In this document: piece after piece, positions 1-64,000 of the stretch | How the letters are laid out: every line of letters starts with the position of its first letter | Position numbering within the stretch: position 1 is the stretch's first letter | Assembly: GCA_046563655.1 (NCBI GenBank) | Contig: CM102285.1 | Coordinates: 1,364,001-1,428,000, forward strand | Length of the DNA stretch: 64,000 nucleotides | Origin: Yuukianura sp. NJ FZ-2021 | Taxonomy: Eukaryota | Reading direction: 5' to 3' | Notes under the pieces: model-generated | The model's input: only the letters and a program-made list of their open reading frames with translations | Told to the model about the DNA's origin: nothing | Database searches by the model: none | Program-made: the position numbers and the translations under genes

Positions 1-597
1 TCTGCCGTTTTCACTAACCGAATTGGAAAGTAATTGCAGTACCATTTCCACACTCTGGAGTTCCGCCACAAGTCAGACCTTCAAAAAAACAATGTTTAGA
101 AATTTTTCAAAAAATGTTCAAAATTTTGAAAATGTTTTGTACCTTCGTCCTCCTGTTCTCCCAATGTTTCTATCGTAAATCATCCAAGTGATGTAGGCAA
201 GTCCAAAATACCAATAAGTGGTGTACAGTAGAACGTAAATGAGCAGTAATGGACCAAGAACAGGCAAAAACCAGATGAACAGCCATGATGCAACGCCAAA
301 CTGGATTTTGTTGTAATAATTATCATAATAAAATATAACTATAATTAATACAATAACTTTATATTAATTCATAAAAAATTCTTTCTCTTTACCGTTTCCA
401 AGCGCCTTGACCATGGAATCCAAAGCGGAGCAAATTCAATGAACCTAAAAAACATTTTTGGAAAACATAAATTTGTGAACATAAATTCAACAAATGAAAG
501 CTGTGAAACCAAAGTTTAAAAAGAATTAGAAAATGTAAAAAACCTACCGTTTCCGCTGTACGCACTGCTTATTTATAATTTCAGTTTCACTTATCAT
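1..597 (-). CDS. DGAT2/MOGAT-family acyltransferase, tandem paralog (5' part; runs off the window)
   Basis: Exons nearly identical to the gene at 1440-3202 (ATG 597 [45 protein letters not shown]), with the same intron positions. Confidence 0.8.
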
Positions 598-1439
598 TTT
601 TTCTGTTGAAAACTGTTTAGTTTTTTTTGTTTTCGAAAGTTTAACTTTCTTAGGAAATTTTTGTTAGAAATGTTTTATTTTTTTTTCATAGAGGTCACAG
701 ACGTTTCTCTTAAGAAGATCACTGATGCACTAGTGTCAAACCTGGAAAAAAAGAACACTATTATGCTGAATTTGTACTTGAATTTAACAATGCATCTGAC
801 GCGCGAGACCTGTCAAGGTTGCATTTTACCGTAAATTTTTTGAGAGAACCAATTCAAACTTAATATCATCAAAAACTTTAAAACCCTACAAGCTTCTTTC
901 AGAGTTTAGAACTTTTGCGGTAAAACAAAGAAAAGAAACACTTTTTAATCACTAATTAATTAGCTTACATTCGAAGGACAAGAACTCAAGGTCATTTCAA
1001 CATATAAAAAAATACATAATCTAAAATCTTAAAAATGAAAAAGTTTCTCACTCTAGTGGTTAAAGGCGTGAGAAAATAATAAGCTCAATTTCAAAATTTT
1101 TTTTTGGTTAATTTACGGAAAATTGTTAGCAAGATTGAAATTATTTTGGGTTTACTCATTTTTTTTCTAGCGGGTGAGTCCTTAACGATATTTTTGAGAT
1201 ATATCGAAACGAAATATTTCTCAGATATATTCGAAATATAGCTTAAAAACATAATGGTTATAATACGTTGGTTTTTATTACAGTGTATTGATAATTTTGA
1301 GAAATTTTGATCTCAATGTGAAATATGCGTGTTGTGGAAATTTTTGCAGGACATGCGCAGTTTTGCCATTACAAAAACTCGCAAGGGTTGAAAAAGAGCT
1401 CTTGTTTGAACAAAGCGCCAAATTTTGAAATTCTAACTT

Positions 1440-3202
1440 TCAAATGATGACGAGTTCAGAGTTTGCACGGCCGTATTTGTCACGATGTGCGTAGAACAAA
1501 TCTGTGAGTGCAGTTATGTACTTGGTATGAACTTCGTCAATATATTCTTGACTTGGATTGGCTTGTAGCTCCACAGGAATTGGTGCACCCACTGCAAAAT
1601 GGAATTTTTGAATATGATTTTCAAAATTTTGATTAAATTTTTGAAAAATCTTACCGACTGAAGTAATTGGACACCGTCTGGGAAGAATTCCAAACGAATA
1701 CTGAAAAATTCCTCTGCCTAAAACCAAAATTGGCGCTGGCCCGAATAGATCTACGCATTTATCCTGGAAATTCCTTAGCCAAGAGCCTTTCGGATTCTCC
1801 GGTTGAGAGTAAATGTCGGTTTCACCAAAACTGTAAATTGGTACTAGTGGCGCTCTGAAATTCAAAATTTTAAATTTTGAAAATGGCGGGAAATTTTGGA
1901 ATTTTCAAGTTTCAAGTTTCGTTTCTTTTTGTACCCATTTTGAATAGCGACCTTGATAAATCCTTTTCGCTTCTTCAAGTAAACAACGTCCGTTCCGGGA
2001 GATGAGTACAGTGCTAAAAAAATAATGTTACAAAATTTAGTTTAAAGAATTGTTAAAAATATTTAGGTAAAAATATTTAAGTAAAAAAAGGTTTTGGTAA
2101 GTTTTTGGAAAACGTTTTATAAAACTGCTTAAAAATTGCAGTTACTAACCTTCACGAGCTCCTCCAGGCACAATTACCACGCCGTTTCCAACACCGTTTT
2201 TACTCAGCAGAAAGTTCATACTTTCCCGCGATACGGAACATCCACCTACAAATATTGAAATTCAAACAGTTTTGAAAATTCTGTAAGTCAAAATTTTGTT
2301 TTGGACTTTGAGTTTATGAAAAATGATACCGCATGCTAGCACGACATCACGAAATCCGGGAATTCTGAAATTTCCGTCAAGCGTCAGAAACTTCATTTTA
2401 ATTCCAGGAAAAACTTGACTGACATTTGTGCCCTCGGAACCAAAATTTCCATGCAGACCTTCACGTTTTACACAAACTTAAAATCTCAAAAATTTCAAAA
2501 ATTTCGACAACTTTTTAGAAAAACGTTTTCCTCACCGGAACTGAACATTCCATGGGGGTGGTATGCCATTAAGTAGTTTCTGGATGGATCCAGTTCTGCC
2601 GTTTTCACTAACCGAATTGGAAAGTAATTGCAGTACCATTTCCACAGTTTGGAGTAGCGCCAGAAGTCAGAACTTCAAAAAACAATGTTTCGAAATTTTT
2701 CAAAAAAGTTCAAAATTTTGAAAATGTGTTATACCTTCGTCCCCCAAGTCTCCCAATGTTTCTATCGTAAATCAGCCAAGTGATGTAGGCAAGTCCGAAA
2801 TACCAATAAGTGGTGTACAGTAGAACGTAAATGAGCAGTAATGGACCAAGAACAGGAAATGACCAGAGGAACAGCCACGACGCAGTGCCAAACTGGAATT
2901 AGTTGTAATAATTATTATAATAACTAAATTAATAATTATTATAATAACTATAAATATAGATTTAGTTAAATTATACAAATTCTTTCTTAGTACCGTTTGC
3001 AAGCGCCTTGACCATGGAATCCAAAGCGGAGCAAATTCAATCAATCTAAAAAGTATACGAAAAAAATTTTTAGACCATCGTAAATTTCCGAACATCAATC
3101 TCGAAAAATAAAAACTGCAAAAGCAAAGATGATGAAAAAGTAAAAAAAAAAAAATAACTACCGTTTCCGCTGTAAGCACTGCTTAGTTTCAGTTTCACAC
3201 AT
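1440..3202 (-). CDS. DGAT2/MOGAT-family acyltransferase (multi-exon)
   Basis: Spliced exons give [40 protein letters not shown] (HPHG catalytic motif), [42 protein letters not shown]; stop 1440-1442. Confidence 0.88.
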
Positions 3203-4152
3203 TTTTCTTGTGTTCAAATTTTTTGAAAAAATTTAACTTTTTCCTTGGAAAATTGTTACAAATTTTTGGTTTTCTCTGACAGAGGTCACAGGAGCTTCCA
3301 AGGAGGTCGTTGGGGAGGGAAGTAAAGTCAAATCTTGAAAAGCAGATTATTGTGCTCAAAGTCATTTGAATTTAGTAATCACATGTATCATATGCATACG
3401 ATGCTTATTCTTAAAGCGGTACTCTATTCTACTATTTCTATCCAGTGTTTATCTGGAGGTATGATAAACTTTTAAACTTGTGACTTACTCACATGTTCTG
3501 CTAAATAGGACAGGCATGAGTCCATTAGTATAGTAGAAATTAGAACTCACTGATAGAAGTGAAACTACATTCTGCAATCTAAAAATGATGCGTGGCCCTA
3601 TGCCAAAGTTCCATTTTACCGCAAATCTCTTGATAGAACCAATTCGAACTGAAGAGCACCCAAAGCTTTCAAAAACTTATTAGCTTTAAAATATATTTAT
3701 CCAAATTCTTTTTAAACTTAGCTTTTCTTAAGTTATTAGAACTTTTATGGTAAAAATCGGACAGACTACGAAATAAAAACAATTACAGGCGGTCTAATTC
3801 CAATGTATAATTAAAATTAGGTAAATAAAATTATTATATATTATATAAATTATTTTTTATAGGTTAATAAAATTAGTCATAATGTAAAATCTCTAAAAGT
3901 TATACAACTTTCTTAACTTTGTGAAGGCGTGAGAAAATAATATAAACCAACGGATATTTGTGTGGTTTAAAATGTTTCCGGTTCATCCATGAACTTTGAA
4001 ACTTTGTTTCGTAATTTTTCCTTAAATTATATTAAAATTTCAAATAAAAAAACACTGTAACCAAAATTTCGGAATTGAACTTTGTGTAGAACGGAATTAA
4101 TTGATTTTTTAAACAAAATAATAATTTGCTGGATATTAATTAAGTTTTAGCA

Positions 4153-4453
4153 ATGGGTAAAATAAGTTTTGCTCTTTCGTTGATCCTGTTCATAGCATTT
4201 TGCATGCTGCTGCAGGTCATTCACGACAATGACAGAGTTTCTTACGGTAATAGTTAACATTATTTCAAAAACTAATGCAACATATACTATAAATAGTAAA
4301 TTTTCAAGTATTATTTGTTGTGTTGTGACCTTTGACCTTTATGATTATATTCATTTAGATCCGAATGACTATGGTGAATGGGGATCGCGACCACACCGTC
4401 TTCCAAAACGTTTCTTCGGCATGCCCGTAGTATATCGAGACAATGACGAGTAG
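4153..4453 (+). CDS. Small secreted peptide precursor, 62 aa, 2 exons (4153-4246, 4359-4453)
   Basis: A phase-compatible GT-AG intron joins a signal peptide to a mature region: MGKISFALSLILFIAFCMLLQVIHDNDRVSYDPNDYGEWGSRPHRLPKRFFGMPVVYRDNDE; AATAAA near 4604. Confidence 0.65.
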
Positions 4454-5602
4454 AATAGCCTAATGCTCGAAAAAAATCGACATTAAAACTGACAAAATTG
4501 TCGAATTTTTGGAAGAATTGTTGTTACTTTTTTTTTTCAAAATTTGGTCTACTTCATTTAAACTTCTTTGTGTCAAAGGCAAACCATGGTCAAGTAATAT
4601 GAAAATAAAAGTTCAAACAAATACTTCTGCTCTACATTATTATTTTTTAATAAATTAATTGTTTAGTTTAATTAACGTCATAAATTTGGAAGCATAACGT
4701 TTTGGGAAAGACGTTTTGTATTTGTTTTTATGATGCGTCAGCAAGAACTAAATGGTAAGTGATCAAAGTCACGTTGCAATCATGTCTATAACACTCACTA
4801 ATCCTAATTAGTGACGAAATTGTATGACGCAATTTTTCGCAAAAGTTGTCAATTTTGTTTTTCCAAATTTTAATCTGTGAACCAATTTTGCAAGTGACCT
4901 GAGTTTTCAGTGACGTTATTAAATTTGTTTAGAAATACAATTTATAAAATTATAACAAATTCCAGAAACACATTTCCAACGTCAATTATATTTTATAGCT
5001 AGTACTAAGAATTTTTGCGTTACACTTTATAAATGATACATGTATGTTACATTACTAAAGATGATCTTAACTTGCTATTAAGTGATTAGGTTTACAAATT
5101 GATTAACGGTAATTATACGTTTACTCTACGTTGCAAAAAGTTGAAAACAAAAAATAACGCATCATTGGCTTGAAATTATCAGAGAATGAATGAAACGTTT
5201 GCGTTTCGTATTTGGGGGGATAGCAAATTTTTGCACAAATTTCTGCTAACGTTTAGCGCAAACTTTGCCCAACGTCATTCAACAAAAGTGTGTTGAGTGT
5301 GTGTTACGTGTTACACGAACCGACAAAAAAAAAGAAAGTTGACGCATTTCATTTCTTTTTCAATTGAAATTTTTCATCTGCTTGAGGTTTTTTGCTAATT
5401 TGGCTAATTAGGTACTAATTGCTAAATTTTCCAATTTACTACTCTAATAAATCAGTTTTTTAACCTTTCATTCAATTTGAAAACGTTTGAACAATAAGGT
5501 CCAATTGTAATAACCGATCCGAACAGTAAAGTAATTAATTTTTGCTAAATTCGGCCGTCAATTGGAAATTGGAATTTAACTTGAAACTCAATTACAAATA
5601 CA

Positions 5603-8600
5603 ATGGGTATTCCGAAGTTCTATCGTTGGATATCCGAACGATATCCATGTCTGAGCGAGAAAATACGAGAATATCAAGTAAGTAATGAATTTTTAAAGTT
5701 ACTGGTAGCAGCATATCAATGAAGCAAATGATGATTGTCATGATTTCGTTTTTTTTTGCAGATTCCGGAATTTGATAATTTGTACTTGGATATGAATGGG
5801 ATAATTCACTCTTGCTCTCATCCAAATGACGAAGATATCCACTTACGAATTCCGGAGAAGAATATCTTCAGCGACATTTTTCAGTACATTGACTTCTTGT
5901 TCAAAATGATCAAACCGAGGCGAACTTTCTTTATGGCCGTTGACGGTGTCGCACCCAGAGCCAAAATGAATCAAGTACACCACTTAAAATGAATGAATAG
6001 AACTAAATATAGTTTACTGAATGTAGTCAATGTTTCAATTGTGTTGATTAGCAACGTGGTAGGAGATTTCGATCTGCAAAATTGGCAGAAGAGCAAGAAG
6101 CAGAGGCCCTTAGAAAAGGAGAAGCCCTTCCCAGCGAAGAACGTTTCGACAGTAATTGTATCACTCCAGGAACTGAATTTATGGCTAGACTTCACGAGCA
6201 ACTTCAATTCTTCACTAAAGTCAAGGTGTCTACGGATCCACTTTGGCAGCGGAAAGGTCTCACGATTATTCTTTCTGGTCACGATGTTCCTGGCGAAGGA
6301 GAACATAAAATCATGGACTACATTCGACACATTCGGTCCAAAAAGGATTACGATCCGGACACTCGTCACTGTCTATATGGTTTAGATGCAGATTTGATCA
6401 TGCTTGGCCTTTCTACTCATGAGCTTAGGTTTTCGCTGCTCAGGTAAGTTTTTTGCTGAACTACTAACAGCTTCTGATGACGACGAACAGTGTATTCTAA
6501 CCATTATCTAGCTCCACTTTCACGATTACTAATTAACTTTATGTCATTTCAGGGAGGAAGTAAAGTTCTCAAGACCAAAAAAGAAGAAGGAAGGTAGAAA
6601 GAGACCGGGCCAGAAGAATTACGATCCGACAAAACTGATTCAGTTCGTTCCCGCCGGTAGTGTCGTCGTCAATCACGAAACCAACGGCAACATTTCGTAC
6701 GCCGCTGCAGTCCAAACACCACCAGCTCCACAGCCTTGCATTGATTCTCCGTCCTCGTCAGCTGTTGAATCGCCTAAAAAAAATTCAAACCCAATTCAAT
6801 TTACACGTGAAGATGAGGGGGCCAAGGGCACATACCGAGCTCCACTCCCTGAGAAAACTACGTTTCTACTGCTACACTTATCCCTTCTACGTGATTATAT
6901 CGACGAAGAATTCCAAGGGCTCAGGACAGCTCTCGAGGGCCATCCAAAAGTCAAATATGATCTTGAAAAAGTAATCGACGACTGGATCCTTCTGAGCATT
7001 TTAGTTGGAAACGACTTTGTTCCACATCTTCCCATGCTGCATATCGTTCGTGGTGCGTTTCCAATGTTATACAATACGTACATGGCCCTTCTGCCTAAAC
7101 TGGACGGCTACATCAATGAAAACGGGACGTTACATCTCGGCCGACTGGAAGTTTTTCTCCAAACTCTTTCCAGTTTTGACTTGGAAGTGTTTCGTGAAAC
7201 TTATGACGATATGAAGTACATGGAGTCCAAAACTGGAAGGAAGATTGTCCTTGGAGATAAAATGTTTGGTCCAGTAGTTTCTGGAGGGAGTGAAGAAGAT
7301 GAAGGAGAGGAAGAAATTACTTCATCCGACCTTAAGGCTCTGATAGCAAGAACCGAAGTAGAACTGGGACTTGATTCGGGAAATGCCACTGCAGCAGAAT
7401 TTTATGTCCCAAAGGGGTACTTTGACCCACAAGATTCAAACGAATTCAGGCTGGAATTCCTTCAATATAAAAGGAACTATTACATGGAGAAGATGGGAAT
7501 GGACGTTGTTACGAAGGAGAGTATTCGCGGCATGTCAGAAGAGTATGTTAGAGCCCTTCAGTGGGTACTTAGCTACTACTACAAAGGAGTGTCATCTTGG
7601 GGCTGGTTTTACCCGCATCACTATGGTCCATTCTGCTCAGACATCCATCATCTGGAATCGTTTAACATGGAATTTGAGAAAGGTCAACCATTCAAACCGT
7701 TTGAACAACTTCTCGGAGTTTTACCATCACAAAGTGGAAAACTTCTTCCAAAATGCTTTTACGTGAGTGATTTTGGCCAAAAATTGTGGCTGGGTATATC
7801 AACCATTTAACCAACAGCTGATTTGCACGAACCACCAGCACCACCTAACATATGTACTAACCTTAACTAAAAGTTTAGTTGGTTGGTTATTATAATCTTA
7901 AGTTCTTTAGTTCCACTTGAATGATGAAGAATTAATGTTGATTTTGTTTTGATTTGATGTTGTGTAGGATCTGATGATCAATGCTGAATCTCCAATTCTG
8001 GACTTCTATCCGAAAGAATTCGAGAACGATTTGAATGGAAAACGAAACGATTGGGAAGCTGTCGTTCTAATTCCATTTATAGACGAGAATCGACTTCTCA
8101 CAGCAATGAAGCAGAAGATGACCCTGACCGAGGAAGAAGCGCACCGAAATGCCCGTGGCCGCATGCACACCTACTGGTAACAACTACTTACTAGGACCAG
8201 CTTACTAAAATTTTAATTTATCGTTTAGTTTGTTAGGAAGAAAGATAGGATTCACTAAATGACTAATTCTTTCACGCATTTATCAGGTATAGTCCAAAGG
8301 ATGGCAGTGAGATACGATCGCTCGGTGACATGTTTCTGCCGCTACCGGTTTCCCATGTATCGGAAGAGCTGACTTACGACGTCCTTTATGACAAAACTTT
8401 ACTTCCAAAAGGTCTCCATCCGATGGCCAAAAGAGACAAAATCTATCAAGGATTTCCAACTTTGAAATCTATCAAACATACTGTAATTTTTCATCAATTG
8501 ATCACTGTATCTTTTCAAGTTTGTTTAAAACTGGCTACAAGTTGACGTTTTGTGCGTTTCGAATCATTTCAGAGCAAATTGGACCGAGCCGAGATCAAAG

Positions 8601-11308
8601 TATTTGACTTTGTCACAAAAGAAGAGTCAATGGTCATCACTCTTACACAGGGCCAACCAGATCCAGCCCGAGTACTTGCCAAACAACTACTTGGAAAGTA
8701 TGTTTGGGTCAATTGGCCTCACTTGACCTCTGCTGTTGTCATGGGTGTGTCTGACAACAAAGAGAAATACTACCTCGCATATCATAATCGTCATGGAGAT
8801 CCAGTCATTTGCAAAGGTCAGTTAATCACTCAAACGCCTTCATCATGTTACATGTCTCGAAATTTCCCGCGGAAAGAATTGTCGAAGGATAAGCATCTTA
8901 AATGTTATATTATGTTATAGATGACCGCTATAACCCCAGAATGCACTCCAGCATAGTCGAAACGTTGGTGGAACGACATCTGATGTACAAGGGAATCCAT
9001 CTCGGTGAAGTTCCAGTCCTTATTTGGGCAAAAACTATGGAGGGACGGCGTATCTATTGCGGCCAAACTGGAGAAGTAAGAGTCGAACGACAGTGGAGTC
9101 GCAACGAACAACCGTTTGCACTTCGAACAACTTTGTATCATAAAGCGCAATCTCAATCTGTCCAGGAGACATTCATGCTGGATCGACATCTACCAGCAGC
9201 ATTCATAGACCTATTTACTCCAAATGACTTGGTAGTTTGCATCGGTGGAAAATACTTTGGATCTGTTGGAATCGTTGAGTCAATCAACCGAAAATTTGTA
9301 TCCGTGTCTGTAAATTTGGACAGAAGTGGGACATTTGAAGAGAATTTGGGACGGTCCCTGGGAGAAGGAATACTCAAGAGCAGAGTTTACTACACTTCGG
9401 CTGAAGTGTCATCCAGGTTCCAAATTCCTGGATTGGCAATTGCTAAGCTCACTGGGACAGTGTACTTGGCAGCACCTACTGCTGGAGCACCTAAAGCATC
9501 TCCGACTAAAGGGAAAGGAAGGAAGAAAAAGGAGTCGGAGTGTGATCCACAGGAAGACAAAACTTGGAAGGAAAATATCGGTTTGAATTTGAAATTTAAC
9601 AAGAGGAACTTGGAAGTTCGCGGGTACACAAGGAGATGCGATAATCAGTGGTTATACTCTAGAAAAACCGTGGATGTGCTTCTTGGTAAAGCTGAGATTA
9701 CTTAAAAATTAATCATTTTTATAAAATTTTGACTAATTACGTTTTTTTTACGATGTTTCAAACAGAGTACTGTGAGAAATTTCCAGAAGTGGTCCGATTT
9801 TTTAGCGGAATGGAACAAAATGGATCTGAGCATCGCGATAGTTTTGCAGCCGAAGAATTTTTTCCGAATGACACACAGAAGCGACTGGATTCGTTGCTTG
9901 ACTGGATTGACGAAAAGGGACTCAAGCACCTTCCACGAATTCCCATCAATTCAAAAGTGCTGGATGATGAAGATGTGCTGGCAGTATGGAAGCACGTAGG
10001 GGAACAGAAGTCCACGGTGGCCAATGCCAAGATAACTGTGTCCGTTCCTGCCCATGAGTTGCATAAGGTACAAACTCGCTTGCATATGAGAATACTTTTT
10101 AAAAACGAAAAAAAAAGTTGTTGTTTTTTGTTTGTTTCTTTTATGTTTTTTTTATACTAAAGTTATTGTGCTTGTTTCAGCCTGGAATCAACCGAGGATG
10201 TGTTGGAGCGGGAGAGACTGGAGTTGAATTTGAAGTTCTGGATCGAGTAGTTTGTATTGATCCAAGTGGACCAATCTCAATTGGACAGCGTGGTACAGTC
10301 GTTGGACTCCAGAATCCAGTTGACGAAGAACGGCAAGAAGAAGAAGCCTTCCGATCCACTTCAGCGACAGTGCTCAAGACGATCATTGTTCTTCCAGATC
10401 CAACTTATGTGCCACCGCAAGTCATAAAAGGAAGAGGCAAGGGGATGAAGGGAAAAGAAGAAGACATGCGACGTGGTCTGATCTCTCTGTTGAATATTAA
10501 GGTTGACAAGGAAGTGATACCCAGCGACGGTCCGAAACTTCTCAGTTTTTACCCGTTTCAACTCCTAAACATTTCGGACTATCAGAGAAAAAACCCATTT
10601 GTGATGGAGAAACAACCGGAACGACAGTTCGTATTTCCACGGTCTCCCGCCGCCATTCATGTACGACCTCAAGCTCAAATAGACATGGGTGTATCCAGAA
10701 GTTATATGGAACCACTGCATCGAAGCCAAGAACCGTATCGAGGTCACGTACCGTTGCCGGACCGAAAACCGGTACGAGGTGGAGAACCGTTTCAAGTGCC
10801 GTTGCCGGGTCAAAACCCATTTCGAACTCAGGCACCTCATAAGAGTGAGGCACCGTTACTGGCTCAAAACCCGTTTCACTTACTGTTGCGAAGTCAAAAA
10901 CCGGTTCCAGGTCAAGTACACGTACTGGTTCGCGGCCAAGCACCGACACGAGGGCAAGCACCGTTTCCGGTTCAAGAACCGCCGCCAGTACAAGTGCCAA
11001 TACCTCCGGTTTCAAGTAAAGTACCTCCGATTCCAGCAAAAACACTATCAGCTGATGCTCCATCGTTTACTCCTCGCGCTTCAGTAGCGCCATTCCAACC
11101 TCAGGTACCGTTTTCTGAAATAACAAATTCAACTCAGGTACCGAATTTCGCTGGGGTACCGAAACCACTTACGTCTCCACTAATACCGACGCAGCACCAA
11201 AACGGTACTGCTAATACTTCGCCACCGAAACCAGCGAAGAAGCCACTTACACCTAAGAGAATGGCAGCAAATTTTGCACAGCCGCCGCCACGCCCTCTTC
11301 GTCAATAA
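5603..11308 (+). CDS. XRN1: 5'-3' exoribonuclease 1 (multi-exon)
   Basis: MGIPKFYRWISERYP, FDNLYLDMNGIIH, AVDGVAPRAKMNQQRGRRFRSA, FDSNCITPGTEFM, VPGEGEHKIM, HCLYGLDADLIMLGL, GNDFVPHLP, SWGWFYPHHYGP, KPFEQLLGVLP. C-terminal NIGLNLKF and FEVLDRVV segments are typical of XRN1 rather than XRN2. Confidence 0.93.
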
Positions 11309-12421
11309 AAATCGAAATCGTTTTCAAAATGAAGAACCAATTTTACTTCTCAGGGCAAGTTAGTTAGACTTGTTTAAAATTTTTAAGTAAAGTAAGGATT
11401 GGTTTTACTAATACAGAAATAATTAATTTGTAGAGTATTCTAAAATTTACTAATTCGGTTTTCGCGCGAATTTTCAGTTTAACAAAATGATATTATGTAA
11501 ATAATGTTATCTAAGAAGGAAAACTGAATGTTTGTAGCGCGTACATTAATTTGTGGTAGAGTAAATCAAAATTTCATAAGTTCTTGTTCAAAAGTTGGTG
11601 AATTCCAAAGTTCCAAATTACATCGAAAAAGAAAATATACGCTACCAAATTATGTTTTGTTTCTGGATGAAATTTGGAAATTTTGAATTCAACAAATTTT
11701 GCTTTTTTTTTCTTGTGTATGATAACTTGTTAATCACACAGGTCAAAGTGTAAACCAACAAAAATTCCAGTACGTGGAATTGTATTTCCAGTTTTGGAAT
11801 TTGACGTTTTGGAAAATCCCACCAGATTTTGAGCACTTCAAAAAACTGATGTTATCGTACGAGTCTCATGATGGGAATACTCTCATGACTTTCAAAATTT
11901 TGAAACTCATTTTCAGGAAGAGGAATTTTTATGGTGCCACTCAAGTTCGGACTTTATTCCCACTTTGGACTTTGGCGTTTCCACTGGACGTAATGTGCTG
12001 TTCATGTTTGTTTCGACTAATCAAATTTCGTTTTTCATCCCACATGATTCTATTTTGTTGTTGTACTTTGTTCTCATGTTCTCAAATTTTAAAAATTTTG
12101 AACTATAAAAACATCACATTGTACTTCAAACATGTTTCTGGGTCAGAACTCGAATCAATTGTATCAATACTTGCTATTTGGAGTACACAGAAAAAAGATA
12201 AAAAGTCAAAAAACGGCTTGAGATTTAAAAATTATCAAAATTTTACAACAAAAATTTAGCAACTTTTCGAGATAAAACTTCACTTTTGTTCTGGAAGTTG
12301 AGAAGCGATCGCTTTTTTTTTTGTTCTGGAGAGACAAAATTTGAAATGTAAGTGACAAACTCATCTTAAACTTTATTGGCCTTTTTTCTTCAAATTTTGA
12401 TTTTTTTTTAGAATTTTGAAA

Positions 12422-15412
12422 ATGGATCCCGCCAAATCCGCTTTACCAGCCGGAGGTCAAGCTCAACCGACTCAAACGGTCTTGGAACTGTTCGAATCGA
12501 ACGTCCGCACCAAACCGGACGCAGTGGCCGTCCGAGATGCTTCGGGAAATTACACTTACGGTGAAATCGGCGCACGCGTGAACCAAATTGCTTCAAAAAT
12601 TACCGCCAGTTCGGATCCGGTAAAACCGAACCCCTACGTAGCCATTTTACTTCCGCAAGGTTCGAATTTCATCTCGTCACTTTACGGTATTTGGAAGTCC
12701 GGTCTCGGCGCAGGACCAATCGATATCGGAAACTCCGTGACTCAAATCGGTTTCATTTTGGAAGAACTCGGAAATCCGATACTGCTCACTTCAAGTCAAT
12801 ACTTGAACAAAGTTCAGGACTACTGCAATGTCATTTTGGTCGGAGAAGGTCACAAGGTCACATATTGTGGCCAATCAGAGGTCAAGCTCATTCGGAAGGC
12901 AACTGCGGGAGACATAGCCTTTGTTGTGTTCACTTCAGGATCAACTGGACGACCCAAAGGAGTTCTCATTCCACATCGCATTGTTTGGTTCAATGCAAAT
13001 TCAGCGTGGAGTTTAAGAGAAGTATCGGCCAAAGATGTGTCGTTGGCATACAGTAGTCCGGCATTCATTTTGAGTTTTTCTGAATACGTACCGCTCTTGT
13101 GTCGCGGCGGTGTCGTTGTTGTTCCGAATACCGATCTACGAACCGACTTGGACGCTCTGCACCAATTCATTAACGAACACGGCATTACTTTGATTTCCAT
13201 GACGACGCAAGCGGCCGTGAAGATGATCGAAAAACCGATGCCGAGTTTAAGATGGCTCAGATTCGGCGGAGAGAAACTTACGGTACCGATACCGAACAAT
13301 ACGACATTCAGAATGATCTATGTTTACGGTTTGAGCGAATGTTTTGCCATCAGTATTCGCATGACTTTTGACGAACCGGGAATCCCCAACAACGGACCAC
13401 TTGTACCGGGAGTTTCGGTTGTCTTTTTAGACGAAGATTTGAAACCGGTACCGGAGGGGGAGAAAGGCGAAATTTGTGTGTGGAGTCCGTTGGTGTTTAT
13501 GGGGTATTTGAACAATCCGGAACTCACGTATCAGCGATTCATCCCAAATCCGAACAATCCGGACCAAATTTTGTTCCGAACCGGCGACATTGGCTACTTG
13601 ACTCCAAATAAAGAATTAGTCGTTTGCGGTCGTGCAGATTTCCAAGTCAAAATCATGGGAAACCGGATTGAACTCGGCCAAGTCGAATTTGCTCTACAGC
13701 AACATCCGAAAATCCGACAAGCTGCGGCAATTGTCGTCGAAAACAACGAAACGAAACGACTCGTCGCATTTTGCACTCCGGTAGAAGGTGAAACCATTCC
13801 GGATTTGAATACCGTCTGCGATTTTCTTGAAGATCACCTACCGAGATTTGCATTCCCGAGCCAAATCAACAGCATTGACAAGATCCCCATGACAACGAGC
13901 GGGAAATTTGATCGTCAAGCACTCAAGGCCATCAAGGTAACGAAGCTAATTGAACCGGTACAAACCGAAACCGAAACAAATCTGGCGAGAATTTGGGCCG
14001 AAACGCTCCGAATTCCGGTCGAAGAAATCGGACGAAACGATACATTTTTCAGTCTCGGCGGAAACTCACTTCAACTGGCTCTGATTGTGACAAAACTTCA
14101 AGGAGATCCGTGGTTTCTTCAAATTCAAATCAAACAACTTTTTAAAGCTTCGCGGTTAGACAAATTTGCGGCACTGGTTGATTCGCTGATGGGCAAAAAA
14201 GGGGCGGAGCAAACCGGGAATCCCGATCAGCTGACTGAAGCCGACTTCGATAAAGACTCAGCTTTGGATGAAACATTTCCGAAAGAATTCAAGGCATTTC
14301 CTACAGGAAATGAAAACATTTTGGTTACAGGAACGACGGGTTATGTTGGCGCCAATTTTTTCAAAACTTTGATCGACCAAAGCACGGATTCTCAGAAGAT
14401 TTACTGCTTGATTCGTGCAAAATCAAACGCAGACGCGAAGGCACGACTGGAACTGACGCTGAAAAAGTACGGAATTGAAATGCCGACTTCTGAGAAGACG
14501 CTGGAACGAGTCATTTGCATTGCTGGAGACATTTCGAAACATCAATTTGGAATGAGCAACAGCGATTTCAGCGCCCTCTGCACTCAAATTGACGTCATTT
14601 TTCACATGGCGGCAGAAGTTCACTTTTTAAAATCTTATTCGGAGTTACGCGAAAGCAACGTCGGTGGAACTCGGAAGTTGCTTGACTTTGCCGTCCAATC
14701 AAAACTGAAGGTTTTGCATTACATTTCAACGTTTTCGGTTGTTGGCGGGCTAAATTCAACTGAAGAAATTTTGGAATCACGTGACCCCATTTTCAAAATC
14801 AAAGAAGCCGAGAGCCGTGACATGGGCTATGCACAGAGCAAGCGCATCGGAGAGAAATTAGTTTGGCATGCAATTGAACGCGGATTTCCAGCAGTTGTTT
14901 ACCGCCTAGGAGAAATTGGCGCCCATTCAACTTTGAATATTGTCAACAAACAGGATTTTTTGGCGCGTCTTTTTATCACTTGCAAAGAAACTGGCTTTCA
15001 TCCAATGATGGACAAATCTTTTCCGTACGGTTCAGTTGATTCAACATGTGAATCGATTCTAGAAGTTGCCAAACAGGGACAGAAAAATAGCGGAAAATGT
15101 TTCCATATTTTTGAAAATCAAATTTCGTATTTGGATGGATTTCGGGCCCTTAAGAACGTTGTTGGACTGGAGAGGATTGATTGGGCCAAGAAAATTGCGG
15201 GAATTATTCAAAGTCATTCGGATATGACTCAACAACAAGACTACAGCATTCTGCTTCAACTCATTCAAAATATGGGTGGTTCTTCGTCGGTTTTAGAAAA
15301 GAAATTTTCAAATGAAAATTTGAAAAATGTGGTTTCTGGAGCAGCCATGAGTTTCAATCCAAACCAAAATTGGGATCGCTATTTGAGTGTACTTTTTGAT
15401 GGACAAAATTAA
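12422..15412 (+). CDS. NRPS-like A-T-R enzyme (adenylation, PCP, terminal NAD(P)H reductase; carboxylic acid reductase/Lys2-like architecture), ~996 aa, intronless CDS
   Basis: A-domain cores FTSGSTGRPKG, YGLSE, GEICVWSPLVFMGYLN, FRTGD, GRADFQVKIMGNRIELGQVE, SGKFDR; PCP FFSLGGNSL (Ser codon 14066-14068); R domain ILVTGTTGYVG, HMAAEV, NVGGT, GYAQSK (YxxxK), YRLG. Confidence 0.95.
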   Translation: MDPAKSALPAGGQAQPTQTVLELFESNVRTKPDAVAVRDASGNYTYGEIGARVNQIASKITASSDPVKPNPYVAILLPQGSNFISSLYGIWKSGLGAGPIDIGNSVTQIGFILEELGNPILLTSSQYLNKVQDYCNVILVGEGHKVTYCGQSEVKLIRKATAGDIAFVVFTSGSTGRPKGVLIPHRIVWFNANSAWSLREVSAKDVSLAYSSPAFILSFSEYVPLLCRGGVVVVPNTDLRTDLDALHQFINEHGITLISMTTQAAVKMIEKPMPSLRWLRFGGEKLTVPIPNNTTFRMIYVYGLSECFAISIRMTFDEPGIPNNGPLVPGVSVVFLDEDLKPVPEGEKGEICVWSPLVFMGYLNNPELTYQRFIPNPNNPDQILFRTGDIGYLTPNKELVVCGRADFQVKIMGNRIELGQVEFALQQHPKIRQAAAIVVENNETKRLVAFCTPVEGETIPDLNTVCDFLEDHLPRFAFPSQINSIDKIPMTTSGKFDRQALKAIKVTKLIEPVQTETETNLARIWAETLRIPVEEIGRNDTFFSLGGNSLQLALIVTKLQGDPWFLQIQIKQLFKASRLDKFAALVDSLMGKKGAEQTGNPDQLTEADFDKDSALDETFPKEFKAFPTGNENILVTGTTGYVGANFFKTLIDQSTDSQKIYCLIRAKSNADAKARLELTLKKYGIEMPTSEKTLERVICIAGDISKHQFGMSNSDFSALCTQIDVIFHMAAEVHFLKSYSELRESNVGGTRKLLDFAVQSKLKVLHYISTFSVVGGLNSTEEILESRDPIFKIKEAESRDMGYAQSKRIGEKLVWHAIERGFPAVVYRLGEIGAHSTLNIVNKQDFLARLFITCKETGFHPMMDKSFPYGSVDSTCESILEVAKQGQKNSGKCFHIFENQISYLDGFRALKNVVGLERIDWAKKIAGIIQSHSDMTQQQDYSILLQLIQNMGGSSSVLEKKFSNENLKNVVSGAAMSFNPNQNWDRYLSVLFDGQN

Positions 15413-16028
15413 AAATGTGAAAAAAAAATGAAAATTTGAAAATTTATATACAAAGGTTACCGCCTATGCGGTAACATATATGTATGTTACCTCTGTTTTG
15501 GTTGTAAATAAAAACGAGCTCCTTCGTGCATATTTTAAAGCAATTAATTAGTATTATGCCTTTAACAGCTACGTCAGATTAAATTTATTTTTCCCATTAA
15601 CTACCTTTATACTTTTATTCTGCAATGATATTTTTTACATTTTTGTGAAACGTTTGTATCAGCAACTACATAAGTCGAAGAACTCACAGTTTTCCTACAT
15701 ACCCGTAAAGTTAAAATTTCAAAAATACAAATCAAACATCAAAAATCGGGATTCAGAAAAACCTTGTTTGAAGCAAGGCGGAACGCTGGGCAACCATTAA
15801 ACTAAACTTAAAATGGTTGTACAATTTTCAGTATTTTACTTTCCTAAAAAAAAGCATGCTGCACGTGCTTTTTCACATTTTTTTAGCCTGGAGCATATTT
15901 CGACACTTTTGCGATCAAAACTAAAATTCTCAAATTTGACTCAAGTTTCCTTCTGTTGCAGACAAAATTTATTTCATGTTTTACAAAGTGCTGCAAAATT
16001 CTTCTTTTAAAAATTGAAATGATGAAAT

Positions 16029-16599
16029 TTAGTTGGTTTCCTTGCGCTGCAAAAACTCCAGCCAAGCAGTCATCTCTTGCACGTCAACCTGCATTCCAAA
16101 AAAATAGATTTTAGAAAGCATTCTTGTAACCTAAACTACCAAAAAAAGTGAAAATCGAAAATTTTACATCTCCTGAGCGATTCGTGTCCGCCTCGCGCTC
16201 AAAATCGTCGAACGTTTTTCCCGCCATTTTGGGATACTGCGTGGACATCAGTTCATAAACTCTCTCAAATTCTTCTTTGCTAATAATCCCATCTCCGTTT
16301 GTATCGCACATTTTGGCGTACCAAGCAGCTTCAAGTGCTGGTGAATGCAAAATAGGCAGAATCTGTTCGAACCAAGCAAGTTTGCAGCGTGAGTCAAAGT
16401 GTTTCACAAAGTAGTCGATGTACCCTTGCTGTTGTGCTTCTGAGCGCTCGAATCCCAGGATTTCAAATGCTGCCTTTGCATCAACTGTATGAATCGAATC
16501 TGTTTCCGGATCGTAGGACTCTAGCGTCTTCAGTTTTGCTAAAATTTTCAAAATTTCTTCTTCTGTGTACGGAATAGACATGTCACGGAACGATTCCAT
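16029..16599 (-). CDS. Calmodulin-like EF-hand protein, copy 1 (163 aa; exons 16599-16168, 16088-16029)
   Basis: EF loops DTNGDGIISKEE and DTNRSGD|VDVQE, the latter completed by splicing; family N-terminus MESFRDMSIPYTEEE. Confidence 0.88.
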
Positions 16600-17049
16600 T
16601 TTTTTTCAATTTGTAGTTTGCAGCTCAAAAACTTTGCAGGTCAGTACTTCCGATCAGGTCGCAAAACTATATGTGACTACTTCTATTGTTTTGTGTGAAA
16701 GCAGACTAAATACTCTTCAAAAACTATTAAGACATTATTGTTATTTATTACTCAAGTTAATTAGGAGATAAACCGGTTACTTAATTAACTCTTAGGAAAA
16801 TGAAAAACCCAAAATCAGCTGTTTTTTTTCTTGTTTTTTTTTTTCTTTTTGGAAAAATTGAAGTTATGGCATAACTTTTACGGCAATTGTACAATGGCCG
16901 CTATAGCAACTTTGACACCTTTATACTTTTATTCTGCAATTTTGATATTTTTTACGCTTTCAAACTTTTTGTTTTGTACAAAACAAAGACTTTCAAAAAC
17001 TGCATTTTTTGAAAAAAAAAACATGGAAAATACATTTTGTGTTTTTGAT

Positions 17050-17526
17050 TCATTTGGAAAGTGATTCAAGCCATGCAGCCATTTCTTGCAAATCGACGTC
17101 TCCCGAATGATCAGTGTCCGCTTCACGAACAAAATCTTCGTAGGATTTTCCCGCTACTTTTGGCCACTGCACTGACATCAGTTCGTAAACTTGTTTGAAC
17201 TCTTCGGCTGAAATGAGGCCATCTCCATTTGCGTCACACATTTTTGCGTACCATGCTGCATGAAGAGGTAAAGAATGCTTGGCACGCATAAGTCCATCCA
17301 TCCACTCCACTTTGACAATTCCATAGTGCTTGGCATAGTAGTTTTCATATGCTTTGATTTGCTCTTCCGTTCGTTTGTCCCCAAATGCGATAGTGACTTC
17401 CCGGCAATTGGAAGGGGCGATACTGTCCGTTGCTGGATCGTAAGTCGGAAAAGTTCGGATTTTTGCCAGAATTTTGGCAATTTCCTCCTCCGTATATGGA
17501 ATAGACATGTCACGAAAGTTTTCCAT
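17050..17526 (-). CDS. EF-hand protein, copy 2 (158 aa, no coding intron)
   Basis: DANGDGLISAEE and DTDHSGDVDLQE loops in a single ORF. Confidence 0.9.
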   Translation of the reverse strand: MENFRDMSIPYTEEEIAKILAKIRTFPTYDPATDSIAPSNCREVTIAFGDKRTEEQIKAYENYYAKHYGIVKVEWMDGLMRAKHSLPLHAAWYAKMCDANGDGLISAEEFKQVYELMSVQWPKVAGKSYEDFVREADTDHSGDVDLQEMAAWLESLSK

Positions 17527-18537
17527 GGTTTGAAAACGTTGTAAACTCTGTGTGTAAAAAAATAACGTAAAAGTCAGTTTTTGGTTTACAAAAAAGTGAT
17601 TCTTTTTAATAAACTGAATTATTTACCTGAACACTCAACGCCAGAAAATTCGTCAGAAGTGTTTAGAAACTTTTGTTTTTTTAAAGATTTCTAACTTCTG
17701 AATTGTGAGCGAATGGTACTTGAAATGTGACAAAGTGATGGAAAATTTCGGAATTTATGCAAAATTTTGGGCGTAAAATTTTTAAATAGGTTGATTGAAA
17801 ACTGGTTTCTAATTTTATTGATACTAAAATTTTATATATGGATCATAAACTTTGGGTTACTTAATTAAAATATTTGATTAATGACGCTTTATTAGTGCTT
17901 AGATGTCTCATTTGAATGTGTATACCATGTGTACAGGGCGATTCCATTATTTTTTAAATTATGTTGCAGCTCAACAAAATAAAACTTTGTAGGTCAGTAC
18001 GTCTGATGAAGGTGCAAAATTTTGTGGGATTGCTTTTGCTTGTTCAGTGTGAAAGATGACTAAATACGCTTCAAAAACTATTATGACACTGTTAGTTTTA
18101 CGACCCATCAACTTATTCTGTGTCGATGAATTGCCGACTAGAGAAACCTATTAACTTACTTTTTGAAAATCAAAAACCTGTTTACAATTAAGAAGTTTAA
18201 ACTTAACTACTAAAGTTTTAAATAAAACTACAATTAAAACGACAAAATTAGCACGTTGTGATTTTGTGGAAGACCAAATACGTTGCCGTTTGCGTTGTGG
18301 GGCCAAAACGTCGCAACAGTGTAGTACAAATGTGAAATTGAAGCAGAACTTGAAATTTTTAAAATTCAAATTTTTCAAACTTGTATTTCCTAAACCCTTT
18401 ATTCAAACCAACCAATCCGAGCACTTCGTGAAATAAGAGATTCGGCTTAATAATGTTATTTACGACTCTCCTGGACATACATTTTAGCAAAGTTATAGTT
18501 TTAGTGGACGATTATGAATATTTAACACTGCATGTCA

Positions 18538-21500
18538 TTACTGTCTTGCTTTAATAACAACGTTGTACGGAGCCGGTTCTAGAGAAATTGTGACAACAAC
18601 TTTGTCAGACGGAACTCCGAAAGCTGGATCCACGTGGAAACTGAATTGCTGAACCAAAGTTGCTATTAACAGCATCAAGTTCGTTTTTGCAAGAGACTCC
18701 GCTATACACCGTCGCTTCCCTAATAAACCAAAATATGTCAACACACAACTTTGAGACTTTTTTTTTCAAGTGTTGAAACTAAATGTCACTAATAGTGCTT
18801 CAAGTTCGGGCCAAAAATGAAAAGTTCGAACTTCGAACCTAGGTTCGAACTTTCTGAAGAGCAAGTTCGAACTTTCGAACCTTTTTTTTACATGCAAAAA
18901 GCAAAGGGCAGTGAAAAAAATGGTGAGGGTGATAAATTTCGCAATTCACATCCAAATTGCATTTCCCCCCTGTATTTGAATTTTTTTCAAAAACTAACGT
19001 AGAACAGTAGGTTTAAAGTGAACTGAAACTACTTTCTCAGGCAATATGCCTCGGTTTTTGTTGAAATCCATGCATTGTTGAATATTTGCCAATATTGACG
19101 GGTAAGTTCGAACTCTTTTGGCTGAGGTTCGAACTTCGAACCTAGGAAAACAGCCAGGTTCGAGTTCGGAAGTTCGAACTCTAAAGTTCGAACTTGAAGC
19201 ACTAGTCACTAATCACCAAATCCGAAAGTAAATATTTTCTCGGCGTTGATGATTTTGTTTTCCGGAGAAAGAAATCTGTTGGGATTGAACTTCTGTGCGT
19301 TCTTCCAAACCGATTCGTCTCTATTAATTCCAAAGAGGTTCACGGCAATGAATGTGCCCTGCATTTAAAAAAAAATGTCATTTCAGTAAAATCTTTTTAA
19401 AACTTTCACTTTTTTGGAAGTATCTTTTACCTTGGGAATTAAGAAACCGTTGACCTCCCAGTCGCTCAATAACTTCCTTGGAGCAATAGGCCCAGGAGTA
19501 TTCAACCTAAAGTAAATTTTATGTATTAGTTAATAATTAATATATAATTATGATAGTAATTTATCTAATATTCTTGTATTGAATTTGCTGGTAAAATTAA
19601 AAAACTTGATTGATACTGACCTAAGCACTTCGTAGACAACTGCTTGGGTCTTAATCAGCCTGTTAGATGTAGTTATTAAAATGGTAAAATATGTATTATA
19701 TAAAGTAAGATTCAAAATATTTTTTATGATTTAAAATAAACTGTTGCTATACTGAATAATGAACATTCCGGTGTTCAACGGTAAAATACATATACTGGAA
19801 ACGTTAGTTTCCGGGATTATTTCAGGCAGATAGATAGACACAAGGTGGATAACGAAAGAAATACTTTTTCTTTAGCTTCTTTCAAGGTTAAAGGAAAACC
19901 TTGTTTGAAACGTTGAAATAGCAACCATGGATTAGACAAACGGACAGACCGCTAGGATCAACCCATTAGAGAGCTTTGCCTACTTATTTCATAATTTAAC
20001 GCTAGTTTTTAAGTTTACTTGGGTATGTCATCTACGTTGACGTGTCGAAATTTTCCAAGAACTTGATCAACTTCTGCGAAAAACTCATTCTGTGTTTGTG
20101 GGTTTTGCAGTAGGTAGCGAATAAAAAAATTCATGACATTCACTTCCGTGTCAATCCCACCAATGATGAGGTCCTGCATAACTGCTACCAAGTTCTGTTC
20201 TGATTTGCAGAAGTACAAATTCTTACAAAATTTGAAATTCCAAGTTTTGAAATTTTCAAATTTAGAGACAAATAGCAAACGAATGAAATGTGATATGGTC
20301 AGTATTTACCAGTGTAAATTGTATCCAAAGGATTTTCTGTTGCTTTTGTAGCATCTATTTTTGCTAAAAATGCGTCCAGAAAGTTGTCAGGTTCCACATC
20401 ATAATTTCTATTCTTGCGATGATGTGCGATAGCATCCTTAAACAGATCAGAATTTTGTGCGCAAATGATTTTTTAAATTTTGAACTTTATATGAAATATT
20501 TTACCCTCATGAGTTGCCGCCATCGTTCACAAGACTTCTTATGCCCAGTGTAACCCGTGACATTTGGAAACATTTTGATTAGGTTCGGGAAAACAATAGC
20601 CAAACCTCCGCCAAGTGTGCTGGACTTGGCAAATTCTAGGACGACGTTAATGACATTTTTTCGAAAAGAAGCGTCGTCTGCAGTAGTACATTTTCTCCCC
20701 GTAATCAAAGTCCAAACGATGTTATAGAATATCCTTGTAAACTGAGTTTCCATTTTGACACAAAGTTGACCATTTGACATGCGTCGTTTAAGTTCGTCAC
20801 AAAAGTCAACAATTTCCTCCAGAATTATCACCTCTGTCTTGTAATTGGAATGAAATCCAAACTTGTGCAATGTTTTTTGAACCATCAAACGAGTTTTCTC
20901 CCAAAATCCAGGCAAACTGAACCCAATTCCTAAAATTTCCAACCATAGTTTACATATTATTAATAGCACAGAAATAAATCGTTTCTGAATTCAGATTGAA
21001 ATTATTACCAATTGGAAGTTGATCACTTTTTTCAAGCATCCAAATATCGTCGGTGTCTCCATGGGACAACAACTTAGCTGAGAATTCTACACTAGATAGA
21101 AATTCATGGCCATTCACAACCACTGAAACAAAATTTTCAATGTTTTTTAAATTTAATTTCACACAGTTGAAAAAAAATCTTATGGTTTTTCATCTAACAC
21201 ATCGTAGTTGGTCCAACTTTAAGACGGAAGATTGGTCCATACGCTTTACTCAGCTTCATAAAAGCTTGCACAGGATTGTGAAAGTCAGCCCAAAGTACAG
21301 AAATAATCGACCCAATTAACGGTATCTCAATAGGACCTGTTCAATATATTAATATATTTAATTTTATTTCAATTAATAGATATGTACCGTAAATCCTCTA
21401 ATGCAAGCGCGCGCTTATAAGAATTTTTCCAGTTTTGAGACGCGCTTCTATTAGAGTGACGTTTTAATACTGGAATAAATAAAAACTCTGAATTATTTAT

Positions 21501-22490
21501 GTGCTTATTCCCGAAATAATTTATAGTTAGCATTAATAAATGAGTTAAATGTGTTTATGGATCGATCTCTTCGCTCAAGCCGCTCCCTGTTTAGGTTATT
21601 TTGTTCGTGCATTAATAAAGTCAACCAGTTTTGACAAAGGTGATAAAGAAACTAAAAATACGATTCAATAATCATATGATTAATTAAAATTGAGATGACC
21701 GTTCCCAAGGTTGCTATAGCAACCAATCTACAACCAGTCTACAAGAGGTTATCCAAGAATCAGAGTTTCCAAAAATCTTACTTCAAACAAATTTCTTAAC
21801 CAATTCTGCACCAATCGCATTTACATTACATGCACAAAGTTACCACCATAGAAAGTCAAAATTTTTTGTTCAAACAAATTTTAAAACTTCTAGTTACTGG
21901 ACAACCTGGTGTAGAAAAAGTTTTTTTTTAGTTTACGAGCCTTGACCGTTCCATATATTTTATCGTTTCTTTAACCCAGGGGAAGATTTGTTTCCGATGT
22001 ACTATGACAAAGTGGGGAGCGGCACCGTTCGTAGTACATTTGGAAGAATATTCGATCTCTTGTTGTAACTTGAAGCTAAGGTCAAACGATCTGGCTTTTA
22101 GTTTTCCATTTAATACTTCATCTTAGCTTAATGGTTACTCTTGGATTTGAAGACAAACAAGTATTGAAGGGACAGGATGTTAATCTAGAATCGGAGAATT
22201 CACTTCTAAATTTAAGTTAAATTGGAAATATATGCCGCGCTTATGTGTCATTTTCACTCGCCGGAACCGCGCTTGCATTAGAGTCTGCGCTTCTATTAGA
22301 ATGCGCGCTTGCATTAGACGATTTACGGTATGTGAATAAACATGCATAGATACATATTTTGTTAAAAATAAGTTGTACTATTTTTTGTTAAATATTCACC
22401 TGCAGGCCATTTGTATTTGGATTTGTGGAAGGCATTCCGAAAAATGTACAAAAACGCTAGAAATAACACGAATTGCACTGCAAGAAGCAT
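18538..22490 (-). CDS. Cytochrome P450 (probably CYP2 clan), copy A, multi-exon
   Basis: N-terminal anchor MLLAVQFVLFLAFLY, KWPAGP hinge, I-helix DLIIGGIDTE, YEVLR (ExxR), PNRF, heme motif FGFGKRRCIAE, C-terminus EPAPYNVVIKARQ. Confidence 0.88.
18793..19204. mobile_element. hAT-type MITE in the last intron of P450 A
   Basis: TIR TAGTGCTTCAAGTTCG...CGAACTTGAAGCACTA; 8 bp TSD GTCACTAA (18785-18792 and 19205-19212); many subterminal GTTCGAAC repeats; absent from the matching intron of P450 B. Confidence 0.88.
21387..22328. mobile_element. Non-autonomous Tc1/mariner-pogo-type DNA element in intron 1 of P450 A
   Basis: ~26 bp TIR CCGTAAATC(C/G)TCTAATGCAAGCGCGC with flanking TA duplications (21385-86, 22329-30); the matching intron of P450 B is only ~120 bp. 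Confidence 0.85.
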
Positions 22491-23137
22491 TGTACTGTGG
22501 TAAGTGCTAAAAAGAACTCCGATGTAAAAGGTAACGACTTTAAAAATAAATGTTCGTGGGAAAATTTATTTGCAAATTTTTGAGCAATAAGTGCTGACCG
22601 CGGAACTAACGAGAATGTCCAAGTAACTTGTAGTTTTGGTTTTGGAAAACCAAAGTTTATTTCTACAACACTTTACGAAGCCAAGACAACTTAGGCAAGA
22701 CGAAGTCAATACAAATATGTACGAGTGGAATGACTATCTCTATTTCAGTTTGCAATTCTTCGTGCAAAAAACTTTGACCTCGGGAGTAATCAGAATTTAC
22801 CAATGATTTGCCGTTTTTGTAAACAGGTTTCCTTGAAACCACAACTTAATTCCAAGAACTCCAAAAACCAAAAACAATTAATTTGAAACCGGGCTTCATT
22901 CAAATTTTTTTAGCACTAAAAGTTGCGAAACTGGAAACCCCGACGAAACTTATGTCATCTTTTTAGGTTTGACAACAGTGTAGTACAAAATTGAAATTGA
23001 AGTCAAATTTTGAAAATTTAAATTTTTTCAATTTAGCATTTGTAATTGCTAAACCTAAACAAATCTGAGCAAAACGCTCAGATTCATTTCGGTTGTTGCG
23101 ACTCCTCTTGACGTACAATTTAGCATGTTTATTTTTT

Positions 23138-25927
23138 TTACCGGACGATTGGATAATAAGAATATTTAAAATTGTATTTCATTGTTGCCTTGAGTTGATA
23201 ACTACGTTGTACGGGGCGGGTTCTGCACTTAAGTGTGACAACAACCTTGTCCGAGGGAACTCCAAACGCTGGATCCACCTGGAAACTGAATTGCTGAACC
23301 AAAGTTGCTATCAACAGCATCAAGTTCGTTTTTACAAGAGACTCTCCTATACATCGCCTCTTCCCTGAAATAAAATTTCAATAAAAAAACAAAGTGTCAA
23401 CATTTTTTCTTCAAAGTTTGAAATTGAACGTCATCCTTTAAAATACCGAATCCAAAAGTAAATATTTTCTCGTAGTTGATGATTCTGTTTTCCGGAGAAA
23501 GAAATCTGTTGGGATTGAACTTCTCTGCGTCCTTCCAAACCGATTCATCTCTATTAATTCCAAAGAGGTTGACGGCAATAAATGTGCCCTACATTTGAAA
23601 AAAAAAGTTCAATAAAGTATTTTCAAAACATTCACTTTTTTGGAAGTGTCTCTGACCTTGGGAATTAAGAAGCCGTTGACCTCCCAGTCACTCAACAACT
23701 TCCTCGGAGTAATAGGCACAGTTGTACTCAGCCTAAAGTAAGTTTGATATATAATGATAATATTTAATGATAATGATTAATTTAATTTGCTCGAATTGAA
23801 AATTGTTGATAAAATTAACACACTTGATAGATACTGACTGACCTCAGCACTTCATAGACAGCCGCTTGGGTCTGAATCAGCCTATGAAAAAGTTTTGAAA
23901 GCATAAAATATGTATAATATACACAACTAAAATAATAAATAGAAAAAATGTTAAAAATAAAAAAGAAGTGTATGAAAGTAGCGAAAGATGGTCGTTTGGA
24001 GGCTCTCACCCAAACACCAATGCTAACTACTGATATGTATCATGTGCTATGGTTATGAAAGTAAAATGAAAAAAAGTTGCCTTTTGACCTGGAAGGAGAT
24101 CAACTAGTGTCGCATGACGTACTGAAACGCTGCTGATATAGTTCACATGAGAAACGCTTGTATATAGGGCAATTTTAATATTACACGGGATGGAACCGGA
24201 GGACGCTGACCTTTGACCTCTGACCGTAAACGGTTGGCCATTGACTTACCAGAATGCTACTGAATAGTGAACGTTACCCAAGAAACGTCTACCGGTTTAT
24301 GAGATTATTTCATACAGACAGAGAGACTGACAGACAGACAGACAGATGAGGCAAAGCTTAAGATAGCTTTTGCTACTTAATGAATAATTTAACGCTAGGT
24401 TTACTTGGGTATGTCATCTACGTTGACCGGTCGTTTTCCAAGAACTTGGTCCACTTCTGCAAACAATTCATCCTGAGTTTGTGGATTTTGAAGAAGGTAG
24501 CGAACAAAAAAGTTCATGAAATTTGCTTCCGTGTCAACCCCACCAACGATGAGGTCCTGCATAACTGCCACCAAGTTCTCTTCTGATTTACAAAAGTAAA
24601 GTTTCACAAACTTTACCAGTTTTGAAATTTTGAAATGAGACAAACAGTAAACGAATGAAGTAGACTATTGAAATAAGTATTTACCAGTGTAAATTGTATC
24701 CAAAGGATTTTCATGTGGTTCTGTAGCATCTATTTTTGATAAAAATGCGTCTAGAAAGTTGTCAGGTTCTGCATCATAATTTCTATTCGTTCGATGATGA
24801 GCTGTAGCGTCCTTAAGCACATCAGATTTTGTGCTTCGTGTTTTCCTTTAAAGTTCAAATTTTTGTATTCCATTTTAAATATCTTACCCTCAGTAGTTGC
24901 CTCCATTGTTCACAACGCTGTTTATGCCTATTGTACCCGCAGAGATTTGGAAACATTTTGATTAATTTTGGGAAAACAATACCCAAACCTCCGCCAAATG
25001 TGCTGGACTTCACATATTCCATCACTGATTTAATGATGTTTTTCCGAAAAAGAGCGTCGTCTGAAGTACATTTTTCCCCCGTCATCAAAGTCCAAACGAT
25101 GTTGTAGAATATTTCAGTAAACTGAGTTTCAATTGTTAAGCAAAGTTGGCCATTTGTCATGCGCCGTTTAAGTGCATCACAAAACTCAACAATTTCCTCC
25201 AGAATTATGACCTCAGTCTTGTAATTGGAATGAAATCCAAAATCGTGCAAAGTTTTTTGAACCATCGGGCGAGTCTTGCTCCAAAATTCAGGCAAACTAA
25301 ACGCAATTCCTAAAAGTTTTAAACCCAATTTACATAACTTATTTTCTCATTTGTAAACTACTAAATGTTTTTCTGGATTATATTGTTACCAAGTGGAAGT
25401 TGAGCAGTTTTTTCAAGTACCCAGATATCCTCGGTATCCACATGAGACAGCAACTTATCCGAGAATTCTACGCTGGATATAAATTTATGCCCGTTCAGAA
25501 CCACTGAAACAGGATTTTGAATGATTTTTAGGTTCAATTTCACATAACTAAAAAGAAAGTGTCTCATTTTTAGTCTAACCCATCTTAGCAGGTCCAACTT
25601 TAATAGAGAAGATTGGTCCATATTTTTTGCTCAGCTCCATAAAAGCTTGCGAAGGATTGTGAAAGTCAGCCCAAAGAACCGAAACAATTGATCCAATAAA
25701 CGGTAGCTGAATAGGACCTGTTTATACAAATATGTTATATATTATATGCATATATGTATCATATATAGGACATGTGTACGAAATTTTATATAATTTATAT
25801 GTATTTTAACGGTAATAGTTTTTGCTAAATATTTACCTGGGGGCCATTTGTATTTGGATTTGTAGAAGGCATTCCGAAAAACGTACAACAACAGCAGAAA
25901 TAACAGGAATTGCACTGCATAAAGCAT
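23138..25927 (-). CDS. Cytochrome P450, copy B (tandem paralog; +1 frameshift in last exon)
   Basis: MLYAVQFLLFLLLLY, DLIVGGVDTE, YEVLR, FGFGKRRCIGE; same exon structure as copy A; paralog-frame stop at 23179-23181, frameshifted stop at 23138. Confidence 0.85.
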
Positions 25928-26614
25928 TTTACTGTAGCAGTTCTAAGAGAATTCGATGTAAAGTGTATTGACTGAAGAATTAAATCTTGGTGGAAAAATT
26001 TATTTGCAAATTTTTTTGCAAAAGATGGCTGTGTCGGAACTAAACCACAATTTTGAAATAACTCGTGGTTTTGCTTTTGAAATAAATATGAAACTGGAAT
26101 TTAGTGTTAAAACTAAAAACACTTTACGAAACGAATTACGAAACACTTTGGTAAGACATAGGGATTCAATACTTACTACAGATGCACTGTATGCACGAGT
26201 GCAATGATGATCTTACTATAGATATTTACTTGAGTTTGCAATTATTTGTGTAAAAAAATTTGACCTCGGAGCTAATCAGAATGTACGAACGTCCATACGT
26301 TTTTGCAAACAGGTTTAGTTGAAACCAAAACTTCACCTGTACCATGGAAATTTCCAAAACTCGACACCCATGCAAACTTATTTTGATTTTTTATGTTCGT
26401 TATGCCAGCTAGTTTTAACAGAAAAACTTTATGTCATGAATATGATAAATTGTGATTAATAGTTAATCTCTCAACTGTTTTTTCATCACATAAGGCTCTT
26501 ACAAACAACAATGAATTGAAATATTGGAACTTTTAGTGTTAATTTGTTTGAAAGTGAAACTTTCCAACTATTTTAGTTTTTTTAGTTTAACCAATCCAAT
26601 AGAGGCATTAAAGC

Positions 26615-26764
26615 TTAGAATAAGATTATCCCCGTGTTTGCAGTATCAGAAGACTTGGGAACGCAAAAGCAACGGTCGATGCAGAGCGAGCCTTTAAGTC
26701 CTCCATGGCTCTTGCAGATTTTATAGCATGGATCTTTCTTGTTCGTAACCAGGGAACAGGAACT
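26615..26764 (-). CDS. Defensin-like (CSalpha-beta) terminal exon; upstream exons unresolved or disrupted
   Basis: After a TTTTGTAG acceptor: SSCSLVTNKKDPCYKICKSHGGLKGSLCIDRCFCVPKSSDTANTGIILF*; Cys spacing C-x9-C-x3-C-x10-C-x3-C-x-C. Confidence 0.6.
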   Translation of the reverse strand, partial: SSCSLVTNKKDPCYKICKSHGGLKGSLCIDRCFCVPKSSDTANTGIILF

Positions 26765-27953
26765 CTACAAAAAATAGAATAAAACGTGTTTTAGTAAAAT
26801 AAAAAAAAGAACGGGTTCGATTTTGAAGGCCTACTTGGCCCACTCAGAAAGTTATTACCACAGGAGGTGGTAATTGTGCAATTCCAAAATACAATTTTGT
26901 TATGTAAGTACACATGAATCATGGGCCCAGCAATTTACACGGCGAGAAAGCGAAATGGGCCCAAAATCAACCAATTCCCGTAGGTGTCCTTTGTGTACGA
27001 CATTTCATATGTAATATTAAAACATGAACTATTGAAACTAATTTCAAACTTGGATTTGATAAATATTTGAACCAAAATTATAATTACAATAAAAAAAATC
27101 GTAATTTTACTTTGATTAAATTTTTCTTCTGAAGTTTGCCATTTTTGTATTGGTAGAAGACACAGTTGCATGTTGCCAAGTTTGACGACGAACTGGAAGT
27201 TAAGCCACGGCCACAGTCGGGGTTACAAAAATTCAGTGCCTTCCCAACTTTTCGTGTTGCTAAGCAATTTCTAGTTGGTAAGCACCATATGCAGCAGAAT
27301 GTAACAAACGTGGCTTGAATTACAGTTTTGCTGCATATACAAAAGGTCGAAATTTAAAAAATCCAAAAAACTTGATTCAGAAAAACAATTATTTGAAGCA
27401 AACAAGGAAGTAAAGCCGAATATCCAATTAAAATCAATAATGATTTTACAATCTTCAGCATTTTTTTTTGCAGAGAAATGAAACGAACGTAAAAATTCTG
27501 ACCTGGTGAAGGACAGCATGCTGCTCAACAAAAATTTGAAAAAAAACGAAACAACTCCGTATTTACGAGAATTGGAATGCCAACTTGCGCGAAGATAAAT
27601 GTAACCTAACTTATATTTGAGCTAAAATAATGTTCTCGAAGAATCGGCCATGACATGAGTAATTCAACCATATGTGTAAAATTTGCACTAAATTGCAGTT
27701 AAGAACCAGTGCAAGGTAATTTGACCATACCCTAACCTAATACTGCATGGCCATACAGTTTTTTTTTTCAGCTTTTTGAAATCTTATGCAGAGTTCCAGA
27801 GTTGCGAAAAAGTAGAGTCGGTAGAACACTTATGAACTTCGTCGTCCAATCAAAACTTTACATTTCAGGAATTCGTGTTTTATTGAACAAAGTTTATTTT
27901 ATGTTTTAAGTACTTCAAAAAAAATTATTAAAATTGAAACGCTGAAATTTGAT

Positions 27954-28544
27954 TCAAGTTTTCTTGCGTTGCAAAGACTCGAGCCAAGCAGTCATCTCTT
28001 GCACATCAACCTGAAACCTTTGAAACTTGAAACCTTTTTAGAAATAGATTCCAGAAACCAAAAATGACAGGAAAAATCAAAATTGAAAGGATGAAAATCG
28101 AAATTTTACATCTCCCGATCGATCCGAGTCTGCCTCGCGCTGAAAATCCTCGAACGTCTTTCCCGCCATTTTCGGATACTGAATGCACATCAGTTCATAA
28201 ATTCCCTCAAACTCTTCTTTGCTAATAACTCCATCTTCATTCGCATCACACATTTTTGCGTACAAAGCAGCTTCGAGTGCCGGTGAATGCAAAACGCGTA
28301 CGATTGGTTCCAAAGAAGCAACATGACAGCGTCCTTCTAAGTTTTTAACATAATAGTCAAGGTACGCTTGACGTTGTCCTTCTGACCGCTCGTATCCCAG
28401 CACTTGAAATGCTTCCAGTCCTTCTTGAACTGCGCTAAACGTATCACGTTCTGGATCGTACGATGATAACGTTCTGAATTTGTTTAAAATTTTGGCAACT
28501 TCTTCGTCTGTGTACGGAATCGACATATCACAAATCGATTCCAT
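27954..28544 (-). CDS. EF-hand protein, copy 3
   Basis: MESICDMSIPYTDEE; DANEDGVISKEE; DSDRSGD|VDVQE with the same intron as copy 1. Confidence 0.85.
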
Positions 28545-29564
28545 CTCTTGTTGGAATTTTGAGCTTGCAGTTAAAAAAAAGTTTTTCAGGGCTGCACTTC
28601 TGATCAGATCAGGTTGATAAACTTTGAGTGAGTGGTTTACTTCTTCATTGCGAAAACAGATTAATATACAAAGGGGCATTAAACAGTAAAAAACTGAAAA
28701 TTGTTGCTAATTGCCAATTAAATAAATTTGCGAAAATTAATTTTTTAATGCGGAAACTTTAATTGACGGAAAAAACTTATTATTAGTTTTGCTACTAATA
28801 TCCCTCCATAGCTACTGGCAACAAAGCAAACTTTCAAAAATAGTGGAGGGGGGTGAAGTTATCCAACTCTATCACATTTTTTAAATGCCGTTCTGCAGTT
28901 GAAAAGTTTTTTTTGCCGACTTTGTCGTATAAAATGTTTCGCTGTATACCCAAAAAGTCGAAATTGAAAAAAAATCCAAAAAACCTGATTCATGAAAATT
29001 GAAGCAAACTAGGACACTGGGTCGAATATCCAACTAAAATAAATAATGATTCTACAATTTTCAGAATTTTTTTTTCAGAAAAATGGAACAAACGTAAAAA
29101 TTCTGCCCTTGTGAAGGACATCATGCTGCTCAACAAAATTTGGAAAAAAAAACGAAACAACTGCGTATTTACGACAACTGGAATGCCAACTTGTTGCATG
29201 CCGGAAAATAAATCTAACCTAACTTATACTTGGATTAAAATAATGTTTTTGAACAATCGTCCATGACATAAGTAATTCAACCATATGTGCAAAATTTGCA
29301 CTAAATTACATTGAGAAACAGAGCAAGGTAAATTGACCATACCTTAACCTAATACTGCATGGCCAAACAGTTTTTTCAGTTTTTAGAAATCTTATTATGC
29401 ATATTTGAAGGGTTGCGAAAAAGTAGAGTGGGTAGAGCTCTGCTGTACTTTGCCGCCAAACTCGAAATTTCAGGAATTTGTGTTTTATTGAACAAAGTTT
29501 ATTTTATGTTTTCCAAAGTACTTCAAAAAAATTTGACGAAAATTGGAATTCTAAAATTTTTCAT

Positions 29565-30131
29565 TCAAGTTTCCTTGCGTTGCAAAGACTCGAGCCAACC
29601 AGTCATCTCTTGCACATCAACCTAAAGTAAAAAAAAATGGCTTTTTAAAAAGGATTCCTGTAAATGACCACAAAAATGTGAAAATCAAAATTTTACATCT
29701 TCCGATCGATTCGTGTCCGCCTCACGCACAAAATCCTCGAAAGTTTTTCCCGCCATTTTCGGCCACTGCTGTGACATCAGTTCATAAACGTTCTCAAATT
29801 CCTCTTTGCTAATAACGCCATCTCCGTCCAAATCAAACATTTTTGCGTACCAAGCAGCTTCAAGTGCCGGTGAATGCAAACTGCGCACGAGCTGTTCCAA
29901 TGGACCAACAGGGCAGCGTCCGTTTAAGTTTTTAACGTAGTAGTCGATATAAACTTGCCGTTGTGCTTCTGAGCGCTCGTATCCCAGCACGTTAAATGCT
30001 TCATGTCCATCCTGCACTGCAGAAAACGAATCGCTTTTTGGATCGTAAGACGGGAACGATTTGAAGCCTGCTAAAACTTTGGCAACTTCTTCTTCTGTGT
30101 ACGGGATCGACATGTCACGAAACGATTCCAT
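29565..30131 (-). CDS. EF-hand protein, copy 4
   Basis: MESFRDMSIPYTEEE; DLDGDGVISKEE; DTNRSED|VDVQE. Confidence 0.87.
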
Positions 30132-30719
30132 TTTTGTTCAAAATTTAAATTTTGAAGCTAAAATTTTCAAAATTTCCACGGTTTCTGATTTGTTTGAAAA
30201 CTTAATGAGAGTGACTGTTAGTCTGGAAAAAACATTTCACCACCAATTGAATTTTTTTTAAAAAATTTATCACCTAGCAATTAGTGGTTTGTCTTTGGAA
30301 ATTTTCGGTCATTCGTATCAAACAACCACTTTGATAATAATAATTAATTTACACTTTTAATATATAATAGCCTTACTTGACTGCTTGAAAGAAATGTTTT
30401 ACAACACATAATTAGTTCTTACGAGGGAAACCCTTTGATCATTTATCTCGAAATTTCGAATTTATAAATTACGGTGGGATTCTGTATGTCAAAAGAAAGT
30501 TTTCTGCAGTGTTGTTTTGTTAACATACTGAGTGTTGATTTGTTTGGTACTGATGTGTTTGCATTTCTGATGTCTTTTACTGATGTAATGGCGTACTTCG
30601 GTTGTAAAATCGGTTAGCACTCGACAAAGAATAATCTCAACTACAGTGGTACAGACAGCTTTGAGGTTTGAAAAAATGAAAGTCTTCAAATTTCAAAAAC
30701 TTTTTTTTTCCAATGCCAA

Positions 30720-31160
30720 TGAAAAGTTGAAAGAACTAATTTGCTATATAAGTTTCTCTGCAACACTGTCGCCCACAATGACAATTTTGCACATTGTAGC
30801 AGAAATTCAGTTTTTCGAAAATCTTACGCAGAGTGGCAGAGTTACAAAAAGTAGCATTGATGGGCTCCTCGGAACCTTTTCAACTCTACCGTCAAGTCAA
30901 AACTCAACATTTTCAACTACGTTTCAACATTTCTGGTTGTTGGAGGGCTAAATTCAAATGAAGAAATTTTAGAACCAATGGTTCAATTTTCAAATCCAAA
31001 CATGCACAGAGTTCTTCCTTAAATTATTCACAAATTAAGCGTTTAGGAGTGAAATTGGTTTGGCACGCAGTTGAACTTTGCACAGTTGTTTACCTTCCAC
31101 GACAAATTTTCGCCCAATCCTAGTTTGAACATTATCAACAAACTGGATTTTCGGCGCTTA
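30720..31160 (+). pseudogene. Decayed fragment of the NRPS reductase (R) domain
   Basis: Collinear nucleotide similarity to ~14500-14970, e.g. GTTGTTGGAGGGCTAAATTCAAATGAAGAAATTTTAGAA vs GTTGTTGGCGGGCTAAATTCAACTGAAGAAATTTTGGAA, and GAAATTGGTTTGGCACGCAGTTGAA vs GAAATTAGTTTGGCATGCAATTGAA; contains indels. Confidence 0.85.
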
Positions 31161-31312
31161 TTATGAATGCTTACAATGACACTTAAGCCTTAGGTTAAGC
31201 CTTAGATCCTTAAGATTTGATAAAGATAAGGCTTAGATCCATTAGATTTGATGAACAAATTTTATTGTATATTTCACAAAGTACTCCAAAAAATTAACGA
31301 AAATTGAAATGT

Positions 31313-31889
31313 TCAATTCACGTTTTTTTTTCGTTGCAAAGACTCCAGCCAAGCAGTCATCTCCTTCACGTCAACCTAAATTTAAAAAAAATGAATTTTT
31401 GAATTCCAGGTTGATTAGGAGAAAAGTGAAAATTTTAATAAAAGGAAATTTTACATCTCCCGACTTATCCGTATCCGCTTCACGCACAAAATCCTCGAAA
31501 GTTTTTCCCGCCATTTTCGGCCACTGCTTTGACATCAGATCATAAACGCTCTCAAATTCTTCTTTGCTAATAACGCCATCTCCGTCCGAATCAAACATTT
31601 TTGCGTACCAAGCAGCTTCAAGTGCCGGTGAATGCAAAATGCGCACGAGCTGTTCCAATGGACCAACAGGGCAGCGTCCGTTTAAGTTTTTAACGTAGTA
31701 GTCGACGTACGCTTGCCGTTGTGCTGCTGACCGCTTGAATCCCAGCACGTTAAATGCTTCCGGTCCATCCTGGACTGCACAAAACGAATCGCTTTTCGGA
31801 TCGTAAGACGGGAACGATCTGAAACCTGCTAAGATTTTGGCAACTTCTTCTTCTGTGTATGGAATCGACATATCACGAAACGATTCCAT
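31313..31889 (-). CDS. EF-hand protein, copy 5
   Basis: Nearly identical to copy 4; DSDGDGVISKEE; DTDKSGD|VDVKE. Confidence 0.87.
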
Positions 31890-34113
31890 TTTGTTGTAGA
31901 TATTTTAGCTTTTTCTTTAATTCTGAATTTTGCAGTTACAAATTTTTTTCCCACTGATGTATCAGCTTGAAAACCTTTGTGTGAATGTTTTAGTTTGTAC
32001 AGTGTGCAAGGTTATAAATGCGTTTAAAGGTGGCTTGATAGTTTTTTTCATAACACGCTAGGCAATGAATCGATTTTAAAAAAAATCTCGAAGGAAGAAT
32101 AAAATAATAAACTAATTTGAATCAAATTCGTTAATTAAATAACCAATTAAAGAACTGGTTTTAGTTGACAGATTTTTTTTGGAATTTCAAAAACTGAATT
32201 GATCTAGAGTAGTGGAGAGATTTTTCTAAAACGAAGTTTTGAGGTACCTAAAGTTTTTGAAAATGGTATAACATCTTTTGTTTCCGAAAGTTCAAAATTT
32301 GTAAATTATGAAAGCCGAAAATCAGTAGGAAACTACAGTCTGGACCCAAATTTTGGTTTTTGCCAATGTTGACATCATTTCAATTGAACAATTGGCAAAA
32401 AAATTGTTGTGTATAAAAACTTGATGGAGATTGTTTAATATGAGTTGAACGCTCTTAATTGCGCTAAGTATAATATAGTGTATAGTTATAGAGCTGAGAC
32501 GGTAAATTTATTTAATCACTAAATTTATTTTGTCTGGGCTTATTAACATCGAAAATATATTTGTAATATTTTTAATATGCACTGTGATTTTTAGAAAAGA
32601 GTTTTTTTGAAACAATTAATTCTTGGAAAGTCAAATCTTATAAATTTTCGAAATACACAAGTAAAATCAAGTCACAGTTTATAAATTTTGGGAAAATCAA
32701 CCACAATTGAGGATTATTTTTAGCTTTATATTGCTTAAGATTTGTAATTAGTGCAAAATGGAACCTTGAAATGTTAGTTTGACATGCCAACCATGCCAAA
32801 TCTTCCCTATTTAAGCGCAAAATAGGGATCTAGATTTTGACAAGGTTGAGCATTGAAAACCGGCTGTAATTTTAATTATGGGTGTTAATTGAGCTAATTC
32901 TTGCATAACGCAATTAAAATAATTGATAATTAAGTGATTAGTTCCTTTTAAACCTCATTAAAGCAATTAAAATTATTATGTGTTAAGTTTATTTGTTTTA
33001 TCAACTTCATGGAGTTTTTTGTTAAGCATTTTTTGTTGACCTAAATTAAAATGCTCAAACTCGTTTTATAATAAAAAATGTTGCGTCGTCTAACATTTAG
33101 AGTCCAAAAAAGTTTACTAAAATCCTGTGCCGTGGGGCGTACATGCTACTAAATTGCTGCCTATTTGTTAAAAAAGTTCCACCATGAAATTAAAACCAAA
33201 AGAAAAAAGCGGAAAACTCAAGCTCACCAGCACTTGTGGGTTATGTGTGCGTTGAAATTGCGGCGCCATTTGTATAAGTGTTGTATTTACAGAAAAAAAG
33301 CGAAGCTGACGACGTTTAAGAAACGTCTAAAATCAAGGTTCGCAAAAAAAAATGTTTTTCTACACCAGGTTGTCTAGTACCTCGACGTTTTTAATTTTGT
33401 TAAATAATTTTCAAAACTATGGTAATGATTTGCATATGTAATTTAATAGGAATAGGGGGGAAATTGTTTGAAGGAAGATTTTTCCAAACCCTGAGTTATT
33501 GGACAACCTGTTGCAGGAAATGCAATACGGTTGTCAAGGAACCTTGGTCTAAAATATTGAAGTGGAAAGCCAAAAAACGATTGTTTGAGTCAAAATAAGC
33601 GTGAACCAAAAAGCTAAAAAATTTATAATGTCAAAAATTTTCCAGGAACACTGTATTTACTAATGCTGCTGCGTAGAATAGGTAAACGGTTGGACAAGTT
33701 ATAAGGTGTAAAAGTAATTGGCATTCAATGAGTTTTATTAAAACTAATTAATTCAAATAATTAATTAATGCTCAAGTGTTGAAGCTGTTTGAATTTGTCA
33801 TACGAATTACACAGAGGAGGACAAGAAGAGATGAGTAGTTAACATTTAAATTAAGTCACAAGTTATAATCAAGTGTGTAATTATTCCATAATTTACTATG
33901 TTTTTCTTATTTTCAAAAAACAAAAAATATCCCGAAATTGTTAAGTCCACTCCACTATTGTTGAGCTTTTTATTACTTCATGCGCAGCTTTTTTGTTCTT
34001 TGGGTTTCACATATTCACGAAACACCGGAGTTCCCAATTTTATTGATAATTTACAAAATATAGCTTCAAAAAATATGTTGCTACGCAAAATTTCAATATA
34101 ATGCTAAAAATAG

Positions 34114-34601
34114 TGAAAGGGTGCCAACCGGACCCACCTTGGTCCAGTGTAGCAACCCTCCCGTAACCTCGGCAGTGACTCAAAGAAGGTGAAAGACGTG
34201 ACCCTGGAATGCGTGCGACGATGAGTTTATTGCGCTGTTCGCCCTAAGGGTCCCTCTGGACCTCGGTGTTGGATACCAAGACTCGTCCACCCTCCAGGTC
34301 CTCCATCAGGGTGGAAGATCTGGAGAGGAGACCTACTGACTCTCGGCTACTCTCCTGCTTCACTCTCTCCCAATCTACTGTCTCCCAAGCTACTACTCTC
34401 CGCTCTCCCGCACTCCTCTGCTACTTAAGCTTTCTCTCATGGTCAGGAATGTGACCATGAGAGGAAGCTGCCAAACCCAAAAGTAGCTCCTCTCACTCGG
34501 CCAACATAGGCTCGTGTGCAAAACCTTGAGTCAGTGTGCCAAATCTATGTGGGTAGTGAGGACAGGGTTCCGTGGGCTAACCACGGGATCCTGACCTCAC
34601 A
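34114..34601 (-). repeat. 3' LTR
   Basis: Identical by eye to 40724-41211; minus-strand AATAAA at 34226-34231. Confidence 0.95.
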
Positions 34602-34889
34602 TTCCTCCCTGCCAACACCGAATTCCTGGAAGGAATTCCCTTTCTTTACACAGCCTCAATGTTAGTTGTTAGCAATATATCCTATACTCAAAGTCACACA
34701 TTTTTTGTTTTGATGCACACGACATGAAATAGCTATATAGTATTCTGATAACAATGTCTTATCGGATCTTATGCAGGAGTTACCTCTAACATTGTGTTGA
34801 TTACATAACAATACATTACTAATAAAAGCACTCAACATCTATACATTACTACGGTTCGTTCGTATTATTTTTGTATTTTGATATTTCTT

Positions 34890-35983
34890 TTACGGGTCAC
34901 ACATATCTCCTACTTCGTCAAGAAGGGTATCACTAGTTGAAACAGAGGTAGCAGTTTGCGTTACTTTGTAAAACTCAGTATTAATTGGGATGAAATCCTT
35001 CAGTATGAGTGAGCGTCCAATCATCGTTGTCCTTATCTCATGTAGCCGATTTTTTCCGCAGGAGTATGGTCGAAGGAGGGTAGCAACAACAATGTCGAGA
35101 TGGGGGCAGAAAATCATAGGTTAGATTCAAATGTACGACGAGGTCACATGTTTTTTTTTTTCTGGGGTATAGAACGTATAACTGTCTCCCCATACTAAAT
35201 ATGAATTAATTAATTGACAATGTCCAGCGGTTACAGGGCAAGTCGTAATAGGCTCTAAATTGTTAACATGAACTTTTTCCTTTTATAAGTTTCTTTATGC
35301 ACCCAAATATAATAATTGGTTACATAGCTGTAGGACGTGCCGGTCGAGAAATAGTAGGCGAATGTTCGATGTTGAGTTCCATAGGTGGTGTCATTGAGTT
35401 TTCGTAAAACACTGTCTTCTGAACTTCGGAAGGGACTAACCAATCTATGGCATTCTAGGCAAGGGCCGGCTCCGAGTCGTGTAGTACGTGTGTCCTGTGA
35501 CCAAAGAAATAAACTGTTTTAGATTCGTATGAGATTTCCTTGATACATTCAAATGCCATGAAGATGTCGCCTGATGAAGATCAGTGGTAAAATTAAGGCA
35601 TCAGTGGGATGAGTGGTACTACAATATTCGTCGGGTTTGGTCAGTTGATAGGGCACTCCCATGGTCCAGTGTGAGTTCAGCGCTGTAATGTTGATCGGGT
35701 ATCGGGCAATTGACAATTTCTGGTGTTTCTTCCGGATTCGGCGTAGTCCTATTAATACGAATCAGTTGTTACATCAATTTTTTGTCATCAGTGGTCAATT
35801 TTCGGCATTTGGTATATCAGCTCCTGTATTAGGGTCACAGTAGTATAAGGGGTTGTCTTCCTTGACCGACATGGATCCGAAATACTGACGGAATATTGCT
35901 TCCTCATTTTTAAGTTTGCCCGCGATGACCAGCGTTGAGATGATGTTGATGACTGTTATGAGTTGACTGATTCTAAGCTCCAT
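34890..35983 (-). pseudogene. env-like class III viral glycoprotein remnant (multiple frameshifts and stops)
   Basis: Signal peptide MELRISQLITVINIISTLVIAG. Stitched frames read PLYYCDP...AFECIKEISYESKTVYFFGHRTHVLHDSEPAL..ECHRLV...TYGTQHRTFAYYFSTGTSYSYVTNYYI...TCPVTAGHCQLINSYLVW. Lies in the env position between the pol tail and the PPT. Confidence 0.6.
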
Positions 35984-36228
35984 GCTGTGTGTCACAGCAA
36001 TAATTATAAGCAGCACATGCTTTCTTATATTTTTAGTTTTGTTAGTCAATAATGTATAAACTTAACCTATGGTTAGTGAGTTACTTTGTAGTTTACATTA
36101 CATTATGTTCAGTTTCATAATTTTTAAGCCATGTGGTCGTAGGCCGTGTCCTTTGGGGACTAATAGCTAGGGGTGATTCGTGTTTAATTGACCTTGCAGG
36201 TATGTTATTAGCAATGTCAATTTGTTCG

Positions 36229-37347
36229 TCAGTCAATGGCGGGAAATTCAAAAAGCAAGTGTTTTAAATCCCGAATCTGATCATGAGTCAACGCTGTATT
36301 TCTGCACCCGTATATATGTTCGATATGAGTTTGATACAATGCCTGTGGTAATTGATTTATGTCAAAGTCTGTTCTGGTTTCATCAATTTCCGAAGTCTCA
36401 AGTTGTAAAGGATGGGGGTGAGTAATATTTAGTTTACTTGCTTGTGCCTCCATTTCTGTGGACAAAACGGTACTTTGTGTATCAGTTTTCCTGTTCCATT
36501 TATTCAAAAATGGGGTAACCGTATGTATACCAATTTGATGTAAGACTTGTTTTTCATTGAACTCATTAGTGTCATCGCTACTCTCATTTTCTTCTCTCAT
36601 AGAAATACTCACTTCTTCTTTGAATAGAGGAAGTGGCCTGGAACGGATTTCACCTCCTTTCCACTGAGGATCCGTTATAGAAGAAAGTGGTGTATTCCAG
36701 ATCACTTTCTCCTTATGACCGGTCGTTGATGTGAGTATTATTTGTTTACAAGATTGTGGATGGATGCCTTTGCTTGGCTGAATCTGTGTCTCTGCGTACG
36801 GCTTAACCCTTTGACTCGTGTTTAATTGCTCCTCTGTACTATTAGGAGTGTGATTCCCCCTATCACTCTCCTCCACCTGGGGCGGACTAAAAGCTTGTGG
36901 TTGTCTCTCTTGATCTCTGTTTCCTAATTCTACAGTAGCGATGTTAACCTGATTGAGTTCATGATTATTGTTGCCGGTAGTGCCCATAGCCAATACGGTG
37001 CTTCCCACCTTGATTGTCTTGTCTAAATAATTAATTTGAATTTTAGCTTTTTCAAGGAAATCTGCTCCCACTAGTGCTTTTAATATGAAGTCCTCAAGTA
37101 GAAGCATTGAATGCAGAAATATTTCACTACCCATTTGAATGGAAACATGAGAGCTACCAGAAGGTTCGATTGATTTGGTGGTAATACCAGACAATGCTAT
37201 TTTTTGCTTTAACTGCTGAATATTATGCGGATTGATCAATTCATATGATACTATGCTAGCACATGCACCTGAATCGCGTTGAATGGGTACTTGCATTTGG
37301 TTAATAAAACCTGTAATTACTAATAAAGGACCCGTCCCAACTGTCAA
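36229..37347 (-). CDS. Retropepsin aspartic protease plus linker (truncated pol)
   Basis: IQRDSGACASIVS (DSG active site), ALVGADFLEKAKIQINY; ends LTHDQIRDLKHLLFEFP, the segment that normally precedes RT. Confidence 0.85.
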   Translation of the reverse strand: MTVGTGPLLVITGFINQMQVPIQRDSGACASIVSYELINPHNIQQLKQKIALSGITTKSIEPSGSSHVSIQMGSEIFLHSMLLLEDFILKALVGADFLEKAKIQINYLDKTIKVGSTVLAMGTTGNNNHELNQVNIATVELGNRDQERQPQAFSPPQVEESDRGNHTPNSTEEQLNTSQRVKPYAETQIQPSKGIHPQSCKQIILTSTTGHKEKVIWNTPLSSITDPQWKGGEIRSRPLPLFKEEVSISMREENESSDDTNEFNEKQVLHQIGIHTVTPFLNKWNRKTDTQSTVLSTEMEAQASKLNITHPHPLQLETSEIDETRTDFDINQLPQALYQTHIEHIYGCRNTALTHDQIRDLKHLLFEFPAID

Positions 37348-37490
37348 GATAACTATTGATGCGTATTGATGAAAAGTTGACTCATGATCTTTTGGCGTAT
37401 TCGTTAGGATAGTCGCTGCGGGAATCGATTTGTCATAAACAGATTGTGGTTTCGCGGAACATAATTCATACTTGGGTTGAATGGAGGTCG

Positions 37491-38225
37491 TTACTGAAAT
37501 TGAGTCCCGGGGTAGCTTGACCTCTGAAAGTTCCCCCGAGTCCCATTTTTTGCATAAGGCTCCGGCTCCGGCTCAGTAACCGGCTCTTTCATTGCCACTA
37601 AGACTTGTAAATTTTTGACATTTTCCTCAAGGTCTGAAATTTCTTTGTCTTTAATAACGGTAGATTCAAGGGCGTGTGTTAGAACATTGACATCGCGGTG
37701 ATGCGCAATGATTTGATTGGTGTCTTCAATGCCTCGCCCTATTCTCAAAAATTCCTCCGTCGTTTTTGGGTTCAACAGAGATATTTGACTCAAAAACGAC
37801 GGTCTGGAGTTTCTGATGAGATACTTAACTCTTTCCTTCTCAGTCATCGTTGGATCATATTGTTGAATTAATTTTAACAATTCATATGCATATTTTTCAA
37901 TGCTTTCATGGATTTGTTGTTTGCGATCTTTATATTTCAATTCGGCGGCTACTGAATCTTTGTTACCAAAAATGCGAATGAGTTCTGATCGAAATTGATT
38001 GTACGTTATGGTGACGGCTACTCCTGCCGCTTCGCGTCTCAAGCGATCAATTTCGACAACCGCCCAGGCTTCTGCAGTCCCATCTAATTGGCAGGTTAAA
38101 GTTATTGCCATTTTCCCTGCAGGTATGTCATTGGCTGCGCATGCAAGCTCAAATTTAGTTATAAACGTAAGCACATCTTCGCCTGACTCTCCTGAAAATC
38201 TAGGTAGCTTAACTTTAGCGGACAT
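37491..38225 (-). CDS. gag: Ty3/gypsy Gag capsid
   Basis: LPRFSGESGEDVLTFITKFE, LDGTAEAW, YNQFRSELIRIF, RKQQIHESIEKY (MHR-like), PKTTEEFL. Confidence 0.88.
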   Translation of the reverse strand: MSAKVKLPRFSGESGEDVLTFITKFELACAANDIPAGKMAITLTCQLDGTAEAWAVVEIDRLRREAAGVAVTITYNQFRSELIRIFGNKDSVAAELKYKDRKQQIHESIEKYAYELLKLIQQYDPTMTEKERVKYLIRNSRPSFLSQISLLNPKTTEEFLRIGRGIEDTNQIIAHHRDVNVLTHALESTVIKDKEISDLEENVKNLQVLVAMKEPVTEPEPEPYAKNGTRGNFQRSSYPGTQFQ

Positions 38226-40704
38226 GGTTACAGGCTGCAATGCTAAAGCCAGTTGTCCTGTATTTACTGAATCGAATGAGAAAAAGATTCGGATTCTACC
38301 TTGAGGGTTTTCTATTATCGTTGAACAATGATACCTGATACCTGGAATTACTCCTTCCGGATTGTTGTAAGGTCAAGTTTGGATTTTGTAACTTGCTGAC
38401 TGTGTTTTACTGGTTGATCCCGTGAAACCCTTGGAGGATTTGACAGAGTTGTTGGTTCTGGATCCCAAAAATGCTGTGTTCGGGTATTTGAAAACTTTTT
38501 CTAATGATTTCAATCCCACCCCTTTCTTTTTTTTTTCTTAATGTCCCGACAAATTTCCATACTCTGAGTTGGGTGTCAAATTTGCATGGATTTCCTAATC
38601 TTTTGTATATGTATGGGGATCGGATAAATTCCTGGTATACTTGCCAACTTGGACATTATTGGTAGGAAACCTATTGAGGTCAGTAGGTTATCCCCGCCCT
38701 GTTTTTAGTTAGCCAATTCCTTCCCGTATTATTTTGGGCGAAACTACTAGAAAACCTTGCACGCGTCCTGTTTGTTCCATTTATTTGTTTGCCAATTCAA
38801 CTTGCCAACTTTAAGTAGGGTAAAGTTGTGTTAAAATTAGAGAATATCAGTGCCTGTGCAAAAACTGGTATGAGCATTTTTCCTTTTATCGCGCGCTTCC
38901 TGGTTTTTCTAGTTGATCCTCGACCTATTTTTGGCATTCTATGCGTGTATGACCTGGATGGAAAATTATTTTTAAAAGAATGAAATCTTTAAATAAATTG
39001 TACTCTTATTATTTGAAAATAACTAAAATAACAGAAATTAGCGAAGCCCAAATAAAATAAAACTCACACCGTGTATATTTTATCCTTGATCTCGTTTCCC
39101 ATGGCGACAGTAATGGTGGTTTCGTACTCCATAGGGTGTAGTATGCTACCATATATAAGTGCTCCGCTCCTGATGTACGGTACTCAAAATATGCATTAAT
39201 TAAAATTTATACAGTTTGATTTTTGTGAGGTTTGAACGAAAAATATATTTTGGCAAATCTCCTATTTCCCATAGCAACCATATATACTGTGATACCCTCC
39301 CCACTGACTGGGCCATATACTTTATATACGTTAAAAGGATTTACTGCAAGGAACGGGAGATATTTAGTTTTGACTTTTTAGATTTTTAAATGACAAATTT
39401 CGTAAAAATTCAAAGTAAATGTAAGCTGCAATTTCGCAAGCAACTGATTTCGGATGGCTATGCTTGTATGGGAATCCAGTTTACGTAGTCCTGTTTTTGA
39501 ACGGTTCCATGCCATTATTTTAACTAAATATGTTCAAAACCCACCGGCTAAATATTTGGACGATAACCAAACCTAAAACACACATTGAACCTAATGTTTC
39601 TGAACCACTTAAGCTCCCGAACCAATTAATTTTTGAACCAGTGGCATGCTTACTTTTGAACCACTAGTCTGTAAAATTTTTGTTACCAATTTAGCTGATG
39701 TAGTGTGAGAGTGAAAAGTGGGCTAACTAATGACAATGTTAAGTGAATCTTTATTCTATGCTTACCTCTAAACCTCAAGGATGTAGGATCTCCTTATATG
39801 CCAGCCTCGTTATTGCTACAGTAACTTTTTACTATAACATGTATTAGTATATTGCCATGTAATAGTTATCAAGATTAGAGGGTAACTCGTCATCTTTTGA
39901 GGAATTGGATTAAATGCCAGTGAGTACTTTTTACTAAGGAATTGCAATAAAGAACAATGATTCAGAAAGTTTTAGATGATATTACATTGTTGGAACAATT
40001 TTTTCTCAACCGTTGACTAAGTCATTTGAAGGTACTCATTTAGTAGAAACTGTCTGCCGGATTGAAAATAAATTTGTTATAGAGTGCTTTGTAGTAAAAG
40101 TTGAAAGAAACATATACTATGTTAGTAGTCCTTGTCTGAAGGTATTACTCTGTCTGCCTATAGCCTTACTTCCCTTTGATGGATATACTTTCGCCTCTGA
40201 TTTGACGTCATTCTTGAGGCGTGAGTCTATCCACAGCAGAGTATAGGAACGGTTATATGCTATGCCTAAACACACAACGGAACCTTCCACACATAGACTA
40301 ACTGCACAGGACTTTGCTGTTGAGTTTTCAATTCCTGACCTTATTACACTTTCTAATTGAATTGTGTTCAGTATACCCTCATTTTCAAAATTCTCATCCT
40401 GAATCCTTCACAAATAAGTGTTTTTTAACTTCGTAGTTCTAATTCAGAACTTTATGGATGGGGCCAGTTTTTACCCTCACTAAAGTTTTTACCTAACTAC
40501 TACTAGTTTATACTACCAGTAACAAAACGGCGCAGACGCAGTGTAGTTGGCCCTACAGCCGTTTATAATCAAGTTATTATTTTGCTTCATTTTGTACTTT
40601 TTGATACTAATTATATAAAAATCTAGTACTTGTCAGTGAGTACATTTCGTTCCCAATGATTCCTAATTACATTAGTAGTGCAATTGGTACCTGATAGATT
40701 GTTC

Positions 40705-40722
40705 CCCCTGCATCGGGCACCA
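40705..40722 (-). promoter_or_regulatory. Primer-binding site of the LTR element
   Basis: TGG-initiated 18-mer TGGTGCCCGATGCAGGGG one base inside the 5' LTR. Confidence 0.8.
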
Positions 40723-40723
40723 A

Positions 40724-41211
40724 TGAAAGGGTGCCAACCGGACCCACCTTGGTCCAGTGTAGCAACCCTCCCGTAACCTCGGCAGTGACTCAAAGAAGGT
40801 GAAAGACGTGACCCTGGAATGCGTGCGACGATGAGTTTATTGCGCTGTTCGCCCTAAGGGTCCCTCTGGACCTCGGTGTTGGATACCAAGACTCGTCCAC
40901 CCTCCAGGTCCTCCATCAGGGTGGAAGATCTGGAGAGGAGACCTACTGACTCTCGGCTACTCTCCTGCTTCACTCTCTCCCAATCTACTGTCTCCCAAGC
41001 TACTACTCTCCGCTCTCCCGCACTCCTCTGCTACTTAAGCTTTCTCTCATGGTCAGGAATGTGACCATGAGAGGAAGCTGCCAAACCCAAAAGTAGCTCC
41101 TCTCACTCGGCCAACATAGGCTCGTGTGCAAAACCTTGAGTCAGTGTGCCAAATCTATGTGGGTAGTGAGGACAGGGTTCCGTGGGCTAACCACGGGATC
41201 CTGACCTCACA
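40724..41211 (-). repeat. 5' LTR
   Basis: Direct repeat of 34114-34601. Confidence 0.95.
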
Positions 41212-41236
41212 AATAGCATACCATTTAAAAATATTG

Positions 41237-42070
41237 TTACGAGTTGAGGCTTCCTGGAGTTATTTCACTTGGGCTTTCTATCGCTTCCTGCTTCTGCCCT
41301 TGCGCCGTTTGCCTCTTTTTGGCCTCTTTACAATGTGTGCGCAGATTTATCATTCCCTTGGTAGAAAATCCAAGTCCCTTCAATTTCCGCTTAATAGTTT
41401 TCGTTTGACTTTTTTTCAAGGTCATCTTCGTAGATGTGACTGACCAAGCAGCTTGACCTTCTGACCCAATGCAGCTTCTCACCAACGCTGCTGTCTCATC
41501 TGCCCAAACAAGTTGCACTCTATGTGAAATGTAGTCAACCTTCGAGTGGCCTTTAGAACTTCCCGGATTGCCCGGCCCCAACTACGCTTGATCCGGTTGA
41601 GCGGGGTTTTGTTGCGTTGAGTTCTTAACTAAGCTGGGCAGAGTTTTTATACGACAGTGGTTGATGCGGTCGTGCCACTTACATTTGAATTTCATCACAC
41701 GCTCGTTCCAGCTCCATTTGTATCTAATAGTTTTAGCACTCTTGGACATGGCTTGATTCGATGCTTCACAGACAGCAATGTCAACATCATCTTCGTCCTT
41801 ACTCAGCCACATCTTTGCCAGTGCAGAAGTGAAACGGTACATGACTGTACTGTATAAAACGAAACGGCGCTTTGACATGAGAAACGATTCGGCGGATGTG
41901 AACGGAATCGGATCAATTGTCGGCATGCAACTACAAGTAGTACAACGTGGATTCACAAAATCTCGCTTCTCATTGGTCAAACTTTGGCGCCAATCCAATT
42001 CTTCTTGGCCGTATATCGTTGTCAAAAGTAAAACGAGTAAAGACATTCCAAAAATATTTGACAAATCCAT
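41237..42070 (-). CDS. Secreted Cys-containing protein of unknown family, interrupted by one in-frame TAG (41582-41584)
   Basis: Signal peptide MDLSNIFGMSLLVLLLTTIYG; the 162 aa ORF is followed directly, in frame, by a further 114 codons. Confidence 0.6.
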
Positions 42071-42976
42071 TGTTTAGTCTTTGTATTCACAACAAACGCT
42101 GGTGCTTATGCTCTCTGCTTTCTAGCAGAATTCGCAAAATGTGAGGGTAGTTAAGGTGTAAAATAAATTACAATTTCATGAATTTGTATTAAAAACGATT
42201 AATTAAAATAATTATCATAAGCCTCAAGTGGTCTCACGTGTGGATTTGTAATCCAAATTGTTCAACAAGGAAAAACAAAGGCAAATTAACAGGCATGTAA
42301 TAATTATTCCAAAATCTATTCTTTTAAATCAATTCAATACTTATTGCCGCATATTAAATTTTCTCTTGTTTTTGTTTCAGTTCATTGCCTCGAATGTGTT
42401 ATGAATTCTTAGTAATTTCTCTTTATGGTCCAATATACTGACAATTTCGAAATTCAACAAAAATAATTCTCTCTCCAACAAAAGCTAAAATTTCAAAAGT
42501 TGAAATTTCGATTAAAAAAAAATATTTTCAGTGACATTTTTTACTCCTTGAGAGAACATTTGTTGTTCAAGGAGGTGACAAGTACAGTATTTATATTTCG
42601 GCAAAATCAAAATTTCAGCTTTTTTTCATATTTCCGAATTTGGAAACGTGTAACCGATTTCGTATGCCAACATTCGACCTTGGTTCAAAATTTCATTAAC
42701 GTTTGACATAAACCTACGCAGAAGTTAAAATATATTATATGAAGCACAAAGCACTCAATAGCAATTGATTTGTCAAATGGCTGTTTTTTTTTTCAAGAAT
42801 TCCGACGAAGTCTGATTTAAAATTTAAAATTGCCGTCAAAACTAATTTTAAATTGTAAATTACTCAAAAATCACTTGAGGGTTCGTCATAAATCGTTTGA
42901 TATAAAACTGAGAGCAAACAATTTTTTGACATCATAAAAATATTTCATTCTCCAAATTTTCCGTAACTTTTTGAAA

Positions 42977-43891
42977 ATGGCGTCTAAATTTTCTCTTTTC
43001 GCAGTTTTGCTTGGCCTTGCTGCATACACTCAGGGAGAAGCCCTTGGCCCATGGTCTCCATGTCAGTTGGACGGTTGCCCAGCAACGATGGTGTGTGGTA
43101 GCTACTGCCCTCCTGGTTCTGCTGCATGTGACAACATGTGTATCTGTCCTGATCCAATGCAGTACTTTGACCACGAAACGCAAACATGCCGATACCAGCC
43201 GATCCAAATCGGCGACCGCTGTGACCGACCAGTTCCACCACACGACTGCGTAGAAGGCGCCACTTGTCAACCGAATCCATACACCTCTTCATTCCCATCC
43301 ACTTGCGAATGCAATCCTGATCGCTACTTAGACACAATGACGCGATCGTGTCGCAAGGGCATTGGCATGCCATGCGCAGGGGACCACGAATGTCATGGCA
43401 ACGGTGGAGGCCAAACAGGGTGGACATTCTGCAAAATGCCTACGCAAATGGCATTTCCAGCGTCAGCAGTAGCTCCACCTCCTTTTGATGTAGCTCCTCC
43501 TCTTGCTGAAGTTGCACAACCAATAGGAGTCTGCGCATGTCCAGAAAATCATGAATTTTATCCTGACTATCCTAATGGACCAGGAATGGCTAAAGGTCGC
43601 TGCGCACTGCCACTTGGAGTCTGGGCATATCCAGGTATGGAAGACATGTGTGTGTACAAGACGATTGATTCAGACACAAATCGATGTGTATGCGATTCTC
43701 TTGCTTTCTGGAATGCGATGGACCAGACATGCACTTGTTATGCTGGCGGCAACAGAAGTGAATTTTCAAATATGTGTGAATGTCCACCAGACACCATGCC
43801 AAATCAGCTTACTCAAACTTGCGAACCGATGTCGCCACCAGACTATCCATTCAATGGCCCAATGCCACCTTTCGACGTCATACTCTCCTAA
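42977..43891 (+). CDS. Secreted Cys/Pro-rich protein with EB/EGF-like modules (304 aa, single exon)
   Basis: Signal peptide MASKFSLFAVLLGLAAYTQG; repeated CxC...C modules (CICPDPMQYFDHETQTC, CECNPDRYLDTMTRSC, CVCDSLAFWNAMDQTC). Confidence 0.8.
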   Translation: MASKFSLFAVLLGLAAYTQGEALGPWSPCQLDGCPATMVCGSYCPPGSAACDNMCICPDPMQYFDHETQTCRYQPIQIGDRCDRPVPPHDCVEGATCQPNPYTSSFPSTCECNPDRYLDTMTRSCRKGIGMPCAGDHECHGNGGGQTGWTFCKMPTQMAFPASAVAPPPFDVAPPLAEVAQPIGVCACPENHEFYPDYPNGPGMAKGRCALPLGVWAYPGMEDMCVYKTIDSDTNRCVCDSLAFWNAMDQTCTCYAGGNRSEFSNMCECPPDTMPNQLTQTCEPMSPPDYPFNGPMPPFDVILS

Positions 43892-44469
43892 AAATTTTGA
43901 GCTCTCATGAGAGTTCAAAATTCTTATTTTCAAATTTTATTTCTTATTCAATTTGAAAATTTGAAATTGCAATTTTAAATTTTCTGGGATTTTGGATCCT
44001 GATTTTTTTGAAAACACTTTGTAGCGTTCAAAAACTTAAAGTCTTCGTTGGGAATCTGATTTCATGAATTCTAAATAAAATGAAAACTTTAGTATAATTT
44101 TACAGGGGTTTAGTTTAGTTTAGTTTATTTCCCATTATTTACGGGTTTTTCAAATAAACGCTTTGGGTTTGCAACGGGTTTGACAAAACTTTTCTCTAGA
44201 ATTTTTTTTGTTGTTTTTGTTTTGACCTTGTGATGTAAATTTTAGTTAATGTATTGAATTAGTTGCAAATTTCGACAGATTTAGAAACCACACTTGCAGT
44301 TTTTGAAGTCGATTTAAAATTAAAATCTGAAAATCGAATTTTAAGCAAAATAAGTTACGTAGATATTTTAATTTTTTGAATCGCAAATTATTCGTCAAGC
44401 ATTTGGTGAACACAGAGACAAGCAAAACGAATTTCAAAGGATTTGAAAAAAAAATGAACAAAAAAGGAT

Positions 44470-45041
44470 TTATTTTCCTTTGTTTGCCATGACGTGAATC
44501 CAGGCTGCAAATTCTGCAATATCTAAAATAGAATAGAAATTGAAATTAGACTTAAATAAAAATTAGCTTTAAGTTAGGTTTTAAAAGTTAAGTTTTTAGC
44601 TTTACCAACGTCGCCACTTTTGTTTGTGTCTGCTTCTCTGACAAAATCTGCGTAAGTTTTGCCGCCAATCGCTGGCCACTGAACTTCGATGAGCTCATAT
44701 ACATTGTTGAACTCTGATTCGCTGATGATACCGTCACCATTAGTGTCAAATTGCTTTGCGTACCAACTTGCATGAGTCGAAGTGACCGTCCCTTGACGCA
44801 TCAGCTCTCCGAAAGCCTCTCGCGTCACTCGTCCACCCAAGTGCTTGTTGTAGTAGTCCTGGTACGCCTTGATTTGCTCATCCGTACGCTTGTTTCCGAT
44901 ACTTTTTGCAACTTCGTGAAAATCTTCAGATCCAAAGGAATCAGTAGCCGCATCATAGGATTTCAGCGTCTTGAAGTGCTCCAAGCACTTTTGAACTTCC
45001 TCCTCGGTGTAAGGAATAGACATGTCTCGGTAGCCGTCCAT
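44470..45041 (-). CDS. EF-hand protein, copy 6
   Basis: MDGYRDMSIPYTEEE; DTNGDGIISESE; DTNKSGDV|DIAE; last exon IAEFAAWIHVMANKGK*. Confidence 0.87.
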
Positions 45042-45989
45042 TGCTTTTCAAATTGAATTTCAAAATTTTAGATTTTACGCTTTCGAGAAATCAAAGATTT
45101 CTTAACTTAACTGTGTTTCCTGCGACGTTCGAAATTTTTCAAATGCATTAACAATTGGTTTTCGAAAAGGAAATTCAACTCCTGTATGGATGTTGGGTAT
45201 TACACGAATATTCACGTAACTCAAATTAAAAAAACCACACAATTACAGTTTAATTAAAATTTTGGTGTAATTAAGTTAGCCGTACACTTAATCAGTTGTC
45301 TGCGGCGTCGCGGTAAATTTCTACAATGTTATCGTTATAAGTTCCGCTTTAAACCGCGGGTCATTTGCTGGATGTTTTATTTTGTTCTTAAATTTAGCGA
45401 AAGCTACTTTATGCATCTCTCTTGGCTGTCTGTCCGTCCGAGTTTCTGTCTGTTTGTTTCTCTCAAGCAGTGTTGCTGGATGCTTAAACGTCCAGTGGTT
45501 TAATTGCCACTTCCACTGAAATTCCACTGGAACAAATGCACCCGAAATGGATGAAACTTTTAGTGGATAGAAGAAATTAAGAACTTAGCGCGAAATTAAA
45601 AAAAAAAGAGTCAAATTTAAAATTACATAATATTCACAAAAAGAGTTTCTTTCATCACTAAAATTAATTGTTTATTTAAATCTCACACAAAAACGATATT
45701 TCCCCTTCAAGGCTTTTGTATTTAATTAATTCAAACCCCGCGGCCGAAGCTCCGCCCCTTCCGGGTTCATCCATTTCGTCCATTTCATCCACTGGCTATC
45801 CAACCGTGGACGAAATGTCGAAACGTGGATATCCAGCAAGAAAAAAATTTAATTAACCTTCTCTTGATCCTTAAGAAAAAATCCACACCCCGCGTTGTTT
45901 TTTGTTGCATACGAAACACGTTCAAACTTTGTTAACTTTAATATTTGAAAATCTAGCTTTTGAAGTAAATGGGATAAGCTCCAGAAATT

Positions 45990-46642
45990 TTATTTTCCTT
46001 GTTCTGCCATGACTTTGATCCAGGCCACAAATTCGGCAATATCTAAAAAAAAAGTTTAAAAAAGAATTTTGAAAGTGAAATAAATGTAATTTCGTCCTAT
46101 TCTATAAATTAGTAAATAATTTAGTTGACATATTCTAATTACTTAGTTAAGCTCAATTCTAATTCAGCTTTGTTTATTAGTTGCACTCCAGTTAAGTTAT
46201 GCTTACCAACATCGCCACTTCCGTCCGTGTCTGATTCGCTCAGAAAATCTGCGTACGTTTTCCCGTTAATGGCTGGCCATTGAACAGCCATGAGTCCATA
46301 GACTTGGTTGAACTCTGATTCACTAATGATTCCATCCCCGTTGACATCGGCCATGCTGGCGTACCAAGCTGCATGCCCTGCGGTGGTCGTCCCTTGACGC
46401 ATGAGTCGTCCAAAAGCTTCTCTACTCACACGCCCTCCCATGTACTTGTTGTAGTAGTCTCGGTACGCCTTGATTTGTTCATCCGTGCGCTTATTTCCTA
46501 CGCCTCTTGCCACGTCAGCAAAATCTTCGGATCCAAAGGTGTCTGTGACTGGGTCATAGGACTTCAGGGATTTAAAAGACTCCAGACACTTTAATATCTC
46601 CTCTTCTGTATAGGGCTTGGACATGTCCCGGTAGCCGTCCAT
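45990..46642 (-). CDS. EF-hand protein, copy 7
   Basis: MDGYRDMSKPYTEEE; DVNGDGIISESE; DTDGSGDV|DIAE; last exon IAEFVAWIKVMAEQGK*. Confidence 0.87.
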
Positions 46643-48161
46643 TTTCAAAATTTTTGTACTTAAAAAAAAGGAACTAAAATTTTAAAGTGCGTGTGCAAGA
46701 GTGGTGAGTGTGTTTCTGTTTGCCCAGTTGCTGTTACTCGAAGTTCAAAATTAAATCAACTTCTAATCTATTTTTATATGGCCAGGCGAGTGCAAAAGCT
46801 TCATCTACAACCTGTTATGAAAATCAAGCGAAATAATTTTCGTCTTAAAGGTTCGGTAGAAACAAGTTTTGCTAACAAATGACAAAAATTATTATTTTAT
46901 TAAGTAGCCAAAGCTGCTTTATGCATGTACCCTGCCTGTTTGCCTGTCCGTCAGCCTCCGGCAGTTATCTCGAAAACTGCTAAAAATTTCATGTATCTGT
47001 CTTCACTAATAAATAGCAGTGGTTATGGGTATTTTCACTATCGATTGTGCTTCTGGGGGTTCAAATCCTTCCGGACCCAATGTCAAGGTCAATCTAGTTA
47101 ATCACCGGCAATATGGGAAATGATTTATACAAAAGTTGTTCATCTCATTGAGAACAACGTAACTGACTGACCTACTTCTGGGTCAAAGGTCAACTTTTTC
47201 CAACTTTCGAAAATTGTCCTCCACAGTTCGTAAATTGTTTAAGTCAAAGGCCAATCGCTTACGCTACTTAGGGACACTCCGGTGTAGAACCGGTTTTATT
47301 TTCAATTCATGGCCAAACCTCCATTTAACATTTTTTTTTAATCCAGTAGCCTTGAAACTTCTATTTGGAGAAATATTGCTGCTTTGGAATTATTTTGTGT
47401 GGCTTTCAATTTATTTTTTGATTTTGTCCTCTTCATAATTAACATTTCAGTTTACAAAAAGTAGGCAAACCCACTTTCAAAATTTCAAATTTGTTGTATA
47501 AAATTTTGAACAGAGATCCACTGACTGAGCAGATTAATAGCATGTGATAAAACCATGGGCGTTTTTAAAATTTACTTTCCATCTTACACAGGAAATGACC
47601 TCAATAAACCTAATGCTGTCACCACAACCTTAATCTGCGACGGGGATCTCTGTTCTAAATTTTATAAAGCCGAATTTGAAATGATGACTTTGTCATGTTT
47701 GACATTTTTTTCAGAAAAATTGAAATTCAAAAACTCAAAAAGTGAAAAGGAAGCGCTTAAAAAATTTAAATGCCTTTTTCTTTCTACACAGTTTATGTTG
47801 AGGAAATTGGAAGAAAATTTTATTCCTTATAAATTAATTGCAGATATTTTGTCCAAAATGCAATATGCTAAAAGCACTTTGCAGGAAACCAAAAATTAAG
47901 TAGATTGATATAAACTAAGCTCAGTTTGTGCTTCACCGCCAGACAAAATTCTAATCTGAATCGGACACAATTAACCTTCTTGCATAGGCATTAAGTAGAA
48001 ACAAGAACGTAAACACAACAATTACGCTCACGGTTGCGCCTAAACGTATGCAGACATTCGTCCAACTCAAAAGCAATTCCGCATCACAATTGCGCATTAT
48101 ATTTCTAGAAACAGACAAAAATCGTCAACAGATATTACAAATTACAATTAACATATATAGA

Positions 48162-49637
48162 ATGATGGATAAATTGCTTAAATCCTTAATATGGTGCTTA
48201 AACGTTAGTCATAAATTAGGTTTTCATCCATTGTATTGGTCAGACGAAACAAAACACATCGTCTCAAAACAAACAACTGAAGGTCAAAGGTCGGAGGTCA
48301 AAACCATTTCAAAAGTCAAGCGTCAAATATTACCAACTTTTTGTTTGGCATTTTATCCAGTCATGTTATGTTACGTATCCTATTGTGCATATGTTTCTCA
48401 GGATACGAAATATTCGGACCTTACCGTCGGTACGGTTATTTTGATTATCGCGATAGTAAATTCTTTTGCATTTAGCATAATACGCTTCTACAGTTCGGAT
48501 CTGGCCGGAATTTCTAATGGGAATATCTTAATATACAAGGCAACCGGTAAGCTTGTACATATATAACACAAAATTTAGCATACAATATTAAGTACCAAAA
48601 TTAATATACATTGGTATTCAGAAACGTCATTTCAAAACATGTTATTACATAAAGAAATACGTCAATACTAAGGATCTAACCATCAACTCTCCGGACTGCG
48701 GATATTTTACGTAGATAGATTTTGAGAAATTTAAAAAAAAAAGTATACTGTATTTATATTGATTCCAGAAAATATGATTGGAAGAACGGATGAAATTCGA
48801 AAAGAGGAACTTTTTCGCAAAAAGCAAGCAGAATCTGTTCTAAAAGCTGGCGCAATCGGTCACATTCTATTTGTAATTTTGGGGACAATTGCTACTGAAA
48901 AAAGAGCACCATTCTGCCGATTTCTAAATTTTGGTTCAATTTTCTTCACAATTCCAATCGTTTGCACATTTGTATTGGTCAGTCTTTGTTTCTGCACTGT
49001 GTCTTTTGCCTGTATTAGCACTCTTTTGTTTCATATGATCGTGACAACAAACAATCTCAGAATGGCTGCCTTACTTAGGTAACATTTTAAAATAGTCGTC
49101 CACTATCACTGATATTTAATGCTTTTCAAAAACAAACAAGCTCATACAAATTTTTTGTCTAGAACGAAATTTGCTGCGAGAAATTCGACTGAATTTCACA
49201 TGCTGTACAAAACAATTTTTGTACACCACAGAGTCGTTCATGACTTCGTAGCCAACACTGCATTAACTCCAGCGCTTTTGGCATCAGAAGTTACAATAGT
49301 CCTCGCTCTATTTGGTCTAATTCGATTTGGGGCTGACCCGTTTACATTTGGACTATGTTCCTACCTTACCGTTATCAATGGAATAGGACTCAAGGCTGCG
49401 ACTCAATTCGTTGAACAAGTAACAACATCCTCTGCTAACTGCATCGGGTGCAACGTAGTAGAGAATTTTCGAAATGGTGAATTTCGTGCCGCCAAAAAAC
49501 GAGAATTGAATTCGTACCAACCGTTGCACTGGAAACTCGGAAAATCTTCATTCACGATATCAAAAGTCACTTTTCTCAACATCACGAACGACATCATCAT
49601 CTCAAATGTCATCAATCTACTTGTTTCAGTTCCATAG
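48162..49637 (+). CDS. Gustatory/odorant receptor-like multi-TM protein (~389 aa; exons 48162-48546, 48769-49078, 49163-49637)
   Basis: Phase-consistent splicing; about 7 hydrophobic segments; C-terminus QPLHWKLGKSSFTISKVTFLNITNDIIISNVINLLV resembles the TM7 region of insect chemoreceptors. Confidence 0.65.
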
Positions 49638-50719
49638 TTTACAGGCAAAGCTCCTTGGCAATCCTACAGTATTCTTTAACAGGTTGCGTAATACCTCAGT
49701 TGTTTACCAAAAAAAAATGAAAATAACGAAGAACGGAGTACCAAAAGTATCTATTTCAAAAAATAAAAATTTGGGTGCCAATTTCCTATGTAAAAATCAC
49801 TTATAATACCATGGTTATGATACCATGAAATGCAACTGAACTTTTTCGTCAAATATAAAAAAACACAAGTTATTACGCAACCGGTTAAAGAAAATTAAGT
49901 TAAACAAACCTTGGTTTCGTTAAAGGTATATTTGATTAGGCGTAGCTTTGAATACTTTAGTTTAGAAAGTAGTTGAAATAGAAGACTACATGAGCCAATG
50001 TGTATAGCACGAATTTGCTGTTTTGAATTTATTTTGTGTGGCTCATTTCAATTTTTTTGCTTCTGTCCTCTTCATAATTTAAATTTCATTTTACAAGAAG
50101 TAGGTATACCTATGTTCAAAATTTAAAAATTGGTTGTGTAAAATTTTTGAACAGAGATCCATTTAGCAGATTAATAGGATGTGACGAAAGCATGGGAGTT
50201 TTCCCAATTTGCTTTCCATCTTACACAGGAAATGACTTCAATAACCTGTCAGCACAAACTCTTAATCTGCAACGGGAATCTCTGTTCAAAATTTTATACA
50301 ACCGAATTTGAAATAATTACTTTGTCATGTTTGACATTTTTTTGCAGTAGAATTGGAATTGGAAAACTCAAAAAAGTAAAAAGGAAGCGCCTAAAAAATT
50401 TAGATGCCTTTTCCTTTCTGCAGGGTTTAAGTTGAAGAAATTGAAAGAAAGATTGGAATATATTAATTACAGATATTCAGTCCAACACTCAATATGCTAA
50501 AAGCACTTTGCAGGAAACCAAAAATTAAGTTGTCTGATGTAAACTTACCACCGCTTGGGCTTCAACGGCAGACGAAATTCAGGCGGTCGCATCTAAACAC
50601 GTTCTTGTTCACACATTCGTCTAAGCCAAAGCAATTGCCTATCATAAACCATATTAGAATATTTGTAGAAGCATACAAATCGTCATACGATATTACAAAT
50701 TACATTTGACATATTTCAA

Positions 50720-52447
50720 ATGATGGATGAATTGCTTAAATCTTTAATATGGTGCCTAGACTTTAGTCACAAATTAGGTTTTCATCCGTTACATTGGTCG
50801 GGCGGAACAGAACACATCGCCTTAAAACCAGCAGCTCACGGTCAAAGGTCAAAGGCCAAAACCTGTTCAAAAGTCAAGCGCTATATATTACCAACTTTTT
50901 GCATCACATTATATCCACTTATTTTATGTTACGTATCCTATTGTGCATGGGTTTCCCAGGATACGAAATATTCGGATCTTACCGTCGGTACGGTTATTCT
51001 GAGTGTCACAATAGTAAATTCTTTTGCATTTAGCATCATACGCCACTACAGTTATGATCTGACCAGACTTTTGAATGGAGATATCTTAATATATAATGCA
51101 GTCGGTAAGATTTATTATTCTACTGTACGTATAACACAAAATTTCAGATACAATGCTAAGTTGCCAACAGTGATCTAGTAAACATTTTCCGGGATGCTTG
51201 AATGTTGCGAAAATCAATTCCACGAAATTCAAAAGAAACTTTCTTGTATTTTTATTTCAGAAAATTTGATTGCAAGAACGGATGAAATTCGAAAAGAAGA
51301 ACTGTTCCGCAAAAAGCAAGCAGAATCTGTTCTAAAATCATGCAAAACGTCTCACATTCTAATTGCAATTTTGGGGACAATTGCTATTGAAGGAAGAGCA
51401 CCATTTTGCCGATTTCTAAATTTTGGTTCAATTTTCTACACAATTCCATTCGCTTGCACATGTGCAATGACCACTTTTTGTTTCTACACTATGTCTTTTA
51501 TGGGTGGTAGCGCTGTTTTGTTTCATATGATCCTGACAAAAAACAACCTCAGAATGGCTACGCTGGTTAGGTAACATTTTAAAATAATTGTAAACTTGTA
51601 CCCAAGGTTGCTATAGCAACGAAATAGATTTCTTTTAATAGTTTAGGCAATAAGTACTGTTTTGGGTCAAGCAATTTTTTTAACCTTATTTCTTATTTGT
51701 TTTTTCTACCTCTTACTCCTTTTCTACTTTGAATTTGCCAATTCATAATTAAGCCACCTCTCCAAATTTTTTAATTCCATTTACTATACCAACCGCGATT
51801 GAACCCTGGTGAATTCAGTTTTGAAAATTTCTCGCAAAAACTTAAAACTCGAGTTATTGCCTAACCTGTTAAAGAAAAAGTATTGCTTTGTTTATCCACC
51901 TTGCTAGTCCCGACTCCCGATCCTTAATACTTTGCAAAAACAAACAAAGCTCAGACAATTTTTTTTGTCTAGAACGAAATTTGCTGCGAGGAATTCGACT
52001 GAATTTCATATGCTGTACAAGACAATCTTTGTACATCACAGAGTCATTCATAACTTTGTAGCCAACACTATATTAACTTCAACGCTTTTTGTAGTGGAAA
52101 TTACAATAGTCCTGTGTATATTTGGTCTAATTCGATTTGGTGTTGACCCATTTACAATTGGACTATGTTCCTACCTTACCGTTATCAATGGAATGGTACT
52201 CAAGGCTGTGACGCAATTCGTTGAACAAGTAACAACAACCTCTGCCAACTGCATTAGCTACACCGCTGTACAGGATTTGCCAAATCCTGCATTGCGTGGC
52301 GTCAAAAAACGGGAATTCAAATCGTACCAACCGTTGCACTGGAAACTCGGAAAATCTTCATTTACGATATCAAAAGTCACTTTTCTCAACATCTTGAACG
52401 ACATCATCATTTCAAATGTCATCAATCTACTTGTTTCAGTTCCATAG
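50720..52447 (+). CDS. GR/OR-like receptor, tandem duplicate
   Basis: High identity to 48162-49637, same three exons; the upstream region is also duplicated (~47370-47960 vs ~50020-50580). Confidence 0.65.
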
Positions 52448-52658
52448 TTTACAAGTATATTTGATTATAGTTGCAGCTATACTTTAGTTTGGAAAGTAGT
52501 TGAAATAGAAGACTACATGAGCCAATGAGTACTACAGACCGAATTTCATACAGTATGTTACTCAATTCAGTTACGTTAATTAGTTGCAATTATGTTAAGT
52601 TACGGCAATTGGATTTGAAAATTTTAACATGAATATGGTAGGTAGTACATTAGACTCT

Positions 52659-54717
52659 TCACTGTTCCTTCACTACTTCAAATTCAAGTCCATTCTTCTG
52701 GAGTCGTGAAATGATGTTGGTTTTTGAAAAAGCCGCTGCCGTTGTATACACCCCACCACTGAAATTCAGAAAATTTCAATTTTTTGTAAAAATTTTCAGA
52801 TTGAATTCCAAAAAATATTTGAGAGTGACTCACGTCGAGGGCATTTTTCCAGACTCCTTTAAAACTGTGAGCGCAGAAACAATTAAACAGACAGGGGTCG
52901 CCACATATCCAGGATTTCGTCCTCGGACCTACGTTAAAATTTCATTTAAAGTTAAATTAAATTATTTATTAAGTTATTTTAATTGTAATTTATTACCTGC
53001 ACAATCATTTTCTTGTTGGGTGGTGAAGTGTGTTGGTCAATCGCTGGTTCGGCCGACGCTTCTTTCCAGCCATTCCCGATGAGTGTACAAGTAAATGGAA
53101 AATCTGCCTGTTCTCGTGTAGGTCCATCGCAACTGAGGTACCCCAAAGTGAATACACGAGGCCACTAGAGTATTGTAATATTAAAATTAAGTTAAATTGA
53201 ATTAAATAAGTTAATTTAATAGTAATTAAATGTATTAATTTAAATGAGTTTTGATTTACATTGATGAGTAAGTTCCTAGTGAAAGTGAATTTGGCCATTA
53301 TAGTGCAGTAGAGCAATCCGATGACCAGCAAAGCAGCTTGAATGAAGCTGGTCATTTTGTTGTATGGATTGAACTGAACAGGGCGCTTGCGTTCCGTTTC
53401 ATAGAAAAATCTTTCACTCCGAGTAACAACTCCCTTGTCAACCCCCATGAACGGAACGCACCATGCCTTTAAGTCCTCATTGTAATGCAGCAACGTACTA
53501 CGCAAAATGTCGGGAGTTCAATATTTTAGTTCTAAAAATTTCGAATCAATTTTTGAAAATTTTATGTTTTCGATTTTCGTTCTTACGCGTCTTTGATAGG
53601 ATATTTGGGTGTTGGAAGTGGATTCGGAAACAGTTTGGAGCGTAGTTGCGGAAGTTCGTTGAGGCTAGCCACAGTATTCAACGCTGAAGCCCAAGTACCA
53701 GTATGAGTAACTCTTTTCTATGAAAAAAAATTGAACAAAACATTAAATCATATATGTAAACTCAATTAATTTTGTAATTAATTGGTTAGTTTAGAATTAC
53801 CACAGCTCCTTTACCAAACTCCATGCACATTTCAACAGAATTGAGTTCTCCTAGTAAGTAGAACACAACGTGGATTAGAATGTTATGAATCGAATTGAAT
53901 TTTAAAAAAGTAATTGCGAAGTAATTACAAGGTAATTGTGTAATTATGAAATAACTGTAATTATGGAGTAGTTGCGTAATTATGACGTAATTGTGGCATT
54001 ATGAAATAACTGTGTAATTATGAAGTAATTCAGAAACTACAAAGTAATTACCATCGAACTTCTGTTTGAGGAATACAATTCCAATGTCCGATGGAACCGA
54101 ATCATATCCGCAAGAACCTGACAGATAAAAATAAGAATAAATTAAAAATATTTTTGTTAATTAAGTTAAACTAACTTAATTAATGACAAACGTATTTAAC
54201 ATACCAACTATATAAATATTCTTTGCCTCAGCTTCCTTGTGGTACAGGAGTTGCATTTTTTCTGAAAATTGTGGTTCAGCAGCAATGTCCAAATGATGAG
54301 CTCCTTCAGCGATACAAGCTTTGACTACACGTTCGCCCAAAAACTGATAAGGACCGACGCAGTTCGCAACTATTTTGGCGCGTTTTGCCATGTTGTGAAT
54401 CGAATTTGGCACGCTGACGTTCACCAGCAAAATTTCAGTCTTCGTCACATCGTATCCTAAGCAATCAAAGGCAGTCCAAATTTTTTAAATTTAAAAAATT
54501 TTGAAAATGAATTTTGAAAATATTCGTTTTTGGTACCTGTGACCTTGGTCACATTGTGAAGAACTTCTTGAATTTTGTGTTTCGATCTGCCCGCAACGGC
54601 CCATGTAAATTCTTCGGAGTCTTTTCTAGTCCGCATGCGTGCAATTTCTTCTACGACAAACTGACCCGTGAAGCCACTTGCCCCAAGGACAACAATGTCG
54701 AAACGATTGACAGCCAT
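52659..54717 (-). CDS. SCCPDH: Saccharopine dehydrogenase-like oxidoreductase (multi-exon)
   Basis: FDIVVLGASGFTGQFV, WAVAGRS, NCVGPYQFLGERVVKACIAEGAHHLDI, GSCGYDSVPSDIG, HTGTWASAL, VRGRNPGYVAT, GGVYTTAAAF. Confidence 0.88.
53910..54050. repeat. Degenerate intronic minisatellite (GTAATTATGA-like units)
   Basis: Repeated GTAATT(A/G) units inside an SCCPDH intron. Confidence 0.6.
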
Positions 54718-55620
54718 TACTCAAAGTGGCAAATTCAAAATTTCAAGACTTGAAAAATTGAAAGTATGAAATTCGAAATTTTGGAAACTACCTTAATAAA
54801 ACTACGACTGAGCTCGAGCTGCCTTTTTTACAAATTTAATGTTGTGCAACATTTTCACTTTATGTGAACTAGTAAACAACTAAATTTACAATGGACAGTG
54901 ACATCATTGGCTGCCATTGGTTGATATGATAAGATTGCAACACTGATTAACTTATTGAGAATTAAGTTAACTAAAACCCTAACCTCATCACAATGAAGTC
55001 ATTGTGGTAAAATACGATGAGGATTTCGGAATTTTGAGAATAAATTTTTAATGTAGTTATCTACTAATTCATTGTAAATCCGGGAAATTTGTAGTGTTCA
55101 AAAAACCCGGCGACGTCATGGCTCAATGGAACTTTGAATTTTGAACTTTTTCAAAATATTTTGTTTTTAAAGTGTATTAATTACCAAAAATGAGAGTAAG
55201 CTGTTATAACCCAAAATATGACTTGATAACCAGGGGGGTTTCCTATTCAAAAAAGTGTAAAATTTTAAAAGTAGGTTTTTACTAATCAATTGACAATTTC
55301 AAAAATTTAACTGATTTTGCACAAACTCAAATCAAACTTAAAACTGTCTTTAAAATTGACTCAAAATATTTGAAAATGATTAAAACGTAACAATTTAAGT
55401 AAAACATAAAACTAAAAGTATATTTTAAGGCATACCTGCACCGTAGCCGGTGAAGTGGTCAAAATAATTTGATCAAAAAGTGAAAATGTCAACAGTAACA
55501 AATAGTAGGTAATGTTTGGCTTAGGCTATGTTTTCGTATATTTGACCTTCTCACTTTTCGACCAAATTCTTTTTGACCATATTACATTTACCCTGCCTGC
55601 ACCAATTGTCTAAAAGTAAT

Positions 55621-57665
55621 TCATCTTGCTCCTGACATTCCCAGAGCCTGTACATCTGGATCAATCAGGATAAGATTTGTACTTAGATTTTCCGATAAAT
55701 GATTCTCCAGTAAGCTTAAATTAACGTCACTCAAATTCGGAAGTGAAATGTTGCCCAAGTCTTCTGCCGTGTTACTTCCGGTTGTCGATCCGCCTTGGTC
55801 CATCGGTTGCTGATTCATTTGTTGTTGATGATGTTGTTGTTGAGCTGATGGTGACATTCCCATAGTACCAGGTTGTCCAAAATAGTGGTGTTGATGATTA
55901 GGTGATGAGTTGTGGTGTTGATGAAGTTGATGGGCTGCTCCTAGTTGCTGAATTTGTGACGCGTTGAGGTTATTCTGAGCTCCATGTGGTGACATTGGAG
56001 TTGAGCCATGTTGGAGTCCACCTCCAGAAAAACCAATGGCGTTATAGTAGGCGTATGGGTCTGGAGAAGACTGCCGCTCTTGTTTGATAATCGCTGTGGC
56101 GGGAATAGGTTGATGTGGAAGTGGGGACTGTGGCGTTTGAACACCATGGGAACCTTGGGACATTTGAGACGGAAAAGAAGCGAATCGTTGTCGTTTAAGA
56201 AGAGCTCCATTTTCATCAAAATACTGAGACAGTCGTTGGTTATTTTCGGATAACTTTTGACGTTTTCTCTTGATAAGGTCCATGTCCGGTTGGAGCGGAA
56301 TGAAATCAAAGGGTCTTGGAATTGACGTTGTGTCTTTGGAAGGACATCGGAGTTGGATGTAAACGCGAACAGGAGAAGTGATGTCCAGGTCACGGTATTG
56401 TGGCGTCCGGAACGAAATGGCATACTGTTTGTGGACATCCGAAGGTTGGAAGTCTCCATATGCCTCCCACACCGTAGATCCATCAGCTGATTCTTCATAA
56501 AACCGAATCTCAATATCATCTGAAATAATCATATGAATGTATAGATTTTTGAAACACCAAAAATGCACTAAATTTTAAACGAAGATGCGGATGCGTTAAG
56601 ATTTCGCGTTGCAATGGTCTTACCTTTGGAGACTTTATCACAAAGTAGAATAATTTCTTTGTTCCCAATGGCCGGACTGGTGGAGTCACTCAATTTCATG
56701 ATGGTTAAGTCATTGATTGCCTCTGTGGAGAAAAAAGGCGGGAAATAATCAAACACATATAATTTCCAGAAAAAAAAGCAAAACCGCATTATGTATTGAC
56801 CTCAAGAATTGACCTTGGACAAAACTTACTTTTGTCATAAATTGGATCCGAAACTACTGGTTTGAGAGGTGATTTGTATTGACCTCGTTCAGGACCTTCC
56901 AGAAATACTTGAAAACATAGACGAACAGAGTTGAGGTCAATCGATCCAGGTTGTGAGGCATGGCCAAATCCACCTTTCGAAAAAAAAAAACAGAGATTCA
57001 CTTTGTAACCACCTTCAAGATCAATTGCAAACACGTGAAACTGCAAAACGACTTACTTCTAAATGGATCTACGCGGATTTCAGCACGTACGCGTAAGGAA
57101 TCATCAATGTCCTTTTTCTTCACACATTGTATACCAAGGTTTGAAAATTCACAGGTCATGTCATCGTTAGCTGGAAAAAATTCAAACAAAAAAGTTTACA
57201 GCATAAACACGATAATTATGACGTGAAGCGAATTCAGAATAAAAAGTTCCGAAATCCACTTTATTACCCAGTTTTTACAATCCGTGATTAGGCTGCTTGC
57301 AATTAAACGGATCATAAACCAAAACATTCAAACGTCACGATGCAATTAACATTAATCGCACATATTAATTACTCTCGGTACTTACCAATTTCCATTGTGC
57401 AGACACCTTTTTTGCATCCATCTTTTCCGACTAAATTGTGTGGATGTGGACGATATGGAGAGTCAACTGTGACACAAGAAACGACAACTACGGCACGTCC
57501 ACTGTACCCCACAATTTGTATCTTCGGAAACGTTTTCTTCTCCGAGGTTGAGCTGGAGCCTGGAAGCGATCCAGCAGATCTTCCCTCGCATTCATATCGG
57601 AATCGAAGTGCTTTCGGAGCAGGCTGTTCAACTATTCGGACAAAGGCTTGGCCTTGTGACTCCAT
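55621..57665 (-). CDS. dl: Rel/NF-kB transcription factor, dorsal-like (RHD + IPT + Q/H-rich tail, no ankyrin repeats)
   Basis: EQPAPKALRFRYECEGRSAGS, PHPHNLVGK, FSNLGIQCVKKK, DLNSVRLCFQVF, PVVSDPIYDK, IILLCDKV, DVHKQYAISFRTP, NLS KRKRQK. Confidence 0.92.
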
Positions 57666-60198
57666 TCTGACCTCAATCGATTCCTGACTGTCCGCCTTGT
57701 TACAAAACGACTCTGTCCTATCGGTGTCGTGTCAGCGACGGTATCGACGATTCACAGATGAGTTTTCATCCAAATCCAATGGGTTTGGCGATCACACCAC
57801 AGCAATTGAAAGACTCACCTACAAAACAATCAGCAATTAATTGACAGTACTACGGAAGTTTAGTTATGGTCTATCAGTTGTCACTTCCATTGCTCCAACT
57901 GCTAACTGCAACTAACAAACTACTAAGCATTTACAAGGAATCAAGATATACAAATTACCGTGTTCCAAGAATCCACAATCCAGATTCCGTTCCAAATGAT
58001 GTTATTGTTGTTAAGCCCACGAGCTCTCCTTCCTTCCACGACAAGGTGTTAAGCACCAATAATGTACTTTTAATTATTCCAAATTAACGTGGACACGGCG
58101 CGATTAACAGAAGATGACAAGGCACAAAGATGAGTATAGACGAAGTAAGCAGCTGATGAGGCTCCGTCGATTTATGTCGGACACAATGGATATTCGTTCC
58201 GTCTTGTCCGTGTTCCGATTTACAAAGAAATTAATCCAGAACCAGTTGTGTCTGCCAGCTCCTTGAGGCTACCTAATACAATAATATTTTTTACTTGATT
58301 TATGGTGTAGATAATTGATGAGATTACTTTCTTGTGAGAAAGTTCGTAACGTTAAAAAGTTATGACGACGATGACTTACCTTACACTGAGACCGCAGAAG
58401 AGTAACTCGTGTTATTACCGTATAATTGTTGCAAGTAATCGTCAATTGGCGAGAATCTTTATTCCGTAGCCCACCAACTTGAATCGCGAATCGTTTTTTG
58501 CAAATTTTTTGCAAAGATGGAATCGTACTTCCACTCTCCCTTGTTATGTCTATGTGAGAGACACTTTAGCATTTATTTCGCTTCCTTCTTTTGCTTTTGC
58601 TCTTCGTTCAAGGTCAGAGCCTTCCTTAGTTCAATTTTGCCACTTGATGAGAATTTTGCACAAAAAATTGCAACAAAAACTGGAACTACCTACATGCATT
58701 AATTTTCCTAAAACTTAATTGATAATTTGATCCAAAAAGTTACACAATTATTGAACTCGGACGGAACTACTCCAAATATTAGCCAAACACTAGGCGCATG
58801 CGCACTAAAAATTTATTTTCACACGACGAATAATCACTATCATTTGCAAGGATTGTTGTCGTAAGTTACGTTGGCGGAGAAAGAAAACGACAGAAGGATT
58901 CCCATGCAACGATTTAAAACCTCGTGATAAATATAATAAGATAATTAAGTATTAAATTTATATAATATGTTTTAAATATGAAAACAGTTTAATCAAGACA
59001 ACGTATAGTATATTACTATTCTAGTACTATAGTACATAAGGCCGTTGACCTCGACAAATCGAAGGTCACCCGCGTTTGAATTGGTAGGCTGAGAGGAGAA
59101 CGTAAATTTTCACTTTTTATAAAAAAAAAGCGACAGAATTATTGATTTAAAAAATACAGAAGTTGTTATCTTTACATGTTTATGAAAATTTTGAAAGAAA
59201 AAAATGTGATTTTTATTATGTTTACACTCAACCATTAGAATACAAACTTTTTGTTTGAAATTAGAACATTGTAAACATTTGCAAACGATTTGCTGACGTC
59301 AGACGGACGTTTAATTGCTCCCTGTGATTGCCACAAAAAATTGTTGTTACATACATTGTTCATAGGTTTAATCACCAACATATTAATAAAAGTGTAATTT
59401 AACAAAGGTAACCTTAAGCTTACTTCCGTAAACGAAAAAAAAAATACACTGAAAAACAAATCAGCAACATAGGACAAGTATTAGGAGTACGAATGTCATA
59501 AAACATAATAGCGGCAAAACTGATTACGTGAAAATCTTCTACTACAAAACCTTATGTAACTACATTATGCTTTATGACTTTTGTAAAGTAAATTTCTTTG
59601 CCTCTTCATGTGATTGGCTACCTGATATATATAACTTTGGCTTTCTACTAAACCAGGTATGACCACTTAATAATAAAGACTGACTTTGAAGCGAAGTATT
59701 CTCCTAAAAATTTAACGCATGGAAACGACAAACATGAAAAGGTTTAGAATTTAATCGCTTATTAGTTCTTTTTTTTTTTGAGTTCATATGTTTAATTTAT
59801 TCAATTAGTATAGCGCAACGTCAGGGACAACATATCTGCAATGCTTTTAAAAATTTCATTTGAATCAATTTTTTTTTATCATTAGGCGAATATTTCTCAA
59901 CCTTATAGCAAATGTACGGGTATTGTAACTGACACTGGCTTAAGTTCAAATTCCATGTATCGTTATCACATAATGGAATTGTAATTAACAAAATCTTAAA
60001 CACATCTTAATTTAATAACATAATTCTCCGAAATTTCGAAATTCTAGTCAGAATGATAATAATAAATTTTGAAAAAGTTTAAAACCATCGACCACATCTG
60101 ACCTTTAAAATCAACGCAAATTAAAAGCATACAATAGTTTTTAGTTAACGATTTGCGTAGAGAATCTTCCCGTTGATTGCATGATATACAATGATGAT

Positions 60199-62307
60199 TC
60201 AAAATGTAATGATAAGGAAAATTGTATTTTGAAGAATAATGTCTCCGAAGAGATGGAGAACGTAGTGTTTCGTTTGTAGTGCAAAGTGTGGCCCCACTTT
60301 TATGTACAGCGGTAATTTTGACTTCCAGAATTTTCGATTATACTTTCCCCAATTCTGATCCGTTTGTTTTTCACTGCCAATTTTACAACAGGCCGAAGAG
60401 TGCGTATGCAGGGACACAGATAGTTCTACACACATTTTCAAAATAAACGCAATAGCAATAGCTGAACACAAAACGACAGAAAGCACAAGGATAACAGATT
60501 CAAGCGGATATTTAAATAGTTTGAACGGTGCGTACAGAAGTACAGTGAGCAGAGCGGAAGCGGCATAAAGGCAGAATTCTACAATTCCTGAAAAAGTATG
60601 GTTGACCCATGTCAGGTAAACTTGCTCAACATTGTATCTACGTTGGATTGGATTCACTACATCCCAAGTGGTGGCTGTGTATAGCATTTTACTGAAAAAA
60701 AAAACAAAATAGGAAAGAGTACGTTGGTACCATGTATACATAAAAGTATATTTTTAGTGTGGTATACGCCATCAAATAGAGTAATTTTATGGTGCAAAAG
60801 GGAATATTAAATGTTATAAGCAAGGATGTCAAAAATATTTAGTCTCCATATCATAATGTTAATAAAAAAAATATTTCGGAATTTTTGTGATATTATTTGT
60901 CATTATTACATCATATTATATTATTATTATATTATGTTAAATATTTATTTATTATTTATTTGCCCTTAATGTTGAATCAATAAATATTTGGGCGGTTTAT
61001 AAAAAAAAAATTTTTGGTCAATATTTCGGGAGTCTTTAGCACATATTTTTGACAACCCTGAAGCATTGTAAGCGAAAAGGCTCAAAATTTGAATTAATCT
61101 ATACCTTAGTTGACGCATGCCAAGTCGACTGGAGTTTAAGTACAGCATAGAACATATTGTATATACAGAAACAGCGAATCCGGCTCCTAAACCCGAAAAG
61201 CACCCCATAACTGTATACATTACGATCCCTCCATGGTACATGATGTACTTAAAAATTTCAGTTCCAAATTTTGGCTCATTTCCGACAACTCTTGCGTATA
61301 CTTGGAACGGGAGTTGTGATAGTTCATTGTTTGTGAAGTAAAAGAAAATTAAGGTTCCAGGGGTAACCAAGTAGCGATAGACGGTGAACAACAAATTTAG
61401 CAGTTTTATTCCGCTCTCAAATTTTACAACTTCAGATGTGCCTTTTGTTTCTATAAATAAGTAGTAAGTAAATTTTATTTAAATTTCAAAAACAGGAAGC
61501 TGTGGAAGGCAAAAACAATATGTTGCATTAAAAATAAATTCGGGAATTTATTTGTCTGTCTGTAATGGGGCATCTTTAAGATCGTGTTTAAAAAATTTCG
61601 ATCCCAAGAATGTTCTATTACTGGGAAGTTTGCGTTTCAAATGATTTACAGAAGTTATACAAAGTATAGAATTAAGCAAGTCCCGCCTCTTTTCACCATA
61701 TGTAACCCGTTTTGTTAGGCTCCCGCGATTGGTTGATTTCAAATCTGTGATGTCACTTTTCAAACTTTTCTCATTTATGGCACTTATGTTCCGTGTTTAT
61801 AAATTTGGGAAATCCGAAAAGTTTATAAAGTGATGTCACTCCATTCTATACTTTCTATAAGTTCTATAAATGATTTATAAATATTCATAAAGTGAATTCC
61901 CTATTACTAACTCTGAATTTTGTAATTTCTGATTCACCTTCAAGTATATAAATTTTGATGTAAGAGCCCACAAGACCGGGAAAAACGTTGATATATTTTA
62001 AGTACCAAATTTGGTTTCCAATTAGCATAGTTTCGAGTGCAATTATTAGAACAAACGCCATCACTAGCACTGGTTTCTCTACATATGGGATGCCAAATAC
62101 AGCACAAAAGAATATTACACTTAAGTTCACACTTAAGCTAATCAAATTTGTAGCCCAAACAATGGCACTTTTCATTTTAGGCCGTTTAGATTTTACAATA
62201 CGATAATAAGATTCAGCGTCTTTTTGAATATAAAAATTACAGCAATGCCAAAAAAATCCAGCGCGAATTGTGTGCAAAGCAGGTTCTAAATAGCGTGAAT
62301 TGGTCAT
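60199..62307 (-). CDS. GR/OR-like multi-TM protein (3 exons), divergent from the pair at 48-52 kb
   Basis: Hydrophobic exons ~62307-61938, ~61450-61104, ~60691-60199; C-terminus KLPLYIKVGPHFALQTKHYVLHLFGDIILQNTIFLIITF parallels the other two receptors. Confidence 0.6.
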
Positions 62308-64000
62308 TGTTCTAACAAATTTACACCTTAGAACTGACTTTTTTTTGGCTACTAATATCTTGGCATACTTAGCACGACTAAATTTGTAAAGTAAACTTCT
62401 TTTCCTCTGTATGTGATTGGCCCCTCGATATTCTCTTCTACTAAACTATGTATGACCACTTAATGAAAAACGTTAAAGAAGTTTTCTCCTAAAAATTTAA
62501 CGCTTGGAAACAGCCAACCTGAGTAAATGTTTGGAATTTAATTGCTTATTAGTATAATGCAACGTAAACGACAACATTCCTAATATCAAATGGCTAGAAA
62601 TGTTATCATCGAATCAGTTTTTATTCCTAGGTCTCATTTACAACGGTTTATTAAAATAGCTAGAGTTATATTAATAGTCTTCTACATGTCTGTATGTCTG
62701 TCGTACATTCACGCAATTATCTCAGAAGTTTTATTTTTACGGAACAGAAAACTTGATACTTTTCCTATCAACTCTCCCTCAACAATTTCCCTGGGATTTT
62801 CTCACACAAATTTTGACCTTTGTCCTGGAGAAAGTATAAATTGGTAGAGGAAAAATGTGTGGAAGTTGTCTTTGTCGAGAGAAAAAAGTAGAAAATCGCC
62901 TTGACAACTGTCTGAATCAGACAGTCAAAGTCTGATAATCAACGCTTTCCCGGGAAAAAAGTAGGATTGAGTTCAACTTTGGAAAACGCGAGGAGAAGAC
63001 AAAGTTACGGAAAAGCATAAATTGTTTTCCCAAGAAATCCGTTTCCCTCTCGTCTCCCAGCAAACGGTTTGCCATTGAGGGAAAAAAGTATAAATTGCGT
63101 TCCCCATTCGTTGCCAGGAAAATTTTCCGGCAAAACGGCGAGTATAAATTGGGCTTTAGGAAAAAAAATTCCAGACAACAAAACTGGTTGCTAATTTTTG
63201 TCATGCACATCTAGGCGTGTAGATATGCTAAAACAGATTGAACACACCGTAGCTTTCGTTTAATATGATGTAGTTTTGGACTAGCCTACAGCTTTTGCAG
63301 TCCACCAAATCCTTTCCTTAAGTTTGGCCATCAATTTTCCAGGGTTTCGTCCATACGTTCTTGATCCAATAATTAAAAAAGAATTATCGGTTTCCATTTT
63401 TTTTACAGCAGGCAGAAAGTAAAAAAAAAACAGTTCAGTTCCCTGCATATTTCATACAATTTCCTTCATTCCATCGAAAGGCACTGAATAAGGGAAATGA
63501 GATAGTCCATAATTTCAAAAATGTTTAGCCCACTTGTGTGAATTTTTTAATATAAATAAGACAAAATACTTCCAGCCCTTTGTATGTTCTGCACAACTTT
63601 TCAAAAATTCCTCTCCTTAAAAAGGTTTCATAAGAATTTGAAAATTGTATTCAATTATTTGTAAGCGTCAGACATTTCACTTTAGAAAACTTGAAAATTT
63701 TTTTAACCTAACTTTAAGCTGAGTGGAAAGCTCAAATTAGTTGTTGATTAGGCTGGTTCGGTGGAAGATTTCCTTAAAATGTTATCCAAAACAACTTGGG
63801 ACTACGCCTTAAAAACTTTCAATGCTGGGCACAAGTGGAAAATTTACCCCTTTCAAATAATTTTGACTAAAGAAGGATACGTCGTTAAAATAAATTCTCA
63901 AAATTTTTTAATTTCCAAACTGGTGACGCAAGCCAGCCTATGTGTAAACGTTTTGCTAATGGTACTGTACGTCTATGGATGTGTTGCGTTCAACAAAAAT

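Follow-up and report, generated by a model that had tools for sequence, protein, structure and literature searches.

The 64,000-nt (64-kb) stretch of DNA analysed here, referred to as the window, holds an intact gene for a stand-alone adenylation-carrier-reductase (A-T-R) enzyme embedded among springtail-like genes. With a probability of roughly 0.6, we interpret it as a functional, host-integrated enzyme of bacterial type that was gained long ago by an ancestor of the springtail lineage and has since acquired host-like codons and expression signals. The enzyme probably converts a carboxylic acid to an aldehyde and would add to the foreign-looking biosynthetic genes of springtails. As foreign biosynthetic genes are already established in Collembola, it extends a known theme and is no great surprise.

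Gene structure and host context

The coding sequence is a single 996-codon frame closed by TAA at 15410-15412, with no internal stop codon and with an in-frame stop (12398-12400) ahead of its ATG. The choice of start codon is backed by an MDPA N-terminus shared with P0001, the closest homologue. Just upstream lies a candidate 5' UTR intron, with GT at 12348-12349 (GTAAGT at 12348-12353) and AG at 12410-12411 behind a run of nine T, its 3' end falling 10 nt upstream of the ATG. The predicted splice of 12347 to 12412 would make ATG 12422 the first in-frame ATG and would take out ATG 12346, the sole upstream ATG within 12200-12421. The pattern GTAAGT-N35-65-TTTTTTAG, picked after the site had been seen, matches once on the two strands of the window, at this very site; for GTAAGT-N35-65-T6AG, 0.10 matches per window would be expected by chance, and at least one match turned up in 9 of 100 shuffles. 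At the two closest homologous loci (L001 and L002) a candidate GT...polypyrimidine-AG interval also lies just 5' of the ATG. A candidate polyadenylation signal stands 95 nt past the stop codon, and the flanks of the gene are AT-rich and non-coding. Intron and poly(A) site are both read from sequence signals, and a spliced, polyadenylated transcript is a prediction.

Table 1. Features of the A-T-R locus, with positions in the window.
Feature	Position	Strand	Basis
Candidate 5' UTR intron, 64 nt, GTAAGT ... T9AG	12348..12411	+	sequence signal
Inverted repeat left arm (pair I1), 32 nt, 84% complementary	12389..12420	.	repeat search
CDS, one exon, stand-alone A-T-R enzyme, 996 aa	12422..15412	+	ORF reading and domain profiles
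Adenylation domain core, aa 24-363	12491..13510	+	PF00501, 2.1e-55
Adenylation C-terminal subdomain, aa 421-495, catalytic Lys495 (SGKFDR)	13682..13906	+	PF13193, 1.4e-09
Carrier (PCP/T) domain, aa 521-561	13982..14104	+	PF00550, 3.7e-08
Thioester reductase (R) domain, aa 632-963	14315..15310	+	TIGR01746; PF07993, 2.7e-57
Inverted repeat right arm (pair I1), begins at stop codon	15409..15440	.	repeat search
AATAAA, candidate polyadenylation signal	15507..15512	+	sequence signal
EF-hand gene, downstream	16111-16599	-	neighbour gene

A separate observation, for which we offer no explanation, is that the inverted-repeat pair I1 brackets the coding sequence exactly. The pair was looked for at L001 and L002 and is absent from both. 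None of 300 dinucleotide-shuffled versions of the flanks reached its 20/21 core, in a test that homopolymer runs inflate.

Upstream of the A-T-R gene lies XRN1 (exons 5750-11308), which is split into at least eight coding pieces by introns of about 77-205 nt, roughly one per 600 bp. Because the longest XRN1 exon is ~1.2 kb, a single exon of 3 kb is unusual beside it. The best matches of this neighbour are the XRN1 proteins of Orchesella (59%) and Allacma (57%), with N-terminal exons 84-87% identical to Orchesella, and from this similarity the host is springtail-like. EF-hand, P450 and Rel-domain genes follow downstream, and the A-T-R gene is physically linked to native host genes within the window. 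Its composition is also that of the host: GC is 0.448 against 0.439 in XRN1 exons, GC3 is 0.45 against 0.419, and relative synonymous codon usage (RSCU) correlates with that of host exons at r = 0.50 and with that of actinobacterial relatives at -0.45. The initial annotation had described an intronless NRPS-like gene between XRN1 and spliced EF-hand genes, set among long neighbours that mostly have many introns, in a possible springtail host, with intron signals at 12348-12411, an ATG at 12422 and AATAAA near 15507. All of these coordinates hold; the open frame is intact and encodes A, T and R domains, arthropod genes lie on both sides, and XRN1 bears out both the contrast in introns and the suggested host.

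Domain organisation and catalytic motifs

Pfam and NCBIfam profiles resolve one module that fills the 996 residues in the order adenylation, carrier, thioester reductase, with no match in the protein to the condensation domain (PF00668) at E ≤ 0.01. The adenylation motifs A3, A7, A8 and A10 (FTSGSTGRPKG, FRTGD, GRADFQVKIMGNRIELGQVE and SGKFDR) are present, and the adenylation core combines this A3 with an atypical A4, 'FILS'. Ser549 (14066-14068), the serine of the GGxS motif within FFSLGGNS, is the predicted phosphopantetheine attachment site. The R domain scores 229.8 bits against TIGR01746 (cut-off 213.35), matches the R domain of MxaA (4u7w) at 1.6e-39, and carries the Rossmann GxxGxxG motif, as GTTGYVG, and an S-Y-K triad (Ser769, Tyr803 and Lys807). 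The residues K495, S549, G637, T639, G640, G643, S769, Y803 and K807 are invariant in all 20 aligned rows. An AlphaFold2 model (mean pLDDT 81.1) finds its best PDB folds in A-PCP modules of NRPSs, LgrA and EntF among them. By architecture the protein is a stand-alone NRPS-like A-T-R module with all catalytic motifs intact, and both its phosphopantetheinylation and an NAD(P)H-dependent release are predicted from those motifs.

In the proposed reaction, the adenylation domain would use ATP to activate a carboxylic acid other than an ordinary alpha-amino acid. The acid would be loaded as a thioester on a phosphopantetheine arm at Ser549, the arm having presumably been attached by the animal's own AASDHPPT-type transferase. 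With NAD(P)H as the reductant, the C-terminal SDR-type reductase would then set free an aldehyde, which it might reduce further to an alcohol.

Relatives and origin of the gene

The closest relatives, P0001 (60% identity) and P0002 (54%), lie on eukaryote-like contigs of one metagenome, and beyond them identity falls to about 33% or less among the matches listed. Protein searches were word-seeded, with 8000 candidates scored in the main search; among the best 120 of its 5121 matches, every row that names an organism is bacterial. The other named relatives are fungal, at about 26-27% identity. In the Atlas, nine of the ten nearest clusters listed are made up of A-T-R proteins of 922-1165 aa that are 86-100% bacterial; for the tenth, no taxa are given. 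A tree places the enzyme with P0001 and P0002 (100/100) and joins this clade to P0039 (100/100). P0001, P0002 and P0039 all come from metagenome contigs, and the family may be wider in eukaryotes than this sample shows. This group in turn joins P0397 and P0405, Phycisphaerales-type proteins with 26-27% identity to the enzyme (one member of the P0397 cluster carries a Phycisphaerales name), at 88/73 in a tree that is unrooted, shows some long branches and a skew in amino-acid composition, and was built without Ebony, AASDH, mollusc FmtATR, ATRR and ascomycete A-T-R proteins. These relatives are best explained by an ancient transfer out of bacteria, and acquisition by this route seems likely, with donor and direction presumed rather than read from the unrooted tree. 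The horizontal transfer proposed in the initial annotation is supported in part: beyond a small clade of eukaryotic context, each relative that carries a name is bacterial or, at a greater distance, fungal, and the coding sequence is host-like in composition.

Descent within an old eukaryotic or metazoan A-T-R family, lost in most animals and never transferred into the springtail lineage, would account for the fully host-like composition and for the long stem that separates the 100/100 clade, P0039 included, from all sampled bacteria. Suring et al. 2023 (PMC10531068) argue that animal NRPSs may be scattered because they were gained early and then lost, and molluscs are described as owning an A-T-R class of their own, FmtATR (PMC11869996). 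Against such descent, metazoan names appear neither among the 120 listed full-protein matches, in a database that includes Orchesella and Allacma proteins, nor among the 29 R-domain matches of a word-seeded search (0/29). The coding sequence also lacks introns where XRN1 has one roughly every 600 bp, and the closest relatives that could be identified come from bacteria and share its stand-alone architecture. We consider vertical inheritance improbable and retain an ancient bacterial transfer.

Substrate pocket

Asp235 (PheA numbering) in motif A4 of adenylation domains binds the alpha-amino group of the substrate. In the A-T-R enzyme this position is Ile216 (13067-13069), which aligns opposite the Asp of FDGS in LgrA. 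F-D occupies the A4 column in 30 of 36 aligned rows; the six without it are the enzyme, P0001, P0002, P0039, P0397 and P0405. The replacement is conserved in the clade, with Ile in the enzyme, P0001 and P0002 (FILS) and Leu in P0039 (FLLS). The Asn of the A5 motif (NxYGPTE) is likewise exchanged, for Tyr or Phe, and Arg280 is found in the pocket in only 3 of the 36 rows, those of the three close clade members. Assignment to the canonical amino-acid adenylation domains (TIGR01733) was rejected at 262.4 bits, below the cut-off of 317.4, together with the loss of Asp235. The label 'NRPS-like' of the initial annotation consequently fits the architecture, but the A domain is atypical of that class.

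Most characterised A domains without an equivalent of D235 activate aryl, keto or hydroxy acids according to Hai et al. (bioRxiv 10.1101/559534), who also cite ClbH-A2, which activates SAM. ClbH-A2 makes an unusual amino acid conceivable even where Asp235 is lost. Given Ile at this position, on balance we favour a substrate other than an alpha-amino acid, which would be released as an aldehyde.

An enzyme that instead activates an amino acid and releases an amino aldehyde, which then condenses to pyrazines or piperazines in the manner of minimal A-T-R enzymes from bacteria and fungi, would agree with the best partial NCBIfam matches (MxcG and AusA terminal modules) and with the best PDB matches, which are amino-acid-activating modules. 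Pyrazine-making minimal A-T-R enzymes have indeed been described (PMC7586950). Such a specificity is hard to reconcile with the exchange of Asp235 in all three orthologues and P0039, the altered A5 Asn and the TIGR01733 score. A role as a peptide or amino-acid enzyme is accordingly judged unlikely, and a non-amino carboxylic acid remains our preferred substrate class.

Constraint and residency

The three homologues, of 981-996 aa, all retain an open frame, with pairwise dN of 0.27-0.41 and saturated synonymous sites. Contigs from Logan run X1 span 11095-11575, 12061-12480 and 15496-16212. In run X5, from another study, pieces of the coding sequence are found at ~93-96% identity and the XRN1 flank at 96%. 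On this evidence the gene is very probably resident and functional. A silent or decaying gene, a contaminant and a chimeric assembly are all highly improbable readings of the locus: two gaps (11575-12061 and 15234-15496) are unspanned among the short Logan contigs listed, but the frame and its catalytic residues are intact in three lineages despite synonymous saturation, the gene has host neighbours to either side in the window, the non-coding flanks are AT-rich and the composition host-like, and run X5 carries gene and flanks at similar divergence.

Significance and comparison with known systems

Few assembly-line enzymes are encoded by animals, and most of these await characterisation; springtails are among the few groups known to keep and use acquired antibiotic genes. 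With one 3-kb open reading frame and one cofactor-loading step, the A-T-R gene would be easy to express, and the enzyme would allow a direct test of whether springtails themselves make aldehyde-derived metabolites. More tentatively, the gene may represent an ancient, previously undescribed animal clade of A-T-R carboxylate reductases, under purifying selection in divergent springtail lineages and marked by the change of Asp235 to Ile or Leu (with Arg280 in the three close members). The substrate of its members might be an acid outside the amino acids (aryl, keto or dicarboxylic, for example), turned into a reactive aldehyde that serves the chemical defence or cuticle chemistry of springtails. 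If so, Collembola would have a second acquired route of secondary metabolism, separate from the beta-lactam genes.

Genes acquired by springtails include the ACVS/IPNS beta-lactam genes, a 'second NRPS' in Folsomia candida and an NRPS in Holacanthella, microbe-like assembly-line genes linked, as here, to native genes in the same host group (Suring et al. 2023, PMC10531068; Faddeeva-Vakhrusheva et al. 2017, PMC5490193). ACVS is a three-module NRPS with condensation domains, whereas the A-T-R enzyme is a single module that lacks one and ends in a reductase. The second NRPSs of the animal-wide survey may or may not belong to the present family. antiSMASH 4.1 calls an NRPS only when a condensation domain is present, so the survey may have missed A-T-R genes. 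More generally, the family may have been overlooked because a survey built on NRPS-cluster detection may not list modules without a condensation domain.

Bacterial stand-alone A-T-R reductases, represented by the Atlas clusters and the Phycisphaerales-type P0397/P0424, resemble the enzyme in domain order and in length (967-1025 aa), and their R domain is likewise complete, S-Y-K triad included. P0397 and P0405, the weakly supported sister group, also lack the canonical A4 F-D. At 26-27% identity these relatives are nonetheless distant, and the springtail gene differs from them in its pocket residues (FILS and Arg280) and in the eukaryotic flanks and signals of an animal genome.

ATRR, the glycine betaine reductase of fungi and nematodes, has aromatic A4 pocket residues, against I, L and S in the enzyme (36-row alignment). 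Identity with ATRR was rejected on the single PF07993 (NAD_binding_4) stretch (aa 635-877) and the total length of 996 aa; ATRR has the order A-T-R1-R2, with two consecutive R domains (bioRxiv 10.1101/559534; PMC11050029). Mollusc FmtATR of the bursatellin pathway is a further parallel as described in PMC11869996, being an animal-encoded A-T-R protein whose R domain reduces thioesters, whose closest non-animal homologues are bacterial and for which an ancient transfer was proposed. FmtATR differs in its N-terminal formyltransferase domain, its action on tyrosine, its animal introns and its place in a gene cluster (PMC11869996); the springtail enzyme lacks the Fmt domain, coding introns and Asp235. 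Lys2 and bacterial CAR share the A-T-R order and the reduction of a carboxylate to an aldehyde. Both assignments were rejected, Lys2 alpha-aminoadipate reductase (TIGR03443) at 264.5 bits against a cut-off of 1030.1, with only aa 382-874 matched, and CAR (NF041592) at 161 bits against 1300, with a best stretch of aa 521-862 only; the A domain of the springtail enzyme is of the NRPS type rather than the CAR type.

Gene architecture and genomic setting

The NRPS-like gene is most likely the product of an old transfer, a resident and constrained bacterial-type adenylation-carrier-thioester reductase (A-T-R) gene in a springtail-like genome. It forms a single open reading frame of 996 codons with an in-frame stop 24 nt upstream (12398-12400). 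Pfam assigns adenylation, carrier and reductase domains (Table) and no condensation domain was found in the same search. Among NCBIfam models the protein exceeds the cut-off of thioester reductase TIGR01746 (229.8 against 213.35), falls below that of amino-acid adenylation TIGR01733 (262.4 against 317.4) and matches MxcG and AusA only in part. Identification as Lys2 (264.5 against a cut-off of 1030.1) or as a carboxylic acid reductase (CAR; 161 against 1300), both partial matches, was rejected on scores or architecture. An ATRR identity was considered and dropped on the same grounds in the Pfam and NCBIfam comparison.

Upstream lies XRN1, of which a 425-aa exon most closely matches the springtails Orchesella cincta (59%) and Allacma fusca (57%), with insects ranking next (41-49%). 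A tblastn search with Orchesella XRN1 recovers eight coding pieces, the N-terminal exons being 84-87% identical to Orchesella, separated by introns of ~77-205 nt with GTAAGT-, GTGAGT- or GTACAC-type donors. The 3-kb exon of the A-T-R gene is atypical beside this structure. Since the surrounding genes include XRN1, EF-hand, P450 and Rel-homology genes, the A-T-R gene stands in ordinary arthropod DNA. Both the intronless NRPS-like gene described in the initial annotation and its placement between XRN1 and EF-hand genes are borne out.

The Rel-homology exon is that of a Dorsal/NF-kB-type gene. Downstream of the A-T-R gene, the seven EF-hand ORFs represent related calcium-binding genes in a dispersed array. 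The two P450 exons, 5-10 kb from the reductase gene, match one shared profile stretch (~86-206), which suggests two paralogous genes. For the single-exon cysteine-rich ORF, relaxing Pfam to E <= 10 gave no match; at 0.50, it is richer in GC than its neighbours.

Table. Features of the window and of the encoded A-T-R protein (aa, protein residues)
Feature	Position	Strand	Observation
DAGAT	1440-1901	minus	
XRN1, eight coding pieces	5750-10576		tblastn with Orchesella XRN1
XRN1, 425-aa exon	6533-7810		
Candidate 5' UTR intron	12348-12411		GTAAGT start, T9AG end; sequence read
A-T-R coding sequence	12422-15412	plus	ATG at 12422
AATAAA	15507-15512		sequence read
Inverted repeat, two arms	12389-12420, 15409-15440		32 nt
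3' UTR hairpins	15456-15475, 15470-15491		
AAAATTTGAAA	12336, 15315, 15431, 20227, 27531, 43928, 43956		first three at the A-T-R locus
EF-hand ORFs	16111-16599, 17050-17619, 28077-28703, 29685-30134, 31371-31901, 44574-45044, 46139-46678	minus	EF-hand matches
P450 exons	20487-20987, 24855-25343	minus	P450 profile match
Ty3/gypsy-like retroelement	36229-38372	minus	capsid-like and aspartyl-protease matches
Cysteine-rich protein ORF	42977-43891	plus	single exon; hydrophobic signal-like N-terminus
Rel-homology gene exon	55621-56574	minus	dimerisation domain 1.3e-24; Gln/His-rich tail
AMP-binding	aa 24-363		Pfam 2.1e-55
AMP-binding_C	aa 421-495		Pfam
PP-binding	aa 521-561		Pfam
NAD_binding_4	aa 635-877		Pfam 2.7e-57
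Adenylation motifs	K495 (A10 lysine)		A3 FTSGSTGRPKG; A7 FRTGD; A8 GRADFQVKIMGNRIELGQVE
Carrier serine	S549		in LGGNS
Reductase residues	S769, Y803, K807		Rossmann GTTGYVG

Composition and independent DNA support

The composition of the gene is host-like. Its GC and GC3 (0.448 and 0.45) are close to those of the XRN1 exons (0.439 and 0.419), within flanks of 0.30-0.31 GC, and its relative synonymous codon usage correlates with pooled host exons (r = 0.50) as against r = -0.45 for actinobacterial relatives.

Five DNA sequencing runs match the locus, four from one sample that is possibly the source of the window's assembly, and X5 from another study. Contigs of X1 bridge the end of XRN1 to the spacer (11095-11575), the spacer, candidate intron and start codon with zero differences (12061-12480), and the 3' flank to the EF-hand gene (15496-16212); among the contigs listed, 11575-12061 and 15234-15496 are unbridged. 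The coding pieces in X5 differ from the window at 26 of 361, 34 of 558 and 21 of 594 letters (~93-96% identity), and its XRN1 flank at 22 of 552 (96%). As coding sequence and flank show similar divergence, the gene travels with its flanks in this second data set. The joints that skip the coding sequence (11907>15426, 11913>15414 and 12421>15426) were not taken to indicate an allele lacking the gene, since each has a short side of 20-29 letters in A/T-rich repeats. Many contigs from runs X1 to X5 stop, or run into unrelated A-rich sequence, at 11890-11907 and 12383-12409, a pattern suggestive of a low-complexity dispersed repeat within the spacer 5' of the gene.

Relatives, phylogeny and constraint

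In a search of 5.8 billion proteins (8000 candidates scored, 5121 significant matches) the best matches were P0001 (988 aa, 60% identity, 100% coverage) and P0002 (981 aa, 54%), both from a common metagenome; for the third, identity fell to 31%, with 59% of the query covered. Among the best 120 of the 5121 matches, all those named to organism are bacterial. A search with the reductase domain alone gave 29 matches, comprising P0001, P0002, bacterial or unnamed proteins at 25-37% (Xenococcus at 32% and Nostocaceae at 36-37% among them) and four Phycomyces proteins at 26-27%, with no metazoan-named protein among the 29. When prokaryotes are represented by a single genome for each species, an Actinomycetota MAG provides the top full-length match (29%, residues 2-912), which is the last module of a larger NRPS. 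Nine of the best 10 ESM Atlas clusters consist of stand-alone A-T-R proteins of 922-1165 aa and are 86-100% bacterial, the tenth having no recorded taxa. Multi-module giants prevail among the 150 matches listed from the representative-protein search, where P0002 is the sole informative one. A metagenome scan with the single query protein found no relative, and the scan with alignment A1 returned contigs L001 and L002, which encode P0001 and P0002, and two unrelated adenylate-forming matches at 21-23% (L003 and L004).

The P0001 and P0002 genes are each one open frame, on contigs of 6491 bp (L001) and 3647 bp (L002) with flanks of 32-40% GC. On L001 the ~1 kb 5' of the gene is free of long ORFs, and on both contigs a candidate GT...polypyrimidine-AG interval lies soon upstream of the ATG. 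Both look like animal contigs, a tentative assignment that rests solely on the AT-rich, ORF-poor flanks because the neighbouring ORFs match no family: those 3' of the gene on L001 (4789-5202 and 5248-6138) have no Pfam match even at E <= 10. These two ORFs look membrane-embedded. A more distant relative, P0039 (1203 aa, 30-32% identical to the query, on a metagenome contig of 8356 bp), carries an extra N-terminal region of ~260 residues with no Pfam match.

For phylogeny, 36 contiguous A-T-R regions (995 columns) were analysed with IQ-TREE under LG+C20+F+G4. The rows were the query and those 35 of 303 matched candidates, stored proteins or locus ORFs, with one phmmer stretch that starts ahead of residue 80 and ends past residue 830 of the query. 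In the resulting tree, which is unrooted, includes no named metazoan A-T-R enzymes and has long branches in five rows including P0039 and skewed amino-acid composition in many, the query, P0001 and P0002 form a clade (support 100/100) joined successively by P0039 (100/100), by the bacterial-type A-T-R relatives P0397 and P0405 (88/73) and by P0401 (95/89). The P0397 cluster includes a protein that NCBI names as from a Phycisphaerales bacterium. The tree supports a query clade that is distinct and old, with bacterial stand-alone A-T-R proteins as its closest identifiable relatives and no donor singled out.

The query, P0001 and P0002 genes differ by a pairwise dN of 0.27-0.41; because their synonymous sites are saturated, no dN/dS ratio is given. 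These values and the catalytic residues intact in all three point to long purifying selection and an old split. The interpretation in the initial annotation, a candidate for domesticated horizontal transfer, is largely sound though unproven.

Catalytic residues and proposed activity

All residues of the A-T-R cycle are present, and all 20 aligned relatives share K495, S549, G637, T639, G640, G643, S769, Y803 and K807. The AlphaFold2 model (mean pLDDT 81.1, pTM 0.50) has low confidence at termini and linkers only; its best structural matches are NRPS A-PCP proteins, LgrA (1.8e-47) and then EntF. The MxaA reductase domain was also matched by sequence search (1.6e-39).

The adenylation pocket is atypical. 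In the HMMER alignment F215-I216-L217-S218 lies opposite F-D-G-S of LgrA, so Ile216 replaces the alpha-amino-binding aspartate (Asp235 in PheA numbering). F-D occupies this A4 column in 30 of 36 aligned rows; of the six others, the query, P0001 and P0002 have FILS, P0039 has FLLS, and P0397 and P0405 have a three-residue deletion. The query clade also carries Tyr or Phe in place of the motif A5 Asn. Arg280, directly before GGE and found in only three of the 36 rows, presumably occupies a pocket position, judged by its placement relative to the core motifs and offered as a lead only. Most characterised adenylation domains without an equivalent of D235 act on aryl, keto or hydroxy acids, as stated by Hai et al. 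(bioRxiv 10.1101/559534). This statement, combined with Ile at the Asp235 position, leads us to infer a substrate that is not an alpha-amino acid.

In the cycle predicted from these motifs, the adenylation domain would activate a carboxylate other than an alpha-amino acid in an ATP-dependent step and the activated acid would be loaded as a thioester on S549. NAD(P)H-dependent reductive release would then yield an aldehyde, onward reduction to an alcohol not being readable from the sequence. The carrier may be primed by the animal AASDHPPT, which in Folsomia is reported as co-regulated with the NRPS ACVS (PMC5200902). The unusual pocket makes the gene worth expressing.

Comparison with known systems

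Springtails are known to carry acquired beta-lactam genes, including ACVS, and many PKS and NRPS clusters called by antiSMASH (PMC5490193, PMC10531068). A 2023 survey reports a second NRPS in Folsomia and, grouped with a Tetranychus sequence, a non-ACVS NRPS of Holacanthella, the main text giving the architecture of neither (PMC10531068). A-T-R-type enzymes described elsewhere, the animal FmtATR of molluscs (PMC11869996) and the nematode and fungal ATRR (PMC11050029; bioRxiv 10.1101/559534), differ in architecture from the query. Our literature search returned nothing on NRPS-like genes in springtails or on carboxylic acid reductase in Collembola, and the family is undescribed within that literature. 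The gene adds to an established class of foreign-type biosynthetic genes in Collembola.

Flanking signals and repeats

The donor, acceptor, start codon and AATAAA signal all lie where they were originally placed (Table). A candidate 5' UTR intron of 64 nt is plausible from these signals. The site is the sole match to GTAAGT-N35-65-T6AG on either strand of the window, for a pattern set post hoc once the site was known, with a chance expectation of 0.10 per window and at least one match in 9 of 100 shuffles. Without the 64 nt there is no upstream in-frame ATG before a stop, so the intron would fall in the 5' UTR, and the predicted splicing would delete the sole upstream ATG (12346) within 12200-12421. 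Around the gene neither bacterial promoter-like sites (12 against 9.9±3.1 expected) nor terminator-like sites (9 against 5.1±2.5) are enriched.

The 3' UTR contains two overlapping hairpins at 15456-15491 (fold z-score -2.3). The first has an 8-bp GC-rich stem, and the second precedes a T-rich tail and is terminator-like in appearance.

A 32-nt inverted repeat, 84% complementary, exactly brackets the coding sequence, with one arm just 5' of the ATG and the other at the stop codon; it is absent from L001, L002 and two control genes. Its 20/21 core surpasses all 300 dinucleotide-shuffled versions of the flanks in a test inflated by T9/A9 runs and the locally recurrent AAAATTTGAAA, and the homopolymer runs may be the source of much of this signal. 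The element AAAATTTGAAA itself occurs in seven copies in the window against 1.14 expected.

Follow-up and report, generated by a model that had tools for sequence, protein, structure and literature searches.

An intact, intronless bacterial-type A-T-R reductase gene in an apparent tandem-duplication hotspot of an animal genome

In molluscs, the bur-ox system combines the NRPS-like reductase FmtATR with a P450 and FMOs (Venugopalan & Schmidt 2025, PMC11869996), and a PKS-NRPS of bdelloid rotifers is flanked by a co-induced P450 gene (PMC11258130). Horizontally acquired, microbe-like thiotemplate genes, sometimes P450-flanked, have been reported from the small-invertebrate genomes of bdelloid rotifers and springtails, and antiSMASH-type clusters from springtails; these reports deal with condensation-domain NRPSs, PKS-NRPS hybrids and β-lactam genes and are not known to describe an A-T-R gene with EF-hand or P450 neighbours (PMC11258130, PMC10531068, PMC5490193). 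The bacterial counterparts are NRPS terminal reductases and stand-alone A-T-R enzymes, such as MxaA, MxcG, AusA, the carboxylic acid reductases and the A-T-R enzyme ‘ATRed’ of Xenorhabdus (PMC7586950). The window analysed here, a 64,000-nt stretch of contig CM102285.1 of Yuukianura sp. NJ FZ-2021, likewise carries a microbe-like thiotemplate gene close to P450s, with the A-T-R architecture that sets it apart from the rotifer and springtail genes.

An earlier note had described, within ~20 kb of this window, an A-T-R gene, five EF-hand genes, two P450s, a CSαβ exon and a decayed second R-domain copy, all of which we found at or very near the positions it gave (Table 1). A Pfam sweep of positions 11300–34150, covering the 149 longest of the 230 ORFs of at least 40 aa and leaving out the A-T-R gene (ATR), matched only the p450 (8 ORFs) and EF-hand (5 ORFs) families plus two weak matches (E 0.0017 and 0.0064), consistent with the remark that no housekeeping gene lies in between. 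This sweep detected no tailoring families such as methyltransferases, transporters or PPTases. The intron-bearing XRN1 gene terminates 1.1 kb upstream of ATR.

Table 1. Features of the interval and two EF-hand paralogues outside it (window positions unless marked as residues).
Feature	Position	Strand	Remarks
NRPS-like A-T-R gene (ATR), intronless	12422–15409	+	single ORF, 996 aa; stop codon 15410–15412
ATR domains	A ~24–495; T ~521–561 with Ser549; R ~633–963 (residues)	+	Pfam, profiles, motifs
EF1, two exons	16041–16599	−	small last exon 16044–16088; Pfam and paralogue search
EF2, sole intronless copy, 158 aa	17050–17526	−	AF2 model pLDDT 94.4
P450-1, ~10 exons	18538–22490	−	exon 1 ~22400–22490; exon borders by eye, approximate
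P450-2, ten-exon tandem paralogue of P450-1	23138–25927	−	Pfam p450, nucleotide comparison
Cys-rich terminal exon, 49 codons	26618–26764	−	CSαβ-type six-Cys spacing; behind polypyrimidine/AG acceptor
EF3, two exons	27963–28544	−	self-BLAST
EF4, two exons	29574–30131	−	fourth loop: Glu instead of the loop Gly of other copies
ATR R-domain pseudogene fragment	30735–31327	+	tblastn, self-BLAST; stops and frameshift, no A or T domain
EF5, two exons	31328–31889	−	adjoins the R-domain fragment, as EF1 follows intact ATR
EF6 (outside interval)	44479–45041	−	intron shifted 3′ by 4 nt relative to EF1 and EF3–5
EF7 (outside interval)	46187–46642	−	paralogue; last exon not located

Self-BLAST showed a locus pieced together from independent tandem duplications. 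The EF1 region matched the EF3, EF4 and EF5 regions at 74–78% identity, EF4 matched EF5 at 86%, and the two P450 genes shared 73–83% nucleotide identity (about 80%), introns included. A single block comprising ATR and its convergent EF-hand neighbour was duplicated; in it, positions 14597–14992 of ATR and 15962–16605 around EF1 matched 30784–31183 (70.6% identity to the ATR segment) and 31255–31895. The R-domain fragment in the copied block aligned by tblastn with ATR residues 712–846 (E 1e-9, 31% identity); reading it takes two frames separated by a frameshift, each holding five in-frame stops, which confirms its decayed state. Several independent tandem duplications explain the gene arrangement, and we consider it probable, if well short of certain, that the interval represents a hotspot of tandem duplication in the compact genome of an invertebrate, probably an arthropod, with the intact intronless bacterial-type ATR as its sole unusual gene and with neighbours that are ordinary host families expanded locally. 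These neighbours probably lack a functional link.

The ATR product matched AMP-binding (2.1e-55), AMP-binding_C (1.4e-9), PP-binding (3.7e-8) and NAD_binding_4 (2.7e-57) in Pfam, and the thioester reductase profile TIGR01746 scored 229.8 against a cut-off of 213.35. All catalytic motifs were intact, with Ser549, Lys495, the Rossmann glycines and Tyr803/Lys807 invariant across P0001–P0003. The closest solved structures were bacterial (LgrA for A-T, MxaA for R), and the best profile and structure matches were MxcG (1.1e-117), AusA (5.3e-101) and MxaA (1.6e-39). Judged by its motifs, the gene encodes a genuine, undamaged A-T-R enzyme of the thioester-reductase type, so that the locus very probably turns an activated acid into an aldehyde or alcohol. 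To this extent the earlier proposal of a small-molecule locus stands; its further step, joining ATR, the P450s and the EF-hand proteins in one pathway, is unsupported.

Domain order and catalytic motifs of ATR are those of the bacterial A-T-R enzymes, from which it differs in being encoded in an animal genome, in sharing at most 37% identity with them and in missing all equivalog cut-offs by a wide margin. A further difference lies in the A4 motif, which reads F-I-L-S instead of the F-D-x-S of bacterial modules, the amino-group-binding Asp of the A domain being replaced by Ile. A 145-aa query over the motif region, compared with 84 loci, gave 13 HSPs; Asp was present in all nine bacterial HSPs covering the motif, the Ile form was confined to the contigs L001 and L002, and the Asp-to-Ile change occurred in none of the nine bacterial loci compared. 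The replacement points to a substrate other than an α-amino acid.

Like FmtATR of bur-ox, ATR is a monomodular, bacteria-like NRPS that ends in a reductase domain, is encoded by an animal and is located near a P450, and an ancient horizontal transfer has been proposed for bur-ox as it is here for ATR; the bur-ox R domain converts the thioester to an alcohol, a likeness predicted for the R domain of ATR (PMC11869996). In contrast to bur-ox, which activates tyrosine and whose genes contain animal introns, ATR lacks the formyltransferase domain, the amino-binding Asp and introns, and the window contains no aminocarboxypropyl/methyltransferase or FMO neighbour (PMC11869996).

Pfam p450 matched eight ORF pieces, confirming both reported P450 genes. 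Exon 1 encodes, at the N-terminus, a hydrophobic anchor and then a Pro-Pro-Gly hinge, the I-helix exon was nearest to CYP17A1 and CYP1A1 (E 1.8e-5), and the two genes look like native microsomal membrane-anchored clan-2 enzymes. Intron 1 of P450-1 contains a 968-nt insertion skipped by some contigs, and no break was seen in the reading frames inspected. In the last exon of P450-2, a 1-nt insertion relative to P450-1 causes a frameshift that replaces the conserved C-terminal stretch.

These genes bear on the rather unlikely alternative of a genuine animal biosynthetic gene cluster, in which one or both P450s would oxidise the aldehyde or alcohol from ATR, and a shared defence or signalling programme might also involve the EF-hand proteins or the Cys-rich peptide. 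All components fit into 20 kb that hold no unrelated family, the inspected P450-1 frames are unbroken, and ATR may be unlikely to lie within 3–10 kb of two P450s by chance alone; P450 flanks are also found at the published animal NRPS loci bur-ox (PMC11869996) and bdelloid PKS-NRPS (PMC11258130). However, the P450s here are recent tandem duplicates of the native clan-2 type, one of them frameshifted, and appear membrane-anchored and multi-exon, whereas the bur-ox P450 is soluble and bacteria-like, resembling Streptomyces enzymes (PMC11869996). ATR shares no promoter region with its neighbours, being convergent with EF1 and having XRN1 upstream; the tailoring families sought in the Pfam sweep are absent from the interval, and the EF-hand array extends outside it. 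Linkage in relatives, a check proposed in the earlier note, was not seen either: L001, the sole relative ATR contig with flanks, has neither EF-hand nor P450 beside ATR, and its 1.07 kb upstream and 2.45 kb downstream contained no EF-hand gene and no window-like sequence. As the flanks of L001 are short and the contig may carry a paralogue from a different species, this missing linkage is weak evidence. The cluster reading is unsupported rather than refuted.

The exon at 26618–26764, which had been called defensin-like, shows a six-Cys pattern, C..CxxxC..C..CxC, behind an acceptor, a pattern with a mean chance rate of 0.025 per block-shuffled window (200 shuffles). It gave no Pfam defensin match, no signal-peptide exon was identified upstream, and its single-sequence fold was of low confidence (pLDDT 64). 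Given the missing Pfam match and the low-confidence fold, the exon is confirmed as a pattern only.

Nor is ATR likely to represent a known primary-metabolism class, be it Lys2-type aminoadipate reductase, ATRR glycine-betaine reductase, AASDH/ACSF4-U26 or Ebony, a reading to which we give little credence. The general A-T(-R) logic is shared and the Lys2 profile TIGR03443 matched ATR at 1.5e-78, but its score of 264.5 fell far under the cut-off of 1030.1, as did that of CAR (161 against 1300). The ATRR architecture includes a second R domain, which ATR, with one R domain in 996 aa, lacks. Among the 120 whole-length matches listed, the only close relatives were P0002 (60%) and P0003 (54%), both environmental eukaryote-like contigs; the remaining 118 showed at most 37% identity, and every named one was bacterial (NRPS). 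The 29 matches listed from an R-region search followed the same pattern, with the named fungal matches (Phycomyces) last. The best matches were bacterial NRPS modules, and no animal protein occurred among the 120 and 29 matches listed.

Start codons of the five EF-hand genes reported for the interval, all on the minus strand, were located at 16599, 17526, 28544, 30131 and 31889. The end coordinate of the interval, 31889, coincides with the ATG of EF5. The array runs 13 kb past the interval, beyond a retrotransposon and unrelated genes. Self-BLAST also recorded duplicated DAGAT and 7TM genes and an LTR element whose LTRs are 100% identical. The EF-hand proteins gave 571 profile matches at E ≤1e-3, with full-length relatives of 155–180 aa, and all ten relatives looked up came from environmental contigs. 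In the AF2 model, eight helices form four EF-hand motifs in a generic compact fold, as in calmodulin and the neuronal calcium sensors; calmodulin aligned over the whole length (E ~2e-6), and the two C-terminal loops are canonical. Unlike those proteins, with which they share only 16–25% identity, the EF-hand proteins have a non-canonical N-terminal pair, match the known folds weakly (calmodulin E 1e-3; KChIP/hippocalcin TM ≤0.48) and form a family of their own, of ~155–180 aa. Profile and model place them in a widespread compact four-EF-hand family; neither family profile nor model matches yielded a specific likeness to ligand carriers, leaving the suggested role as Ca2+-gated carriers unsupported.

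It is highly improbable that ATR and its convergent EF-hand neighbour form a functional pair, with a Ca2+-regulated reductase or a product carrier, and were duplicated together for that reason. Copying of the convergent block as a unit would also be expected if the pair were functionally coupled, but segmental duplication takes along anything adjacent. The ATR copy decayed while EF5 remained open, only one of the seven EF genes has an intact ATR alongside, L001 has no EF gene, and the modelled fold is generic.

Bacterial contamination or an assembly chimera, suggested by the lack of introns in ATR and by its bacterial nearest annotated relatives, can be virtually dismissed, as intron-bearing animal genes lie on both sides of ATR, its GC3 equals that of the neighbours, a decayed paralogue sits between EF4 and EF5, DNA contigs from a second study (X5) cover parts of ATR, EF1, EF2 and the pseudogene at ~90–99% identity, and the relatives L001 and L002 are eukaryote-like contigs. 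ATR, which lies on one contig between XRN1 and the EF-hand genes, both intron-bearing, has a GC3 of 0.45, inside the neighbours’ range of 0.36–0.54, and is genuinely part of the host genome. In an unrooted R-domain tree, the ATR clade fell among bacterial-type R domains, with the unassigned P0040 as sister at 99/98 and Phycomyces far off. Best matches in a prokaryote-rich database, this unrooted tree and the lack of introns in ATR, unlike its neighbours, suggest that ATR is probably an old horizontal acquisition from a bacterium, since adapted to host composition; against this origin stand the lack of any donor closer than 37% and of a foreign signal in its composition.

The solid result of our analysis is the ATR gene. 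It would have been gained long ago, most likely from a bacterium, and later have taken on the composition of the host; ATR and its convergent EF-hand neighbour were once copied together, and the second ATR copy then decayed. The neighbours are host families expanded locally: two clan-2 P450s with a membrane anchor and seven four-EF-hand proteins of the cytosol. In the predicted reaction, the A domain would adenylate a carboxylic acid without a free α-amino group, the activated acid would be loaded as a thioester onto the phosphopantetheine arm of Ser549, and the SDR-type R domain (TGxxGxxG, Tyr803/Lys807) would use NAD(P)H to release the product, an aldehyde or alcohol.

Our analysis indicates that the interval at window positions 12422-31889 carries, in an animal genome, an NRPS-like gene that probably derives from a bacterium and lies within a tandem-duplication hotspot. 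Pfam analysis of the P0001 protein encoded by this A-T-R (adenylation-thiolation-reductase) gene, ATR, revealed AMP-binding (2.1e-55) together with AMP-binding_C, PP-binding (3.7e-8) and NAD_binding_4 (2.7e-57). Lys495 of the A10 motif, the GGNS serine of the carrier domain (Ser549), which aligns to the bacterial GG(N/H)S motif, and the Rossmann glycines, Tyr803 and Lys807 were all invariant in P0001 and its two close relatives, P0002 and P0003. The SDR-type reductase passed the cut-off of the thioester reductase model TIGR01746 (229.8 versus 213.35), and the score for TIGR01733 (262.4) fell under its cut-off of 317.4. The equivalog models for MxcG and AusA were missed widely, as were those for Lys2 (TIGR03443, 264.5 versus 1030.1) and carboxylic acid reductase (NF041592, 161 versus 1300), and the latter two scores led us to reject ATR as either of these enzymes. 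The nearest solved structures were bacterial, namely linear gramicidin synthase A for the A-T part and MxaA for the R part. Thus, the intact ORF, the Pfam domains and the TIGR01746 score bore out the A-T-R enzyme proposed in the earlier note and supported its assignment as a thioester-reductase-terminated NRPS-like monomodule, for which the acid reduction itself is predicted.

Coordinates (window positions) and characteristics of the features in and around the interval
Feature	Position	Strand	Remarks
Two tandem DAGAT (diacylglycerol acyltransferase) copies	1-3291	-	80% nucleotide identity
XRN1 gene	5744-11308	+	
ATR	12422-15409	+	one uninterrupted ORF, 996 aa
EF2	17050-17526	-	sole EF-hand copy without intron
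P450-1	18538-22490	-	~10 exons
P450-2	23138-25927	-	~10 exons
Cys-rich exon	26618-26764	-	terminal, 49 codons; good acceptor site ahead
R-domain fragment	30735-31327	+	ATR residues 712-846, E 1e-9
EF6, EF7	44.5-45.0 and 46.2-46.6 kb	-	outside the interval; intron displaced by 4 nt
Tandem 7TM-like genes	47376-52453; 60199-62445	+; -	no Pfam match
Rel/NF-kB-type gene	55621-57731	-	RHD_DNA_bind 3.6e-39, RHD_dimer 1.3e-24

Pairwise alignment of core A4 with a bacterial module paired F-I-L-S of ATR with F-D-A-S. A 145-residue query around this motif returned 13 HSPs over 84 loci, two of them off the motif and two corresponding to the relatives; the remaining nine were bacterial loci, all with Asp at the position occupied by Ile in ATR and in both relatives. 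In domains that activate amino acids, this Asp (Asp235 in GrsA numbering) contacts the alpha-amino group of the substrate. Its replacement by Ile argues against ATR as an amino-acid-activating NRPS A domain and leads us to infer a carboxylic acid substrate without a free alpha-amine; the candidate product is an aldehyde or an alcohol derived from the activated acid. The invariant Arg280, which was placed by motif offsets, may speculatively line the pocket.

Among the best 120 of 5121 hits obtained by scoring 8000 candidates against the whole length of ATR, only P0002 (60% identity, full length) and P0003 (54%) were close. The other 118 showed at most 37% identity, with alignments largely limited to the A-T part; all those with a named source were bacterial. 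A search with the R region only yielded 29 hits, again headed by P0002 and P0003. Proteins from cyanobacteria, from other bacteria or without a named source followed at 25-37%, and the named fungal proteins (Phycomyces) ranked last. When each prokaryote species was represented by one genome in a scan, full-length A-T-R matches reached 26-29% identity (an Actinomycetota MAG, Streptomyces, Millisia, Clostridia and Ruminococcus). In a 33-row R-domain tree, which was unrooted and contained several long branches, the (P0001,(P0002,P0003)) clade joined P0040 with 99/98 support, and together they were placed amid bacterial-type R domains, far from Phycomyces. A metagenome scan returned nothing with a single-protein query and contigs L001-L004 with an alignment query, of which L003 and L004 were distant (21-23%) and were left out of the comparisons. 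The genes for P0002 and P0003 are also intronless and reside on short eukaryote-like environmental contigs; apart from the window gene, this small clade was represented only by environmental eukaryote contigs.

GC composition was rejected as a sign of foreign origin because GC and GC3 of ATR were like those of its neighbours (GC3 of 0.45 versus 0.36-0.54). This host-like composition, the intron-bearing host genes flanking ATR and the presence of a pseudogene copy inside the EF-hand array make bacterial contamination a very unlikely source of the gene. An old transfer from a bacterium to an animal is the most economical reading of its origin, and we consider it probable; no donor was found among the searched proteins, in databases that are poor in small invertebrates.

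The pseudogene copy corresponds to the second, decayed R-domain copy that had been noticed in the interval, and its many stops and a frame shift confirmed the decay. Only three of the seven ATR-type queries, those of the window clade, hit this fragment, which carries a stretch particular to the window ATR and absent from P0002 and P0003, identifying it as a decayed local duplicate. Self-comparison at the nucleotide level matched ATR 14597-14992 to 30784-31183 (70.6% identity) and the EF1 region (15962-16605) to EF5 (31255-31895; 75%), as well as to the EF4 (78%) and EF3 (74%) regions. Further matches were observed between 27325-28560 and 28936-30146 (80%), between EF4 and EF5 (86%) and between the two P450 genes with their introns included (73-83%). 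The interval is therefore a duplication hotspot, in which the spacing of the matching segments shows that a block of ATR and a convergent EF-hand gene was copied whole, followed by the loss of about 900 nt. The same process duplicated the DAGAT and 7TM genes outside the interval. An LTR retroelement at 34114-41211 separates EF5 from EF6 and EF7; its 488-bp LTRs (34114-34601 and 40724-41211) are 100% identical, indicating a very recent insertion. Only gag-like (Ty3_capsid, weak) and aspartyl-protease ORFs were seen in the element, with no other ORF of at least 90 aa listed, and it may be non-autonomous.

The window is eukaryotic and animal. Its DAGAT duplicates recall the DAGAT expansion of 116 genes reported for a springtail genome (PMC5490193). 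The Rel/NF-kB-type gene has a Gln/His-rich C-terminal region. The two plus-strand 7TM-like copies share 80-88% nucleotide identity, and the language-model (Atlas) neighbours of one 7TM gene were arthropod 'hypothetical protein' clusters (score 0.96, 213-215 of 256 features shared), which we treat as a lead to the taxon of the window. One lower-ranked Atlas cluster contained 7tm_7 in 16% of its members, and these genes may be divergent and gustatory-receptor-like.

Pfam confirmed five EF-hand genes in the interval, all on the minus strand. EF-hand_1/5/6/7 matched the C-terminal pair of every copy, and Ca2+ binding is predicted. EF1 and EF3-EF5 contain a 60-80-nt intron directly ahead of a short final exon encoding the rest of the fourth EF-hand. 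The splice site follows Gly-Asp of the fourth loop in these copies (EF1 at 16041-16599) and lies 4 nt later in EF6 (44479-45041) and EF7, so that intron loss and intron sliding appear to have occurred within one tandem family, whose seven copies show 53-59% identity to EF2. In the fourth loop of EF4 (29694-29705), Glu occupies the position of the loop Gly found in the other six paralogues, which may weaken Ca2+ binding at this loop. The modelled protein was compact, with eight helices and four EF-hands (pLDDT 94.4), and signal peptides were absent from the EF-hand proteins. Foldseek comparison of the model returned generic matches only (calmodulin, KChIP and hippocalcin; E ~1e-3, TM <=0.48), neither supporting nor countering a carrier-like cavity. 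A profile search with the family gave 571 hits at E <=1e-3 and 71 at E <=1e-10 (best 9.1e-28), and the ten full-length relatives inspected were all from environmental contigs. None of the eight candidates from a word-based search with EF2 was significant, and its Atlas neighbour was a mollusc cluster. For the suggestion that these proteins act as Ca2+-gated carriers, the EF-hand fold was upheld by the Pfam pair and the model, and carriage found no support, as nothing ties the family to small molecules.

Pfam matches to p450 on ORF pieces of both genes verified the two P450s, whose exon borders were read by eye and are approximate. The first exon codes for a hydrophobic anchor, after which comes a Pro-Pro-Gly hinge. 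ExxR and heme-loop motifs (FGFG/KRRC) are present, with the FxxGxRxCxG heme loop split by the last intron and its final Gly replaced by Ala in P450-1. In P450-2, a 1-nt insertion about 60 nt ahead of the P450-1 stop position shifts the frame and replaces the conserved C-terminal stretch. The I-helix exon was nearest to CYP17A1 (E 1.8e-5) and CYP1A1 (1e-4), and a PDB search with exon 4 gave no hit. Judged by the I-helix similarity, the anchor at the N-terminus and the large number of introns, both P450s look like native clan-2 genes. Contigs from three DNA runs of two studies skipped a 968-nt segment in P450-1 intron 1 (21359->22328), suggesting a polymorphic insertion. Very high summed depth at 18.2-19.6, 21.5-22.2 (bin 21554-22214, consistent with a repeat family), 24.2-24.9 and 28.2-28.8 kb indicated repeats. 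Some contigs joined both P450 copies by skipping one repeat unit (for example, 18723->23444), and these, which may represent either copy-number variation or assembly/paralogue chimeras, were given no weight as evidence.

The exon described earlier as defensin-like has the CS-alpha-beta six-Cys spacing C..CxxxC..C..CxC, for which block-shuffled windows averaged 0.025 matches. This spacing and the acceptor site stood up to analysis; a Pfam hit at E <=0.01 and a signal-peptide exon were not found, and the AF2 single-sequence model, a hairpin without helix, was of low confidence (pLDDT 64) and adds nothing. A separate single-exon ORF of about 300 aa at 42977-43888 (+), Cys-rich with an apparent signal peptide and no Pfam match, contained one match to the CS-alpha-beta regular expression.

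All elements listed in the earlier note for its candidate biosynthetic cluster are thus present. The closest ends of P450-1 and P450-2 are ~3.1 kb and ~7.7 kb away from ATR, respectively. A Pfam sweep of the 149 longest of 230 ORFs (>=40 aa) in 11300-34150, with ATR excluded, detected only p450 in eight ORFs and EF-hand in five, besides two weak hits that are probably spurious; methyltransferase, transporter, FMO, PPTase and other tailoring families were absent from this region. EF1 begins 0.6 kb past the ATR stop in the window; the flanks of the relative ATR in L001, a possible orthologue, contained no EF-hand and nothing window-like within 1.07 kb upstream and 2.45 kb downstream, and L002 has almost no flank. 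Downstream of the relative ATR, L001 carries a 296-aa frame (5248-6138, +) rich in hydrophobic stretches, with no Pfam match or window similarity. Three public DNA contig sets consisted of pieces of at most 2 kb, too short for linkage, and none joined ATR to a P450. The co-location and the A-T-R part of the cluster claim stood, and the functional link was neither supported nor refuted, given the duplication hotspot, the absence of any other tailoring family and the unlike flanks in L001.

In its logic, the published system most like ATR is FmtATR (formyltransferase-A-T-R) from the bur-ox locus of molluscs (PMC11869996). FmtATR is likewise a monomodule that ends in a reductase, resembles bacterial enzymes and is encoded by an animal, with a P450 close by. 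Unlike that enzyme, ATR has no Fmt domain either in the protein or upstream, its A pocket is not of the amino-acid type, and it lacks ACT and FMO neighbours within 11300-34150. The window P450s carry an N-terminal anchor, in contrast to the soluble, Streptomyces-like bur-ox P450 described there (PMC11869996). The absence of Fmt and of a methyltransferase or FMO, together with the anchored P450s, led us to reject the bur-ox FmtATR pathway as an identity for this locus. In bdelloid rotifers, a PKS-NRPS flanked by a P450 is reported to be induced by pathogens (PMC11258130). Scattered NRPS loci have been reported from arthropod genomes, springtails and a mite among them (PMC10531068), and three NRPS clusters and a DAGAT expansion from the Folsomia genome (PMC5490193). 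The available text of the animal-genome survey (PMC10531068) does not describe A-T-R enzymes. Our literature searches yielded no account of an A-T-R/EF-hand/P450 locus, and the per-species NRPS locus tables of PMC10531068 and PMC5490193 may already include the gene or an orthologue via antiSMASH.

We judge a true pathway joining ATR to the P450s unlikely within a duplication hotspot where no promoter region is common to ATR and any neighbour, the P450s appear native, one of them is frameshifted and p450 is the only tailoring family. We similarly hold little expectation of a mixed-origin animal gene cluster, with a bacterial A-T-R enzyme beside native clan-2 P450 duplicates in a small arthropod. 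In such a cluster, ATR would have been re-tuned to a non-amino-acid substrate through the A4 Asp-to-Ile change, possibly with Arg280 lining the pocket, and its acid-derived aldehyde or alcohol would be oxidised in place by the P450s; the adjacent secreted Cys-rich peptide and the Ca2+ sensors would be parts of that module too, acting in defence or signalling, and the locus would have been caught during copy-number change. A functional pair of ATR and the EF-hand proteins is highly improbable because the EF family is generic, without a tie to small-molecule carriage, and the L001 flanks lack EF-hands.

To our knowledge, only a small number of thiotemplate enzymes are encoded by animals, and the product is known for hardly any of them. 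As an intact gene of host-like composition, with a pocket predicted to exclude ordinary amino acids and membership in a small distinct clade, ATR is a candidate, amenable to study, for the synthesis of a new aldehyde or alcohol by an animal. Such a product may act as a pheromone, in defence or as a precursor of cuticle or pigment, and the gene adds another probable bacterium-to-animal transfer. If the P450s do act on the ATR product, the locus would be a rare animal cluster built from foreign and native parts; if they do not, it would caution that tandem-duplication hotspots can mimic clusters.
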